Below are positions 1 to 64,000 of a stretch of 64,000 nucleotides of DNA, piece after piece. The notes under the pieces are model-generated. The model was not told where the DNA came from. It searched no databases and saw only the letters and a list, made by a program, of their open reading frames with translations. How positions within the stretch are numbered: position 1 is the stretch's first letter; every line of letters begins with the position of its first letter. This DNA comes from Amphiscolops sp. MND2022 (lineage: Eukaryota): assembly GCA_964187785.1 (NCBI GenBank), contig OZ076409.1, forward strand, positions 31,002,001-31,066,000, read 5' to 3'. The translations under genes and the position numbers were made by a program.

Positions 1-3000
1 AAGGTAAAGTTCACTTCGCGGCCGATGGTGTCCATCTGAATAAGGAGTTTGGTATAAACCATGCTGACCGAATGTTCAAAGAAGGAAATCAATCTGTTCT
101 TTGAATGTTCTTTTGTTGAATTTTAGACTGATTGTAGTGCTTGTAATCCGTTTAATGTTTCAGTTGACAGGGCCTGAAACAAAAACACCCGATCAATACT
201 TTCTGAATTACAGATAGAAAAACTGCAAAACGAATCTTATCGAACGAAAAACTGTCCTAGAACTTGAAAAGATCATGAAGTTCTAAGCTTTCAATCACGT
301 AGTTCGGTCAGAAAAAAAGAAGGCCAAAAGGAAGCTTTGGGAAGAAACTTCACTACTGAAAGGAACCTTCGAGAATCGAAAGTTTCATGCAAAATACAAG
401 CATCAAAAACACCAGCTAGGATTCTTCCAAAAACGAACTTTTCAAAAAAGAGAAAGCGAAAAAAACGTTAGAGAAATTTACGGTCACAAACATGACGAAA
501 ATTGAAAGAAAAATCACTACTGAAAAAAAACCTTCGCGAATCGGAATCTTCTGTGCAAAAAAAGCAGCAAAAACACCAGATAGGATTGTTTCAAAAACGA
601 AATTTAAAAAAAGTCGAGAAGCGAAACTTGAAAAGCAAACATTACTTTAAAGAAAAACCAAAAACGTCTGGGAACCCATGACAAAAGTTGTTAGAGGGCA
701 TCGTTATCGTCCTCCATGTGCAACACTACAGCTGAAGGTGTCAACTCGGATGATTCACCCAACACGTCATCACACATTAGCCACTCCACAAAAACATCAA
801 GTTGACAGGGTCTGAACCAGAAACATCCGATCAATACTCTCTGAACTACAGATAGAAAACTGGAAAACGAATCTTATCGAACAAAAAACTGTTCTAGAAC
901 TTGAAGATCATGAAGGTCTAGGCTTTCATTTAGGTAGTTCGGTCAGAAAAAAAGAAAGCCAAAAGGAAGTTTCGGGAAGAAAAATCACAACTGCAAGGAA
1001 CCTTCAAAAAACGCAATGTGAAAAGGCAAGCAGAAAAAAAACACCACTTAGGGTTGTTTCGAACACGAAGTTTTCAAAGAAGCAGAAAGCAAAAAACATC
1101 AGAAAGAAATCAACGACAACGAATACGACGAAACTTGAAAGAATTACCGAGAACGTCTGAGATCTCATGACCCGAGCGGTTAGAGAGAATTGTAATTAGT
1201 CTTCCAAGAGCAACACTACAGCTGGAGTTGTCAACTAGTTGCACAAAACATTCCGTTTCTCGAAGGTTCCTTTCAGTAGTGATTTTTCTTCCCAAACAAG
1301 TTAGTCCTCGTGATATTGAAGGCAAAGTTCACTTCGCGGCCGATGGTGTCCATCTGAATAAGGAGTTTGGTATAAACCATGCTGACCGAATGTTCAAAGA
1401 AGGAAATCAATCTGTTCTTTGAATGTTCTTTTGTTGAATTTTAGACTGATTCTAGTGCTTGTAATCCGTTTAATGTTTCAGTTGACAGGGCCTGAAACAA
1501 AAACACCCGATCAATACTTTCTGAATTACAGATAGAAAAACTGCAAAACGAATCTTATCGAACGAAAAACTGTCCTAGAACTTGAAAAGATCATGAAGTT
1601 CTAAGCTTTCAATCACGTAGTTCGGTCAGAAAAAAAGAAGGCCAAAAGGAAGCTTTGGGAAGAAACTTCACTACTGAAAGGAACCTTCGAGAATCGAAAG
1701 TTTCATGCAAAATACAAGCATCAAAAACACCAGCTAGGATTCTTCCAAAAACGAACTTTTCAAAAAAGAGAAAGCGAAAAAAACGTTAGAGAAATTTACG
1801 GTCACAAACATGACGAAAATTGAAAGAAAAATCACTACTGAAAAAAAACCTTCGCGAATCGGAATCTTCTGTGCAAAAAAAGCAGCAAAAACACCAGATA
1901 GGATTGTTTCAAAAACGAAATTAAAAAAAAAATCGAAAAGCGAAACTTGAAAAGCAAACATTACTTTAAAGAAAAACCAAAAACGTCTGGGAACCCATGA
2001 CAAAAGTTGTTAGAGGGCATCGTTATCGTCCTCCATGTGCAACACTACAGCTGAAGGTGTCAACTCGGATGATTCACCCAACACGTCATCACACATTAGC
2101 CACTCCACAAAAACATCAAGTTGACAGGGTCTGAACCAGAAACATCCGATCAATACTCTCTGAACTACAGATAGAAAACTGGAAAACGAATCTTATCGAA
2201 CAAAAAACTGTTCTAGAACTTGAAGATCATGAAGGTTTAGGCTTTCATTTAGGTAGTTCGGTCAGAAAAAAAGAAAGCCAAAAGGAAGTTTCGGGAAGAA
2301 AAATCACAACTGCAAGGAACCTTCAAAAAACGCAATGTGAAAAGGCAAGCAGAAAAAAACACCACTTAGGGTTGTTTCGAACACGAAGTTTTCAAAGAAG
2401 CAGAAAGCAAAAAACATCAGAAAGAAATCAACGACAACGAATACGACGAAACTTGAAAGAATTACCGAGAACGTCTGAGATCTCATGACCCGAGCGGTTA
2501 GAGAGAATTGTAATTAGTCTTCCAAGAGCAACACTACAGCTGGAGTTGTCAACTAGTTGCACAAAACATTCCGTTTCTCGAAGGTTCCTTTCAGTAGTGA
2601 TTTTTCTTCCCAAACAAGTTAGTCCTCGTGATATTGAAGGCAAAGTTCACTTCGCGGCCGATGGTGTCCATCTGAATAAGGAGTTTGACATAAACCATGC
2701 TGACCGAATGTTCAAAGAAGGAATTCAATCTGTTCTTTGAATGTTCTTTTGTTGAAGTTTAGACTGATTCTAGTGCTTGTAATCCGTTTAATGTTTCAGT
2801 TGACAGGGCCTGAAACAAAAACATCCGATCAATACTTTCTGAATTACAGATAGAAAAACTGCAAAACGAATCTTATCGAACGAAAAACTGTCCTAGAACT
2901 TGAAAAGATCATGAAGTTCTAGGCTTTCAATCAAGTAGTTCGGTCAGAAAAAAAGAAGGCCAATAGGAAGCTTTGGGAAGAAACTTCGCTACTGAAAGGA

Positions 3001-4873
3001 ACCTTCGAGAATCGAAAGTTTCATGCAAAATACAAGCAGCAAAAACACCAGCTAGGATTCTTTCAAAAACGAACTTTTCAAAAAAGAGAAAGCGAAAAAA
3101 AACGTTAGAAAAATCTACGGTCACAAACACGACGATAATTGAAAGAATTACCGAAAACGTCCGGGAACCCATGACCAAAGTAGTAAGAGAGCATTGTAAT
3201 CGTTTTTTGCGTCCAGCACTATTGCTGAAGCTGTCAACACGGATGATTCGCCATACACGTTTTCACGCATCAGCCATTCCGGAATCAAGTTGACTGTCTG
3301 AAACAAAAACAGCTTCAAATCAATAGTCCCCAAAATGCACGTAAAAACTCCAAAACGTATCTTATTGAACGAAAAACTGCCCTCGAACATCGGAAAGTCC
3401 TAGAGGCCTTTCATTCAAGCAGTTCAGCCACAGATAAAGAAGGCCAAAAGGAAATTTTGGGAAGAAAAATCACAACTGAAAGGAGCCTTCGAAAAACGAA
3501 ATGTTTCGTGAAAAGGCAAGCAGCAAAAAACACCACTTAGGGCTGTTTCGAACACGAAGTTTTCAAAAAAGCAGAAAGCAAAAAACATCAGAAAGAAATC
3601 AACGACAACAAATAGGACGAAACTTGAAAGAATTACCGAGAACGTCTGGTATCTCATGACCCGAGCCGTTAGAGAGAATCGTAATTGGTCTTCCAAGAGC
3701 AACACTACAGCTGGAGTTGTCAACTACTTGCACAAAACATTCCGTTTCTCCAAGGTTCCTTTCAGTAGTGATTTTACTTCCCAAACATGTTAGTCCTCGT
3801 GATATTGAAGGCAAAGTTCACTTCGCGGCCGATGGTGTCCATCTGAATAAGGAGTTTGGCATAAACCATGCTGACCGAATGTTCAAAGAAGGAATTCAAT
3901 CTGCTCTTTGAATGTTCTTTTGTTGAAGTTTAGACTGATTCTAGTGCTTGTAATCCGTTTAATGTTTCAGTTGACAGGGCCTGAAACAAAAACATCCGAT
4001 CAATACTTTCTGAATTACAGATAGAAAAACTGCAAAACGAATCTTATCGAACGAAAAACTGTCCTAGAACTTAAAAGATCATGAAGTTCTAGGCTTTCAA
4101 TCAAGTAGTTCGGTCAGAAAAAAAGAAGGCCAATAGGAAGCTTTGGGAAGAAACTTCGCTACTGAAAGGAACCTTCGAGAATCGAAAGTTTCATGCAAAA
4201 TACAAGCAGCAAAAACACCAGCTAGGATTCTTTCAAAAACGAACTTTTCAAAAAAGAGAAAGCGAAAAAAAACGTTAGAAAAATCTACGGTCACAAACAC
4301 GACGATAATTGAAAGAATTACCGAAAACGTCCGGGAACCCATGACCAAAGTAGTAAGAGAGCATTGTAATCGTTTTTTGCGTCCAGCACTATTGCTGAAG
4401 CTGTCAACACGGATGATTCGCCATACACGTTTTCACGCATCAGCCATTCCGGAATCAAGTTGACTGTCTGAAACAAAAACAGCTTCAAATCAATAGTCCC
4501 CAAAATGCACGTAAAAACTCCAAAACGTATCTTATTGAACGAAAAACTGCCCTCGAACATCGGAAAGTCCTAGAGGCCTTTCATTCAAGCAGTTCAGCCA
4601 CAGATAAAGAAGGCCAAAAGGAAATTTTGGGAAGAAAAATCACAACTGAAAGGAGCCTTCGAAAAACGAAATGTTTCGTGAAAAGGCAAGCAGCAAAAAA
4701 CACCACTTAGGGCTGTTTCGAACACGAAGTTTTCAAAAAAGCAGAAAGCAAAAAACATCAGAAAGAAATCAACGACAACAAATAGGACGAAACTTGAAAG
4801 AATTACCGAGAACGTCTGGTATCTCATGACCCGAGCCGTTAGAGAGAATCGTAATTGGTCTTCCAAGAGCAAC
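1..4873. repeat. Satellite 1, left part: higher-order tandem repeat (units 1318, 1318, 1171, 1170 bp) of diverged ~500-650 bp subunits
   Basis: Marker GATGGTGTCCATCTGAATAAGG recurs at 24, 1342, 2660 and 3831, and at 23321 after the LTR insertion. Identical short ORFs recur with the same period. The subunit motif GTTGACAGGG..TGAAAC/CAGAAACATCCGATCAATACT recurs within units. Confidence 0.95.
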
Positions 4874-5110
4874 TGTACTGACCTACATTAATAACCAATA
4901 GTATTTTAATGTTTATATAATGTACATTTATTTATTGAATGATTGTAAGTCTCTACTCCCTCAGAGAGAGAAAGTTAATAATCAGTATTTGGTTGACTTC
5001 CTTTTTGTTCTACTCTTACCATCAGAAATCTAGCTAGATAAACCTCGAATAAGCCTGTCTTAGTTAGTCTCTAAAATAACCACCACACAACTAAGAATTA
5101 AGGCAGCACA
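4874..5110 (+). repeat. 5' LTR (237 bp)
   Basis: TGTACTGACC...GGCAGCACA. Identical to the 3' LTR except one base (AAGTTAATAATC vs AAGTTATTAATC). Confidence 0.97.
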
Positions 5111-5113
5111 ATT

Positions 5114-5125
5114 TGGTGCGACTTG
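5114..5125 (+). promoter_or_regulatory. Putative primer-binding site
   Basis: TGGTGCGACTTG begins 3 nt after the 5' LTR; TGG is complementary to tRNA CCA. Cognate tRNA not identified. Confidence 0.7.
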
Positions 5126-5348
5126 TAAAAATTTTTCTTTTCGCCACTGAATGATTTCTCTTCTCTCAACAATACTACAAATACCACTCTCCATCTTTGA
5201 AATTCTTTGGAATTGCAGTGAAATTTTTCTAGAATTTCTTGAAAATTTAGTCTGTGACTTTCTGAATTTCATAAATAAATACATCATTGTTCGACATACA
5301 ATTTCTCCACTACAACAATTAATTCACATTTAACAAATTCTCTTCAAT

Positions 5349-5678
5349 ACCGGTTTATCACGTTTTCTAACACGTTGATACGGTTCTTCTTTCTGTTCTT
5401 CTTCTCACACCGGTTTATCACGTTTTCTAACACGTCGAAACGGTTTCATTTCAGACTGATTTATCCATTGTGACACAGTTCTGCTCCTCTTCTCTTTCCA
5501 GACTGATTTATCCACAAGTGACACAGTTCTGTTCTCTATACTGATTTATCACAGCTAATCCGGAAGCTTGTTGAAACAGTTCTTTGATGTTTGTCTGGTT
5601 TATCAAGGTTTTCTAACACCTTTGACACAGCAACATTTGTCTGGTTTATCAAGGTTTTCTAACACCTTTGACACAGCA
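5349..5678 (+). promoter_or_regulatory. Array of seven related RNA stem-loops in the 5' leader (candidate packaging/protein-binding signal)
   Basis: Seven copies of YGRTTTATC...GAHACRG enclosing hairpins. Inner stems covary (CGT/ACG vs GGT/ACC around TTTCTAAC). Confidence 0.55.
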
Positions 5679-6678
5679 AATTTCTTCGATCCTGCTATCT
5701 TGAACGTCAGGTGGACTCCTGGTGTAATAGTTGACTGAGTGCATGTCCAGCTTCGCTCACCTATAAGCACATACGTTTCAAGATCAACTTCGTGTTGGCA
5801 GAAAACCTGGATTTTCTACTTTTACGTTTTGGATCCATTTTCTACAAAAAGTTCGATAAAATAGTTTCAGAAATAGAATCTGAATACAAAAAAAAATAAG
5901 GCAACCAAGAATATCTATTACATACAACCAAGCCTCATTTCATTTCTTTCTTCTTGTCGACAAACAACACATATAATTCCCAATACTTAAACAACACATA
6001 AGCACATTCACAATTTTAACAACTGAGAAAAATAACTAACTTATACTTAAGTATATATTTCATACTTTTAACATAATTATACAAAACAATTATCTTAACA
6101 AATCTCCACATACACTCTTCACAACTCTTTCGCTTTAAAAGTAAGGCATGTAAATAAAAACCACACTGTAAAGGTAGTTTTCTATTTTCAGGCACCCGCA
6201 ATTCCTATCCCCTCCCGTAAGACTTAGACAATCAGACAGCTTTCCCAGCTTACTCTGATTCTAAGACTGACTAAAAACCTTAGTTAAGTGTAAACGTCAT
6301 TAAGGAGAATCGAGAGGACACCGAACTACGTTCGAATCTTCAAAATTCTCAGGAAGTAAAAGTAAAAGTAAAAGCAACGAAGATCAATCTTTGATCTTGA
6401 TCAGTATTGATCAGACTTTAGAAAGTGGACGTTGATTGTTCAGAGTTCCACTCCTTTAGTCTTAAAAAACCAAACTCACTTAAAATAAAATAACTTTAGT
6501 TTTCTGGATGTGTCAGTAACCTTATGTTAGACACTTTAGAGTAATCCAGACTTAAAATTTCATTTAGTTTCTGTTAGCAATCCTTTGAGGTTGAATACAG
6601 ATTCTACTGCATTCGCTTCTTTTTCTCTATCCAAAACTATTAACATCCCAAAGAACTTCAATATACAATACAAATTAT

Positions 6679-6852
6679 ATGATCCCTAACATATACAATC
6701 AACTTAATTATCCTTTCAATTTTTACATTCCGCCAATTAACTCACTTCAAAACCCTACCACAGAAGATTTTGAAAGACTAATTGAACGATATCAACAATA
6801 TTTTTTCTTTATTATACTTCACCAAAGACATTACCCAAGAGCTCCAACATAA
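6679..6852 (+). CDS. Putative 57-aa upstream ORF in the retroelement leader
   Basis: ATG...TAA, MIPNIYNQLNYPFNFYIPP...PRAPT. Below the ORF-track cutoff; A/T-ending codons like the element's long ORFs. Confidence 0.3.
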   Translation: MIPNIYNQLNYPFNFYIPPINSLQNPTTEDFERLIERYQQYFFFIILHQRHYPRAPT

Positions 6853-7018
6853 AATATTTCTACAAAAATTAATTTTAACGCTTTAATTTTCACATTATAA
6901 CATGTGGGAAAAAGTTACCACAGTAGTACTCATTACAACATACACGTTTTGTGTCTTATTTATAGTTTGTGTTCTTCTTGAAAAAATACTCACAGTAATA
7001 AGAGATAAACTTTAAAAT

Positions 7019-10000
7019 ATGTCTTTAGTAACAACCTTTCTACCTTTTCAAACACCCCTCATTAAAAATGCAAAAGTAGTAAAATTAGAATTAAACCCAT
7101 TTCTACAAAACATTATTTCACATTATACACAACCACTCCCATTTGAAAATGAACCCCATACACTCGAAACAATTCCTCTTATCAGAGAACATTTAGACAC
7201 TTACCTCTTCTATATCAGATATAAAGTTTTAACTATTACCACAGAATACCCCACTTTTCAAATATCCTTTCCTCAACAAGGACCTAATTCATCTCATATA
7301 TATAGAAGAACAATAAATCCTATAAATCTACAAGTTCCCATCAATCAAGTTTTTCACGCTTTTCTAAACAATGTAAAGGACCACAATCTAACAAATGATA
7401 CTCCAAGGTTTAGTCCAAATGCACTAGAAGATCTTGAACGATATATCAACAACTTCGATGTAGAGATTATTGAAAGAATAGTTAATCCTGAAGACAATCC
7501 TCATCATTGGTTACAAGCAGATATACTACGAATTCAAAACTTCATTTATCATTACTTCAAAGATTTAACATTAAATGATCAAACAATTTCTCAGATCAAA
7601 GTAATATCTTTATTTCTTAGAAAATACTTCAGATTTAATTATCAACTATTATGGTCACAACAAGATCAATCTGCTTTTACAGAATTTCCAGATCATTTTA
7701 CAGCAGACGAATGTTTACCATTCATCATCAATAAACAAAATGAAAATCCTTATTTTCATAAACCTCAATCAATTGCAAAACAAACTTTAGATTACATACG
7801 TTTTGATCCTCTACTAATTACAGAAAATATTACATTTCCAGACAATAGACCTTTTAGCTATGAACAAAGTTCTCAAGTCCAACAACATCTACATTCTAAT
7901 ATTAACAACCTTACTGAAAATGATAATACACCTCAGCAACAACATCAAAACGAACATGAAAACTATAATGAAAATGAATTTCCTACTCAAGAATCTACAA
8001 TTTCAACACATAATCCATCACAAACAGGAACTTCATCGGTACACACTCAATCATTTAGAGCTCCCACTAGAATTGTAGATCAAAGACGAAATACACGTAC
8101 TCCTCAATCCTCTTTGGATGCATCTCCAAATCGTAATATAACGTTCTTTATTCCAAACCCGGATGAAACACATGAAACACACGACGAAACTCATGATACT
8201 ATACAAGATGATGTTTTAACTACATCTATTGCTCAGAATACTTCTGTTAATGTTGCATCTCCAACAAGAACTATTCTTGATCCCACAAGATACATTACTC
8301 AATCTAGATATGATCCTCCATCAGTTCCTTCTATTTTCCGTTCAAATAGATCAGTTTCTTCAAATATCAATTACAATGAAAATCCTCAAACCTCAAATCA
8401 ACATTATGATCCGTTTAATTATAATTTTTATCCTTCATTTAATGCAACTACTAATACGAATATAAATCAAAATCATACCACTACAACACAAAATATACAT
8501 GCTCAAAATCAAGGAACTTCACATCCTTCTACATCTTATGCTCATGTTACACAAGCTCATCAAAGAAGACTTCAAAACCCTCCACTCACACGCATACCAA
8601 CTGATCCTTTATATCAAATGCATTCTAATCCAAATCCTAATCCTAATCCATTACCGCAAAATACAATTCAACATGTACCTCCTCAACACGCACAGCAATT
8701 AGCTACTCCTATTCAATATCTACCAATGCCACAAGATACTTTTATTAACATGTCCGCTTCAATACCAGAACCTATAAAACCTTTTGATGGTTTAGATCAC
8801 TCTTATACTCCAGAAGAATATTTACAACAAGTTGAAGCTAGATTAACCTTTGCCATAGGCGAAGAACCTCAAAATAATCCTATAAAATACAAATATTGGC
8901 ACAATAGACGCATGGCTTACATCCAATGTTCATTAACTGGAACAGCTCTCGATTGGTATACAAACCTTCATATATCTTATAAACAACAATGGAATTCCTT
9001 TGTACAACTATTCAAAAAACAATTTTCATCTCAAAAAACAGCTTACTACGCCCAAGTAGAAGCTATGTCACTCATGAAAAAGGACAATGAGACAGTACGC
9101 CATTTTGCTCTTAGAGTACAACAATTAGTTAAAAAAGGATGGTGTAATGAAAATACAGCTACAATAAACCTTAAAAATAATGAAATCTTCACAAAAGGAT
9201 TACCAAAAAAATTAAAAGATTTTGCCCATAAAAGACAAGTTAAACATGTATCAACATTACTTGAACCTTCGATACCATTTCACACACTTGTTAGACATGT
9301 TGATTCTGAAGACATTGCCAATGAGAAAATAAGAACTAATGACTTAGCTCTAGAAATAAACAAAGTATCGCTTGAAGATGATAACAGTAAAAAGGAATTT
9401 GAAAATGAAGATCATATAATGGTTACTCAATCTGGAGATCCAAATAACAAGAGCAAACCAGCTTATAGAAAATATTGTTCCTATTGTCACAAAAATAATC
9501 ATAGTATTTCAAATTGTTACCAAAAACAACGTGACGATGAATATCATAAACACAATAACCAAAGATCACGAACTCCTCAACAATCCTTTGTACAATATTT
9601 TCGTAGTAAACCTAATAATCCACAAGAAAATCAAAACAAGAATACAAATATTTACTCCTCAGACAACGATCGTAACAAATACAATCAAAATTACTTTAAC
9701 GATAGATATAGAGATAACGATAGATACCGCAGTAATAGTAGAGAAACTTTGCAAAACAACTATCGATCTAATTCTCGACAACGATATTACAATCGATCTC
9801 GAAGCCCATATAGATCTCGATTTGATAATTATTATCAAAGAAGAACTCCATCTAGATCTCCATATAGAACTCCATATAGAAATAACTCAAACTACAGATA
9901 TAACTCTCGCTCAAGATATAGATCACGTTCTCAATCACAAGAAAATTCCTTTAAACGATATAATCACCCATATAGATCTCCATCAAGACCTAGAGATTTT

Positions 10001-13000
10001 AGATCACGATCTAGAACACCCTCAAGAAACAGACAACAAAACAGAATAAATCAAGTAGATGTTAAAACCACAAAAGACAATGATAGTACAAAATTTGAAA
10101 TCCACACCTGTCAAACATCTGAAATAGCAAATACAATTACTCCTTATAGTTGGTTTTATCCACTATATGTTCACGCTTCTGAAACAAATGATAGTATATT
10201 ACCCACAAAATTAGAAATCTTATTCCTCTTAGATACTGGAGCATCTATATCCGTATTAAATTTACCAACATTCTACGTAATTTCCAAACAATTAAACATT
10301 AATGTTCCAACCAATCTTCAAAACCAAAGAGCCAAAACTCTTACAGTTGCAAATCAAACTGAAGTACCAATAATACATTATATTTCAATAACCTGTTTCA
10401 CTGAAGTAAATCATCAAACGCGATCCTTCAATATTGATTTCGCCGTAGCCAATATTAAATACAATATCCTTGGAACACCTTTTTTCAAAAACCACATCCA
10501 AAATATAGATTTTCAACAAAACGTTATGACTTACAAAGAACAACACTCAACTCTTCCAATAAAGACTACATTCTCTACATTTACAGAAAAAGATTACCCA
10601 TATATTTCTTATATTTACACGATTAAATGCAAAGAACCAATTCACTTTAAACCAAGGTCAGGAAAAACAATTTATTTCCCAATAAAAAACTACTCACACT
10701 TACACTTTGAACTCGAAGACAATACAAAATTTTATCCAACAAATCCATATACATATTTTTTACAAAAATTCAAAAATATCTTTCATTTCCTAGACATGAT
10801 GACCAATGACAAAAGCAAAGACTCTTGTGCAACAATAATTCAAAACTTTACATCTCAACCAGCTACATTACCACGAGGAATCATTGGATACATAGAAATA
10901 CCTATTACTCAAACAACTCCTTCTCACTATAGAGTTCATGATGTAAACTCACTCATTCACTCTGTAATACATGCGTATCATCCTGATATCACAACTCCGA
11001 TTAAACCAAATCCATATACAGATATGAACTTATGCACTAGAGTAACACCACAGTCTCTATTAGAAATAAACAAGATAGAAATAAAGGATAAAACACTTCA
11101 ACTTCCTATTCCTTCTGTTATTGGAAACCTTCAACCCTCAGATAAAATTCGAAAAGATTTTCCTCCTTTACCCTATTCTACAGAAAATCAACAATTTATA
11201 AAAAAGTTTAACTTTGAATACTCAGATTTAACTGATACTGAATATGTGAACCTGTGTAATATTTTAATCAATAATCAACATTGCTACGCCAAACATAAAA
11301 ACGATGTAGGAAAAATTTCTACTCCCTTTCGAATTAGAATAAAAGACAACTGTAAACTTCATACACAAAGACCTTCTAAAGTACCAATTCATTATAGAGA
11401 TAGACTAAATAAACTTTTACAAGAACTCGAAAAATACAATATAATCAAACAAATTGGTTCAAAGACAGATGAAAAACATACAATTGGAACAACATTTTTA
11501 AATCCTCTAATAATTATCCCAAAAGGAGATTCAATAAAGGTAGTTTTAGATGCAAGACATTTAAACTCAAACACCAACCAAGAACTTGAATCTTGGCCTA
11601 TTGAACCTTTGGCTCCTCAGTTAGCAAGAGCTAATAAAAAATACAAATCAACCATTGATCTAATGTATGCATATGCTCATACACCATTAGACGAAGAAAC
11701 AATTAAACTTACAGGATTCTCATCAGGTGACAAACTATATGCCTTTATCCGTGGATTCTATGGATTAAAAGGACTTCCAAACTTTTTCACAAAACAAATG
11801 TCAACTTTCTTCAGATCACTTATAGACAAACGTTCTGCATTAGTTTATATCGATGATATTTTACTACTCGCTAATGAAAAACAAGAAATGTTTGAACTTA
11901 TAAAAGAATTACATATAATAGCATCTAGAGAAAATCTTAAACTTGCACCCGAAAAATCATTTTATATGTTACTCAAAGTCAAATTCCTTGGACATGAAAT
12001 TGGCAACAATACCATCAAACCAATTCCATCCAAAATCGAAGCTATTAAACGAATTCCATCACCAAAAGAAAAGAAAGATGTTATGCAATTTCTTGGCAGT
12101 GTTAATTTCTATTCAAAGTTCATTGAAAAACTTCATATAAATCTTAAACCATTGTATACACTATTGCATGACGACGTCAAATTCCAATGGACACCTGAAT
12201 TGGAAGCAATATTTCAAAATGTTAAAAATGCAATGACAGCAGACACTGAATTAACAATACCCAATACAACAAATCCATTTTTCATAACAGTAGATGCCTC
12301 GTTAGTTGGTTTAGGCGCAGTCTTATTCCAAATGAATGAAGAAAACAAAATGAAAGTAATCTCTTATAACTCAAGAATTCTTAACACACAAGAACAAAAG
12401 CTTTCAACTTTAGACAGAGAACTCCTCGCAATAGTTTACGCATTACAAATATATGAATTTTTGATCATCGGATCCCCTCATCCTATATACCTTTTTACAG
12501 ATCACAAACCTTTACTACATTGTTTCGCAAAGAAAGGAAATCTTAGTCCTAGATTCTATAGAGCACAAATGCAACTAACCAAATTCTCCAAACTGAAAAT
12601 CATTCATACACCTGGAAAAAACTTAACTGTAGCAGATATGCTTTCACGAACCTTTACAAAAGAACAATTACAAGTCCATCAATTACGTCACAAACAATTA
12701 CCACCTCAAATAGAATTCTCTATCTTGAAAGACAATCAAATCAAACCAGTACATTATCTAGTAAAGCATGAAGAAATTAAATATAACCAGAAGAATGACT
12801 GTCATCCTATCCTTGCTGATTATGGAGACGACCAATTCTCAATCCGCATTAATAACAAAGGAGAAGATATTCACATAAAGCCTTTAGACTCATTCTCTTT
12901 TCAATCTATTGTTCCATTTGAATCAAAGTATAAAAGGCCTACAAAAAATCAAGCAAAATCTCTTTTACAACAATCGACAATTCTTAATGATACTGATATT

Positions 13001-14980
13001 CTCAGTGATGAAGATGAACCAACTCAATCTAATAATGTTCAATACCAAACAAAAGAACATACATTTGCTATACAATATCCAACTAAATCTGATTACTGTA
13101 AACAACAAGTTCCATTTTTTGACCCGTCCTTCTTCAAATACAAAAAATATTTTAATTATTTTTTTCTACCAGAAAATACACAAATAACCATTGAAACAAT
13201 AAAAACCCAACAAAACCAAGACACTGTTTTACAAAAAGTTTATCAATGGATTCTTAATAATGAAAGACCTTCACAAATAGATCCAACAATTGCAGCTAAT
13301 TCTTTCTTATTAGTATATTATAAAATTTTCAATCAATTATACATTAACCATGATACAAAAATTATCCACATAGACTACCCTAATCTTCACGATTCCAATC
13401 CAAATCAAAGAGACAAAATATGTCTACCATTTAAACTCTTTTACGCAGCTTTCAACAAACTTCACGCCCATGGACATTCAGGAATAAAAATATCCATCAA
13501 AGCTTTTAACCAATTTTATTTCATACCCTACTTGAATAAATGGATGTCAATATTCATTCATGATTGTATCGAATGTCAACAAAATAAACATATTAACCAA
13601 AAACTACAAACTGCATCAGTACAAACATTCTCAGAAAACGCTTCATACTTCAATTACAGAATATCAATGGATACAAAAGGACCTATAAATCCACCATCAA
13701 ACCAAAATTCATACATTCATGTTATAGTTGACGCTTTTAGCCACTTTGTAGTAACAGTACCAATAAAACAAAACAATGCTCAAAATGCTGTTAACTCATT
13801 ACTACATCATTGGATAACAAAATTCGGACCTCCTGTATATTTAGTTACCGACCGTGGAACAGAATATATCAACTCAGAATTTGCAAATCTTTGTACCACA
13901 ATGGGAATTAGACATTCACCAAGAACTCCTTATGCACCATGGACTAATGGTCTAGTTGAAAATCAAAACAGAAATCTTGGAACTCATCTTAGACTTTTTT
14001 TACATAATACTCCGGAAAACTGGTCTACTCAAGTTCACATGTATGCTTATGCACATAATTCACAACCACTTTCTGAAATCAACTTATCTCCATATGAAAT
14101 AGTATTTCATACTATGCCAAGAATTCCTATCAATTTTGAACTTAACCTTCACAGAGATACATATAGAAATTGTACTTCTCAATATTGTCAAGAATTACCA
14201 CTTCATACACACTATGATAAATCAGACTTAAACCCTTTCTTTCATAAAATTCTATCTAAACCAATACCACAATGGATCTTAGCTACTGAAACTGCTATGA
14301 TACAAATATACCATACAGTATATGAAAACATAAAAAGAAAAATAAATTCCTACGCTTATTTTAACAAAACATACCACAATCCGAGACCTTTGGATATTGG
14401 TACATTTGTACTAAAAAGAAATTTCCTCCATGTTCATTTTTCAGACAAATTAAAACCTCTTCGAATTGGACCATTCAAAATTATTAATAAAATTTCCGAC
14501 ATAACATATGAAATTGTTAGCCAAGATGGGTATACATCTCACATACATAGAAATCATTTAATTCCTTATTACCCAAAGGAACCAACTATTTTCCCCTTCT
14601 TACAACAGTATAATCCACAGTTATTCAATGATAGACATTCAAATGTAAACAATCAAACAACTAATTCCGATGAAAATCAATCTAGCGACGAAGATCAATT
14701 TTATTCCACAACATCTAATAAAAAAACGGATATACCATCCACAATTAACTTCCAATCAGAACCATTCAGTCATTATTCTTCATTTCCGTACCAACAAAAA
14801 GAACAAATCCCTCAAAATATCAGCTTAGATAACCAATCAGATATTCATGACTATGACAATTTTATTAATCCTCGAAGACACTCCTCTAATAGATACAATT
14901 TCCGCCCACAACCAAGAAAAGATTATCGACTCTTTCTTGGTGAAAAGGATATAAATTCACTTTCTCAAAATTCCTGCTGA
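7019..14980 (+). CDS. gag-pol: Gag-Pol polyprotein, single frame, 2653 aa
   Basis: Capsid-like region from PIKPFDG (~8770); CCHC knuckle CSYCHKNNHSISNC (9476-9517); RS-rich tract; protease LLDTGAS (~10232); RT YIDD (11846-11857); RNase H DAS...RELLA...TDHKPL...ADMLSR; integrase H-H-C-C, D (SMDTKG), D (TDRG), E (GLVE); GPF motif. Confidence 0.97.
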   Translation: MSLVTTFLPFQTPLIKNAKVVKLELNPFLQNIISHYTQPLPFENEPHTLETIPLIREHLDTYLFYIRYKVLTITTEYPTFQISFPQQGPNSSHIYRRTINPINLQVPINQVFHAFLNNVKDHNLTNDTPRFSPNALEDLERYINNFDVEIIERIVNPEDNPHHWLQADILRIQNFIYHYFKDLTLNDQTISQIKVISLFLRKYFRFNYQLLWSQQDQSAFTEFPDHFTADECLPFIINKQNENPYFHKPQSIAKQTLDYIRFDPLLITENITFPDNRPFSYEQSSQVQQHLHSNINNLTENDNTPQQQHQNEHENYNENEFPTQESTISTHNPSQTGTSSVHTQSFRAPTRIVDQRRNTRTPQSSLDASPNRNITFFIPNPDETHETHDETHDTIQDDVLTTSIAQNTSVNVASPTRTILDPTRYITQSRYDPPSVPSIFRSNRSVSSNINYNENPQTSNQHYDPFNYNFYPSFNATTNTNINQNHTTTTQNIHAQNQGTSHPSTSYAHVTQAHQRRLQNPPLTRIPTDPLYQMHSNPNPNPNPLPQNTIQHVPPQHAQQLATPIQYLPMPQDTFINMSASIPEPIKPFDGLDHSYTPEEYLQQVEARLTFAIGEEPQNNPIKYKYWHNRRMAYIQCSLTGTALDWYTNLHISYKQQWNSFVQLFKKQFSSQKTAYYAQVEAMSLMKKDNETVRHFALRVQQLVKKGWCNENTATINLKNNEIFTKGLPKKLKDFAHKRQVKHVSTLLEPSIPFHTLVRHVDSEDIANEKIRTNDLALEINKVSLEDDNSKKEFENEDHIMVTQSGDPNNKSKPAYRKYCSYCHKNNHSISNCYQKQRDDEYHKHNNQRSRTPQQSFVQYFRSKPNNPQENQNKNTNIYSSDNDRNKYNQNYFNDRYRDNDRYRSNSRETLQNNYRSNSRQRYYNRSRSPYRSRFDNYYQRRTPSRSPYRTPYRNNSNYRYNSRSRYRSRSQSQENSFKRYNHPYRSPSRPRDFRSRSRTPSRNRQQNRINQVDVKTTKDNDSTKFEIHTCQTSEIANTITPYSWFYPLYVHASETNDSILPTKLEILFLLDTGASISVLNLPTFYVISKQLNINVPTNLQNQRAKTLTVANQTEVPIIHYISITCFTEVNHQTRSFNIDFAVANIKYNILGTPFFKNHIQNIDFQQNVMTYKEQHSTLPIKTTFSTFTEKDYPYISYIYTIKCKEPIHFKPRSGKTIYFPIKNYSHLHFELEDNTKFYPTNPYTYFLQKFKNIFHFLDMMTNDKSKDSCATIIQNFTSQPATLPRGIIGYIEIPITQTTPSHYRVHDVNSLIHSVIHAYHPDITTPIKPNPYTDMNLCTRVTPQSLLEINKIEIKDKTLQLPIPSVIGNLQPSDKIRKDFPPLPYSTENQQFIKKFNFEYSDLTDTEYVNLCNILINNQHCYAKHKNDVGKISTPFRIRIKDNCKLHTQRPSKVPIHYRDRLNKLLQELEKYNIIKQIGSKTDEKHTIGTTFLNPLIIIPKGDSIKVVLDARHLNSNTNQELESWPIEPLAPQLARANKKYKSTIDLMYAYAHTPLDEETIKLTGFSSGDKLYAFIRGFYGLKGLPNFFTKQMSTFFRSLIDKRSALVYIDDILLLANEKQEMFELIKELHIIASRENLKLAPEKSFYMLLKVKFLGHEIGNNTIKPIPSKIEAIKRIPSPKEKKDVMQFLGSVNFYSKFIEKLHINLKPLYTLLHDDVKFQWTPELEAIFQNVKNAMTADTELTIPNTTNPFFITVDASLVGLGAVLFQMNEENKMKVISYNSRILNTQEQKLSTLDRELLAIVYALQIYEFLIIGSPHPIYLFTDHKPLLHCFAKKGNLSPRFYRAQMQLTKFSKLKIIHTPGKNLTVADMLSRTFTKEQLQVHQLRHKQLPPQIEFSILKDNQIKPVHYLVKHEEIKYNQKNDCHPILADYGDDQFSIRINNKGEDIHIKPLDSFSFQSIVPFESKYKRPTKNQAKSLLQQSTILNDTDILSDEDEPTQSNNVQYQTKEHTFAIQYPTKSDYCKQQVPFFDPSFFKYKKYFNYFFLPENTQITIETIKTQQNQDTVLQKVYQWILNNERPSQIDPTIAANSFLLVYYKIFNQLYINHDTKIIHIDYPNLHDSNPNQRDKICLPFKLFYAAFNKLHAHGHSGIKISIKAFNQFYFIPYLNKWMSIFIHDCIECQQNKHINQKLQTASVQTFSENASYFNYRISMDTKGPINPPSNQNSYIHVIVDAFSHFVVTVPIKQNNAQNAVNSLLHHWITKFGPPVYLVTDRGTEYINSEFANLCTTMGIRHSPRTPYAPWTNGLVENQNRNLGTHLRLFLHNTPENWSTQVHMYAYAHNSQPLSEINLSPYEIVFHTMPRIPINFELNLHRDTYRNCTSQYCQELPLHTHYDKSDLNPFFHKILSKPIPQWILATETAMIQIYHTVYENIKRKINSYAYFNKTYHNPRPLDIGTFVLKRNFLHVHFSDKLKPLRIGPFKIINKISDITYEIVSQDGYTSHIHRNHLIPYYPKEPTIFPFLQQYNPQLFNDRHSNVNNQTTNSDENQSSDEDQFYSTTSNKKTDIPSTINFQSEPFSHYSSFPYQQKEQIPQNISLDNQSDIHDYDNFINPRRHSSNRYNFRPQPRKDYRLFLGEKDINSLSQNSC

Positions 14981-15100
14981 AATACGGAATACAGGAAAAA
15001 TACATAGAAAATTTTTTGGAAGAGAAAGCTTGAAGATTAATGTGGAATTGAATGAAAAGTATTTCACAAGTGATAATACACGGAAGAAATTTGAAAATAA

Positions 15101-16573
15101 ACTTTTATAATTAAACCAAACTACCATAACAAAAATTTCAAGATTGATAGACATATTCACTCACCATCATCAACTACAAATAACTCATCTTCTAGTTCAA
15201 CACATTCACTCCAAAGATTACCTGAATATACAGCATATTTAGATACAGATACAGACATACTGGATTCCTCATCCTCAAATCCTAGCCCATCTGCTCCATA
15301 TACTCCTGATAGAGCACCAACAACACCCACCAATACACCTATAACTCCAACTCAATCACAACCTATCTCAAGAAATCAAACATTTGAAGAAACAAATTCA
15401 CCAGCTTCTACCTATAGTGATGAATCACTTACAACACCAAATACACAAGATACCTCAAATATCTTAAATAGACCTCCTCTTCCACCAATTACTACTACTC
15501 GTTCTGTTCATATTCCTGATCCAAGTTCAGTATTACAATACATAAATACTTGTCCACATAAAATACCTACAGCAACAAAAACAAAAAGAAAACCTCCTTT
15601 ACCTACATTAACACAAAACCCTAATTTACCATCATCAAGTAACACTCCAATAACATTTTTACCAGAACCTTCATTAAAAACACCAACAGAAAAACTACAA
15701 CAATACCCAACACCTTCACCGAGTGAACTAAGTTCATTCACATTTTCTCAATTATATCCTAAACTCGAATTGCAACGTGTAAATTCAACTACTTCTTCTT
15801 TAACAGATCTATACAATAAAGATAAAGATTCTGACTCCACTGCTAGTACTAGAGTACCGAGACATAGTTATAATCTTCGATCTCAACAACAGAGAAACTC
15901 TCAAGAATTACAATCTTTAACAAGTTCAAATACAAACTCCAGACTACTTAGACAACACGCTCAACCTAGACTGGACACTTCTTCTCTTTCCTCATCTCAA
16001 CCTACTATACCATCTTCCTTGTCACTACCATTTCAAATCACATCAGGATTTGAAACAGCTTCTCTTATATCTGAAGACCCAGCAACTATATCAGATACCG
16101 CAGCCAATTTCTCACGAGTTTATTCACCCAGTTCAATTGCATCAAACTCTTCTATTCAATTACTTGAATATTTTCTAGAAGATTTTTCAAGACCTCCAAC
16201 ACCAAACCCTGACGAATATCCCATTCGTGTTAACTCAAAAATTGTCCGTACGTTACACGAAGATCCTCGATATACAGTCTTACCTGTAAGATTTATAAAT
16301 AACAGCTCACTCTCAACTCAAAGAAAACAAAGAGAATTAAGAAGATTACAAGAACAACAACTCACATTAAAATTTGAAGTAGAAGTAACTTTCAACTCTT
16401 TAGGACCTCATCCGTTTTCCCTTTCAACAAGAGTAGCACACAAAACAACTCCATCACCATTCATAGTAACTTCCATTTCTTATCTTTGTGACGCAGACCT
16501 ACCCGAAATTAGAACGGGACATATAAACTTTTTTAATCCTTACTCCGGACTTAATTATAGAACAATATTTTAA
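15101..16573 (+). CDS. AUG-free 490-codon ORF (S/T/P-rich N-part, structured-looking C-part), putative accessory/matrix-like protein
   Basis: Manual translation shows the frame of the track's 15770-16573 ORF is open back to the TAA at 15098-15100. No Met anywhere. Contains PSAP and LYPKL. Confidence 0.7.
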   Translation, partial: TFIIKPNYHNKNFKIDRHIHSPSSTTNNSSSSSTHSLQRLPEYTAYLDTDTDILDSSSSNPSPSAPYTPDRAPTTPTNTPITPTQSQPISRNQTFEETNSPASTYSDESLTTPNTQDTSNILNRPPLPPITTTRSVHIPDPSSVLQYINTCPHKIPTATKTKRKPPLPTLTQNPNLPSSSNTPITFLPEPSLKTPTEKLQQYPTPSPSELSSFTFSQLYPKLELQRVNSTTSSLTDLYNKDKDSDSTASTRVPRHSYNLRSQQQRNSQELQSLTSSNTNSRLLRQHAQPRLDTSSLSSSQPTIPSSLSLPFQITSGFETASLISEDPATISDTAANFSRVYSPSSIASNSSIQLLEYFLEDFSRPPTPNPDEYPIRVNSKIVRTLHEDPRYTVLPVRFINNSSLSTQRKQRELRRLQEQQLTLKFEVEVTFNSLGPHPFSLSTRVAHKTTPSPFIVTSISYLCDADLPEIRTGHINFFNPYSGLNYRTIF

Positions 16574-16602
16574 CTATAGAAATATTAACTGGTACTTTAA
16601 CA

Positions 16603-19173
16603 ATGAACCAAATCATCTTTCCCTTTTATTTACTGAGTATAATACAAGCTATCAAATACACATATATAATTCATACAGTTCTCTCCTTAGTTTATTCTTC
16701 AAATGTTCCTAAAGTTGACACAACAAATCCTGAAAACCATATCTCAGATCAAGATCCTAACATTTTAAACTTAATGGTATCCCATTATGATTGTGCAAAA
16801 CAAAATAATTTAAGACAGTTTAGTTTACTAAATGTTGAACCATGTAAACAAGCACCCTCAGATATACAACACGCAAAAACCCAAGCAACAGTTTATGTTA
16901 GAGCAAAAGCCAAAAGAATAAAAGCTTTTAAATGTGAAGCATACATAAAGACTGAAAAAGTCTGGTGTTCACAAACATTTACATCTAGTAGACGATATGA
17001 TCGTTTACAATGGGGACAAAACACATTAGAACTTCCAAAAATATTGGACCCTATTGAATGCAAAAATATGATAAGATATTTAAACGCGACTGATAGCGAA
17101 GAATTAAACAATTACAATATACAAAGCTCTTTCTCATTATTCGGCGATAGTAACTATCAAAACACAATTGAACGAATCCAAACACCATTTAGAGTAACAA
17201 AATTAAATACATGGCATATTGGAACCTTCGTATTTGATGAAAATTATCCCGACTGGATAGTTAATGTTACACAAAACACATACTCTAGATGTCGATCAGA
17301 CCGAGAACATTTAATTACCCGACAAAGTTGGAAACTTAGAATTGTTAATACTGCAATAGACTATGACGACAAAAACAATCAATTAATACATGATGGACAT
17401 ATATTACCATGCTACCATTCAGATGGATTTTGTAAACCAACAACTAAAACTCCTTATACATTAACATGGTTTGATGAAAAATTTTGTCTCATATTTCAAC
17501 TTCAAGAATTTATTGGTAGAATGACACGAATCAAAGATCGATATTGGATAGAAACCGATACCTTTATTGAAACTTCAAATATCACACAAAAACTCCAAAC
17601 CGAAGGAATACAAGGGACACGATATCCCAATGTGAAAACACCACAATCGAAAATAAGCAATCCAAGTCTTTCTCGATTTGAAATATACCCAATTGCACAA
17701 ACCTTTTGTGGAAAACCTGAGCCATTATTCTCAACACAATATGATGATATTTTTGTTACATATTTAGATGGTTTTGATATGAACACAGGATTACCCAAAC
17801 CACACTCAATAATCGATCAAACAATTAGTGGAAACATAAAATATGATAACTCAAATAAAAAGTATATATTCCCCGCATTGAATATATCAAACAATTTCGC
17901 CACTTTAGATTATGATGCCCACATAAATACAAAAATTGATTTTACAATAAATCATGTATTCAAATCCATGACAGTACAAGAACTAAACACTCTTCATACT
18001 ATATGTGAACTAGAAAGAACTCAATTGTTAACAATCTTAGCTATGTCAGTTAAAAACCCTCAATTAGCCGGTTTTCTTTTAACTGGAAATCGTAGTAACT
18101 TTCTTTACGTTGAAGGATCTACAGCATGGCTGTATGATTGCCCTCATTTTATATCCCCACTATACAAGGCAGATAAATGCTTTGATAGAATTCCCATACA
18201 CTATAGAGAAACAATAATGTATGTTGATCCTATAACAAGACAAACTTTTAACTATGCCACACCAATTGAATGTGGAAATAATCCACAAAATATAATCGAA
18301 TTGGACCCAGACTCAAATGACGGAGATTTTTATGTGTTAACACCAGAACCACTTAAACGAGAAGCTCCACAAATGTTTAAACCTACCCAAATTAAAACAA
18401 CAATTACTCCTAATACATTCACCGCCCAAGATGCTGGTATATACTCAAATGCAGAATTAGATCAATTCTGGAACAGAGTATTATTTGCTAAACATTCAGA
18501 CACAACCCTTCAATTACTTGGAAAATCATTGAGCTATGATTTTATTTCAGTACATAATGATAAACATTCATACTCAGGACATAATCCTTATAATCATTTA
18601 AGGATTGGAGTACACGACCACTTGTTAAATCTTTTACCACTTTTTAACCCCGACTGGTTTAGTCAAGCATTCATTAATTTCTTTGGATATCCATGCTATG
18701 TTTTAACACAATGTGGAATTTATTTTTCAACATTTCTTTTCATTAGAGAAATTTTAACATTCTTACTCAAATTTTATAGAACAATTAGTATAAAATATAA
18801 TCTCCAAAGCAACATTTCCATTTTGAGTTCAATAGCCCATGGATTTTTTAATATAGTTACATCGGAAATGGTTACCGATTTAAACAATACAGGAAAACGA
18901 AAACGGATATATACTAAACATAAAATCACAACAAGTGAAAATGATAATATCCTATTGCCGGAAAAAGATGTAAAAAGAAAATACTCTGATAATGACTCCC
19001 CTTATTTACCTCCTAAATATTCCAGTAAGAATTCAACATTTCAATCACCGCAAAAGACACACCCAACTACTATCAACGATATTAATTCTCAGGACTATGA
19101 CCCAGTATTGCCGAATATAATAACTATACCGGAAAGCCCTGCTAAAGTCTTCATAAAATTTAACCCCACCTAG
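16603..19173 (+). CDS. env: Envelope glycoprotein, class III fusogen-like (herpes gB / chuvirus G type), 856 aa
   Basis: Hydrophobic N-terminus, many Cys and N-x-S/T sequons, pattern ICELER...NPQLAG...G...WLYDC...CFDRIPI...YVDPITR...PIEC, C-terminal hydrophobic TM region and cytoplasmic tail. Located downstream of pol. Confidence 0.8.
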   Translation: MNQIIFPFYLLSIIQAIKYTYIIHTVLSLVYSSNVPKVDTTNPENHISDQDPNILNLMVSHYDCAKQNNLRQFSLLNVEPCKQAPSDIQHAKTQATVYVRAKAKRIKAFKCEAYIKTEKVWCSQTFTSSRRYDRLQWGQNTLELPKILDPIECKNMIRYLNATDSEELNNYNIQSSFSLFGDSNYQNTIERIQTPFRVTKLNTWHIGTFVFDENYPDWIVNVTQNTYSRCRSDREHLITRQSWKLRIVNTAIDYDDKNNQLIHDGHILPCYHSDGFCKPTTKTPYTLTWFDEKFCLIFQLQEFIGRMTRIKDRYWIETDTFIETSNITQKLQTEGIQGTRYPNVKTPQSKISNPSLSRFEIYPIAQTFCGKPEPLFSTQYDDIFVTYLDGFDMNTGLPKPHSIIDQTISGNIKYDNSNKKYIFPALNISNNFATLDYDAHINTKIDFTINHVFKSMTVQELNTLHTICELERTQLLTILAMSVKNPQLAGFLLTGNRSNFLYVEGSTAWLYDCPHFISPLYKADKCFDRIPIHYRETIMYVDPITRQTFNYATPIECGNNPQNIIELDPDSNDGDFYVLTPEPLKREAPQMFKPTQIKTTITPNTFTAQDAGIYSNAELDQFWNRVLFAKHSDTTLQLLGKSLSYDFISVHNDKHSYSGHNPYNHLRIGVHDHLLNLLPLFNPDWFSQAFINFFGYPCYVLTQCGIYFSTFLFIREILTFLLKFYRTISIKYNLQSNISILSSIAHGFFNIVTSEMVTDLNNTGKRKRIYTKHKITTSENDNILLPEKDVKRKYSDNDSPYLPPKYSSKNSTFQSPQKTHPTTINDINSQDYDPVLPNIITIPESPAKVFIKFNPT

Positions 19174-19624
19174 CAAAAAGAACTAACTTAATAAACAAAT
19201 TAACCTCTGAAAAAGTTCAGAATATTATTAATAAAATTCTTCTCAGCTTAACTTTCATTCAAACCCAAATTCTCACCCGGACCAGTTCTTCCTTTTTAAC
19301 TGAAAGAAATTTCACTCTATCACAACTCAGCCCTCATCTTCTATCACAACTCAGCCTTCAACCAGAAGACTTCAATTGGATTTCCACTCCATCTAGAAGA
19401 CCAAAACAACAGAAGTTTCTATTCCGGGAATAGATACCACTGTGATTGTTGATGTTTTCAACCAACCATTGATTCAATATTCCATAGTGTAAGTACAATT
19501 TAAACTTAAATTTTAACAAATTAATGGATAAAAAGGATATAACACTAATTTTGTCTAGTACCAGACCTAGTATCATTAGAAATTATAATTATTTTAGCTC
19601 TACAAAAACACGCAAGTCTAAATA

Positions 19625-20932
19625 ATGGAATCCTCGCCTGAAATTGATGTAGTAAATTCTACTCCCTCTGAATTGCTTGCACCCCCTTTGAATATAACTA
19701 TTCAACAAAATGTCAACAAAGAAAATAATTCTTCTTTTAACTCTCAAGATCCCATAGAAACTATTCCTGTTGAACAAATAGATTATGTTAACGCAAGATC
19801 TCAAAAGAGAAAATACCCAGATATAACTGCAGATAAACCTTTTATGGAATCTGGCGCTTGTCCTCCATTCATAAAACCAATGAAACAGGATGAAGATAGA
19901 GATTGTGAATTAGTTCCTATTCTCTCATCAAAACAATTCACCTTTCAATCTCATTTAACTTCATTATATATGATTCCAACAAAATACAAATTCATCATTC
20001 GAGAATTTCGAAATGATTATCATACATCAATTGCTTCAAAATTGATAACCCCATATGATTGGTGGTTAAATAATAAAGTGAAAATTTTCTCATTACAATA
20101 CAACTTCCTCAGACCATCGCCATACGATCTTCGAACCGAAGAAAATGATGCAAACTTCTTGCCATATCAAATTAAAAAGGCTCATCATATAACGTATCAA
20201 AAGTTTCTCCAATATAAAGAGCCCGATAATTACATATTCTTCAACTCCAAATACACCTCGCCATTCATTCTCAACTCAGAATATTTAATAGATCATACTA
20301 AAACCAAAGGAAAACTTAGAAATTATGATCCACTGAAACAAAGTTTCCTATTTCTTCCAAATGATAACCCAAAAAGACCAATCATTGTTCCGCAAGAATA
20401 CCTCATTTTGAACGACGATCCATTATTACAAGAAGATATTCCTCAACAGATACACGATCCTCTTCCTCCACTTCAACAAATAGCCTCTCAACCTTTGGGA
20501 GATTGTGAAAAATCTTATTTCTATGCAATGACCAAAAAGGGATATTCAAATAATGAATTAATTTTCATTATTTCTCACCTACTATCACTTCTTACAAATG
20601 GGAATTATAACGAAAAGATTCATAAAGAACATAAAAAATCAAAACAAGAATCACCAAAGAAGATAAAAAAGGATACTCCTCAACCACAACATTTTCGCCC
20701 AACAGAAGAATTGCAGAAATATACAGAAATTCTGAATATTATAAAACCTTATCACCATTCGAACCGAGATATTCTTACAACAATTGTCGAAATTGTAAAT
20801 GCCCTTGAACAAGCTCGAAGCATAATACAAAATATCGTATTTGATACGACCAGAATTAGCCAATCAGCTTTGTGTATTCGCACATCATTGGACGAATTCA
20901 ACTATACAATTGAAAAAATGCATCGATCTTAA
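19625..20932 (+). CDS. Accessory ORF of unknown function, 435 aa
   Basis: Uninterrupted ATG-TAA ORF inside the LTR element; predicted-looking helical C-terminus; no family recognised. Confidence 0.75.
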   Translation: MESSPEIDVVNSTPSELLAPPLNITIQQNVNKENNSSFNSQDPIETIPVEQIDYVNARSQKRKYPDITADKPFMESGACPPFIKPMKQDEDRDCELVPILSSKQFTFQSHLTSLYMIPTKYKFIIREFRNDYHTSIASKLITPYDWWLNNKVKIFSLQYNFLRPSPYDLRTEENDANFLPYQIKKAHHITYQKFLQYKEPDNYIFFNSKYTSPFILNSEYLIDHTKTKGKLRNYDPLKQSFLFLPNDNPKRPIIVPQEYLILNDDPLLQEDIPQQIHDPLPPLQQIASQPLGDCEKSYFYAMTKKGYSNNELIFIISHLLSLLTNGNYNEKIHKEHKKSKQESPKKIKKDTPQPQHFRPTEELQKYTEILNIIKPYHHSNRDILTTIVEIVNALEQARSIIQNIVFDTTRISQSALCIRTSLDEFNYTIEKMHRS

Positions 20933-21455
20933 CTGGTAATTATCGGATAATAACTTTAAGAGATAAGTGTTACCACTCTTAATCCCTTAACAACCTGTCA
21001 AAATTAATTGAGTCTACACGTATATGCATGTTATGCATGATTTAATATATGCTTGATGTTAAAATACACTTTAAATTTAAATAATAACTAAAATTTTCAA
21101 AAGCGACATAAAAAATTTTAACAAAATTTAGAATTTGCTCCTCCTTTTAATGGACCGATTTCAACAAATAAGTACACATATGAAAGATATTTAAATACCC
21201 TTCAAAAGACTTCCAAAATACAGCAACTTAATTCTTAAAATTAAAAAGTTATAACATCATAGATTACAACAAAAAAAATGTCAACTATGAAATTCAATTT
21301 TAAAGAGAAATTTAATGTAAACAAACTAATCTATTTTAGGTGAATATCGCAGAAACTGCTTCTTCAGCATTCCTTCTATCTTCGAACCTTCCATCCAAAG
21401 GGAACTTCATCAGCTATTCTCAAATTTCCAAAAGAATTCTTCATTTCATTTCAAA

Positions 21456-21932
21456 ATGACCACTATCCATACTGGCGAAACAGACTGCCCCATAGCTCCT
21501 TTGCTTTCCATTTCATCAGCTCGACTACGATCCTTAATCCTGAAAAAGCATTTAACAACATTAAATGCACAGCTAAAAACAGACAAAAAGGCAAATCCCC
21601 ATCTTACAAGGATGATATTGCTTAATATGTTCCAAATATTCCAGATAACAAAAATAAATTTCGACCAGTACCTCAATATTCACAGACATCCAGATACAAA
21701 TTCAACCCAACGAGACGCCGCTACCCAAACGGAACATACTACCATAAAACCCAAACGTTTTCTATGCAATCTGACAAATAGAATACGTTCTGAAATGGAA
21801 AAACAACATTTGAATTCCTATTGGCCTTCAGATGATAACGCCGATACGGATGAAGAACTTCAAAAAGACCCACCCGAAGCAGTTCTAGATGACAACAACC
21901 CATTCAAAACATATACTTACGTCTCTTTCTAG
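21456..21932 (+). CDS. Accessory ORF, 158 aa (frame open from 21330; possible spliced second exon)
   Basis: ATG-TAG ORF with an RDAATQT motif. Upstream CTAAT...TTTTAG acceptor-like signal at 21326-21339 lies at the start of the open frame. Confidence 0.55.
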   Translation: MTTIHTGETDCPIAPLLSISSARLRSLILKKHLTTLNAQLKTDKKANPHLTRMILLNMFQIFQITKINFDQYLNIHRHPDTNSTQRDAATQTEHTTIKPKRFLCNLTNRIRSEMEKQHLNSYWPSDDNADTDEELQKDPPEAVLDDNNPFKTYTYVSF

Positions 21933-21943
21933 CTTCAAATTGA

Positions 21944-22112
21944 CATCTTCGGCACCCATCTTCCATCTTCAGCACCCATCTTCAGCACCCAACTTCAGCA
22001 CCCGTCTTCAGCACCCATCTTCAACAAGCACCCATCTTCAACTTCATTGACGCCAACTGACCCATTTTCGCCCATCTTCCAATCTTCCAATCTTCAATCT
22101 TCAATCTTCAAT
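21944..22112 (+). repeat. Short tandem repeats in the element 3' UTR (13-bp CATCTTCAGCACC and 7-bp TCTTCAA)
   Basis: Directly visible tandem copies. Confidence 0.85.
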
Positions 22113-22937
22113 CGTCCAACCGAAGATAATTAATTAGCAAGAATAAAGAAACTCAAAAGCAAAGAAAAAACACTGTGCATGATAATATTTAGAAATATAT
22201 TAGAAAACATTCGCAGTATGTATTTTATTTTATTTTAAAGTTCCCCCCCCTTATTTATTTGCCCATAAAATCCAATTTCAGCCCAGACCGATATTTATTT
22301 GCTCTCATTTTTAATGAATAATTATTATTTTTCGGTGCTATTCCATCCAGATATACAATATATGTTAACAAAATTTTTTTCCTCTCAAATTTCAACAAAA
22401 CTAGTTCAAAATTAGATCAAGCACATTGTTCAACTCAGATTTGAATAATGATAGACCTAAATTCTCGAAGTTTTCAACACTTCTTACATAACAAACCCGC
22501 CAAAGTTAATCACAACCTGATATCATTTCAGAAAGTTTTCACACATAAAAGATTTTTTTGTCAACAAAATTTTTCAATGACTCTTTAACCTCTAACTCGT
22601 ATGATGTTTTCTCACGTTTGTTCAATGCGAAGTTATTCCAAAAACTTCAACAGAAACATAAATTAAGCATCTACCAGTTCAAAAAACAAGCCGACGAAAG
22701 CATAGTGAAAAAGAACACTGTGACGCTTTTGAACTGTTAGTCGCACCTACGAGGTGTCAATCAAAATTTTAACAATTCGAGGTAGATCAATGAGTCGAAC
22801 TTACACAACTCTTAAAGAGACTTATGCCAATCATCCATCAAATGAAAAATGTTAACTAGCTGGAACGCTAAAAACATATAAACAAAAATTTTTTATTATT
22901 TTATTTAATGATGTTATTGTAAAATTTTATTTTATTT

Positions 22938-22952
22938 AAAAACCGGGATGGA
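22938..22952 (+). promoter_or_regulatory. Putative polypurine tract
   Basis: AAAAACCGGGATGGA directly abuts the 3' LTR; purine-rich but imperfect. Confidence 0.55.
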
Positions 22953-23189
22953 TGTACTGACCTACATTAATAACCAATAGTATTTTAATGTTTATATAAT
23001 GTACATTTATTTATTGAATGATTGTAAGTCTCTACTCCCTCAGAGAGAGAAAGTTATTAATCAGTATTTGGTTGACTTCCTTTTTGTTCTACTCTTACCA
23101 TCAGAAATCTAGCTAGATAAACCTCGAATAAGCCTGTCTTAGTTAGTCTCTAAAATAACCACCACACAACTAAGAATTAAGGCAGCACA
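22953..23189 (+). repeat. 3' LTR (237 bp)
   Basis: Copy of 4874-5110 followed by the CAAC duplication. Confidence 0.97.
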
Positions 23190-24720
23190 CAACACTACAG
23201 CTGGAGTTGTCAACTACTTGCACAAAACATTCCGTTTCTCCAAGGTTCCTTTCAGTAGTGATTTTACTTCCCAAACATGTTAGTCCTCGTGATATTGAAG
23301 GCAAAGTTCACTTCGCGGCCGATGGTGTCCATCTGAATAAGGAGTTTGGCATAAACCATGCTGACCGAATGTTCAAAGAAGGAATTCAATCTGCTCTTTG
23401 AATGTTCTTTTGTTGAAGTTTAGACTGATTCTAGTGCTTGTAATCCGTTTAATGTTTCAGTTGACAGGGCCTGAAACAAAAACATCCGATCAATTCTTTC
23501 TGAATTACAGATAGAAAAACTGCAAAACGAATCTTATCGAACGAAAAACTGTCCTAGAACTTGAAAAGATCATGAAATTCTAGGCTTTCAATCAAGTAGT
23601 TCGGTCAGAAAAAAAGAAGGCCAAAAGGAAGCTTTGGGAAGAAACTTCGCAAGTGAAAGGAACCTTCGAGAATCGAAAGTTTCATGCGAAATACAAGCAG
23701 CAAAAACAAAAGCTAGGATTCTTTCAAAAATTATCTTTTCAAAGAAAAGAAAGCGAAAAAAACGTTAGAAAAATCTACCGTCACAAACACGACGAAAATT
23801 GAAAGATTTACCGAAAACGTCCGGGAACCCATGACCAAAGATGACCAAAACCATGATTCGCCATACACGCATCAGCCATTCCGGAATCAAGTTGACTGTC
23901 TGAAACAAAAACAGCTTCAAATCTATAGTCCCCAAAATGCACATCGAAAACTCCTCCAAACGACTCTTCCCGATATCGAAGAAATCCTGAAGGCTTAAGC
24001 TTTCATTCAAGAAGATCGGCCAGAAATTATGGAGGCCAAAACGAAGTTTTGAGAAGAAAAATCCCTACTGGAAGGAAACTTCGAAAAACAAGAAGGTTCG
24101 TGCAAAACAAGCAGCAAAAACACCAGCTAAGATCCTTTCAAAAACGAAGTTTTCAAAATCATGAAAGCAATAACCATCATAAATACCTATATAGATTTTA
24201 TCTGTGATTAGGATTATTTTCTGTGATACTGATTAGATGTTTTTGTTTCAGCCTCTGTCAACTTGATGCTTTTCTGGAGTGGCTGATGCACGAGGGCGTG
24301 TTAGGTGAATCATCCGAGTTGGCAGCTCCAGCTCTAGTGTTGGACGTGGACGACGATTACCATGCTCTGACACCTTTGGTCATTGGTTCCAAGACGTTTT
24401 CGGTAAAACTACCAAGTTTTATCGTATTTATTGCTATAAAAAATTACGATGAAACTTGGGAGATTCACCGAAAACGTCCGGGAACCCATAACCAAAGCTG
24501 TTAGAAAGCATCGTTATCGTCTTCCACGTGCAACACTACAGCTGAAGCTGTCAACTCGGATGATTCACCCAACACGTCATCACGCACATCAGCCACTCCA
24601 CAAAAACATCAGATTGACAGGGTCTGAAACAAAAACATACGATCAATACTCTCTGAATTACAGATTAAAAAACTCCAAAACAGATTTTATCGAACAAAAA
24701 ACTGTTCTCGAACTTCGAAA
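23190..24720. repeat. Satellite 1, right part, degenerating and ending in an inverted copy
   Basis: Resumes exactly where 4873 stopped. ~24200-24430 is the reverse complement of the subunit at ~24440-24670. Confidence 0.9.
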
Positions 24721-24721
24721 T

Positions 24722-27700
24722 TGAGCGCCATCCTAGACGAAGAATAAACAGCGACACGGAATGAATTACTTTCAGTACAAATAGATTTAAAAGCGTGATT
24801 TCAAGAGTCAAATGATAGTGTCCGACGGAGACTGAACAGCGACACGGAATAAATTACTTTCAGTACAAATTGATTTAAAAACGTGATTTCAAGAGTCAAA
24901 TGATAGTGTCCGACTTGATGATCAGAGAAACACAGCCAGTGCTGCGCATGAGGAGCTCAATCATCGTCGATATTCTATCTATTGACATTCGAAACCTTTG
25001 TCTCAAACGTTTCTTTTTTCACGGCTACTCCAGTTGTCTCATTCAATCCACGCTTAACTCCCCCCCGCTTAATTTCACCAAAAGAGGTCGTTGAATACTT
25101 TTTGTTATGACGAACAAAGAAGCACACCCCTTGTTGTGGTCACGCGTACACATGTTTCCTGGTAAAAATGATTCAAGATGAGATTTCACATTGAAAATTT
25201 AATGATTTCAGGGAAATATTATAACAGTGATTATTGTTGAATTCAATATTGGTATCTCGTCGGAAACGCCCGAGCAAGCACAAGTAGTGCTGCGCTTGAG
25301 GAGCCTATCCATTGTCGAAATTCTTTGTAATGACTATGAAGGAACGATCTTTATCTCAGAATTATTTGCAGTCGCGATTGGGACGGCCTCAACTGAAAAG
25401 TTTCGTGGATTTCGACAACACTGCCAACGATGGAAAATGAGCTCATTCAACTTCATCTTCGATGAGCGCCATCCAAGACGAAGGCTTAACAGCGACACGG
25501 AATAAATGATTTTCAGTACAAATTGATTTAAAAACTTGATTTCAAGAGTCAAATGAAAGTGTCCGATATGATGACCAGAGAAACACAGCCAGTGCTGCGC
25601 TTGAGGAGCTCAATCATTGTCGAAATTCTATCTATTGACATTCGAAACCTTTGTCTCAAACTTTTCATTTTTCACGGCTACTCCAGTTGTCTCATTCAAT
25701 CCACGCTTACGCCCCCCCCACGCTCAATTTCACCAAAGGAGGTCATTGAATATTTTTTGTTATGACGAACAAAGAAGCACAGCCAGTGCTGTGCTTGCGA
25801 AGCTTATACATGTTTCCTAATATAAATGATTCAACATGAGATTCCACATTTTAAAATTAATGACTTCATGGAGCGCCATCTTAGACGGAGAATAAACAGC
25901 GACACGGAATAAATTACTTTCAGTACAAATAGATTTAAAAGCGTGATTTCAAGAGTCGAATGATAGTGTCCGACGAAGACTAAACAGCGACACGGAATAA
26001 ATTACTTTCAGTACAAATTGATTTAAAAACGTGATTTAAAGTGTCAAATGATAGTGTCCGACTTGATGATCAGAGAAACACAGCCAGTGCTGCGCATGAG
26101 GAGCTCAATCATTGTCGATATTCTATCTATTGACATTCGAAACCTTTGTCTCAAACGTTTCTTTTTTCACGGCTACTCCAGTTGTCTCATTCAATCCACG
26201 CTTACGCCCCCCCCCGCTCAATTTCACCAAAAGAGGTCATTGAATATTTTTTGTTATGACGAACAAAGAAGCACAGCCAGTGCTGTGCTTGCGAAGCTTA
26301 TACATGTTTCCTAGTATAAATGATTCAACATGAGATTCCACATTTTAAAATTAATGACTTCATGGAGCGCCATCTTAGACGAAGAATAAACAGCGACACG
26401 GAATAAATTACTTTCAGTACAAATAGATTTAAAAGCGTGATTTCAAGAGTCAAATGATAGTGTCCGACGGAGACTGAACAGCGACACGGAATAAATTACT
26501 TTCAGTACAAATTGATTTAAAAACGTGATTTCAAGAGTCAAATGATAGTGTCCGACTTGATGATCAGAGAAACACAGCCAGTGCTGCGCATGAGGAGCTC
26601 AATCATCGTCGATATTCTATCTATTGACATTCGAAACCTTTGTCTCAAACGTTTCTTTTTTCACGGCTACTCCAGTTGTCTCATTCAATCCACGCTTAAC
26701 TCCCCCCCGCTTAATTTCACCAAAAGAGGTCGTTGAATACTTTTTGTTATGACGAACAAAGAAGCACACCCCTTGTTGTGGTCACGCGTACACATGTTTC
26801 CTGGTAAAAATGATTCAAGATGAGATTTCACATTGAAAATTTAATGATTTCAGGGAAATATTATAACAGTGATTATTGTTGAATTCAATATTGGTATCTC
26901 GTCGGAAACGCCCGAGCAAGCACAAGTAGTGCTGCGCTTGAGGAGCCTATCCATTGTCGAAATTCTTTGTAATGACTATGAAGGAACGATCTTTATCTCA
27001 GAATTATTTGCAGTCGCGATTGGGACGGCCTCAACTGAAAAGTTTCGTGGATTTCGACAACACTGCCAACGATGGAAAATGAGCTCATTCAACTTCATCT
27101 TCGATGAGCGCCATCCAAGACGAAGGCTTAACAGCGACACGGAATAAATGATTTTCAGTACAAATTGATTTAAAAACTTGATTTCAAGAGTCAAATGAAA
27201 GTGTCCGATATGATGACCAGAGAAACACAGCCAGTGCTGCGCTTGAGGAGCTCAATCATTGTCGAAATTCTATCTATTGACATTCGAAACCTTTGTCTCA
27301 AACTTTTCATTTTTCACGGCTACTCCAGTTGTCTCATTCAATCCACGCTTACGCCCCCCCCCACGCTCAATTTCACCAAAGGAGGTCATTGAATATTTTT
27401 TGTTATGACGAACAAAGAAGCACAGCCAGTGCTGTGCTTGCGAAGCTTATACATGTTTCCTAATATAAATGATTCAACATGAGATTCCACATTTTAAAAT
27501 TAATGACTTCATGGAGCGCCATCTTAGACGGAGAATAAACAGCGACACGGAATAAATTACTTTCAGTACAAATAGATTTAAAAGCGTGATTTCAAGAGTC
27601 GAATGATAGTGTCCGACGAAGACTAAACAGCGACACGGAATAAATTACTTTCAGTACAAATTGATTTAAAAACGTGATTTAAAGTGTCAAATGATAGTGT

Positions 27701-30420
27701 CCGACTTGATGATCAGAGAAACACAGCCAGTGCTGCGCATGAGGAGCTCAATCATTGTCGATATTCTATCTATTGACATTCGAAACCTTTGTCTCAAACG
27801 TTTCTTTTTTCACGGCTACTCCAGTTGTCTCATTCAATCCACGCTTACGCCCCCCCCGCTCAATTTCACCAAAAGAGGTCATTGAATATTTTTTGTTATG
27901 ACGAACAAAGAAGCACAGCCAGTGCTGTGCTTGCGAAGCCTATACATGTTTCCTAGTATAAATGATTCAACATGAGATTCCACATTTTAAAATTAATGAC
28001 TTCATGGAGCGCCATCTTAGACGAAGAATAAACAGCGACACAGAATAAATTACTTTCAGTACAAATAGATTTAAAAGCGTGATTTCAAGAGTCAAATGAT
28101 AGTGTCCGACGAAGACTGAACAGCGACACGGAATAAATTACTTTCAGTACAAATTGATTTAAAAACGTGATTTCAAGAGTCAAATGATAGTGTCCGACAT
28201 GATGATCAGAGAAACACAGCCAGTGCTGCGCATGAGAAGCTCAATCATCGTCGATATTCTATCTATTGACATTCGAAACCTTTGTCTCAAACGTTTCTTT
28301 TTTCACGGCTACTCCAGTTGTCTCATTCAATCCACGCTTAACTCCCCCCCGCTTAATTTCACCAAAAGAGGTCGTTGAATACTTTTTGTTATGACGAACA
28401 AAGAAGCACACCCCTTGTTGTGGTCACGCGTACACATGTTTCCTGGTAAAAATGGTTCAAGATGAGATTTCACATTGAAAATTCAATGATTTCAGGGAAT
28501 TATTATAACAGTGATTATTGTTGAATTCAATATTGGTATCTCGTCAGAAACGCCCGAGCAAGCACAAGTAGTGCTGCGCTTGAGGAGCCTATCCATTGTC
28601 GAAATTCTTTGTAATGACTATGAAGGAACGATCTTTATCTCAGAATTATTTGCAGTCGCGATTGGGACGGCCTCAACTGAAAAGTTTCGTGGATTTCGAC
28701 AACACTGCCAACGATGGAAAATGAGCTCATTCAACTTCATCTTCGATGAGCGCCATCCAAGACGAAGGCTTAACAGCGACACGGAATAAATGATTTTCAG
28801 TACAAATTGATTTAAAAACTTGATTTCAAGAGTCAAATGAAAGTGTCCGATATGATGACCAGAGAAACACAGCCAGTGCTGCGCTTGAGGAGCTCAATCA
28901 TTGTCGAAATTCTATTTATTGACATTCGAAACCTTTGTCTCAAACTTTTCATTTTTCACGGCTACTCCAGTTGTCTCATTCAATCCACGCTTACGCCCCC
29001 CCCCACGCTCAATTTCACCAAAGGAGGTCATTGAATATTTTTTGTTATGACGAACAAAGAAGCACAGCCAGTGCTGTGCTTGCGAAGCTTATACATGTTT
29101 CCTAATATAAATGATTCAACATGAGATTCCACATTTTAAAATTAATGACTTCATGGAGCGCCATCTTAGACGAAGAATAAACAGCTACACGGAATAAATT
29201 ACTTTCAGTACAAAAAGATTTAAAAGCGTGATTTCAAGAGTCGAATGATAGTGTCCGACGAAGACAAAACAGCGACACGGAATAAATTACTTTCAGTACA
29301 AATTGATTTAAAAACGTGATTTAAAGTGTCAAATGATAGTGTCCGACTTGATGATCAGAGAAACACAGCCAGTGCTGCGCATGAGGAGCTCAATCATCGT
29401 CGATATTCTATCTTTTGACATTCGAAACCTTTGTCTCAAACGTTTCTTTTTTCACGGCTACTCCAGTTGTCTCATTCAATCCACGCTTAACTCCCCTCCG
29501 CTTAATTTCACCAAAAGAGGTCGTTGAATACTTTTTGTTATGACGAACAAAGAAGCACACCCCTTGTTGTGGTCACGCGTACACATGTTTCCTGGTAAAA
29601 ATGATTCAAGATGAGATTTCACATTGAAAATTTAATGATTTCAGGGAAATATTATAACAGTGATAATTGTTGTATTCAATATTGGTATCTCGTCGGAAAC
29701 GCCCGAGCAAGCACAAGTAGTGCTGCGCTTGAGGAGCCTATCCATTGTCGAAATTCTTTGTAATGACTATGAAGGAACGATCTTTATCTCAGAATTATTT
29801 GCAGTCGCGATTGGGACGGCCTCAACTGAAAAGTTTCGTGGATTTCGACAACACTGCCAACGATGGAAAATGAGCTCATTCAACTTCATCTTCGATGAGC
29901 GCCATCCAAGACGAAGGCTTAACAGCGACACGGAATAAATGATTTTCAGTACAAATTGATTTAAAAACTTGATTTCAAGAGTCAAATGAAAGTGTCCGAT
30001 ATGATGACCAGAGAAACACAGCCAGTGCTGCGCTTGAGGAGCTCAATCATCGTCGAAATTCTACCTAATGACATTCGGAACCTTTGTCTCAAACGTTCCA
30101 TTTTTCATGACTACTTCGTTTTTTACTCAACCCCACGATTACCCCATCCCCCTCAATTTGACTAAAAGGTCATTGAATAATGTTTCTTAAACGACCAAAG
30201 AAGCCCTGCCAGTGCCGTGCTTGCGAAGCTTATACATGTTTCCTAGTGTAAATGATTCAACATGAGATTCCACATTTTAAAATGAATCACTTCAAGGAGC
30301 GCCATCTTAGACGAAGAATAAAAAAAGACACGGGAAAACGACTTTAAGTACAAATTGACTTAAAAACCTATTTCAAGAGTCAAATGAAAATGCCTGATTT
30401 GATGACCAACGAAAAACAGC
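24722..30420. repeat. Satellite 2: ~400-740 bp related monomers forming a 1642-bp higher-order repeat
   Basis: Near-identical ORF copies at 24900/26542/28184 and 25227/26869/28511 (period 1642), then a 1149-bp shortened unit. GAGCGCCATC recurs at monomer starts; internal ~83-bp duplications. Confidence 0.95.
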
Positions 30421-30864
30421 CAGTGCTGTGCTTATGTGGCTTAATTATGTTACTCATTGTCGATAGTTCATTGACACAAGTTTCACAGTAATTTTTCTGG
30501 CACACTGATTGGTTTTATGGACGTTCCATGGGAGGTATTTCATTGAGTATCTTGCTCGCATTGCCAAAGTAAACACAGCCAGTGCTGCGCTTGAAGAGCT
30601 CAATCATCGTCGAAATTCTATCTTTGCCATTTTCATTCAAAATTTTTCCCAGAGCTTTATAGGAGGCAAGCCCTGCCCAAATCCATTTGGCCCTAAATAC
30701 GAGGTTTCAGCGTTACCCGGAACCATGGTAAAAGCGTCTTTATGAATTGGAATTAGTCCGAATTGAAGCATGGACAGTCAGAAAAAACTAGGTGCCACAG
30801 CGCTGCAAGCTGCAGAGCCTCCTTACAGTAACAATAACGGTCCCCTGAATGAAACAAGCATCAG

Positions 30865-33570
30865 ATGTTATTCCACAAAGATAGTGATTTCAGACGTTAT
30901 TCCACAAAATTAATGTTTTCAGACGTTATTTCAAAGAAGGTGGGTATTTTAGTCGTTATTCCAGTGAAATGAAATGTTTTTAGTCGGCGCTTCATGAAGT
31001 GAAACGCGACTATTATAGTGGCTTTTCTTTTTTTTCAATCCACACGAACTGACCAAAATAGTTCTTAAAAGTTCTACAAAATATTATTGCACCAAATTGC
31101 ACTATTTGGCCTAGCGAATTGAACCAAAAAGGTTTTTCCTGTTTTCCCGCGTAACATACCATACCGGGCGAGACCCCCTCTCAATTTTTTTCGGCACTGC
31201 GAGACTTTTTTCGGAGAAAAAATTTCCAAAAGGGTCCCCCTTCATTTTTTTGCTGTTTTGCAACAGAATAGATGTTGAAAAACCCCAAAGGATCCCCCTT
31301 TCAGTTTTTCGGCATTGTGAAACTTTTTTTTCTAAATTTTTTTTTCTTTAGCGCGTCAGGGGCTCGCGCTAGCGGGCCCCGGTGCGCGCCACTCAGTCCA
31401 TTTTTTGGCTTTTCGATTTTCGAGTACTGTAAATAGACACTTGGAAGTCCTTTTGCTATTTTTGAGCCTTGGATATGGCGCCGACTTGGGCCGGTCCCGG
31501 CTTGTTATATCTTATTCTACCCAAATAAAGTTAATTTAGGCGTTATTCCACAAATATAGTGATTTTAGACGTTATTTCACAAATATACTGATTTTAGACG
31601 TTATTCCACAAAATTAGTGATTTTAGACGTTATTTCACAGAATAATGGGTATTTTAGTGGTTATTCCCGTGAAATACAATGCTTTTAGGTCTTATTCTAC
31701 CCAAATAGAGAAAAACAAGTAAATTAAGATTCAGTATGATAATACATACACATACCACGTCACATTATAAAAAACAATTATTACAATTATTAAAAGTACG
31801 CTATCAATTATTGATGATAATAAAAAATTTTAGACGTTATTCCCAAAACGTCTCTCCCCAAATAAAGTTATTTTAAAGGTTATTCCACAAATATAGTGAT
31901 TATAGACGTCATTCCACAAATATAGTGATTTTAGACGTTATTTCACTGAAATATGGGTATTTTAGTGGTTATTCCCGTGAAATACAATGCTTTTAGGTCT
32001 TATTCTACCCAAATAAAGTTATTTTAGACGTTATTCCACAAATATAGTGATTTTAGAAGTTATTCAACAAATATAATGATTTTAGACGTTATTCCACAAA
32101 ATTTGTGATTTTACACGTTATTTCACCGAAATTTGGGTTTTTTAGTGGTTATTCCCGTGAAATACAATGCTTTTAGGTCTTATTCTACCCAAATAAAGTT
32201 ATTTTAGACGTTATTCCACAAATATAGTGATTTTAGACGTTATTCCACAAATATACTGATTTTAGACGTTAGTCCACAAAATTAGTGATTTTAGACGTTA
32301 TATCACTAAAATATGGGCGTTTTAGTTGTTATTCGAGTAATATAAAATGTTTTCAGACATTATTCTACCCAAATTGAATTATTTTAGACGTTATTCCACA
32401 AAGATTGTGATTTTAGACGTTATTCCACAAATATAATGCTTTTAGACGTCATTCCACAAAATTAGTGATTTTAGACGTTATTTCACTGAAATAAGGCTCT
32501 TTTAGTGGTTATTCCCGTGAAATACAATGCTTTCAGGTCTTATTCTACCCAAATAAATTTATTTTAGACGTTATCTCACAAAATTAGTGATTTTAGACGT
32601 TATTTCACTGAAATATGGGTCTTTTAGTGGGTATTCCCGTGAAATACAATGCTTTTAGGTCTTATTCTACCCAAATAGAGCTATTTTAGACGTTATTCCA
32701 CAAATATAGTGATTTTAAACGTTATTCCACAAATATAGTGATTTTAGACGTTATTTCACAAAATTAAGGTTTTTAGACGTTATTTCACTGAAATATGGGT
32801 ATTTTAGTGGTTATTCCCGTGAAATACAAAGCTTTTAGGTCTTATTCTACCCAAATAAAGTTCTTTTAGACGTTATTCCACAAATATAGTGATTTTAGAC
32901 GTTATTCCACGAATATAGTGATTTTAGACGTTATTTCACAAATATAGTGATTTTATACGTTATTTCACAAAATTAAGGTTTTTAGACGTTATTTCACTGA
33001 AATATGGGTATTTTAGTGGTTATCCCCGTGAAATACAATGCTTTTAGGTCTTATTCTACCCAAATAAAGTTATTTTAGACGTTATTCCACAAATATAGTG
33101 ATTTTAGACGTTATTCCACAAATATAGTGATTTTAGACGTTATTTCACAAAATTAAGGTTTTCAGACGTTATTTCACTGAAATATGGGTATTTTAGTGGT
33201 TATCCCCGTGAAATACAATGCTTTTAGGTCTTATTCTACCCAAATAAAGTTATTTTAGACGTTATTTCACAAGTATAGTGATTTTAGACGTTATTCCACA
33301 AATATAGTGATTTTAGACGTTATTTCACAAAATTAAGGTTTTTAGACGTTATTTCACTGAAATATGGGTATTTTAGTGGTTATTCCCGTGAAATACAATG
33401 CTTTTAGGTCATATTCTACCCAAATAAAGTTATTTTAGACGTTATTCCACAAATATAGTGATTTTAGACGTTATTCCACAAATATAGTGATTTTAGACGT
33501 TATTTCACAAAATTAGTGATTTTAGACGTTATTTCACCGAAATATGGGTATTTTAGTAGTTATTCCAGTA
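30865..33570. repeat. 29-bp minisatellite (TTTTAGACGTTATTCCACAAATATAGTGA) with ~180-bp higher-order period
   Basis: Variant TATTCTACCCAAAT recurs at ~32001, 32181, 32361, 32541 and ~33052, 33232, 33412. Confidence 0.95.
30985..31504 (+). mobile_element. Non-autonomous Helitron-derived element inserted in the minisatellite (5' end approximate)
   Basis: Last ~60 nt (GTCCTTTTGCTATTTTTGAGCCTTGGATATGGCGCCGACTTGGGCCGGTCCCGGCTTG) match the reverse complement of 57542-57600, the 3' end of the coding Helitron. Confidence 0.65.
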
Positions 33571-35028
33571 AAATACAGCATTTTGGCCATACTTTAACAA
33601 AATACCGTAATTTCAGACCTTATTTTAAAGGTAATCAGATGAGAAATGAAATACAAAATCCAAAAATTTTGACAAGATTTTTTGGATTAGAATTTTTCAT
33701 TTTCAAAAATTTTTGTTGACTTTTTTTGATAAAAATCGACAAATTTTTCAATTCATGAGACAAACTCCAGCAAACATGATTGTAAAAACCCAGAATAAGC
33801 TTTTCCAATAGTTTCCAAGGTTTTTTTCATGTATTTTGGCGCTGAAAAATGTTTGGAAAAATTTGAATTTTGGACCAATGGAAACAGTCTTATTTTGATA
33901 TTCCGTTCTAAAGTAGTCCCTGAAAAAATTGTGTAGAACTTCTATATGAAAATGAGTTTGTTTTTTTATTCCGAAAAGTGATAAATATTGCCTATTTCAA
34001 CAGTTTCCATGCAAAAAAAAATTTCCACTGAAAAAAGTTCCAGTAATACGAATTTGTTTGCCACACGGGCACTGGTTGACTATTTGTTTACGTCATATTG
34101 TAGCGTCTGTGCTTACAAAATTCGAGGCCTTGCCCACGAAAACCTACAAATTTTCGCGGGGAATTTGTCTTTAATTTCCTTGATGTTACTCTGAAAACCC
34201 GCTAAATTGTAAAGAAATCTTGATAAATACCTGAAAAATTAGTGACGCAGTATGAAAATATTGAGCATGAAAACTTCTCTAAGCAGCTCCCAAAAACCTA
34301 TAAATTAGCCTTGCAACCTATAAAAGCATGTAAAACTTTCGGGCACTTTCAACTAGGGGAGAGTTCAAAAGACTCTCAAAATAGTCATCAGCGTTGCGAC
34401 AGAACGTGAATGGTTTTTCTTGCCCACATACACTACAACGGTGAATTTAACACCTACTAAGAATGTAACTTTCGATGTTTTTCTTGGTCCTTATTCTGAA
34501 CTGATAAATTTCAGAACTCGAATCTGGAAGACGTGAAGAGCAAACATCCTTATTGTCATTGTTGATTGATTCAAGGAATTGTTTGGTATAAAACATATAA
34601 TTTGTCACTATATCATGCAAAAGAATTAGTTTTTCTTTCAAAATCAGAAATATTCATAACACATCCATCGTTGATCAGTACAACCAGTATAACATGCCAA
34701 ATATGGCGGTTTTATATTGCTTACAAATTCAGAGGTTTTGATGAGACATTATTCATTGTCTGGGTTTGCAAAAAAGACTATAGACAAAGACTGCAACCGA
34801 TGAACTAAAAAACTCTGAAAATCAACAAAATCTTTTGGTCCTGACAACATTGAGTGAAGCGTCTATTGTGTCGGAAATGAATTGCTCGAGAACAACCTGA
34901 CGTCTTCTATTTTTTCTCTGAGGTACAATGGCTTAATCACGGCGATAACAAGCTCGAATGCATCTAGAGACGGTATAATGCAAGCTCTCACTCTATATAT
35001 GAGTAAAGTGGAGTTTCTTTGCGTTTAG

Positions 35029-35246
35029 AGTGTTGCCGTTGCACGACAGTCACCAGATTGTGGCAATTCGGCTGACTGCGTGGCAGAAAGAAGTGCAAAA
35101 CGTGATCGATTGGTATACGAACGAACATAACAACTTCCACGTCATAGATGGACACATGTCCAAGTGGTGGATCCACCAAAAAAGCAAGGACATCGCTTTT
35201 CAGAGCGTACAGGCCACGCAGATTTACATGGACAAAGTGTATCAAG
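35029..35246 (+). CDS. AK9: Internal coding exon of an adenylate kinase 9-like host gene
   Basis: TTTAG acceptor (35027-28) and AAG/GTAT donor (35247). Translation VLPLHDSHQIVAIR...WYTNEHNNFHVIDGHMSKWWIH...QIYMDKVYQG resembles, from memory, the AK9 segment PLHNS.QI...EQHQNWYVIDGFHSKWWVW. Confidence 0.7.
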
Positions 35247-35281
35247 GTATCTTGGCCAAGTTTTTCCATTCGCCTTACATA

Positions 35282-36539
35282 CACTATGGTAGCAAAAAGC
35301 GACGTACAGCTGAAAATTAAATCTTATTCAGTTTGTGAAGAACTTTTCAATTTCATTCTCAACCGGAAGTGAAATCAATCACTCTTGAATTAAACATTGT
35401 TGAAAATGGTCAAACCTTTGGATTCATACGTTGTTTGCAAAATCGTTACATTTCGCGAAATGGGTTTATAATACAAAGAAATTAAAGAAAAGTTGGGTCT
35501 TAAATCTCGATCGACAGCTCAAACAGCTTATCAGCGTTTTTTGATAACGAACTCTTATGTGGCGAAAAAACCTCCAGGCTGGCCAGAAAAGCTCAGCAAA
35601 AAAGAGCAAAGACTAATAGTTCGAAGAGTGGAAAAAGACACAAAAACAACATTAGAACGAGTAAAAGTACTGCAAAACTCTTTTTCAACGTCAAAGACAG
35701 TTTCTAAATGTACTATTCGAAGAATCCTGAAGAAGTACAGAATTGTTTCTAGGAAAGCAAAGTAGTAAAAAAGTTCAACTTGAACAAAAAACAAAGACTG
35801 ATCAGAAAACGCTTGTGCTCGAGAATGTTGAAAAAGCCCCTTGGTTTTTATCCAGCGTTCTGAATTTTGGCTGGATGGAAACTAGGCTTCCGGGAAAACG
35901 TCGTATTCTCAGACGAAACCCGTGTGCGCTTGAATAGTGACGGCGTTGTGCGGGTGTTCAGGAAAACGGGTCGTCGCTTTTGCCCCAAAAACACCCAAGG
36001 AATACGCACGGACAAAAGATCTATGGGGGCCATCAGATCAGATGGTCGGAAAATGCTAATTAAATGTCCCGCAACACTTAACAGTTACGGATATTTGGAG
36101 ATTTTAAAGCAATTTGATCGACATTTGAATATACCGGATTTGGTGTTCCAGCAAGACAACGCCCCAGTACACAAAAGTGAAGTTGTTCGCAATTTTCTGG
36201 CCCAAAAGCAAGGGGAGGTGCTGGATTGGCCAGCTTACAGTCCTGACCTGAATCCTATTGAAAATGTTTGGGCCACTTTTTAAAAAAGCTTGCGAGGTCA
36301 GATTGTTACCTGGGAGAATTTAGAAGAAAAGGTTATGGAAGTGTGGAACAACATAAACCCTGATGTTGTTCGCAACTTGTACTCATCGTATAAGAATCGT
36401 CTGGTGAAGGTAATCAAAAACCATGGTAGTTTGACGGGATATTTATTTATTATTTGTTTCAACAGTTGTTTCAAGTTTTACTCTGTTCTGTTTTTTTTTA
36501 AAAAAATGTTGGTGTACGTAGCTTTTTGATACCATAGTG
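35282..36539 (+). mobile_element. Tc1/mariner DNA transposon, 1258 bp
   Basis: 27-bp TIRs CACTATGGTA(G/T)CAAAAAGC(G/T)ACGTACA with 2 mismatches; TA duplication at 35280-81 and 36540-41. Confidence 0.93.
35406..36445 (+). pseudogene. Tc1-family DD34E transposase, disrupted
   Basis: VVFSDETR, FQQDNAPVH and WPAYSPDLNPIENVW (34 residues between the second D and E); HTH-like N-part; stops and frameshifts. Confidence 0.9.
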
Positions 36540-37149
36540 TATATTCCAGATGAATGAGAATTTCATCCAATTGCTGAAAGGTCCAGCTAATAACTGTTCT
36601 ATTCTCAATAACTAAGCTCTAGATTAAAAGAAAGGCTCAAGATAATTTCTACAGTTCACTGACTATATCGTGGATACCATGAAGATGTAATGAAGTATCT
36701 AATTAAGTATGTAGCAGAGTTTTGTTTATCAATAAACGCCGTAGGCTAGACATACAGTTTTGTGAACCGAAACTCGGTAAAGGTCAAGCCGGAATGAACC
36801 GAATATGACAATAACACCGTTTTGAAATCACAAAGACACGTATAAAGTCTTCGCACTGTATGATCTCTGCTTCATTAAACCAACAAATGTACCACCCTGC
36901 ACAAAAGGTTGGTTCCCAGAAGATCTGTTTCTTTATCTCAAAACACTCTTTCATTGGTAGAAAGTCAAAGATCAGCAATAGATATTGGCTTGAAATTGAA
37001 CACTTCTTTAATAAACTATCCTATTTTCACACTTACCCCAAAACTCAAACCCGACTCTCCCGTTTTCAAGTCTCTCCGGAAAAAATAGTACACTAAAATC
37101 CATCCATTTAACCTGGTCTCAAAATCGTGACCTCTTTATCACTTCTAAA

Positions 37150-37790
37150 AAAGATTTAATATGCAAACCGGTAAACTCAACCCATCCAATTACTTCTGGT
37201 CATTTGAATCGAGGAGCAGTTTGATAGGTTAAGATTGGCGTGAGAAAATTACAGACAACTTCCGAAACAAGCGATTACCAACCGAATTACCAACCGAATC
37301 ATGGAAGCGATCGAGACACGAGATGGGCAGGTGATTGGTTGTGTTGCTGACAATGCTCGAAACACGCAATCTGCGCTAAGAATAATCACCCAGGAGAGAT
37401 GCAAGTGCGGTAACATTGGATTTATTCGTCTTTTGATTTCACTTATGGCAATTTGTTCGAAAATGTTGTTCTGAAAGCAGCAACGGCCAGTTTAGATTGA
37501 CTTGCAAGTGAAGGCACAGTGGAGCGATACAATCGTACCAGATGGACGGGAAGCTTCGAATTAATATCGAAATGCGTCTCGCACTATAAGGACTCAGCCT
37601 CTGATAGAGTCAGTCTTGGCTAAAGTGTCATTGCTCTGGATGTGCTGGCTGAACAAATTCTGATTTTGCAATCAGAGACTACCACTGCGCGAGATGCTAT
37701 GTCAAGTTTTGCTGAAATAAAGAAAAACCATTACGATACATATGACGCAACGAACTAGCAAGATCTTGCTAGTTCGCATAACAGCCAATA
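37150..37790 (+). pseudogene. Highly decayed hAT-like transposase fragment
   Basis: MEAIETRDGQVIGCVADNARNTQSAL (37300-) resembles the hAT 'VVTDNAxN' motif; RTRW at ~37534. Confidence 0.5.
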
Positions 37791-38040
37791 AAAAAGCGTC
37801 ATTATTTCAAATACGCGTTACGTGTTTTGCTCGTTACACGGTGTGATTTGGACTGTACACTATGCACTGTACAATTTCAGTGACTGAGCCAAAAGATCCT
37901 TTCTGAGAACGAAAAGTAAACACTGAAACACTTTCGAAAAACTTTGGTTAACGATCGCCCAAACAAGTGTTCTGGGAAAGTGCGGGTGCTTTTTTCCGCG
38001 CGACAACTCTCTCGTTTCAGCCCGAAACTCTCACAGTTCA

Positions 38041-38115
38041 GGCGTTCGTGGTATAGTAGTCAGATGCTTGCTTTTCAACCCAGAGGGTTCGTGTTCGAAC
38101 CGGTGCATATGCGCT
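38041..38115 (+). pseudogene. tRNA-derived sequence (Glu-TTC-like), probably part of a repeat
   Basis: A-box-like TGGTATAGTAGT, loop TTTTCAA, B-box GTTCGAACC; acceptor and anticodon stems pair poorly. Confidence 0.45.
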
Positions 38116-38689
38116 AATTTTTTTACAAGCATTCCGAACCAGAAGGTTTCCACTTTTTGGCACTATGAGACTTCCCTCTGCCCCTTTTCGGCTTTGAGAC
38201 TTTTTTGGAAATTTGTTAATGTCCCCAAAGGTTCTCAGTAGTGTTTAAAGTCGTATTTGACGCAAGGACGCAAGCTCCGGTCATTCGCTTAGCTCATTCC
38301 CGGCTTCTACATCTGATGTCATATTCTCTTTTATACACTACCTACGTAAGAAAAATACTTATACCAGCATGTGCAATATTTGAAATATTTGAATTGCGCA
38401 CGTTCGTAGCAGACGGTTGTCCAAACAATTCTCCTAGTCTGACCTTGAAGTGCAATTGGAACTGCACCAAAACTTTATTGTCATTTTTCTATATGCTTCG
38501 AAACCAAACGGCACAACATTCTAATCACATGGCTGAAGAAAAGAAATTAGCAAAGAGACTGAGCACGTTCAAGGAGTTTGATGAAGCTACAGAAGCTAGT
38601 TGCAGCGTTGTCTGAAGCTACAATGAACCAAATAGATTTGAAAGCAGCTAATGACGGCATGGATCACCTCTACAACACTTGTAAACAAA

Positions 38690-38897
38690 TACAGGTAAAC
38701 AAAACTGTTTAATCTAGTTTTAATATTAGTGCTCCTCGAGGATATAAAATTATAAACAATCCGACTACTCTTTTGTACAAAAAGATAACAAAACAAGATA
38801 AGACCAGATCCAATTTTTTCTTGAAGACTCCAACCACAATCCAGTAGATTTCAACAACGAGATACTAACATTCACAATTCAAATCCCCAAGATTTAA
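38690..38897 (+). pseudogene. Minor capsid (penton)-like C-terminal remnant
   Basis: LEDSNHNPVDFNNEILTFTIQIPKI* resembles the terminal strands of Polinton pentons. Confidence 0.45.
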
Positions 38898-38906
38898 TAT
38901 GAATAA

Positions 38907-39315
38907 ATGAGCTTCAATAATTTTAAAAGTAAGTCTTATTGTCTATTGTCTTGGTGGTAAACACTATTCTGCTACAACTAATACTCGTGGAGATATTACT
39001 CAAAATAAGAAAAACTGGCATACCAGTTAAACTCCTACGTGGTGTGTATGTAGCATGTAAAAGAACTAAATCCCTTATAGTATCTGATCAAACTATTGCA
39101 GCCGAGGGATTGGGTGTTTCTTTAAACATATTGGCAAAGCTGCAAAGAATGTTGGAAAGAAAATAATAAACAATCCTCGAAGAGCACTAGAACTCGCAGC
39201 AAACATTGGAACTGCAGCAGTAAAAATCCACGAATGATAGCTGCAACTGCTTCCGATTTTTTAAAATTTGTTCATCAAGGAAAGGGTTTATATTTGGGTA
39301 AATTTTATGGTTAAT
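38907..39315 (+). pseudogene. Small basic virion core-like protein with Zn-ribbon remnant and amphipathic G-x-G-x-F-F-K helix
   Basis: Frameshift-corrected reading ...AAEGLGxFFKHIGKAAKNVGKKIINNPRRALELAANIG...HQGKGLYLGK. Confidence 0.4.
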
Positions 39316-39991
39316 AATTGTATTCAATTCATAAACGTGATGATTCAGAAAATTTAAAAAAGTTGCAAGAAACAAAATCTTCTTTGAAAGCTTAAAGACT
39401 AAAGCAAAATCTCGGGAAGCAAGACGGTCATTACGATATGGAAGAAGTTTTTGAACTCGTTACTGAAAACCAGAAACAAAACCAAGCTAATTAACAAGAA
39501 CTTTCTGAAAAGCAAAAACAAGCGCTACGTGATTCTACTCAAACTACAACACAAGCAATCGAAAATCATGCCAGAGCAATAGAACACAGTAATGATATTT
39601 TAAATAATACTTTACAAAAATCTATTAAAGAAGGAAAACAAGAATATGATTTAACGAGTCGAAGACAGTTTCTAATTTGCTTAATGACAAAAACAAAAGT
39701 CAATTCAGCTTACAACCTGTTGAAGGAACTTCAAACTTATTCCTGATCAACCCCACTAATCCTCAACAAGTACTAATCAAACAGACCTTCATGACCTTCT
39801 TGAGTAACAACCATACATACGATTTAATTGATCCCGATTATTCATAACTTTTAACTAATACACAATTTGATAAAGAAATACAAAACGTGAACGCAATTTA
39901 TAGTTTTTTAAAAGACATGAAATATGATCTAAATTATGGAGATAAAAAACCAAGTAGATTTAATATAAATAAATATTAACTTCAACCCCAA

Positions 39992-40219
39992 TTGGGAATT
40001 GGATTAAATCAGTATGTCTTCCTCCGATCTGATCCAGATGAGCTTGTAGATCAACTAAAACTAATCGTGTTTGAAAAAGTAGGAGGAAATGACAATCCTA
40101 TGCTGAGCGAACAAATCGTAACAATTGCAGATAAACTCCTGGAATATGAATGCATTAGAACATATCAACACCAAAACATTGTTTCAGCTTTTACTAAAAA
40201 GGATCAGTTTGTGGATTAA
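39992..40219 (+). pseudogene. C-terminal part of a conserved Polinton structural-module protein
   Basis: DPDELVDQLKLI...GGNDN...EQIVTIADKL pattern recalled from Polinton proteins; upstream part (from ~39340) is broken. Confidence 0.45.
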
Positions 40220-40256
40220 AGATTTTATTCTCCGGATTAGATTCATTGCTTATTTT

Positions 40257-40800
40257 CTATTTATGCCCGTGTTTGTCTTCTAGCCTGTTTATTAATACAT
40301 AGTTATGTTTATCTTTCCATGCCTCTCTGCATAATTCTTTGAATTCGTCATAAGACATGTCAAAACCAGCAATGTCTGTATAAATGTGTTGTACATCTTT
40401 CAAGGTTTGTTGAAATAAAATTTTGATCTTACTATTATTGCGTATGGTGCGTTTAGGCAATTCGAAATATGATTGTGATAAATAAAAACATCTAAATCAT
40501 TATGTCTTCTCCTAGTAAAAATGGATCTTTTAATTTCTGATTGGAGTCTAACATATCATCAAATACTATACAACAATTTTGAAAATCTTTTTCTGTTCTA
40601 GATTCTAGATCTTCTTCCACTGAAACGTCTTCTAGTTGTATGGTATGTTCTCGTATTGTTCCGAAGATCTAGTTATTATATTTTTTGTTGTTCAGGGTTA
40701 TTCAAGCGAATTAGTTGTAATTTGTTTAATAACAAATAAATCTTACCACAGAATGAAGGACCAACTATTAATGTTCGATTTAATGCATCAGCCTCAGTTT
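40257..40800 (-). pseudogene. A32/FtsK-like DNA packaging ATPase, disrupted
   Basis: Minus strand: Walker A LIVGPSFCGK (~40743-40772), Walker B CCIVFDDMLDS (~40543-40575), RHN...SQSYFELPKRTIRNN. Confidence 0.85.
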
Positions 40801-41199
40801 TATGCGAATCGAATTTATTTACGTGGATGTTGTTTATATGCTTTTATAAATATTTCTTATTGAATTCACGGTCACAAAATTCACACCTCACGTTCTTATT
40901 GAAAGAACTTTTACACCTAATATGTACATCATTATTTTTATATTCATAGAATTCTTCTTGAGATTTAAAAATATTACACTCTTCACTTTTTTTAATATCA
41001 CAATTTAAACTCTTCATTTATTTAGTAAATTTCCTTTGTAAAATGAATCACCAAGACCATTTTTGGTCACTAAGAGTCACTAAGAATCACTAAGGTCACT
41101 AAGAGTCACTAAGACCCAACTCTTAGTGATAAAAATACCTTTCAACCTTTCTAAATTATTAAATTAACCTAAAACAAGAAATCGCTAAAGAAACATTCT

Positions 41200-42023
41200 C
41201 TCATGTAATAAAAAAGTCTGATCGCATCAAACTAATTCCCCATTATAAAGATGAATGTTGGAGTTTTGATCTGATAGATCTGATTCAAACTGGATGATCT
41301 ATCTAGCTTAGCGAAATACAACAAAAACTACAAGTTTATTTCTTGATTGACAATCATACTTAATATGCATGGGCGCTTCCTCTTAAAGATAAATCAGGAA
41401 AAATTTTAACAACTGCATTCACGAAACTCATAGAAACTAGTAAAAGAAAACCGCAAAATGTCTGGTCCGATAGAGGTAAAGAGTTTTTTTAATAAAACAT
41501 TTTTGGAGTTATCTAAACAAAATGAAATACAAATTTATTCAACTCACTCAGATTTGAAAGCTGTTTTTGTGGAACGTTTCAACTCACCATTATTAGATCT
41601 TATCAATGAACCATTGTATATTGAAGGTGAAGCTTGTTGGTTGAATCATATTAATAGTGCTTTGGATATGTATATTAATCGTGTGCATCATGCTATACGT
41701 ATTTCACCTTTTGAAGCTAGTAATGACAAACCAATATCTAGTCTAATACCCAGCAATAATAATAAATTACCTAAGTTCCAAGTTGGAGACTATGCAAGAG
41801 TTCCTGATGAAAGGAACATTTTTTCAAAAGGTTATACAACAAATTGGAATCGAGAATTTTTTAAAATGCATAAATTTAACCTAGTCACATATGGTTCATA
41901 AGACGAAAACAACGAACTAATGGAAGGAAAATTTAATGTACAAGAACTTCTAAGAAGTGTATTCAACTTTGAATCCTACCAAAAGGTGTTAGAAAGTATG
42001 AATGTTTTCCATCAATTTGAGTA
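41200..42023 (+). pseudogene. Polinton retroviral-type (rve) integrase, disrupted
   Basis: CWSFDLID, YAWALPLKDKSG, VWSDRGKEFFN, KAVFVERFN, FQVGDYARV...FSKGYTTNW across frameshifts. Confidence 0.88.
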
Positions 42024-42041
42024 ATTATACCTAAATAAATA

Positions 42042-42653
42042 ATGTCAATACATAAGCTTGGTTATAGTGCCGAGAGCCTACAAAAAGATAACATTGAGAA
42101 TTTAGAAAGAGAATTGGAATCACAAACCAAATTAATCAATTTAAAACTTAATGATATGTCTGATAAATTAGAAAAGTGTAATAGCCTACAAAATGTAGAA
42201 GAAATTAATTTTGACGACAGTGAAACCAAGGTAGTAGTCAATGCAAAGTTATTATTAGACATCAATGAAAATATAGAAGACTTGAAAATCAATGTGAAAT
42301 ACTTAGAACAAGATATAAAAAATAAATTATTAGAAACGAAAGAAGAAATAACTTTGGATGCTGTCAAGTTAGTGGAAGAACAACAAACCATTTTACGTAA
42401 TCACTTTGAGAGAAACTTTATTTCGGATTTGGAAAAATGTAAAAGTGATGCAGTCAAAGATACTATTCAATTACTATATCATAAAGGATTGTTTGACTCA
42501 TTTGAAACTAAAGACCAGTCGTATTTGACCTTTACAAACCATTACTTGCTTGAAAAATGCGGAACAGAAATAAAGACATCAGATGGTGTGTATTATTTAT
42601 CAGACTTGGACTATGCAACGAGAGAAGATATCGTGAAGTGCTTAAAAAAATAA
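42042..42653 (+). CDS. Polinton coiled-coil protein of unknown function, 203 aa
   Basis: Uninterrupted ORF with heptad-like L/E/K pattern. Confidence 0.55.
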   Translation: MSIHKLGYSAESLQKDNIENLERELESQTKLINLKLNDMSDKLEKCNSLQNVEEINFDDSETKVVVNAKLLLDINENIEDLKINVKYLEQDIKNKLLETKEEITLDAVKLVEEQQTILRNHFERNFISDLEKCKSDAVKDTIQLLYHKGLFDSFETKDQSYLTFTNHYLLEKCGTEIKTSDGVYYLSDLDYATREDIVKCLKK

Positions 42654-42734
42654 ATACAAAGATATAGATGACCATAAACATAGAATGGAACTAACCACGA
42701 GTGAAATCAATTTCATACTTTTTGAACTAAATAA

Positions 42735-43260
42735 ATGAGTGAAAAATTATATCCCAGTTTCCAACCACAAGCAGATAGTTTAAAGCAACACCTAAACCTC
42801 CGGTTAAAAAGAATAAATAGTTTTAATAATTCAATTCAAAATATAAAAGATCAAAAATTCTTATAATCATGAAACAAAAAAGAAAAGTAAACAATACAAG
42901 CTCATAAATTGTTTAATACAATCTGTTGATGGTGTTTTAGTACTTGCTGTATCATCAACATGTGTCACTCTCTGCATTACTGGAGTTGGACTTGTTGTTG
43001 TCCCCGTTGCTTGTCGTTTTGGCGCAGCTTTATGTATAATCAATAAGCTTCTTGGTGAGTACCTGAAAAGAGAAGAACTACACAATCTTAAAAAATATAC
43101 ACTTACTAGTAGAACACTACATGATTTCCGTAAACTACATTCAAAATGTTTAGAAGACAATAAAATCGATCTGAATGATTACAACAAACTAAAACAACCT
43201 TATGATACATACAAAACGAATAAAACTAAACTAAATTCTGGGTTTACTTTTTTAGGCTAG
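42735..43260 (+). pseudogene. Polinton small membrane protein, frameshifted
   Basis: Hydrophobic hairpin VDGVLVLAVSSTCVTLCITGVGLVVVPVAC.FGAALCII read on + strand. Confidence 0.45.
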
Positions 43261-43319
43261 CCCTATTTAGTAAAAACAATATAAGTATAAATTTTCAATC
43301 AATATTTTTTTCTATATGA

Positions 43320-44530
43320 ATGGAATTATTTTCTTTGATGAAAAAATATGCTCCCGGTAATCCAATTCATAAAATTGATTTTGTTGAATACTCGCCTAGT
43401 AGTTTAGTTACAATCAACAGCAATAATTCAAATCGTTCCATCATTTTCCCAAGAAAAGATGCCTATATTTGTTTACAAACTCATACATTAGTCTAGAATT
43501 TGAAGTTCTTAAAAACGATAACACACGCTACGTAGACAACGACCAAATAAGCTTGGTCAACTTTGGGACTGTTGCTTCATTTAGTGAAGCTAAACGTGTG
43601 ACACCATGAGGAAAGCATCTAGAGAAAGTTGATAACCTACACCGAGTATGTTTAATGTACAAGCTTTGGACTAGCAACCAACAAACAAGTCAATTGATGT
43701 ACGGATTTGAAGAATCAGAAAACACCAGGCGATTAGATTTAACAAACCACAAAACAGAAAAAGGAACCTTTTTTGTGAGAATAAATTTAAAAGATATGTT
43801 CGGATTTGCTGATCAGGAAAAAATAACCTATGGATTGGGTTATTCTCTGACGTTAAAACGTAATAATAACGACTCTATCATCAGGGATAATGGTGTAGAT
43901 GTGCAAAAGTAGATATAAAAGATATTGCTATGTACCCAGTATGGAAAACCAACAACTTGCCTTTAATCAAATATTAGATAAAGACCCAACCGGGTTGTAT
44001 TATATAGACCAAACTGTCTTTAGAAAAGATGTTAACACCAATAATAATTGGAAGTTTGAATTAGGCAACAGTGGAGAATCGACACCAACATACGTGGTAG
44101 TTGGATTTCAAGCTAGAAATAAAATTGATTCACAAACAAATAACAACTCAACATTCGATCGACTTTCGGTTAGTTATGCAGTTTGTAGAATAGGATCTGA
44201 AAAATATCCCGATGGTGGAATAGATTGTGACTACGATCGCGATAAGTACGATCAAGCTTAATATGAAATCGAAAACTTCGATAACTTACATTCTGAAACG
44301 AATCTACTCAATCCGTTCATCAGTTTGCAAAAATTCCGAACAGAAAATATTTTCTATGTGTTCGATTTATCCAAACAAAAATAGCATCTCAACTTATTAG
44401 ATTAGGATTTAGTGCCACGTTTATTGTAGCAGATGATGTAGCTTATGCCCTTGTACTAACTTCCAAGTTAATAAGTATTAGTAGTGACGGACAAAGACAC
44501 TTTGATATTTTACGTCGAATCATGGAATGA
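43320..44530 (+). pseudogene. Double jelly-roll major capsid protein, disrupted
   Basis: Fragments ISLEFEV, LKDMFGFA..KITYGLGYSLTLKRN, PTYVVVGFQ, IGSEKYP and YVFDLSKQ match the remembered pattern of Polinton/adintovirus MCPs. Confidence 0.7.
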
Positions 44531-44840
44531 AAATAAGAAAAACATACTCATCAATATAAAAACATTAGATAAAAACTCATCTGTAATTAAAAAATTCAAT
44601 TTTTTTTGAAATAAATAATTTATAAGAAATGAAGTACGTAAATAATAAATTTTACACTGAAGTTGATAATCCAAAGTACATTATCAATGATGGAATAATT
44701 TTAAGAGAAACAACCACTCCAAAGTCACTGAAAACAAAATATGAAATTATGAATGGTGTTACACTAGAGAAAAATTCAAATATAATTGAATTAGATGACG
44801 GATCTCTCCAAATTGTTGATTAAAAAAAACGCAAATATAG

Positions 44841-45248
44841 ATGAAGAAATTATTGAGATATGCTACCTTGTGTGGGAGATGTAATAGAAACGCTCTACTA
44901 GAATATCAGTATGAATTCGTTTGTTATGTATGTGAATTTAATGTGAAAAGAAAAAACGAATTATCAAAATTTCAAAGAAAAAAGAGTACCAGTTTCAAAG
45001 GGAGAATAACATATGCAACTCCAAATATTATTGGTATTTGTATGGAAGTTAATTTGTTAACCCAAACGATTACCTTAGACGTCATCGGTACTTTTCTAGC
45101 TTACCTTAATCAGAAGAAATTAAATGTTATAGAAGAAATCCTAAAAATGTTTGATGATTTGCCTGATGATTTTGAAACTAATGCCCTTATACGGAAAGCT
45201 GGAGGAATACATAAAGCTTGCAATTATGCTTTAAGGATGATGAAGTGA
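44841..45248 (+). CDS. Polinton ORF with CxxC...CxxC zinc-binding motif, 135 aa
   Basis: CGRC...CYVC in an open ORF. Confidence 0.4.
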   Translation: MKKLLRYATLCGRCNRNALLEYQYEFVCYVCEFNVKRKNELSKFQRKKSTSFKGRITYATPNIIGICMEVNLLTQTITLDVIGTFLAYLNQKKLNVIEEILKMFDDLPDDFETNALIRKAGGIHKACNYALRMMK

Positions 45249-45594
45249 TTGATTTCATCTAGGTATTATGAGAATGTTAATTATTATGACTTGAGTGCTA
45301 CTGCTTTAACTTTCATGAGAGGTGAAAAGTTGTATATAACAAAGGAACTTTTTACACTAGTAAATGGGTGAAAGTGAGGGTGAAACAATATGTTCAGACA
45401 GTTGGATCTCCGAAGACGAAAGTTTGCATAGCTCAGATAAAGATTTTTTCCATGACTCTGAAACTGAAGATTCAGAATCTGAAACTAAGACTGAAGAGCA
45501 TGTTCCAGAATACAAAAAAAAATTAAAAAAATTAGAGATTAATATTAAAATTTAAAAATAAGAAAAAACAATTCAAGTAATCATTCCCTAATAA

Positions 45595-48500
45595 ATGAAA
45601 GACGCACAAATTGAATTACCGCAATGTGAGGTCTGTGAGAAGGACGTTCACAGATCATCGTCCTTGAAACATTTAAAGTCTAAACTTCATGAAGATAATG
45701 AGAAATTAAATCCCTCAAACTTTTTAAATGAACCCAAACCATCAACTTCAAAAAAATATCAGAAATGTACCAAGATTAAACGATTTAGCGAGAGGAAAAA
45801 TCAATCACTCAAATAGAGAGTTACCAAAAGAGATTACTTAACGTATGATAAATCCATAATACTTCTCTCAAAGATATCAACCTCAATATGAGAAGAATCT
45901 TGATCAACATCACCTCAGTCGTATAAATAGTAAGATAACCATTAAATCAAAACATCATCTTCCTGTTGAATTATTCGATTTATATAATATTTTCAAAGAA
46001 ATGTTAACTATTTTTGCTAGGTTAATAAATCAATACAAATTCAAACATCAAGTTGTATTTTCAGCTAGTTTCGATAAGAAGAATCAAGAATAAAGAATTC
46101 ATTAGTTTAAAAGTCAATCAAAGTTTAACAAGGAGTGATATTGAGGAATATGATTTGGAAAGTGAATTAGGTACACAAATTGAAAATCTTGAAATGAAAG
46201 ATAGTGAATGGAAGTTTTGTAAAATTGTGACGATGACGATCTATCTCTATAAAACTGTTGAATTAAACGGTTGTAGTTATGGTAAAATACCTCTTAGAAG
46301 TTTTGCTATTTTAATTGTTGAAAACACTGACAACTATTGCTTTCTATGAAGCATCTTAGCTCACCTTCATCCTCGTGAGATTTCTGATTCTCACCCAAAT
46401 AGGCTTTCAAACTATCGAGAACATTTTTTTGAATTGAAATTAGATGGATTTGATTTTACTAAAGGATTCAAAACTCCAGATGTTTCTAGATTTGAAATGA
46501 TGAATAACTTAGCTATCAATATGTGAGTTACAGTTTCATCAAGAAGGGATAAACTGGAAACAGAAACTAATCCCTGTTGAGGTTAGTAACAGTAATTTGG
46601 AAACGATGATTGATTTAAAGATATATGAAAATCACTATGCCCTCAATAAGAAACTTCATGCATTCTTAGGAAGGAGAGATTCAAATTTCGTTTGTCGTCG
46701 CTGTCTAACTTGCTTTACAATTGAAAACGTTTTTGTGAAACATATTGAAGGACGTGAGCAACAGGATATTACAGCTATCAGACTTAGGAAGGATAGTCGT
46801 TTAATGTGGAAGAAGCACTTTCATTAGATCCAACTATATTTCAGGATCTATTTTGATTTCGAATGTAATAATAAAATAGAAGATTCTCACGTAGGTAATA
46901 AAACTACAAATATTTTAGGGCAAAATCCAATGTGTATTTGATTTTACATAATATCTGAGTTGAATGAAGTTCCAGAGTCTGGATATCATAGTTGTTTTGA
47001 TGAAAATAATGAGTGGTGTGTTGAGGAAGTTATAAAAATAGAAAATAAGACGAATTTTCACCTCAATAAAACAAAGAAAGTCATTGTAATGACTCGAGAA
47101 GATGAGGATGATTTCAAGAATAGTACTCTCTGTTGGTTCTGTGAAATTTCACTAGATGGGAGAGGTGTCAGAGATCCTTGTCATCTAACTGGTAAGTATC
47201 GAGAAACCGCACATGAGAAATGTAATAAGAATGTGAAACAGAAACAGTAATTTTATACCTTTTATGTTTAACCACTTCAGTATTTTTGATTGTCACTTGT
47301 TCTTTCAAACATTGATTGATAAAAAACCAAATACTGTTCCTCTGCATGTTATACCTAAGACGAATGAGGAATACATTTCAATTTCTTTTTCCCATATGAT
47401 GAAATAAAATTTGTTGGTAATGTTAACTTAGAAGATATTTAAACACTTCAGATAAAAGTGAAGTTGGTTATTTCCTCGAAGTTGATTTGAAATATCCTAA
47501 TGGGATAAAACAAGACTAAGAACTTTCCTTGCTGTCCAGAAAAAAGGTTTTCACCTCAAGATAATTTTTTTGAATATTTGAAAAACAATGAAACCCAATA
47601 CGTATACCAAACGTAAAAAATAAATGTGATTGGACAGATAAGAAAAAGTATCTGGTTCATTATCGAATGTTGAAGTTTTATGTGATACATGGAATGATTG
47701 TTGAAAAAGTTCATCAAGTAATTTCTTTTAGGCAGAGTAAATGGTTAGAAAAATATATAAATTTTATTACCCAGAAACGAAATGAAACAAAGAACGACTT
47801 CGAAAAAGATTTTACAAACTATTAAATAATGCGTTGTTTGGAAAGACAATGGAGAATGTACGAAATAGAAGTAAGATTGAGTTCATTAGAAAGGATGAAG
47901 AAGAGAAGATGGTCAAGTGCCAATTCAAGTTAACGTTTAGTGGATTTCATAAGTCTCATGTAAAATACGACAGTTTCACATTTAAACAGAATGAGGTGCT
48001 TATGGATAAGCCAAAATGTCTCGGATTTTCTGTATTGGAATTGAGCAAGTTATTGATGTATGAATTGTACTATGATAAATTTTAACCTTGTTTTGGGGGA
48101 GAAAACTTACATTCCCATTATATGGATGGTGTGACAGGAGATACCCCGAATATTTTGAAAGAAAATGGAAATTTAAAAAATTTTAAGGGTTGATGAGAAT
48201 GTTAATGATGAAAATTGGTATAAAGATGATAATGTTATTACTGATTGGGGTGATAAAGAATTTGGTGATTGCGGAAATTTTCAGGTATGGACAACTGAAG
48301 GATGGAAAGACCTTAAAAAGGTTGTAAAGCATAAGACAGAAAAAGATATCTATAGAATTAGAACAAAACATGGTATCGTTGATGTGACTGAAGATCATAG
48401 TTCACTCACTAAGAGTAAAGAAGTAGTCAGACCTCGCGATTTGATTCTAGAAGAAATACTACATAATCATATTTAATTTGGAGAGCCGTGTGTGACGTTT

Positions 48501-49632
48501 GATGAAATCATTGATAAAATATATAACACAGAAGCTACGACTTTAAAGGAAAAAGATATGTTTGTTGAAGGCTTCTTTTTAGGCGATGGAACTTCTGGAG
48601 TTTACAACTATAGTTCCGGTGTATTGTTGGACATTGAATAATTTGTACTTTGGTAAAATTGAAAAGAGAAAACGATATGCTGTTGAAGTTTGGAGAGAGT
48701 ATTTTAAAATTTATGATAGCAGTGAATCGAGTCATGTCTATAGAATTTCTTCAGGTAAGAAGATGGCTTTAGAATTTGATGAATGTTATACGAATGAGAA
48801 GGAAAAAAGAATTCCACACTACATCTTGAATCAAACACTTGAGAATGGAAAATGGTTCCTAATTGGATTTTACGCAGCTGATGGTTATAGAAAAATTAAA
48901 TATAAATATTTATCAATTTCTCAAAAGAATAAAACTACTATATCTGGTTTAAATTATCTTTGTCAGTCTTTAGGACTAAATACTTGTATGTAGGACAAAT
49001 ACAATTTGTATGCGCGATGATACACTCAATGTTTTCAAACTAATTACTGTTCATAAGATGAGTGATGAAAAAGTTCATAAAATATTGAATTTAGGTAAGA
49101 AGAATGATTTTGTGTATGATTTAGAAACAGAATCTCATGATTCCAAGTGTGGTTTTCCTTTAATCGTACACAATACTGATAGCTTCGTTGTTATTGTGAA
49201 TACTGATGGTATTGTTAAAGATTTAGACAATCTGAGAGATTTCTTTGATTTCAGCAATTTAAGCAGAGAACACAACACAAGCTATTTAGTGAAGTAAATA
49301 AAAAGGTACTTGGTAAATTTGAAATTGAAACTCCTGAGAGGATATGGATTGATGAATTTATATGTTTAAGAAGTAAAGCATATTCCTTTGAATGTAGGGG
49401 TAAAAATAAAAACAAACTAAAAGGTATCTCAAAATTTCAAACAAAAAATATTAAATTTGAAGAGTACTACAACTGCTTGTTTGGAGGTGATTATAAAAAA
49501 GAATGTGAAAATTTTATAATCAAATCTATAAATCATAATATGTTTCTCCAAAAGGTGACTAAAATTTCTTTATCTGCTTTTGATGAGAAACGTTGTTGTT
49601 TGCATAATATTGCGAGTAGTCCGTGGACGTGA
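45595..49632 (+). pseudogene. Protein-primed family B DNA polymerase (pPolB), disrupted, containing an intein
   Basis: N-terminal C2H2 (CEVC...H...H), NYCFL...NHY, exo I YFDFEC, CWFC...CHLTGKYR..AHEKCN, YFLEVDLKYP, motif B KLLNNALFGKTMENVR, motif C YMD/TDSF, LRSKAYS, KLKGI. The region carrying motif A appears deleted near 47390. Confidence 0.92.
48128..49174 (+). other. Intein with LAGLIDADG homing endonuclease (degenerate), 1047 nt
   Basis: Splits HYMD|TDSF. Block A GVTGDTPNIL, block B GIVDVTEDHS (TEDH 48387-98), LAGLIDADG-like VEGFFLGDG and FLIGFYAADG, block F VYDLET, block G IVHN followed by Thr+1. Confidence 0.92.
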
Positions 49633-51065
49633 TAATTATTTTTGAACATTAGAATAATATTTAAAATGCTCATAATCATAAACATTCTCTTTTTGGACAG
49701 CTAAATCATGCTCATGATTTCTTGAGCCTTTCTTTTTATTATCGTGCTTTAAAAGGGAGTGGATGTTGGAGAAGTGAGCTGCTTCTTTCAATTGTTCTGG
49801 ATCAGTTAGATCGAATGATGATCGAGGTCGATGTTCCTCCAAGTCATGTCTCCCGTCATTAAAAATTCGATGTAATTTTCAAATTCTTCAAATGACATTC
49901 TTAGTGTTTGTTCAGTTTTGAAATTTTTGTGAGTTGTTAGAGTAGAGCATTGTATTATCTTGAACGTAGAATCCATGATAGTCTAAAAGATTCGTTTTTG
50001 GCTCTTTTCTTTTTTTGTAATTCCTGTAATAACTATTACGTTTCTCGCGATTATTTTTTCATCCGTTGGGTGGTTTTTAAATATTTACATCTTTTACAAT
50101 ATTGATTTAGTTTATCATTTGATCTTGAGTCCTTGTTTTCTTTTTATACATTTATTTGTAAACGGTTTTCAAATAGAAATAAATAATTTATCTTTCCAAT
50201 AGAAGAATTAGTGTTCCACTTCCGCAACCAGGTTCAATTTCCACATCTTTTTGATAAAACCCTATTTAATTCACCCTCGTCAATTTTTAAATTTTCCTCT
50301 TCCTCTCTCCACTCATAATCTTCAAACATCCCTTTATTCCTAATATTTCCATAAAGTTTTCTCATTTTTGTAAAAAAACAATAGAATATCTTTTTCCAGT
50401 TTTAGAATATATTCATTTATTGAGACATCCAAACTAAAGCTTTCAAATGAAATCTGTTCAAGAATATATACAGAAATATCATCTATTTTCTTAATGATAT
50501 CTTCTAACCTAACTATATTTCTTTTTCTATCATATCTTGTCCTAATTCAATCCCAAATAAGAGTAAATTTTACATCATTCAGAATTTTCAACTTTTCCTC
50601 TATAGATTTATGGTGGAAAATAAGTTCATGAAACTTTTCTGAGGTTGTTTGTTCAAGTTCATTCTGTATATTATTCATTTATTAGGAAACATTTGTTTCA
50701 CTTTTTACGAAATGAATTCAACGAACTATTGATAATTCACTTTTATTTGCAATATAACTAATTTTAGTAGAGTATAAACGCAAAGAATAAAGAAGATGAT
50801 TAGAATTAATGCTACCACTACTAAAATTTGTAGTGGAAGTTGTTTGTTCATTTCAAAGATTTCCATTTATTATAAGAATAGTAGAAGAATTTCAACGTTA
50901 TTCTAAAACATGGTTAGTAGAGTATTGCAGAAGTAATGTATAAAGTCGTATTTGACGTCAGCGCGAGGTCGCCATGAGCGAAGCCAATGGCGAAGTAAGG
51001 GGGCGAACGACGTGAGCAAGCTTGCGTCCTTGCGTCTGGCGTCAAATACGACTTTATACACTACT

Positions 51066-51600
51066 GTTCTCCTCTTCATTTTTTTGATATTTTTTCAACA
51101 GAGCGAATGTTGAAAAATCCCAAAGCCCCTTCATTCAGATTTGTCGACACTCATTTTTTGTTTGTTTTTCAATTTTTGTTAAGAACTCCAAAGTTTTCGG
51201 CATTGAGATTCTCCAAAACGAATAGGGTTTGGTTTAAATTAGGTTTTCTCATGCCCGGTACACTATATTCATTTTTTGTTTTTTTTTAAAGACCAGTGTT
51301 TTTAATGCGATTTTTTTCTAATTTGTTTTCATCGAAGCCCCGTCCTCAATTTTTCTAGAAACGAAACGTTTTGCGAGCATGAAGGATTCCTCAGGGTTTT
51401 CTTGACTATGCGACTTATCGGAGACCTTTATCAAAAAATGTTTCGAAAAATTTTTGTCCATTTTTTCTTTTCTGAAAGGTTTTCTGTTGAGAAAGATGGG
51501 TTTTTTGCTGTTTCCAGTTAGAGAAAATGGTACGAGATTTATGCGTACCCCTTCGCGTATTTTAGGGCTGTAAAATTGATGAACCTTTGTTGTACCTTTT
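51066..51600. repeat. Continuation of the interspersed repeat split by the Polinton (left part ~38040-38236)
   Basis: Shares TTTTCGGCA(C/T)T.TGAGA and CCCCAAAGG motifs with 31150-31330 and 38150-38236. Confidence 0.5.
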
Positions 51601-53039
51601 GTTGGCTTTTTACCTTTGTTTGTCTGTATGATACTGCTAATTTGGTTATCTCACAAACTTTCTTTGCAAGTGTTTGCGAAGCACGGCTTCGCCTCTGTGT
51701 TAAAGATCTTCACGAGATTAAGTGAAGATGTTTTTGCAAACCTTGGCTACATTTGGAAACGAAACTTGCATGGGGATGGGTTCCAGCCATTCTCCCTGCG
51801 GAAGGATATGATCAATTTGTGATCAGTTATGACAGAAACACTTTTGGGAGTGCCAATACACGTGAAAGTTTATTCAGTTCGCTCAACTTTTAACAGCATT
51901 GTGCTCGCCACAAACTGATATACCACCGTATGCGAGCAATGTTGGGCGCAGAGTGATTGGACAACATTGCTGTCATTCGGTACAAATTCGGTTGCTCTTT
52001 TAAAATTCGAAGCCTTCATGAAAACGTCTTACATTGATCATCAAGTTGATAAGGTTATTGGAGACGTTGATTATTGGTTTTATTTGTATGAAAAAATCGA
52101 TTATTTGTAAGAGTATCACCTTAATTCAACCGCATTTTCCGTATTAAATCGTCTTTTGAATCAGTTGTATACACGCTGTCTCAGCCTAGCAGGTGTGCTG
52201 GACCCGGAGTGCATCAATGATTAAAGGCAAACGAGGACAGCATCTACCCCTGTTCCCAAAGCTGTGAATAAGAAGCCTAAATCATTCAATTTGCCTGTGA
52301 AAACTTATGCAAACACTTTTGATGATGATTTGTTTGATTTGTTGTTTAAAGAAGTCATTTAAATTTTTTGAACAATATCTTCAGAATGAATTTGTTTTAT
52401 ACATCACAGAGGGTCTAGGTTAGGTCAAAACTTGAGTTTTTCTACTCAAAAAGCCCATCAAATGACTAATTGATTGCGTAAGAAAACTTTTCTGAGTATG
52501 ACGTCATTAAATGATCATTTGTGCTAATTACTATACGTCATCATGCTGTTTGAGCTTTGCCGTATACTCGCTATCATGCGTTTCCTGCCTTTGAACTATG
52601 CGGCATCCTGCGGATTGATGCCTGACGATTACTCGTCACTATGCGGATTAACACTATGCGGCACCCTGCGGTTCGATGAGTGACGTATACTCGTCAGTAT
52701 ATGCGTTTTTAGCCTAATAATCATTCAAAATAGACGGTGCCATTATACATTTGAATCATATTCGAAATTACGCGCTATACAGCATATTATGCAGTTTTTC
52801 CAGGGTTTCTAGGACCTATCCATCAACTTTGGGATTAATATAAATAACCTGACGTAATGATGATGTTATTCTATTTTTGTATCCTTCTTTCTCGTGACTC
52901 CTCTAAAAAGGAATGTCATGCTTTTAGTTTTCCAGAGGTAGAGTTGTTATAATTTTGGGATCATTCCAGTTTCAACTCTCACTGCAATCAGTTGCTAAAT
53001 CTACCGTTCTGACAACGTTGTACAAGCAATTTTCTTCAA

Positions 53040-54920
53040 TAATTGTTCTGTTTTCATCACCTTCTTTTGGATCCAAGATACTTTGGTGTAATTCAAATTC
53101 TTCCTCAACAACCAAATTACATTTTTCACTTGAGTGAGATGGGAAACATGAGAAATCGAAGGTCCAGAAGACTTGAGACTCCGTCTCCAGACAGAGAAGT
53201 AGAAGTAACTCAAGTTTAAACGCCTAATACAGGTAATGCAACTTTAACTAATCTTAATAATGAAGTCCAAGAAAAATTAGCTGAGAACAGCTCAGAAAAT
53301 CATCTGACCGAATCCACCCAAATTAGTAACGAAATCCAAACTTGGATCCAATTACTGGAACAGAAAAATAGTGATAGGATAGAAAAAATGAGAAAAGAAA
53401 TAGACAATAAACTTGAAGTATTCCTAAAAGAGATCAAGTCTAGCAAAAGTATATCGACGGTAACAAATTCCAGGTCAGATGTAAACGAAATACAAGATAT
53501 ACAACCTTCGGGGTCCAAGACGAATATGCCTATGGGAGTTCACGCATCTAATAACGAGGATTTAGATTCTAAAAATGACGATTTTCCTTTCAGAGCTTCA
53601 AAAATGAAAGATTTGAAACATCCTGCTAAACCATTATATCGAAATGAAGCAGACGTAGATGTAACAATTCTTTCAGACGAAGAATCCGACTAAGAGGATT
53701 ATCACACGCTCTGTACTGCAAGTGAATTGATGTGCGCCGTATATAGTAGAAACGGTCGAATACAGCAAATGTGCAACCCCTACCTTTCTGGTTTATGTTG
53801 TGTTGGCATGCATAGTGACGGAAGTCTGGAAAAAGTTGTATGCGAATTTCCAAAAGTATTTTGCGAAGTACTGAGCGTTTTGCAACGACATCATCATCGT
53901 CAATTATCTAACGGTGCGTAACAAAGTAATTGTATAGTCATGTTTCATTCAATTCAGGAGCTCTAGCAGTTTCCGGGTAGTAGTTTTGTTTTCATCACCT
54001 TTTGGATCCAAGATACTTTGGTGTAATTCAAAGTCTTCCCCAACAACCAAAATACATTTTTCACTTGAGTGAGATGGGAAACATGCGAAATCGAAGGTCC
54101 AGAAGACTTGAGACTCTGTCTCCAGACAGAGAAGTAGAAGTAACTGAAGTTTAAACGCCTAATACAGGTAATGCAACTTCAACTAATCTTAATAATGAAG
54201 TCCAAGAAAATTTAGCTGAGAACAGCTCAGAAAATCATCTGACCGAATCCACCCAAATTAGTAACGAAATCGAAACTTGGACCCAATTAATGGAACAGAA
54301 AAATAGTGATAGGATAGAAAAAATGAGAGAAGAAATAGACAATAAACTTGAAGTATTCCTAAAAGAGATCAAGTCTAGCAAAAGTATATCGACGGTAACA
54401 AATTCCAGGTCAGATGTAAACGAAATACAAGATATACAACCTTCGGGGTCCAAGACAAATATGCCTATGGGAGTTCACGCATCTAATAACGAGGATTTAG
54501 ATTCTAAAAATGACGATTTTCCTTTCAGAGCTTCCAAAATGAAAGATTTGAAACATCCTGCTAAACCATTATATCGAAATGAAGCAGACGTAGATGTAAC
54601 AATTCTTTCAAACGAAGAATCACACGAAGAGGATTATCACACGCTCTGTACTGCAAGTGAATTGATGTGCGCCGTATATAGTAGAAACGGTCGAATACAG
54701 CAAATGTGCAACCCCTACCTTTCTGGTTTATGTTGTGTTGGCATGCATAGTGACGGAAGTCTGGAAAAAGTTGTATGCGAATTTCCAAAAATATTTTGCG
54801 AAGTACTGAGCGTTTTGCAACGACATCATCATCGTCAATTATCTAACGGTGCGTAACAAAGTAATTGTATAGTCATGTTTCATTCAATTCAGGAGCTCTA
54901 GCAGTTTCCGGGTAGTAGTT
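53040..54920 (+). repeat. Direct tandem duplication, 935-bp period, of a decayed coding-like (possibly gag N-terminal) segment
   Basis: ORF pairs 53300/54235 and 53626/54561 are offset by 935 with near-identical translations. Confidence 0.9.
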
Positions 54921-55399
54921 GTTGTTAAAATTGGTGGAAGTTGGATGGAGGGTCTTCACTTTATAATTAAACTTAGTTTCTCGTGCTGCCTCACAGTGTC
55001 TGGCACAGCATGGTTGAGCTGGTTTCATGAGGCAATTTTGACGCAAAACATCAATTACCCGACCGAAAAGTGCTGAAGAAGACAAACAACACCGTCAACA
55101 TAACTGTAAACTACTTTTATACTTTTGTTTATATTCATGTAACTTTATTTTTGTTAAACTCATCATAGTGGAACTGCATAAACAATGTGATACTGTGCTA
55201 TGATGATTAATAAGTGCTATGATGAATAGTACTGTTCGCACATATGAACAAATCGAACTACATTTGTGATATCTCAATGCCCTTGGGTGACTACTGTGTC
55301 ATTATACGTGTTGTTATGATGTTTATAGTCGTCAATATGCATTTGATAGTGTATTTACGACGCCATATTTGATGTCCCACAAGCAATCCTAACACCCCA

Positions 55400-57535
55400 T
55401 ACCTGTCAAGGCAACTTAGACCTGACACCCAAATATCACTACGTCAAGCAACTTTACTTGAGGAAAACAATAAACCCGACGAACTTCTTTTCATAGCGAG
55501 CAGAATGCCCTCATCTAGACCATGATGCGACAGGAATAGTCACCCCATCACCACAACTCGAGCACCATGATAGCATTTTTGTCACATCCTCACTCAGTAC
55601 TGTCCGTTTTAAAGCTATTGAATACCAAATAATCATTTTCTCTGGTCTCTCTCAACTTATACATTAACCCTTGATACCCATTTAGCTGATTTCTAAATAC
55701 TAACTCCCGGACCGATTAAGCAAATGCAGCCAGCAGATCCAGCAATGCTATCCATCATCATACAACATGAGGAAACTGAAATCTACTTCAATCAACACCT
55801 TAAAATATCTCCACAAAATCCAGAACGAGAAACATGTTGGCTCTTAACTCCCGAAGAACGAAGTGATCATTCTACATACACCCCATTACAACAACGGATA
55901 AATCAATAACTTCTTGAACTTAAAGAGCGTGCAACATCAAATCTACAAGATTACGTAACACCACTTCAATCATTTCTCTCAACAACAATCATTCCTCTCA
56001 ACAACAAACAGAAAAAAATTCTAATTGAATTCCCTGATTTTTTGCCAGACATCATTTGATATTGGCAGAACTTGTGAATTTGAGGTCAAACTAACTCCCA
56101 ACGAAGGCCGACTTGCATATAGCCAAAGTCTGCCAATCTCATCAACCCCTAAAGACGATTTCACAGTAGAACTCGGACTGCTACATGAATACGGAATTAT
56201 AATGACGCTACTTTTTTTAGAAGACGCGAGTGCCATCTTTGCACAACCCAATTCCAACGAACGTTTTTCCTAGTCAATATCAGACAACTTATCAACCTAC
56301 TTTCTTCGTAGGTTAGACTGCCGAGTAGACTGCTTCCAGGCGCATCCTTGTCTACAGATGGAAGATTTCCAGTCATTACAAAAGCTCTCTTTCAACTTCG
56401 CAAGCCGGACTTTAGCATATCGGCGACTTGCCCAAGGTGTGAACAGATCCCTTTCAACACTTCCAAGTTTCAAGAGGAAATGCATCGACAAAGAAATCAA
56501 TGCTGACCAATGTGAACATAATGTCGATGACATTGGAATAGGAGCCAACGACGGCAAAGAGCTGTGTGCAAACATCAGAACCGTTTTTGAATATACGCAA
56601 TGCCGGTGTGAACATCACGATGTCAAAATGCCATTTCGGAGTAAAATCATTCAGTTTTCCAATTTTCTCGGCCGCACAATTACCCTACAGGAGATGCACC
56701 ACAAGCGAACAAAGTAAAAACGTTTTTGTCAAAACCGTTTTCCTATATCAAAAAAGCGATACAACGGTACATATGTTTCTCAAACGATCACCGTTGTTTA
56801 ATCTTCTCGAAAATACCAGCAAACTTCACGTCCCAACAAATCTTGTATATGATTTCAACAACCGAATAAATTATCGAAAACTAATGTGCGCTATCATTGA
56901 GACAACCCTTCAGAGACAAACAACTCATAGTTATGTCGGATGCAAGCTTTACAGATGTTGGATATGCCATCATGTTGGAAGATGGCCCAAACCAAAAATA
57001 ACAGTCCAAGCGCAAAACCTTTTATTGCTCTTGGCTCTGAAACGTTCAACCCCACTGCTAAACTGATACCTCCAGCAATCTGGAAATACTATCTGTGATT
57101 ACGTATTACAATGTAACTTCGTAGTCACCCATCTTGCTGAATGGACACCTAATTCCCTATCCCGAACAGAAATAAACCCAATCGAAAAGCTCGAAGTCAG
57201 CTTACGCAATGACATACAAACAAAAGCAATAGAAGTCAACATCCAATCATTTGGCATAGTTGTATAATAACAAGTCTACATACTCCGCGATGACGAAATG
57301 GACGACAACCACTTCTGAGAGGAAAATAAAAACATCAGACATCAATCACAAACCGAAACACCTAAAAACCCAGAATATAAGTCAACTGATGACACGGATG
57401 ATTCATTCGACTTGAACAAAAACAATGTCATAGTATTCAGAAATCTGATAGCGGAAATAAAAGGCGATCTGTTTGTTGAAAGAGTTCTAGGTTCTGATTT
57501 TCGATACTAACACAACATTCCTAACATCACTCGAA
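55400..57535 (+). pseudogene. Decayed Ty3/Gypsy pol (RT-RNase H)
   Basis: AYRRLAQG, HNVDDIGIG (YVDD-like), SKCHFGV, FLGRTIT and VMSDASF..VGYAIM across frameshifts. Confidence 0.8.
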
Positions 57536-58372
57536 TAGAAACAAGCCGAGAACTGCGCAAGTCGGCGCCATATCTAAGGCTCAAAAAATAGCAAAAGGAC
57601 AACAAAGTGTTGAGTATTTTCGTCTACAGTACCCGAAAAACCCCAAAAGTTCGACCGACAAAAGGGTCTTAAAAATGCACAAAAGATGAACCTAGACCTG
57701 AAAAATTCAAAAGAAATTGAAAATTCGCTCAGGGATTCACTGGAGAGGAAAAAAACTTAGAAATCAAATGGCCTAAATGTTCAAATCTTGTTGGAAATGG
57801 GACATTCCTTAGCTCTAGGAAAAAACGAACGTAGGAAAACGACTGAAACTTAATTCGAGCTCACGCGTAAAATTGTCCGATAAAAGGGCATGCACTTCCT
57901 CATACATTTTGGCATGATGCAAAAAGAGATTACGGAAAAGTTAGGGTAAATAATTAACTCAAATTAAACATTAACATCGCAAATCAGTTGATGTAAAACA
58001 ACACATATTTACAAGCAAAATTTTATATGAATCAAAATCAGTGATTGGAAATTTTAATAGTTTGTATTCTTAAATTTGGCAAAAGAAAACTAACGAAACA
58101 AAAACTTGTTGCTTAAGCTTTGCAAAATGAATGAGGAAAATGGATATTCAATTCATCAGTTACAGCAGAAAAGAGTGCCAAGATGTAGGAACACCACGCG
58201 ATGCTTTCGGTATTCCAACAGAACTATTTACAATGATGTCACGATGAAGAAGCAACACCACGCGGAGCTTTTGCTGTCGTTGTCGGTTCTTTCAGAAGAT
58301 AAGTGTGTTTCAAAACGAAATAGTTGAACGCAAACATGGAGTGAGCTTCAGAAGTAAAACAGAGGTCACAAT

Positions 58373-61300
58373 TCACAAGCGCTGCAGAACATTAAAAAAA
58401 ATTGAGTCATGGTCTGAATAATATACAGGGTGCAAGTATGCTTCGGTTTTGAAATGTCGAGTGAAACAGAGATCGAGTCTGTTTCTTCCCCGGTGGGTAT
58501 CGGAAGTTATAACTTGGTGGAAATGGTATTGCGACATCAAGGGAAGAATGTTTCCAGCATTTGGCAAATTGAAATCGCCCAGAACAATTGCGACGTCGTC
58601 AGTTAGTGCTCCTTCTAGTTGTGCAAAGAATTGCCAATGATGTCTTCGCGAACTTCGATAAACATGTATCAGTGCACAATTGTGGTTCACAATTTCTATC
58701 CTTTGAAATTCCTGAAAATTAATTACGTTCGCCACAATGGTGGAGTCAGCGTAAGAACTCATGCTAGGTCCCTTACCCTTTTTGATATGAGACAGCCCAA
58801 CCAACTTTGGCAGAAGAGAAGGAATATTGGAATTTTCCTCGAGCCATGTTTCACAAAGATGAAGCAAATTGGCTTTCTGCAAAACTTTGTCAGCAAGTAA
58901 ATCCACAATTTTATTCTGCATACACTGAATGTTCACAAAAGATACAATGAACAAAGAAGGATCTTTGACAGGGGAACGTTTCAGCAAAAAGGCATGATAT
59001 CTATTTTCTAACTGTTCAACCATTAGTTTAGCTGAAAAATCGCATCGAATCTGTCGCTGATCGAAAGCTCGCTGAATACTTATATCGTCTATTGTCTTCG
59101 AACGGCTAAGCATGACATACACCATCCCAGAAGGTAGGCCTTTGCTCCAATGAGTTACGATTTTAGAAGACGATGTGAACGTTTGGCCTTGAACTTTATG
59201 GCAAGTTACTCCCCATGCCAATCGTAGGGGTAACTGGACCAGAGTTGCCCGCGCAAGGTGCTTTGTTGATGTACCAAGGTTGTAGCTGAACGATTCGCGG
59301 AAATACGGCACGGATCCTGGAAAGAGTGATGACAAATACAAATGTTTCAGACATTGGTTTTTCCCAACATTTTCGTCGTCAAAGTGTATCAAAGCACAAT
59401 GGACTTGCCCTTTGCTAGTGAAACTAAAACCTGATACAGTTCCCAGTTGGCCGTTTGTAAGGGAGTCGGTAACATCGACATTGTGTATCAGCATAACTCT
59501 CGCGTTAACTTTCAAATGCAGAATATCTTGAAAGGCCGTGTCATCTATCCTACCAGACTGATTTACTTTTGATGAGCATCCTGAACAAAAAATTTGAAAA
59601 CAAGACCACAGATGTAATAACGCAAAACAAACAATATGTACATTACCTGGAGTTGAAGATTTCATGGCCTTGACTGAGGTTGTTTGACCTTGTGTTTTCA
59701 TGAGCATTTTCGAATTGTGGGTGCTGACATCTTTATTTGTGTAGTAAATATGTGTTTCTTCAACTGTCGCAGGACGATTCGTGATTCGTGTCATTAAGAG
59801 AGCAGCATCTGAACTAGTAACATTGCTGATGCGAATACGTCGAAGGACAGCGGGCCAAGCATCATCATTGTTCTGCCTAAAATGGTCATCTAAGATATGG
59901 ATTTTGTTAACGTTGGAGCTTAAACCAATAGAATACCATCTAACAGTTTTACAAAAAAATATTATCCAAATTTTTCATAGTATCAACGCCGAGCAATGTT
60001 AGTAAACTGACCTGTTGAGTTAATTGAGAACAACAACGTCGAACTGCTGCCAACGGTTGTTGATTTCGAAGAAACCGGCATATTTTTCAATACTGGGTTT
60101 CTCGAATATGAATTTGACCTGAACAGGCTTCAGCTGTAAAAGATCACCAAACAGCAGAATAGCAACGTTACCAAATAATTCATCGTTTCGTTTGATCTGC
60201 TGGAGTCTCTCATGGACTTGATAAAGAAGGTCAGATCTCACCATGCTCATTTCATCGACAACCAGAAGGCGTAAATCTTCAAGTAAACTTCGCTGTTGAT
60301 CCAAAGCAGCATCACTGAGTCCAGCCAGTTGATTGCCAAAACTGAGGTTAAATGCAGAGTGAATTGTAGTGCCATTGGTCAACGATGCAGCCATTCCAGT
60401 TGGTGCAACTGCCAAAGCGCATGGCTTGTTCAGACAACTCCCGGCCTGAGTGAATTCACACAAAGCGTTATTCATGATGCATTTTATCAAGCGCGACCTT
60501 CCAGTGCCGGCTTCACCTTGGACAATGAGGCGTGGGGTTTGGAAGTTGTTTCCTCGAGTGCAATCGTGGACAAATCGAGCGTTGTAGTCAAAAACCATCC
60601 GCTGTCGATGATCTAAACTTCTGATTGCACAATGAATTTCTTCTCTTGATTTCAATTTCAACTTCGGAAATGTGAGTTTCGGTGAACATTCATTTGACTT
60701 ATCGAAAGTACCTGGATGCCGCTCAGTGAAAGTAATTTCAGTTGGAGAAATTTCGTCGTCTAAATTTTCTTGAGCTCCTTGAGGATCCAAAACATCTGCC
60801 ATATGTTGTGCTCGTATGTTTGCTGTGTCTAGGTCGAGGCTCTGTTTTAGGAGTTGATCATCTACAAGGTTGGAGAATACATTACGTTTGTTCTCGAGTA
60901 TAATCTCGGTGTAGCTCGATTGTTTCATCTCGCCAAGGATAGTACAAAAGACATTCACTATAATAGAACTCGTGTTCTTCTGTTTTTCTATATGAATCGT
61001 GGATTCTGATCACACATCGAACTTTTCGACGTTTCATCTGTCCAAAGTTGTCTTTCAAATATATCACTTTTTCTTTGTGACGGGTGGTGTCTTTCCAGAT
61101 GGGTTGGTAACAAATGGCAAACTCCGCTAAGCAAAAGTCGTTGAGATAGTCAGGACGCTTACTGTATCGTTCATGAATCGATTTGGTGAAGATGTAACGT
61201 CCTTGATGACCCGAAACAGCCACGATGTTTTCATTTTCCACGTTGACATTTACGTTTTCGATATACTTTAAAAGCTTGCATCGGTTCTCAGGAAAGCCGG

Positions 61301-63940
61301 TGGCAACGAAAATTGATGTTATTTTAGAGTCTTTCATATGAAGTTGAGGAAGTAGTCGGTACGTTGCTTCGCATGAACTTACTTGACGATGACTCAAATA
61401 AACAGCTTTCATTTGCTTCAAAAGATCTTCTCGCCCGCGAGATTCATCGCGAGCTTTGATAGTCGCTTTCAGAAGGTCTGTCATGCCGGTTTCGCCTTTT
61501 GAATAATAATCACAAATGTATGTTACCACAGCGTATGTATCGCAACAGAACTGGAGATCGAGGTTAGCGTCCCAAGCTTCTAGCCAATCGGGATTATAGT
61601 TATTGACGAACAGTTCATTAAAATTTCGTTTTAGATTGATTGTTCGTCCATGCTTTGAAAACGAAAGCGCGCGGTGGTAATCGTCAGAAGTAACGTTGAG
61701 CTTTTCGAAAAAACTATGAAAATCTTTCGGAATGTCGTCACCCAACAATATTTGCTTCGCCTTATTGAGGATTTCAGAGGATCTTCGGAGTTCTTCATCG
61801 GACACGTTAACAGAAGGTTTAGCAATAAGTGTTTTCTGAGAAGGAAAACGTGGGAAACGAAATCGACAGAAGCCTTTTTTATTCAGGCAAGATTTTGTGT
61901 GGTGATGAACTGGAAGCTCCAGAACTTATCGTCTGAGGGTAAGATCGTCCAATGGTAGCGCACCCGTGATAAAAGGGTAGTTTGCAATCATCGAGAGTTT
62001 CGTTTTCCATGAAAGTACGAATGAAACTTTCCTCAAGCCAAATGCAGCCATGTATGTGGGCCATACCACGAAGTTGCCATTTCCACGCGATAAGTGAAGT
62101 ACATCACAGGAATAGCTCCGTCATATTCTGCTAGCACGATTGTCCTAATGAAACACTGAACTCTTTTGTTGAAGACGCGAGTAACTTGGACCACATGTTT
62201 GCGAAGAATCTCTGATCTTGAAATATGCTTCCGAGCAATAAATTCTTCGAATGGAATTCCATCAATAAAAACGCTATTCACAACTCCATCATCACAGAAT
62301 TGCCGCTGGAAAGAAATCTGATGACCCAACGACTTTAGAATGCTAATGGACACTTCCGGCCAACGGGATTCAGCGCAAGAAAGAGTGAAAAACATGAAAA
62401 GGACCCAACTGTTTAATTTTTGCCAACATTTCCGATCGCGCAACTCTCCAGTATTGACTGGTACCTCGAAGACGTTGAAACACTGACTGAACGTCAGTTT
62501 GATTTACGCCATATAACCCATCACCTTGCACTCCAACTATCCCTTTCCTCAAAAAAAGGTCGCAACTTTTCTCTAGTTGTTCTCTCTCAACTCTTTGCTG
62601 TGCTGCAAACAAATACGTTCCAATTTATTTCGGACAGACATTGCAGGCATTTTACCATTCTTTAACGACTTCGAGCATGCCCAGCACACGTGAAGAGTCT
62701 TCTCTGGATTGCTGCTATACAATTTCTGTTCAGGCAACAAAATATCATCATCGTAATTCTTCCATTCCCGCACACATTCCTCGAAAAGCACCCTTTCATA
62801 ACTAGAACAAACGAAAATCAATCCTGGAATCATTTGACTTCGAAAACAAAGTTGAGAGGCAAATGTTGGCATCAATTGCTCGAATTCACGAAGTATTGAT
62901 TGCTCCTTTTCAAAAGTGTTTCCATTCTGGAGGACATGGGATTTTATAGCTTTTAATTGTTTGACCTGAATGCCACGTTTCGGCATATTACGGTACTTTT
63001 CAGCGAGCTGACTTCTCAAAGTTGTTTTGTACTTTTCTTTCAATTGCACTCTCAGATAAGCTCGATAATTCTCCTTCAGCTGTGATTCCAATACTTCAGT
63101 GTGTTTCTGTTTCAATCGCATTCGAAGATGATCTTTGTAACGACGTCTCAGCTTGAAGGCCAACTGTGACTTGTATTTCATCTGTAGAACTTCTTTCAGC
63201 TGCAGTTTGTATTTCATTTGCATCTGCTCTTTCAACTGGAATTTGTATTTCTTTTGCATCCATTCTCTCAATTCCAGCTGGTATTTCAACTTCATACGTT
63301 CTTTCAGTTGCATTTTGTATTTCAACTTCATACGTTCTTTCAGGTGCATTTTGTACTTCAACTTCAAACGGTCTTGCATCTGCATTCTGTATTTCAATTG
63401 TAAAGGTTCTTTAATCGAAGTTTGATATAATTGTTTTCTTTTTTCTCTCGTTTTTCTGTAGTAGGTCTGATTTTTTTTCAAAACTGGTTCCTTTCCATTA
63501 ATTTTCCTTTCCACTTGAGATTGACTTCGTATCCAGTTATTAAACGCGCTGTAGTATACTTTACAGGTGCTTCGAGAAAAATGTGCTTTCGCGTTTTTCT
63601 GATCCGTGAAAATTGAACCGCAGGAAACACACGGTTTGCTGAGGGATTCTTCGAAACTTTCGGCAAAATTGAGGGACTCACTATTAGGCGTTGTGATGCA
63701 GCGAGTGGCATCTACCTTTCCACATTTCGTTCGTTTCCTGTGTCTAGCGAGATGTGACTCAATGAAAAAAACTTTGCGACAAGACGGGCAAATCCATGAA
63801 GATTGAGTGCTGTGAGGATTGAGAGAACTCGCAGAACATGACCAATTTTGATCGTCCGAGTGAGCTTGCGAGAGACCAAATGATTCAGGACCGTTTATCA
63901 AGTACATTGAAGGGGAGGCCATGGGGGAGACAAGCATCAT
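58373..63940 (-). pseudogene. Helitron RepHel-EN transposase (Zn fingers, HUH Rep, PIF1 helicase, AP endonuclease), frameshifted
   Basis: Two C2H2-like fingers; FFTLSCAE.RWPE; AHIHGCIW (HUH); YICDYYSK; GEAGTGRS, APTGMAA, VVDEMSMV, FGDLLQLKPV, AWGVTCHKVQGQT, YVMLSR; EEP motifs LCETWL, LGDFN, RLDLCF, YSDH. Confidence 0.93.
63130..63420 (-). repeat. 36-bp coding tandem repeat (12-aa unit LKERMKLKYKMQ) in the Helitron N-terminus
   Basis: About eight degenerate 12-aa repeats in the 455-aa ORF. Confidence 0.85.
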
Positions 63941-64000
63941 GCATGATAGATCGATAGAAGTTACTCGATGAGCAGTCGTTGTGGAACTGTTGACTTTCGT

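Follow-up and report, generated by a model that had tools for sequence, protein, structure and literature searches.

The closest described relatives of the element studied here are the HSV/gB-type 'ancient errantiviruses' (Chary and Hayashi, eLife 2026, PMC13524379), a widespread class of invertebrate Ty3/Gypsy elements with a gB-type env. They share with it the Ty3/Gypsy pol, the gag-pol-env order, a chuvirus/gB-like env and many near-identical copies, whereas the present element is 18 kb long, has a fused gag-pol of 2653 aa and carries three further ORFs, one separating pol from env and two 3' of env. A simple three-gene layout has been assumed for invertebrate env-bearing retrotransposons, and it guided the filtering of the largest survey: POL and ENV could initially be no more than 1,000 nt apart, in regions of up to 10 kb, with some groups later extended by 3-5 kb (PMC13524379), while the pol-env gap is 1.6 kb here. 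Neither 'accessory' nor 'extra ORF' occurs in the main text of that survey. Ty3/Gypsy elements with additional ORFs located between pol and env, or 3' of env, are already on record (PMC6431247). Burro of planarians, Ogre/Tat, rotifer ORF3 and Drosophila sORF2 are likewise cases of large or extra-ORF Ty3/Gypsy (PMC6431247, PMC5408684, PMC11952523), but their extras are polyprotein domains, single captured enzymes or short membrane peptides, whereas ORF2, ORF4 and ORF5 described below have neither a transmembrane segment nor a family match. Cer1 of C. elegans is also a Ty3/Gypsy element with a lineage-specific, non-structural regulatory protein made from a spliced RNA, the Rev-like CERV; according to the available part of the source (PMC10309623), CERV sits at the env position, with no recognised env there, giving one extra gene against three here, and that part mentions no non-AUG start for it. 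Foamy viruses and lentiviruses resemble the element in the way they work, with extra genes around env, which are kept by selection here, and dicistronic env RNAs such as vpu-env are known in retroviruses (PMC5902531). In contrast to Retroviridae, the RT is Ty3-like and env is of the gB type and not class I. A preliminary description had likened the element to complex retroviruses and called it an undescribed complex type. The extra genes are indeed integral and selected, but Pfam and PDB profile searches found no homology to lentiviral or foamy accessory genes, and the likeness is convergent. As to the word 'undescribed', the gB-type env, the extra ORFs and a Rev-like protein have precedents.

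The window, a 64,000-nt stretch of Amphiscolops sp. MND2022 DNA (GCA_964187785.1, OZ076409.1, positions 31,002,001-31,066,000), contains the following features.

4870..4873, + strand: 5' target-site duplication CAAC (empty site in three sibling repeat units)
4874..23189, + strand: Ty3/Gypsy element, 18.3 kb
4874..5110, + strand: 5' LTR, 237 bp, TG...CA
5111..7018, + strand: leader, 1.9 kb, with few AUGs (4.2 per kb) and with motifs resembling donors and acceptors
5114..5122, + strand: primer-binding-site (PBS) core TGGTGCGAC, common to all sister families
7019..14980, + strand: fused gag-PR-RT-RNaseH-IN frame, 2653 aa (Pfam, PDB sequence search, motifs)
15260..16573, + strand: ORF2, 437 aa from a proposed CUG start, frame open from 15101
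15263..16602, + strand: AUG-depleted stretch from the CUG to the env AUG, with one out-of-frame AUG (15-codon uORF)
15869..15880, + strand: invariant Y-N-L-R in ORF2, resembling the foamy virus Gag chromatin-binding core
16603..19173, + strand: env, 856 aa, jingchuvirus/gB-type fusion glycoprotein (PF24664, E 3.6e-25)
19625..20932, + strand: ORF4, 435 aa, no known family, acceptor-like AG ending at 19597
21456..21932, + strand: ORF5, 158 aa from ATG, fast-evolving, frame open from 21330
22938..22952, + strand: purine-rich tract adjoining the 3' LTR, an atypical PPT
22953..23189, + strand: 3' LTR, 237 bp, TG...CA
23190..23193, + strand: 3' target-site duplication CAAC, pairing with 4870..4873

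When the frames were read again, the five announced for this 18.3-kb Ty3/Gypsy element were all found on the + strand without internal stop (7016-14980, 15101-16573, 16561-19173, 19622-20932 and 21330-21932, with 2654, 490, 870, 436 and 200 codons, in order). The five-ORF description needs correcting on two points: the ORF2 frame contains no ATG, and ORF5 has 158 codons from its first ATG. The termini agree with what had been reported, since the two LTRs differ by a single mismatch, at LTR position 105, and the CAAC duplication is present; in addition, the tandem repeat around the element (1.17-1.32 kb) includes three sibling units in which an empty site with a single CAAC was seen. The TG...CA LTRs, a duplication within the 4-6-bp range, the PBS and the PPT are those of Ty3/Gypsy. 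Most sister copies examined have 4-bp target duplications, and an A-rich/CCGG tract similar to the PPT region of the element occurs in all families. No match to the PBS motif was found in the PBS table of PMC13524379, nor any tRNA in a search of the window. Termini and duplication length rule out an identity with Troyka, as characterised in the accessible portion of PMC12440569. An insertion preference for the flanking tandem repeat was considered and dropped, the repeat being on the 3' flank in 0 of 12 other copies.

The gag-pol frame has the Ty3-type Pfam order (Retrotrans_gag, RVT_1, RT_RNaseH, Integrase_H2C2, rve, SH3_Tf2-1), with one CCHC knuckle, LDTGA and YIDD. The best PDB match of pol is Ty3 Gag-Pol (E 8.7e-55), above 8r0s 'Enzymatic polyprotein' (3.7e-26), foamy Pol (8e-18) and MLV-type matches (1.5e-11). 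Judged by this ranked similarity, and not by a tree with named references, the RT is nearer to Ty3 than to retroviruses. The full-length RNA would be scanned through the AUG-poor leader to give one Gag-Pol polyprotein.

The preliminary description had proposed a genome-wide copy search and a dN/dS estimate for each accessory ORF, and both were run. Among the 40 env DNA matches listed, 34 were at 99% identity or more, giving at least 34 copies, and two whole copies were 99.3-99.5% identical; the multiple copies above 98% identity that characterise gB-type errantiviruses are thus present. The very recent insertion that had been claimed is supported, and the element belongs to a multi-copy family. 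ORF4 is open in all 34 copies at 99% or more, ORF2 in 31 of 32, and ORF5 in all but one of 29 full-length copies. The genome also holds sister families (RT 71-79% identical), and families A, B, C and D keep the order gag-pol, ORF2, env, ORF4, ORF5 and the LTRs within 17.7-18.8 kb. Trees of RT, env, ORF2 and ORF4 recovered identical groups. Values of dN/dS were 0.08-0.15 for ORF2 and 0.05-0.13 for ORF4, far under 1 in four independent comparisons. Env, full length in four families, gave 0.07-0.09, a constraint equal to that of pol, and ORF5 gave 0.17-0.32 in the two family pairs where it was estimable (C/D and C/C2 gave no estimate). Selection on ORF2 and ORF4 is as strong as on pol, and that on ORF5 is weaker but clear. 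These comparisons establish, at the sequence level, that all five frames are conserved and under purifying selection, and thus that ORF2, ORF4 and ORF5 are neither junk nor nested insertions.

It is hardly credible that the additional ORFs drift neutrally as passengers, are open frames owed to composition or entered by nested insertion, even though ORF2 is low in complexity and without AUG and a truly spurious frame does exist within gag (209 codons, 9420-10049, +1 to gag), which we rejected as a by-product of composition (dN/dS 1.75, CI 0.91-3.38). For ORF2 and ORF4 dN/dS already refutes this view; the values for ORF5 in two family pairs, the fixed position of the ORFs in all families and relatives of ORF4 elsewhere with 33-48% identity also speak against it. 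The claim that the three extra ORFs are integral was confirmed by gene order, dN/dS and trees: absence or neutrality in sister families and nested insertion were each looked for, with negative results. By these sequence comparisons, the element is young and belongs to a Ty3/Gypsy clade that was amplified recently and has a gB-type env and three extra clade-specific genes.

Env is encoded by a separate ORF after pol and has 16 Cys, nine N-glycosylation sequons and a hydrophobic segment at about 704-722, the candidate membrane anchor. PF24664 is above cut-off in four of four families, and the hydrophobic segment reaches threshold in three of four. Env matches PF24664 only, not the F-type env, similar to that of baculoviruses and paramyxoviruses, of Drosophila-type Errantivirus (gypsy, ZAM). 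A PDB sequence search with env returned no match, as did a search of viral contigs with env, P0013 and RT. By analogy with fly errantiviruses, Env would rather likely pass particles between cells, most plausibly from soma to germ line. The element could instead no longer leave the cell, env and the extra proteins serving intracellular or host-interaction roles. This would fit the absence of an R-x-K/R-R furin site in env and the spread of a sub-lineage whose env is broken at one shared place (by hand count, about 49 of 121 rows have a frame of 424-425 codons; the two such copies fetched have two overlapping frames). We consider it rather unlikely, since env is full length in four families under a constraint like that of pol, and gB-type env does not always keep the furin site (PMC13524379).

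The relative on metagenome contig JAAUYE010140917.1 (L041) has pol 34-37% and env 31% identical to those of the element, two post-env ORFs, and Y-x-L-R in its pol tail. However, its gag and pol frames are separate, it has no ORF between pol and env, and its post-env ORFs are paralogues of each other, with no similarity to ORF4 or ORF5. In jingchuviruses the gene order is G, N and a small protein, Env matches the Monjiviricetes fusion family, and ORF4 presumably resembles a nucleoprotein in size and position, so env-ORF4-ORF5 might be a block captured whole from such a virus. This is very improbable: ORF4 has no Pfam match above cut-off, and two different ORFs follow env in the relative whose env is 31% identical. 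For ORF4 as a mononegaviral-type nucleoprotein, the searches gave no family match and the structural model is of low confidence.

The first in-frame CTG of ORF2 has A at -3 and is followed by GAT in 22/22 copies. Three copies with broken ORF2 frames, left out of the 22 at first, also have the site, so that A-n-n-CUG-GAU lies near the 5' end of ORF2 in 25/25 copies examined. CTG makes up 1-2% of Leu codons in these elements, and the codons of gag-pol, env and ORF4, about 15,300 in all, include no CTG with a purine at -3 and G at +4. Among 122 other invariant Leu columns, five have one codon in all six lineages, CTG in none of them. The interval from the CUG to the env AUG (1.2-1.4 kb) contains 0-4 AUGs, against 14-18 per kb elsewhere, and the ORF2 region of the window has one ATG where 27.9 are expected. 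Out of frame, 1-2 ATGs are present against 5-10 in codon shuffles (P at most 0.034 in nine of ten fetched copies; not significant, P 0.066, in copy L017). A few AUGs remain between the CUG and env, one of them, in family B, with A at -3. The conservation of the CUG and the depletion of AUG 5' of env are thus established by comparison of the copies. The AUG-less ORF2 with its conserved CUG is the strongest unusual feature of the element and had been overlooked in the first reading. No stable hairpin was found 3' of the CUG (0 to -6.5 kcal/mol).

Within the five-gene clade, ORF2 is probably initiated at the CUG and expressed by leaky scanning from an mRNA that it shares with env. This would be a subgenomic RNA, probably spliced, beginning a short distance before 15260; the smaller share of ribosomes would initiate at the CUG (A -3, G +4) to make ORF2, and the remainder would scan about 1.3 kb, nearly AUG-free, to the env AUG. 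Since the RNA would be shared and the CUG bypassed, ORF2 and Env would be made together at a set ratio. Precedents for non-AUG leaky scanning exist in RNA viruses and in rice tungro bacilliform virus (Caulimoviridae), where a non-AUG codon in favourable context is followed by about 1 kb free of AUG before the downstream ORF (PMC5902531, PMC3542737); those are a non-integrating plant pararetrovirus or RNA viruses, whereas the downstream product here is the envelope of an LTR retrotransposon. ORF2 might also be the 3' exon of a spliced gene with its AUG upstream, for example in gag, the CTGGAT being an RNA signal or an ordinary Leu-Asp and the env RNA being spliced separately. CERV is built in this way in the available part of PMC10309623, and ORF2 frames are open for 6-53 codons 5' of the CTG. 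In family A about 40 of these codons are open and conserved, so that translation might begin earlier there or include an exon further upstream. We nevertheless hold the spliced-gene reading to be unlikely, as it leaves unexplained why out-of-frame AUGs have been lost from 1.2-1.4 kb in all families and why the context is A-3/G+4, cross-family protein similarity starts at about the CTG, and no in-phase acceptor is common to the families.

Upstream of ORF2 no acceptor shared by every family was found (4/7), and motif scans of the leaders revealed no strong common donor. The conservation between A and A2 sets in abruptly, some 130 nt 5' of the CUG. In foamy viruses an internal promoter is used. 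These points would suit an ORF2-env RNA that arises by an internal promoter, trans-splicing or reinitiation after pol, with CUG initiation and leaky scanning unchanged. We consider this rather unlikely: in families B and B2 a T-rich AG resembling an acceptor closely follows the last AUG upstream, leaving the interval up to the CUG free of AUG, and acceptor-like sites are present at ORF4 and ORF5. In our preferred model of cis-splicing, ORF4 and ORF5 would be expressed from their own RNAs via acceptors just 5' of their AUGs; acceptor-like motifs precede the start in 7/7 ORF5 and 5/6 ORF4, that of ORF5 in the window being an AG with a branch-point motif, ending at 21339. No RNA holder is listed for 15101-22000, which carries no information about expression.

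None of the three extra proteins has a Pfam family above cut-off, and PDB profile matches of ORF2 and ORF4, only at E of 0.02 or more, were treated as chance. The ORF4 model has low confidence (mean pLDDT 36), with a possible SH3/Tudor/KOW-like barrel at about 210-265 and C-terminal helices. In a fold search its best Z was 7.8 (rmsd 2.3 over 54 residues), with SH3/KOW/Tudor barrels and helical hairpins tied, a common arrangement, and no viral match at E of 0.001 or less. ORF4 could be a soluble nucleic-acid- or chromatin-binding regulator, at well below even chances. ORF5 proteins of families A, B and C share 16-20% identity, and their homology is not clear. ORF2 and ORF4 have no similarity to each other. 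The ORF2 protein is mostly disordered (40% S/T/P) with a conserved C-terminal domain of about 130 aa that ends in a small beta-sheet; its predicted fold has low confidence (mean pLDDT 40), and the fold search gave a best Z of 4.0 and no viral match at E of 0.001 or less. A longer protein carrying this domain was found in none of 147 candidates, which is weak evidence. Y-N-L-R of ORF2 is invariant in 7/7 alignment rows, is also present in family D, and is like the chromatin-binding core of PFV Gag, residues 537-540 (PMC12125541). Y-x-L-R is a motif of four residues only. By analogy with this core, ORF2 may tentatively be seen as a disordered adaptor that would attach via Y-N-L-R to the acidic patch of the nucleosome and so help incoming cores to reach or act on chromatin.

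The whole clade keeps three genes beyond the three-gene layout and adds two conserved protein domains without known family. It might be, at somewhat less than even chances, an invertebrate counterpart of complex retroviruses that arose independently within Ty3/Gypsy, in which env is reached by leaky scanning past a chromatin-tethering protein that starts at CUG and has a foamy-type arginine anchor, two further regulatory proteins have their own spliced RNAs, and several families amplify in one animal genome. The clade offers a natural comparison for the evolution of 'complex' organisation and of acidic-patch tethering outside Retroviridae. Our literature search found no report of a non-AUG bicistronic env strategy in any LTR retrotransposon. 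If the leaky-scanning reading is true, this would be such a strategy; it would be invisible to AUG-based annotation, and therefore similar genes may be missed elsewhere. A further observation concerns the C-terminal tail of gag-pol, which has Y-N-F-R-P at 14894-14905: the Y-N-L-R of ORF2 is the same kind of motif as at this integrase end.

The boundaries of the element were set as follows:

4874-23189, + strand: element, with its LTRs and CAAC target duplication

The structure given in the preliminary description was borne out, with five open frames on the plus strand (gag-pol, ORF2, env, ORF4, and ORF5), LTRs of 237 bp each that start with TG, end with CA and differ at one base, and CAAC on both flanks; the element lies within a tandem repeat, three sibling units of which carry the empty site. 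This array (window 1-4873 and 23190-24600) consists of units of 1170-1318 bp that contain inverted repeats, and the element shows no preference for it, none of 12 other copies being located there. The longest frame encodes gag, PR, RT, RNaseH, and IN undivided, and its Ty3/Gypsy Pfam families follow one another as expected. Its best match among solved structures was Ty3 Gag-Pol (E 8.7e-55, versus 8e-18 for foamy Pol), and membership in the Retroviridae was rejected since RT is nearest to Ty3. The 856-aa env matches the Pfam family PF24664, Monjiviricetes fusion glycoprotein (E 3.6e-25), a match on which membership in the F-type fly errantiviruses was rejected. The element is a Ty3/Gypsy member working like a gB-type errantivirus. 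For ORF2, ORF4, and ORF5, no Pfam family scored above the cut-off. The 1.9-kb leader has few AUGs (4.2 per kb), and the PBS core TGGTGCGAC (window 5114-5122) is common to all sister families and matched no PBS or tRNA end in the available part of the table of PMC13524379.

Copies were searched for in the 1.07-Gb host genome, where the window is C1:31002001-31066000. Among the 40 env matches listed, 34, the window included, were at least 99% identical, which is a lower bound for young copies. The ORF4 frame was open in 34/34 young copies (among 97 rows), that of ORF2 in 31/32 (among 87 rows), and that of ORF5 in 28 of the 29 full-length ones (among 150 rows), with shortened ORF5 frames in at least five further young copies. 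When distant Env and ORF4 proteins served as baits, 24 other copies were fetched (16 with both halves, 8 with the 3' half alone), and these sort into the sister families A/A2, B/B2, C/C2, and D. RT identity to the window is 71-79% in families B, C, and D; in B and C, identity is 53-60% for env, 31-40% for ORF2, and 33-40% for ORF4. An LTR pair, 97-100% identical, was found in all but one of the 16 copies with both halves (lengths 17.7-18.8 kb). In family D, ORF4 copies that are 98-99% identical number at least 90. The order gag-pol, ORF2, env, ORF4, fifth ORF was kept in nearly all fetched copies; the decayed copies L009, L015, L034, and L038 had no fifth frame at a cut-off of at least 140 codons. 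The recent insertion proposed earlier held for a multi-copy element (one LTR difference, at least 34 near-identical copies), and the suggested genome-wide search also returned sister families with the same gene order. In some copies (L009:5134-6426 and 8300-9592; 5' parts of L002, L014, and L020), either an internal ORF4 duplication or adjoining fragments of other family members were observed.

dN/dS was computed pairwise between real copies (A/A2, B/B2, C/D, and C/C2, in this order). ORF2 gave 0.14, 0.08, 0.15, and 0.13 and ORF4 0.09, 0.05, 0.13, and 0.13, with 0.07-0.09 for env and 0.08-0.11 for gag-pol in the same pairs. ORF5 gave 0.17 and 0.26 (A/A2) and 0.32 (B/B2), and no estimate for C/D and C/C2. 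A spurious +1 frame in gag, used as negative control, gave 1.75. The extra ORFs, taken for accessory genes in the preliminary description, are thus not neutral in the sister families (0.05-0.15 for ORF2 and ORF4, 0.17-0.32 for ORF5 in A/A2 and B/B2). RT, env, ORF4, and ORF2 trees (9-10 rows, C2 and other broken copies excluded) each group A with A2 and B with B2, separate from C and D, a concordance that is a weak test because there are just three groups. Full-length ORF4 relatives, 33-48% identical, were found on other contigs (P0314, P0316, P0317, P0320, and P0321). ORF5 is homologous within A/A2, within B/B2, and within C/D; since identity between these groups is 16-20%, its correspondence across them may be positional only. 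The element is real, recent, and under selection, and its five-gene anatomy with selected extras is practically certain.

We then considered how ORF2 starts. The window ORF2 contains no ATG. Of 22 copies whose frame is unbroken, 21 lack an in-frame ATG, and the one that has it, L009, is decayed. In 22/22 of them, GAT follows the first in-frame CTG, which has A at -3; three copies initially left out (L017, L025, and L039) carry the same site, making 25/25, although the copies are related and represent closer to four to six independent lineages. As dS between B/B2 and C/D is 0.9-1.5, a silent site would be expected to have changed. As a control, CTG accounts for 1-2% of Leu codons; other invariant Leu columns show a single codon across six lineages in 5/122 cases, CTG in none, and the roughly 15,300 codons that gag-pol, env, and ORF4 comprise include no CTG with a purine at -3 and G at +4. 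Among the real AUG starts in these elements, 13/16 have A or G at position -3. Two observations count against a CUG start: no hairpin was found downstream of the codon, and in family A it is preceded by a stretch that is open and conserved. From the CTG to the env ATG (1.16-1.36 kb), intact copies have 0-3 ATGs and one decayed copy has 4, the density in other ORFs being 14-18 per kb; the residual ones are mostly in weak context or open frames of 1-17 codons. Within this region of the window, no other testable triplet is as depleted as ATG (1 observed versus 27.9 expected), and codon-shuffled ORF2 has 5-10 out-of-frame ATGs. Judged from sequence, ORF2 is probably CUG-initiated, with leaky scanning to env. 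According to the available parts of PMC5902531 and PMC3542737, several RNA viruses and rice tungro bacilliform virus use a non-AUG codon in strong context as a start, with an AUG-free stretch scanned after it; for an LTR retrotransposon, the full-text searches listed no report of CUG-initiated leaky scanning to env.

An internal promoter, trans-splicing, or reinitiation is a less likely source of the RNA for ORF2 and env. In the gap that separates the start from the last ATG before it, 4/7 ORF2, 5/6 ORF4, and 7/7 ORF5 cases show an acceptor-like motif, over a background of 51/486 that comes from shorter gaps, so that the enrichment is only suggestive; the motifs scored follow a general consensus, not one trained on this host. 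Leaky scanning from the CUG remains our preferred reading for env. Scanning of any kind cannot reach ORF5, as the ORF4-ORF5 spacer is not AUG-poor (11 AUGs in 407 nt).

In sub-lineage C2, env is broken at one shared place into two overlapping frames, the first of 424-425 codons:

L017:2030-4296: broken env of C2
L019:2026-4775: broken env of C2

The 424-425-codon frame was counted by hand in about 49 of the 121 rows listed, and both halves gave dN/dS of 0.07-0.08 versus family C. C2 may be a spreading env-defective lineage, or the break may be a recoding site.

Function assignments for the proteins are made with less assurance. ORF2 is 35-40% S/T/P, has no membrane segment and is modelled as disordered up to its C-terminal domain, whose better blocks have pLDDT 56-75 and for which the fold search gave no clear match (Z 4.0 or less). 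H-x-Y-N-L-R is invariant within its disordered part, also in family D. PFV Gag has a like Y-N-L-R core, a short motif with likeness of sequence alone; in the available parts of PMC12125541 and PMC6042332, Y537 and R540 of its GGYNLRPR contact H2A-H2B. Integrase tails of every family and of L041, a distant relative on metagenome contig JAAUYE010140917.1, end with Y-x-L/F-R. The ORF4 model is poor (mean pLDDT 36); the stretch modelled best (residues 210-265) is similar to SH3/KOW/Tudor barrels at Z about 7, such an arrangement being common. In Env there are 16-18 Cys, 9-12 sequons, and a hydrophobic segment near the C-terminus; no furin site was found in it. A T/V-Q-T motif was seen in ORF5 of A/A2 (window about 21700-21730) and in both L041 post-env ORFs, and not in ORF5 of B, C, or D; it resembles dynein light chain LC8-binding sites.

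The 'undescribed complex type' of the preliminary description stood in part. In the available portions of the sources, gB-type env on Ty3/Gypsy is widespread among invertebrates (PMC13524379), additional ORFs are on record, either between pol and env or downstream of env (PMC6431247), Cer1 encodes a Rev-like protein (PMC10309623), and other extra ORFs include rotifer ORF3s (PMC5408684) and fly sORF2 (PMC11952523). LTR-to-LTR spans reach about 12.6 kb in the first 1/34 of the element table of PMC13524379, the remainder of which may include longer ones. The full-text searches, which covered openly available papers, listed no report of the five-ORF clade itself. L041 lacks ORF2 and has two ORFs after env (9651-10757 and 11157-12095), so extra 3' genes may be usual in the wider lineage and ORF2 special to this clade. 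These two ORFs are paralogues that share 35% identity across 188 aa; both have coiled coils at the C-terminus, and for neither did a family score above cut-off.

Elsewhere in the window, a higher-order tandem array (24500-30600) is partly related to the upstream array; its 1642-bp unit combines sub-units of 494 and 1149 bp and is present in three copies at 98%. A 29-bp satellite, repeated about 56 times and with a higher-order period of 180 bp, occupies 30830-33720. A fragmented Helitron-like element (58373-62503, minus strand) has PIF1 helicase and endonuclease/exonuclease/phosphatase domains, Helitron_like_N scoring below cut-off. A 935-bp tandem duplication (53049-54926) has an open frame of 157-233 codons in each copy; the one tested had no Pfam match. 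Two short frames at 41434-42653 (155 and 204 codons) had no Pfam match either, and the 155-codon frame by eye resembles an integrase C-terminal fragment.

Follow-up and report, generated by a model that had tools for sequence, protein, structure and literature searches.

The window, 64,000 nt of contig OZ076409.1 (Amphiscolops sp. MND2022, GCA_964187785.1, positions 31,002,001 to 31,066,000), contains a decayed, 5'-truncated Polinton/Maverick copy on the forward strand at 38715..49632. Its alignment with a 16.3-kb sister copy covers positions 3096-15005 of the latter at 80-85%, and both belong to what we call family A. Three gene remnants lie upstream of the polymerase, each aligning to an ORF of the sister (L038). 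A zinc-finger and P-loop ATPase-like remnant is found on the reverse strand at 40190..41017 (sister ORF 4601-5293, reverse strand), and its sister matches zf-C2HC_2 at 2e-5 and, weakly, AAA_14 at 0.0018. Next, an rve integrase remnant at 41168..42019 on the forward strand corresponds to sister ORF 5642-6493, which matches Pfam rve (PF00665) at 1.3e-12; the window ORF 41434-41901 within this remnant, searched alone, gave no Pfam match. The double-jelly-roll (DJR) major capsid protein remnant follows on the forward strand at 43320..44550 (sister ORF 7803-9032; DJR-like_dom, PF21738, 4.8e-20). As for a protease family, the 8 further ORFs of the sister gave no Pfam match at E <= 0.5.

The last gene encodes a family B DNA polymerase of the protein-primed kind (pPolB), whose domain (PF03175) gave E-values of 9.5e-15 and 6e-14 in sister copies. 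By alignment with the pPolB of the sister and by ORF pieces, its N-extein remnant, broken and ending in HSHYMD, lies at 45595..48127, and its C-extein remnant at 49175..49632, the latter starting with Thr+1 of TDSF in the sequence itself; both are on the forward strand. Relative to the sister, the window N-extein has a 625-nt deletion near 47385. It also carries an HNH/Endonuclease_7-like motif at 46942-47250 (E 0.041; 6e-4 in the sister).

A stretch on the forward strand at 50932..51006, with 79% identity over 81 nt to the terminal repeat of the sister, may be what is left of the right terminal inverted repeat (TIR). Between it and the pPolB stop there is about 1.3 kb of unexplained sequence. 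The sister itself ends in inverted matches of 50 nt (92%) and 81 nt (85%), 16.3 kb apart, and its target-site duplication is possibly 4 nt. With a pPolB, an rve integrase, a DJR capsid and TIRs in 16.3 kb, the element is a Polinton.

Between the two exteins, an insert of 1047 nt (349 codons) at 48128..49174 on the forward strand splits motif C of the polymerase as HYMD↓G...HN↓TDSF (arrows mark the junctions). The N-junction, at 48113-48170, reads ...HSHYMD↓GVTGDTPNILKENG..., and the C-junction, at 49151-49204, reads ...GFPLIVHN↓TDSFVVIVNT.... From the sequence, Pfam matches of its pieces and alignment to an open sister copy, the insert is a decayed intein, with a Hint splicing domain and an inserted LAGLIDADG homing endonuclease. 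All its blocks are on the forward strand. Block A (GVTGDTPNI, 48128..48154) starts with codon GGT, Gly, where the sister copies have Ser. Block B (T-x-x-H, here TEDH) is at 48387..48398. None of 33 aligned inteins departs from its T87 and H90, nor from D155/G156 of the first LAGLIDADG motif (GFFLGDGT, 48570..48593). The second motif, IGFYAADG, is found at 48862..48885, with D256/G257 conserved in at least 90% of the rows. Blocks F and G (VYDLET...IVHN, 49112..49174) finish with His-Asn, and here D330 and N348 are invariant in the 33 inteins.

DVTEDHS, EGFFLGDG, IGFYAADG and VYDLET are all found in the window insert, spread over three different frames. It is 85.7% identical to an open sister copy over 1030 aligned columns, with three frameshifting indels (+1, -5 and +16 nt), three 3-nt deletions, one in-register stop and the change of Ser1 to Gly. 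The net frame is kept by coincidence, since the indels happen to balance. Pieces of the insert pass the Pfam cut-offs for LAGLIDADG_3 (2.9e-5) and Hom_end (1.9e-4), and give weak matches to Intein_splicing (PF14890; 14.1 and 12.6 bits). TEDH, the block F Asp, HN and Thr+1 are still kept. Because of Gly1 and the broken frame, this copy cannot splice. With about 83% identity to modern copies, the insertion is old and dead, a leftover of a family in which 24 inteins are open.

Sister copies of the intein

In the genome, 31 insert-bearing loci were analysed, including the window copy. The search with the N-junction pattern found 30 genomic sites, 28 of them exact, and 0 in the controls. Position 1 is Ser in 30 of the 31 copies (29 AGC, 1 AGT), the window copy being the sole exception. 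The intein frame is open, with Ser1, TxxH, both LAGLIDADG Asp, HN and Thr+1, in 24 of 31 copies, and in 24 of 31 a single frame leads without a stop from the N-extein across the insert and on into the C-extein. For 20 copies the whole fetched polymerase stretch is open. All 24 open copies keep TEDH (TENH in one), HN and TDS, as well as GFFLGDG and GFYAADG. Judged by these features, two dozen sister copies look intact.

An open sister copy matches Pfam DNA_pol_B_2 (9.5e-15), Hom_end (1e-6) and LAGLIDADG_3 (5.4e-6), and reaches 38.9 bits for Intein_splicing, with a cut-off of 35.8. At the level of sequence, this confirms the insert as a class-1 intein, that is, a Hint domain carrying a two-motif LAGLIDADG homing endonuclease, with both splicing and cleavage predicted. 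An earlier note, made from the window sequence alone, had described a LAGLIDADG intein, decayed and with a secondary Gly1, in motif C of a Polinton pPolB at the pol-c position (YxD↓TDS). The domain matches, the junctions and the sister copies bear out each of these points.

In terms of selection, dN/dS of the intein is 0.09-0.18, the same as that of the exteins, with 0.06-0.20 for the Hint part and 0.14-0.22 for the endonuclease, all pairs sampling one split between two sub-lineages and so amounting to one comparison (13 nonsynonymous and 23 synonymous changes). From this comparison, intein and exteins appear to be under purifying selection.

Intein-free copies and a proposed homing cycle

We also found 12 intein-free loci of family A, with flanks joined as Y-x-D-T/C-D-A/S, so that the genome holds both states of the gene. 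The insert is not a chance reading, because these copies join the flanks exactly into a contiguous pPolB motif C and the insert belongs to a large intein family.

The divergence between intein-free and intein-bearing copies is 35-50% up to 20 nt from the site and about 2-3% elsewhere. Most bins of the exteins have 0-6 differences per 100 nt, compared with 15-29 in the bin holding the insertion site, where each side differs at 4-10 of 20 nt. The peak is centred on the insertion site, and raised divergence reaches about 300 nt downstream of it. An unrelated spike of 14-15 per 100 nt is present at extein positions 800-900. Simple precise deletion of the intein is ruled out as the origin of the intein-free copies, as their flanks have changed at 15-18 of the 40 nt that surround the insertion point.

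Genome pattern searches found no intein-free copy with the YMD↓TDS context of family A itself. A second, distant family of intein-free pPolBs has 321 contiguous HYMDTDSF sites. These were rejected as empty sites of family A, the 8 sampled belonging to the distant family with about 65% identity or none, and the 26 nearest to the family A context all reading K/N-x-H/Q-L-H-Y-M-D. The oldest intein-free copy is 83-89% identical to modern copies and nearly as old as the oldest intein-bearing ones; either state, with or without intein, may therefore have come first in family A.

Our preferred reading, with a probability of roughly 0.85, is that a pol-c intein of the giant-virus family sits in a Polinton pPolB after crossing once, has been inherited with the Polinton and is carried in the germline, with the window as a dead copy and the intein-free alleles as resistant ones. 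Intact copies would make the polymerase as a precursor of 1537-1539 aa. The conserved residues suggest that Ser1 would attack the preceding peptide bond, Thr+1 would take over the N-extein and Asn348 would cyclise; splicing would then free the intein and restore YMDTDS. The freed endonuclease is expected to cut intein-free polymerase alleles at YMDTDS, where repair would copy the intein in (homing). Since the crossing, the intein would have been inherited with the Polinton lineage, reaching the germline by integration. In family A it would persist as intein-bearing copies beside intein-free alleles, whose heavily altered site is as expected of endonuclease-resistant alleles. The two kinds of allele fit a homing cycle with resistant alleles and, coexisting in a multi-copy element, may offer a natural experiment on that cycle.

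The strongest competitor, which we consider possible and clearly less probable, is that the intein splices and its endonuclease no longer homes. Here, transposition of the Polinton alone would spread the intein, and the intein-free alleles with their divergent site would result from recombination between Polinton lineages rather than from selection for resistance. All of the growth in copy number can be put down to transposition of 99%-identical copies. The divergence downstream of the site resembles a recombination tract, and dS is 0.12-0.14 for intein plus C-extein, five times the 0.025 of the N-extein, so the elements are mosaic, which fits this alternative. Furthermore, recombination with an unknown third lineage could give a local divergence at the site without pressure from an endonuclease. 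Against it, both LAGLIDADG Asp are kept in 24/24 open copies and in 33 distant relatives, and the endonuclease part has the low dN/dS given above. The divergence peak is centred on the insertion site, and the YGD↓TDA context turned up in no donor lineage outside family A, 10/10 pattern sites falling within it.

Relatives of the intein and known systems

The homology search with the intein gave 346 matches. Of the 120 listed, 115 have both junctions readable, with five dropped (three truncated, P0064 and P0117). The intein is at xD↓S...N↓TD[SC] of a PolB in 114 of these 115. The mimivirus PolB intein aligns with the whole query (100%) at 37% identity (E 1.8e-53) and has the same site, in agreement with the kinship to inteins of nucleocytoplasmic large DNA viruses (NCLDVs) that the earlier note had drawn. 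The part of Ogata et al. (2005, PMC549080) that we consulted gives YGD↓TDS as the site of this mimivirus intein, assigns it to the pol-c allele, and reports pol-c inteins in archaea too. By its YxD↓TDS insertion and its homology to the mimivirus pol-c intein, the intein of the window family is likewise a pol-c allele.

In the trees with NCLDV pol-c inteins, a phylogeny that the earlier note had called for, 11 pPolB inteins form one split (SH-aLRT 100 with 116 rows; 100/100 with 69 rows); the trees are unrooted, and archaeal members are outside the alignment. The exteins of the inteins in this clade are themselves pPolB relatives. Divergence among pPolB inteins is similar to that of their exteins (47% against 44-46%, and 42% against 36-41%). 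The intein probably crossed once between the RNA-primed (rPolB) and protein-primed PolB families; the unrooted tree is compatible with either direction.

As for metagenomes, the IMG/VR scan found 528 relatives, of which the best 80 matched in the intein only, at 33-41% identity, and 25 of these 80 have GVMAG in their names. The first metagenome scan, with query P0007, found no relative, and in the second L133 was the only relative of pPolB type. Two others, L195 and L197, seemed to extend into the extein and were rejected as pPolB-type, both being RNA-primed PolBs with several inteins.

We regard as unlikely the opposite direction of transfer, in which the intein arose in, or first colonised, the pPolBs of Polinton-like viruses and later entered giant-virus PolBs. 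The lack of a root leaves room for it, and the similar divergence of inteins and exteins in pPolBs suggests an old association. However, midpoint rooting nests the pPolB clade inside rPolB diversity, beside 21 rPolB inteins (support 92, not starred). Among the listed matches with both junctions read, rPolB hosts outnumber pPolB hosts by 104 to 10, and the best 80 of the 528 IMG/VR relatives share the intein only. The presence of pol-c inteins in archaea also speaks against it (Ogata et al. 2005, PMC549080, as far as consulted).

The earlier note had also proposed a move from an NCLDV to a Polinton during co-infection. The single transfer across families agrees with the tree; the donor, the direction and the co-infection do not follow from an unrooted tree. 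Only tentatively, then, can the preferred reading be extended to a homing cycle that is running, or was so recently, in an animal germline, with intein-free copies scattered over the chromosomes being cut and then converted by repair from intein-bearing ones, with the sole intein-free survivors escaping cleavage through eight rewritten residues around the catalytic motif, and with a giant virus as the source, by way of a replication site shared in co-infection. If this transfer is true, the intein would be a physical trace of contact between Polintons and giant viruses in the animal host lineage.

When compared to the mimivirus/NCLDV PolB intein, the intein described here shares the family (37% identity, full length), the D↓T point of YxD↓TDS, Ser1, Thr+1 and the two-motif LAGLIDADG domain. 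The host gene differs, being an RNA-primed PolB (PF00136) there and the protein-primed PolB (PF03175) of a Polinton here, integrated in an animal genome in many copies. The penultimate residue is His here, and Lys or Ser in many NCLDV relatives.

The AlphaFold2 model of the intein, built from an open sister copy, has a pLDDT of 93.8 and a pTM of 0.92. Its top Foldseek matches are intein endonucleases, 2cw7 ("intein homing endonuclease II", 1.3e-16) first, followed by TliVMA, PhoVMA, PI-PfuI (1dq3, 2.5e-14), PI-SceI and then I-DmoI. The predicted fold is therefore closest to archaeal polymerase inteins, among them 2cw7, which we take to be the pol-c intein of a Thermococcus polymerase. These are larger, 537 aa (2cw7) and 454 aa (1dq3) against 346-348 here, and phmmer with the intein found 0 matches in PDB sequences. 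It is most improbable that the insert is a LAGLIDADG gene, whether free-standing or carried by an intron, or a defunct Hint relic, in non-functional polymerases mobilised in trans: the window copy alone, with its weak Intein_splicing matches, would allow this, but one stop-free frame that needs no start signal crosses the insert in 24 copies, an open copy passes the Pfam intein cut-off, the predicted fold matches solved inteins, all splice residues are kept, and exteins and intein both appear to be under purifying selection.

Endonucleases inside animal Polinton polymerases are already known. In the parts consulted, Jeong et al. (2023, PMC10748475) describe HNH and VSR endonuclease domains inserted in the pPolB2 of animal Polintons, and Krupovic et al. 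(2024, PMC11161782) suggest that these result from intein invasions. Those modules are also of homing-endonuclease type, and the acoel pPolB likewise has an HNH/Endonuclease_7-like motif near its N-terminal part. According to the text consulted, in which the word "intein" has 0 occurrences, the domains of Jeong et al. are fixed protein parts without Hint, whereas here a complete intein with splice junctions is polymorphic for presence within one family.

Fungal VMA1 (PI-SceI, a structural match of the acoel intein model) and Prp8 also place Hint and LAGLIDADG in eukaryotic nuclear genes, with a homing cycle of gain, decay and loss. In contrast to those single-copy cellular genes, the host here is a multi-copy endogenous virus of an animal.

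Literature searches, in line with the novelty claimed earlier, gave no description of such a Polinton intein in an animal genome, and it seems to be undescribed. According to one review (Green et al. 2018), metazoan genomes have no inteins; against this, an endogenous virus appears to have brought two dozen apparently functional ones into an animal genome. Two polymerase families that are otherwise too far apart for ordinary homing carry one intein family at the same catalytic motif. This gives a concrete case for the study of intein jumps between non-allelic sites, and it links giant viruses with Polintons at the molecular level. A further possible gain is in tools, as both the intein and its rare-cutting endonuclease may be usable in animal nuclei.

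The host genome

The host is an animal, as the earlier note had supposed. Wnt genes (PF00110, 3e-45) are present on contigs C3, C4, C10 and C40, with 0/14 control genomes positive, and on the chromosome-scale C3 and C4 they share the contig with intein copies. COX1 is read with TGA=W and AGR=S, and among named relatives the closest to it come from the acoels Symsagittifera roscoffensis (79%) and Baltalimania ylvae (77%).

Some acoels harbour algal symbionts, and the record of one relative, P0013, places it in a bacterial symbiont MAG, which shows that such sequences do get misassigned; an origin in a protist, an alga or a free virus through contamination or misassembly nevertheless has a negligible probability, given 31 copies spread over 12 contigs, 10 of them of 59-104 Mb, and the Wnt genes on two copy-bearing contigs. 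The old decayed Polinton copies, finally, sit among other transposons.

Anatomy, decay and sister copies of the intein

The insert at 48128-49174 (+) interrupts motif C of the Polinton protein-primed DNA polymerase (pPolB). Read from the sequence, its junctions are ...HSHYMD|GVTGDTPNILKENG... on the N-terminal side and ...GFPLIVHN|TDSFVVIVNT... on the C-terminal side. Its length of 1047 nt and first codon, GGT (Gly), are as an earlier note on this DNA described them, and every motif listed there is present, distributed across three frames. The decay reported in that note is also confirmed by alignment to an open sister copy (85.7% identity over 1030 columns), which reveals three frameshifting indels (+1, -5 and +16 nt), three 3-nt deletions, one in-register stop and Gly in place of Ser at position 1, the remaining key residues being retained.

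In terms of Pfam domains, the window pieces alone match LAGLIDADG_3 (2.9e-5) and Hom_end (1.9e-4), each above cut-off, with weak Intein_splicing scores (14.1 and 12.6 bits; cut-off 35.8). The open sister passes this cut-off at 38.9 bits and also matches Hom_end (1e-6), LAGLIDADG_3 (5.4e-6) and the polymerase domain DNA_pol_B_2 (9.5e-15). An AlphaFold2 model of the intein, made with 33 aligned relatives, reached pLDDT 93.8 and pTM 0.92. Its top PDB matches are the intein homing endonucleases 2cw7, TliVMA, PhoVMA, PI-PfuI and PI-SceI (E 1e-16 to 1e-9), followed by the free LAGLIDADG enzyme I-DmoI. A phmmer search of the intein against PDB sequences gave zero matches.

In a DNA search of the genome, 40 of 551 first-look candidates were scored; its counts are lower bounds. 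It found at least 31 loci that span the insert together with its two flanks, one of them the window copy, and 2-3 additional partial old copies. A 29-nt N-junction pattern occurs at 30 genomic sites (28 exact; controls 0), a count outside which the window copy falls because it is too diverged. The intact copies that the earlier note proposed to look for do exist. Position 1 is Ser in 30/30 sisters (AGC in 29, AGT in 1), and the intein frame is open in 24 of the 31 loci, with 346-348 codons and with Ser1, T-x-x-H, both LAGLIDADG motifs, His-Asn and Thr+1 all kept. The anatomy of the intein is shown, as is the conservation of all residues required for class-1 splicing and LAGLIDADG catalysis. 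In 20/31 loci the frame is open across the entire fetched polymerase stretch, and the complete polymerase with its intein has 1537-1539 aa. Among modern copies, identity is 98-100% for the N-extein and 95-99.8% for the intein; the old copies (the window, L036 and L037) have 79-84%.

The sister element is 16.3 kb long with inverted terminal matches at both ends. Genes for an rve integrase (1.3e-12), for a double-jelly-roll capsid protein (4.8e-20) and for the polymerase lie within it. An ATPase is weakly indicated, and no protease was found by Pfam. Within the 20-kb stretch containing this element, the window copy matches positions 3096-15005 and therefore lacks the left 4 kb; its polymerase carries a 625-nt deletion. 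From the polymerase stop to the putative right terminal repeat, about 1.3 kb (49633-50931) have no counterpart in the sister, where this distance is about 100 nt. Each sister terminal repeat (L039:5114-5297 and L124:8957-9090) itself contains an inverted repeat of 37-39 nt whose arms are separated by about 60-106 nt, possibly forming a hairpin at the element ends. Upstream of the exonuclease domain lies an HNH/Endonuclease_7-like zinc motif (46942-47250; residues 131-168 of the sister polymerase P0001) with E 6e-4, under the cut-off. The relatives P0015 and P0017 carry this family as a precomputed label, and the motif could be the counterpart of the HNH domain described for nematode and oomycete pPolB2.

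Intein-free alleles and the insertion site

The proposed search for copies without the insert found 12 same-family loci, a lower bound, where the absence is exact and the flanks are contiguous. Their junctions read YGD|TDA in 10 (one being YVD), YFD|TDA in 1 and YTD|CDS in 1, and 8/12 are open across the fetched stretch. Compared with intein-bearing copies, their N-exteins show 89-98% identity and their C-exteins 83-95%. Divergence is centred on the insertion site: most 100-nt bins have 0-6 differences, the bin containing the site 15-29 and the following bins 10-13, with an unrelated spike of 14-15 at positions 800-900. Of the 20 nt on each flank of the site, 4-8 and 7-10 are changed, so that 8/20 residues around the catalytic motif are altered.

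The YMD|TDSFVLS context is common to the intein-bearing copies, the intein-bearing polymerases of other assemblies and a distant intein-free family, and the YGD|TDA context therefore looks derived. A genome pattern search detected no copy that lacks the intein yet has the YMD|TDS context of its own family; the 26 nearest matches all lie in the context of the distant family (two examined as loci). This second pPolB family is much larger than the intein family, with 321 genomic sites encoding contiguous H-Y-M-D-T-D-S-F (controls 0). Eight sampled loci (L125-L132) share at most about 65% identity with the intein family; all lack the intein and most are decayed. In this second family, 2 sites are identical to all 24 nt of the intein family flanks.

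As for a mechanism, the precursor would splice out the intein and restore YMDTDS, the endonuclease would cut susceptible alleles, with homing to follow, and YGD|TDA alleles would be resistant to it. In an extein tree of 36 rows, with L036 set aside, the presence/absence label changes twice. Under midpoint rooting the deepest branches are old intein-bearing copies, and one intein-free copy is likewise old, so that the safe conclusion is a long coexistence of the two states.

Between the two intein sub-lineages, dN/dS is 0.09-0.18 for the intein (0.06-0.20 in the Hint part, 0.14-0.22 in the endonuclease part) and 0.10-0.32 for the exteins. The intein is under purifying selection, the five pairs sampling one split and so amounting to one comparison. 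Furthermore, dS between these sub-lineages (L002-L035) is 0.025 in the 2-kb N-extein and rises fivefold, to 0.12-0.14, across the intein and C-extein. The jump implies a recombination breakpoint close to the N-junction, and mosaic ages within the polymerase gene.

Relatives of the intein and a single transfer

The 348-aa intein matched 346 proteins, and the figures here concern the 120 listed. Intein identity is 96% for P0002 and its 136-member cluster (extein identity n/a), 61-71% for P0003-P0006, P0017 and P0020 (exteins 49-76%) and 42-47% for P0007 and P0012-P0015 (exteins 36-49%), all pPolB; P0016 is classed as pPolB by precomputed PF03175 alone. Most other listed matches, at about 30-43% (extein identity n/a), are RNA-primed PolBs (rPolB) by precomputed Pfam labels (PF00136/PF03104). 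Among them, Acanthamoeba mimivirus PolB matches 100% of the query length at 37% identity (E 1.8e-53), which bears out the resemblance pointed out in the earlier note. The intein sits at the same YxD|TDS site, and the part of Ogata et al. 2005 (PMC549080) covered here places the mimivirus intein at YGD|TDS, the pol-c allele. Among the matches listed, it lies between xD and TD[SC] in 114 of the 115 with both junctions readable (three truncated matches, P0064 and P0117 make up the other five). The exception is a type II topoisomerase (P0120, 1595 aa), an extra, non-allelic host with a same-family intein at DQD|S...HN|TDG.

A quick tree of 116 rows sets the 11 pPolB inteins on one side of a branch (SH-aLRT 100); they adjoin 21 rPolB inteins (support 92, not starred) and, under midpoint rooting, fall within rPolB diversity. 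A careful tree of 69 rows, from which 46 rPolB rows and the topoisomerase row were left out, recovers the pPolB split at 100/100 and in 200/200 bootstrap trees. The single pPolB branch in both trees shows that the intein crossed between the two polymerase families once. The phylogeny proposed earlier thus yields one clade and one transfer. The intein trees were built with no outgroup, and a giant virus is the inferred source of the intein.

A full-text literature search, with supplements and most subscription literature outside its scope, found no account of Polinton polymerases carrying a Hint intein; the earlier note knew of none either. According to Green et al. 2018, inteins are absent from animal genomes. 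The nearest statement found is one sentence of Krupovic et al. 2024 (PMC11161782) in which "intein invasions" are suggested as the source of the endonuclease domains of Polinton pPolBs, citing Jeong et al. 2023 (PMC10748475). The latter describes HNH and VSR domains, and the word intein does not occur in it.

Separately, P0013 is a fragment comprising pPolB and intein on a 2.5-kb contig, filed in NCBI as a protein of the MAG of a lucinid clam's bacterial symbiont. It is probably mis-binned host or viral DNA, and hints that bivalve-associated Polintons are also intein-bearing.

Host genome and other elements in the window

The window lies 31 Mb along a 104-Mb contig of a 1.07-Gb assembly. Wnt-family matches (up to 3e-45; 0/14 control genomes) were found on the contigs C3, C4, C10 and C40, and intein-bearing copies are also present on C3 and C4. 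In COX1, on the smallest contig, 11 TGA codons read as Trp and AGR as Ser. Its nearest named relatives are two acoels (79% and 77%), with other records up to 91%. These results place the host as an acoel-like animal, no finer, and agree with the animal genome presumed at first reading.

Lastly, the window holds other elements. A very large Ty3/gypsy-like element (7016-21000, +) lies in a region whose strands differ strongly in composition (GC skew about -0.3), and has an open gag-pol frame of 2654 aa with RT, RNase H and integrase. An 870-aa ORF after gag-pol (16561-19173) matches the Monjiviricetes (rhabdovirus-type) fusion glycoprotein family (3.6e-25). At 35864-36283 (+) there is a fragment of a Tc1/mariner-type DDE_3 transposase (6.6e-19). 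A Helitron/Helentron-like element (58373-64000, -) has a PIF1 helicase (7.6e-18) adjoining an Exo_endo_phos endonuclease domain. Finally, two near-identical ORFs about 935 nt apart (53220-53693 and 54155-54856, +), with matching antisense ORFs and no Pfam matches, are a tandem duplication of a repeat.
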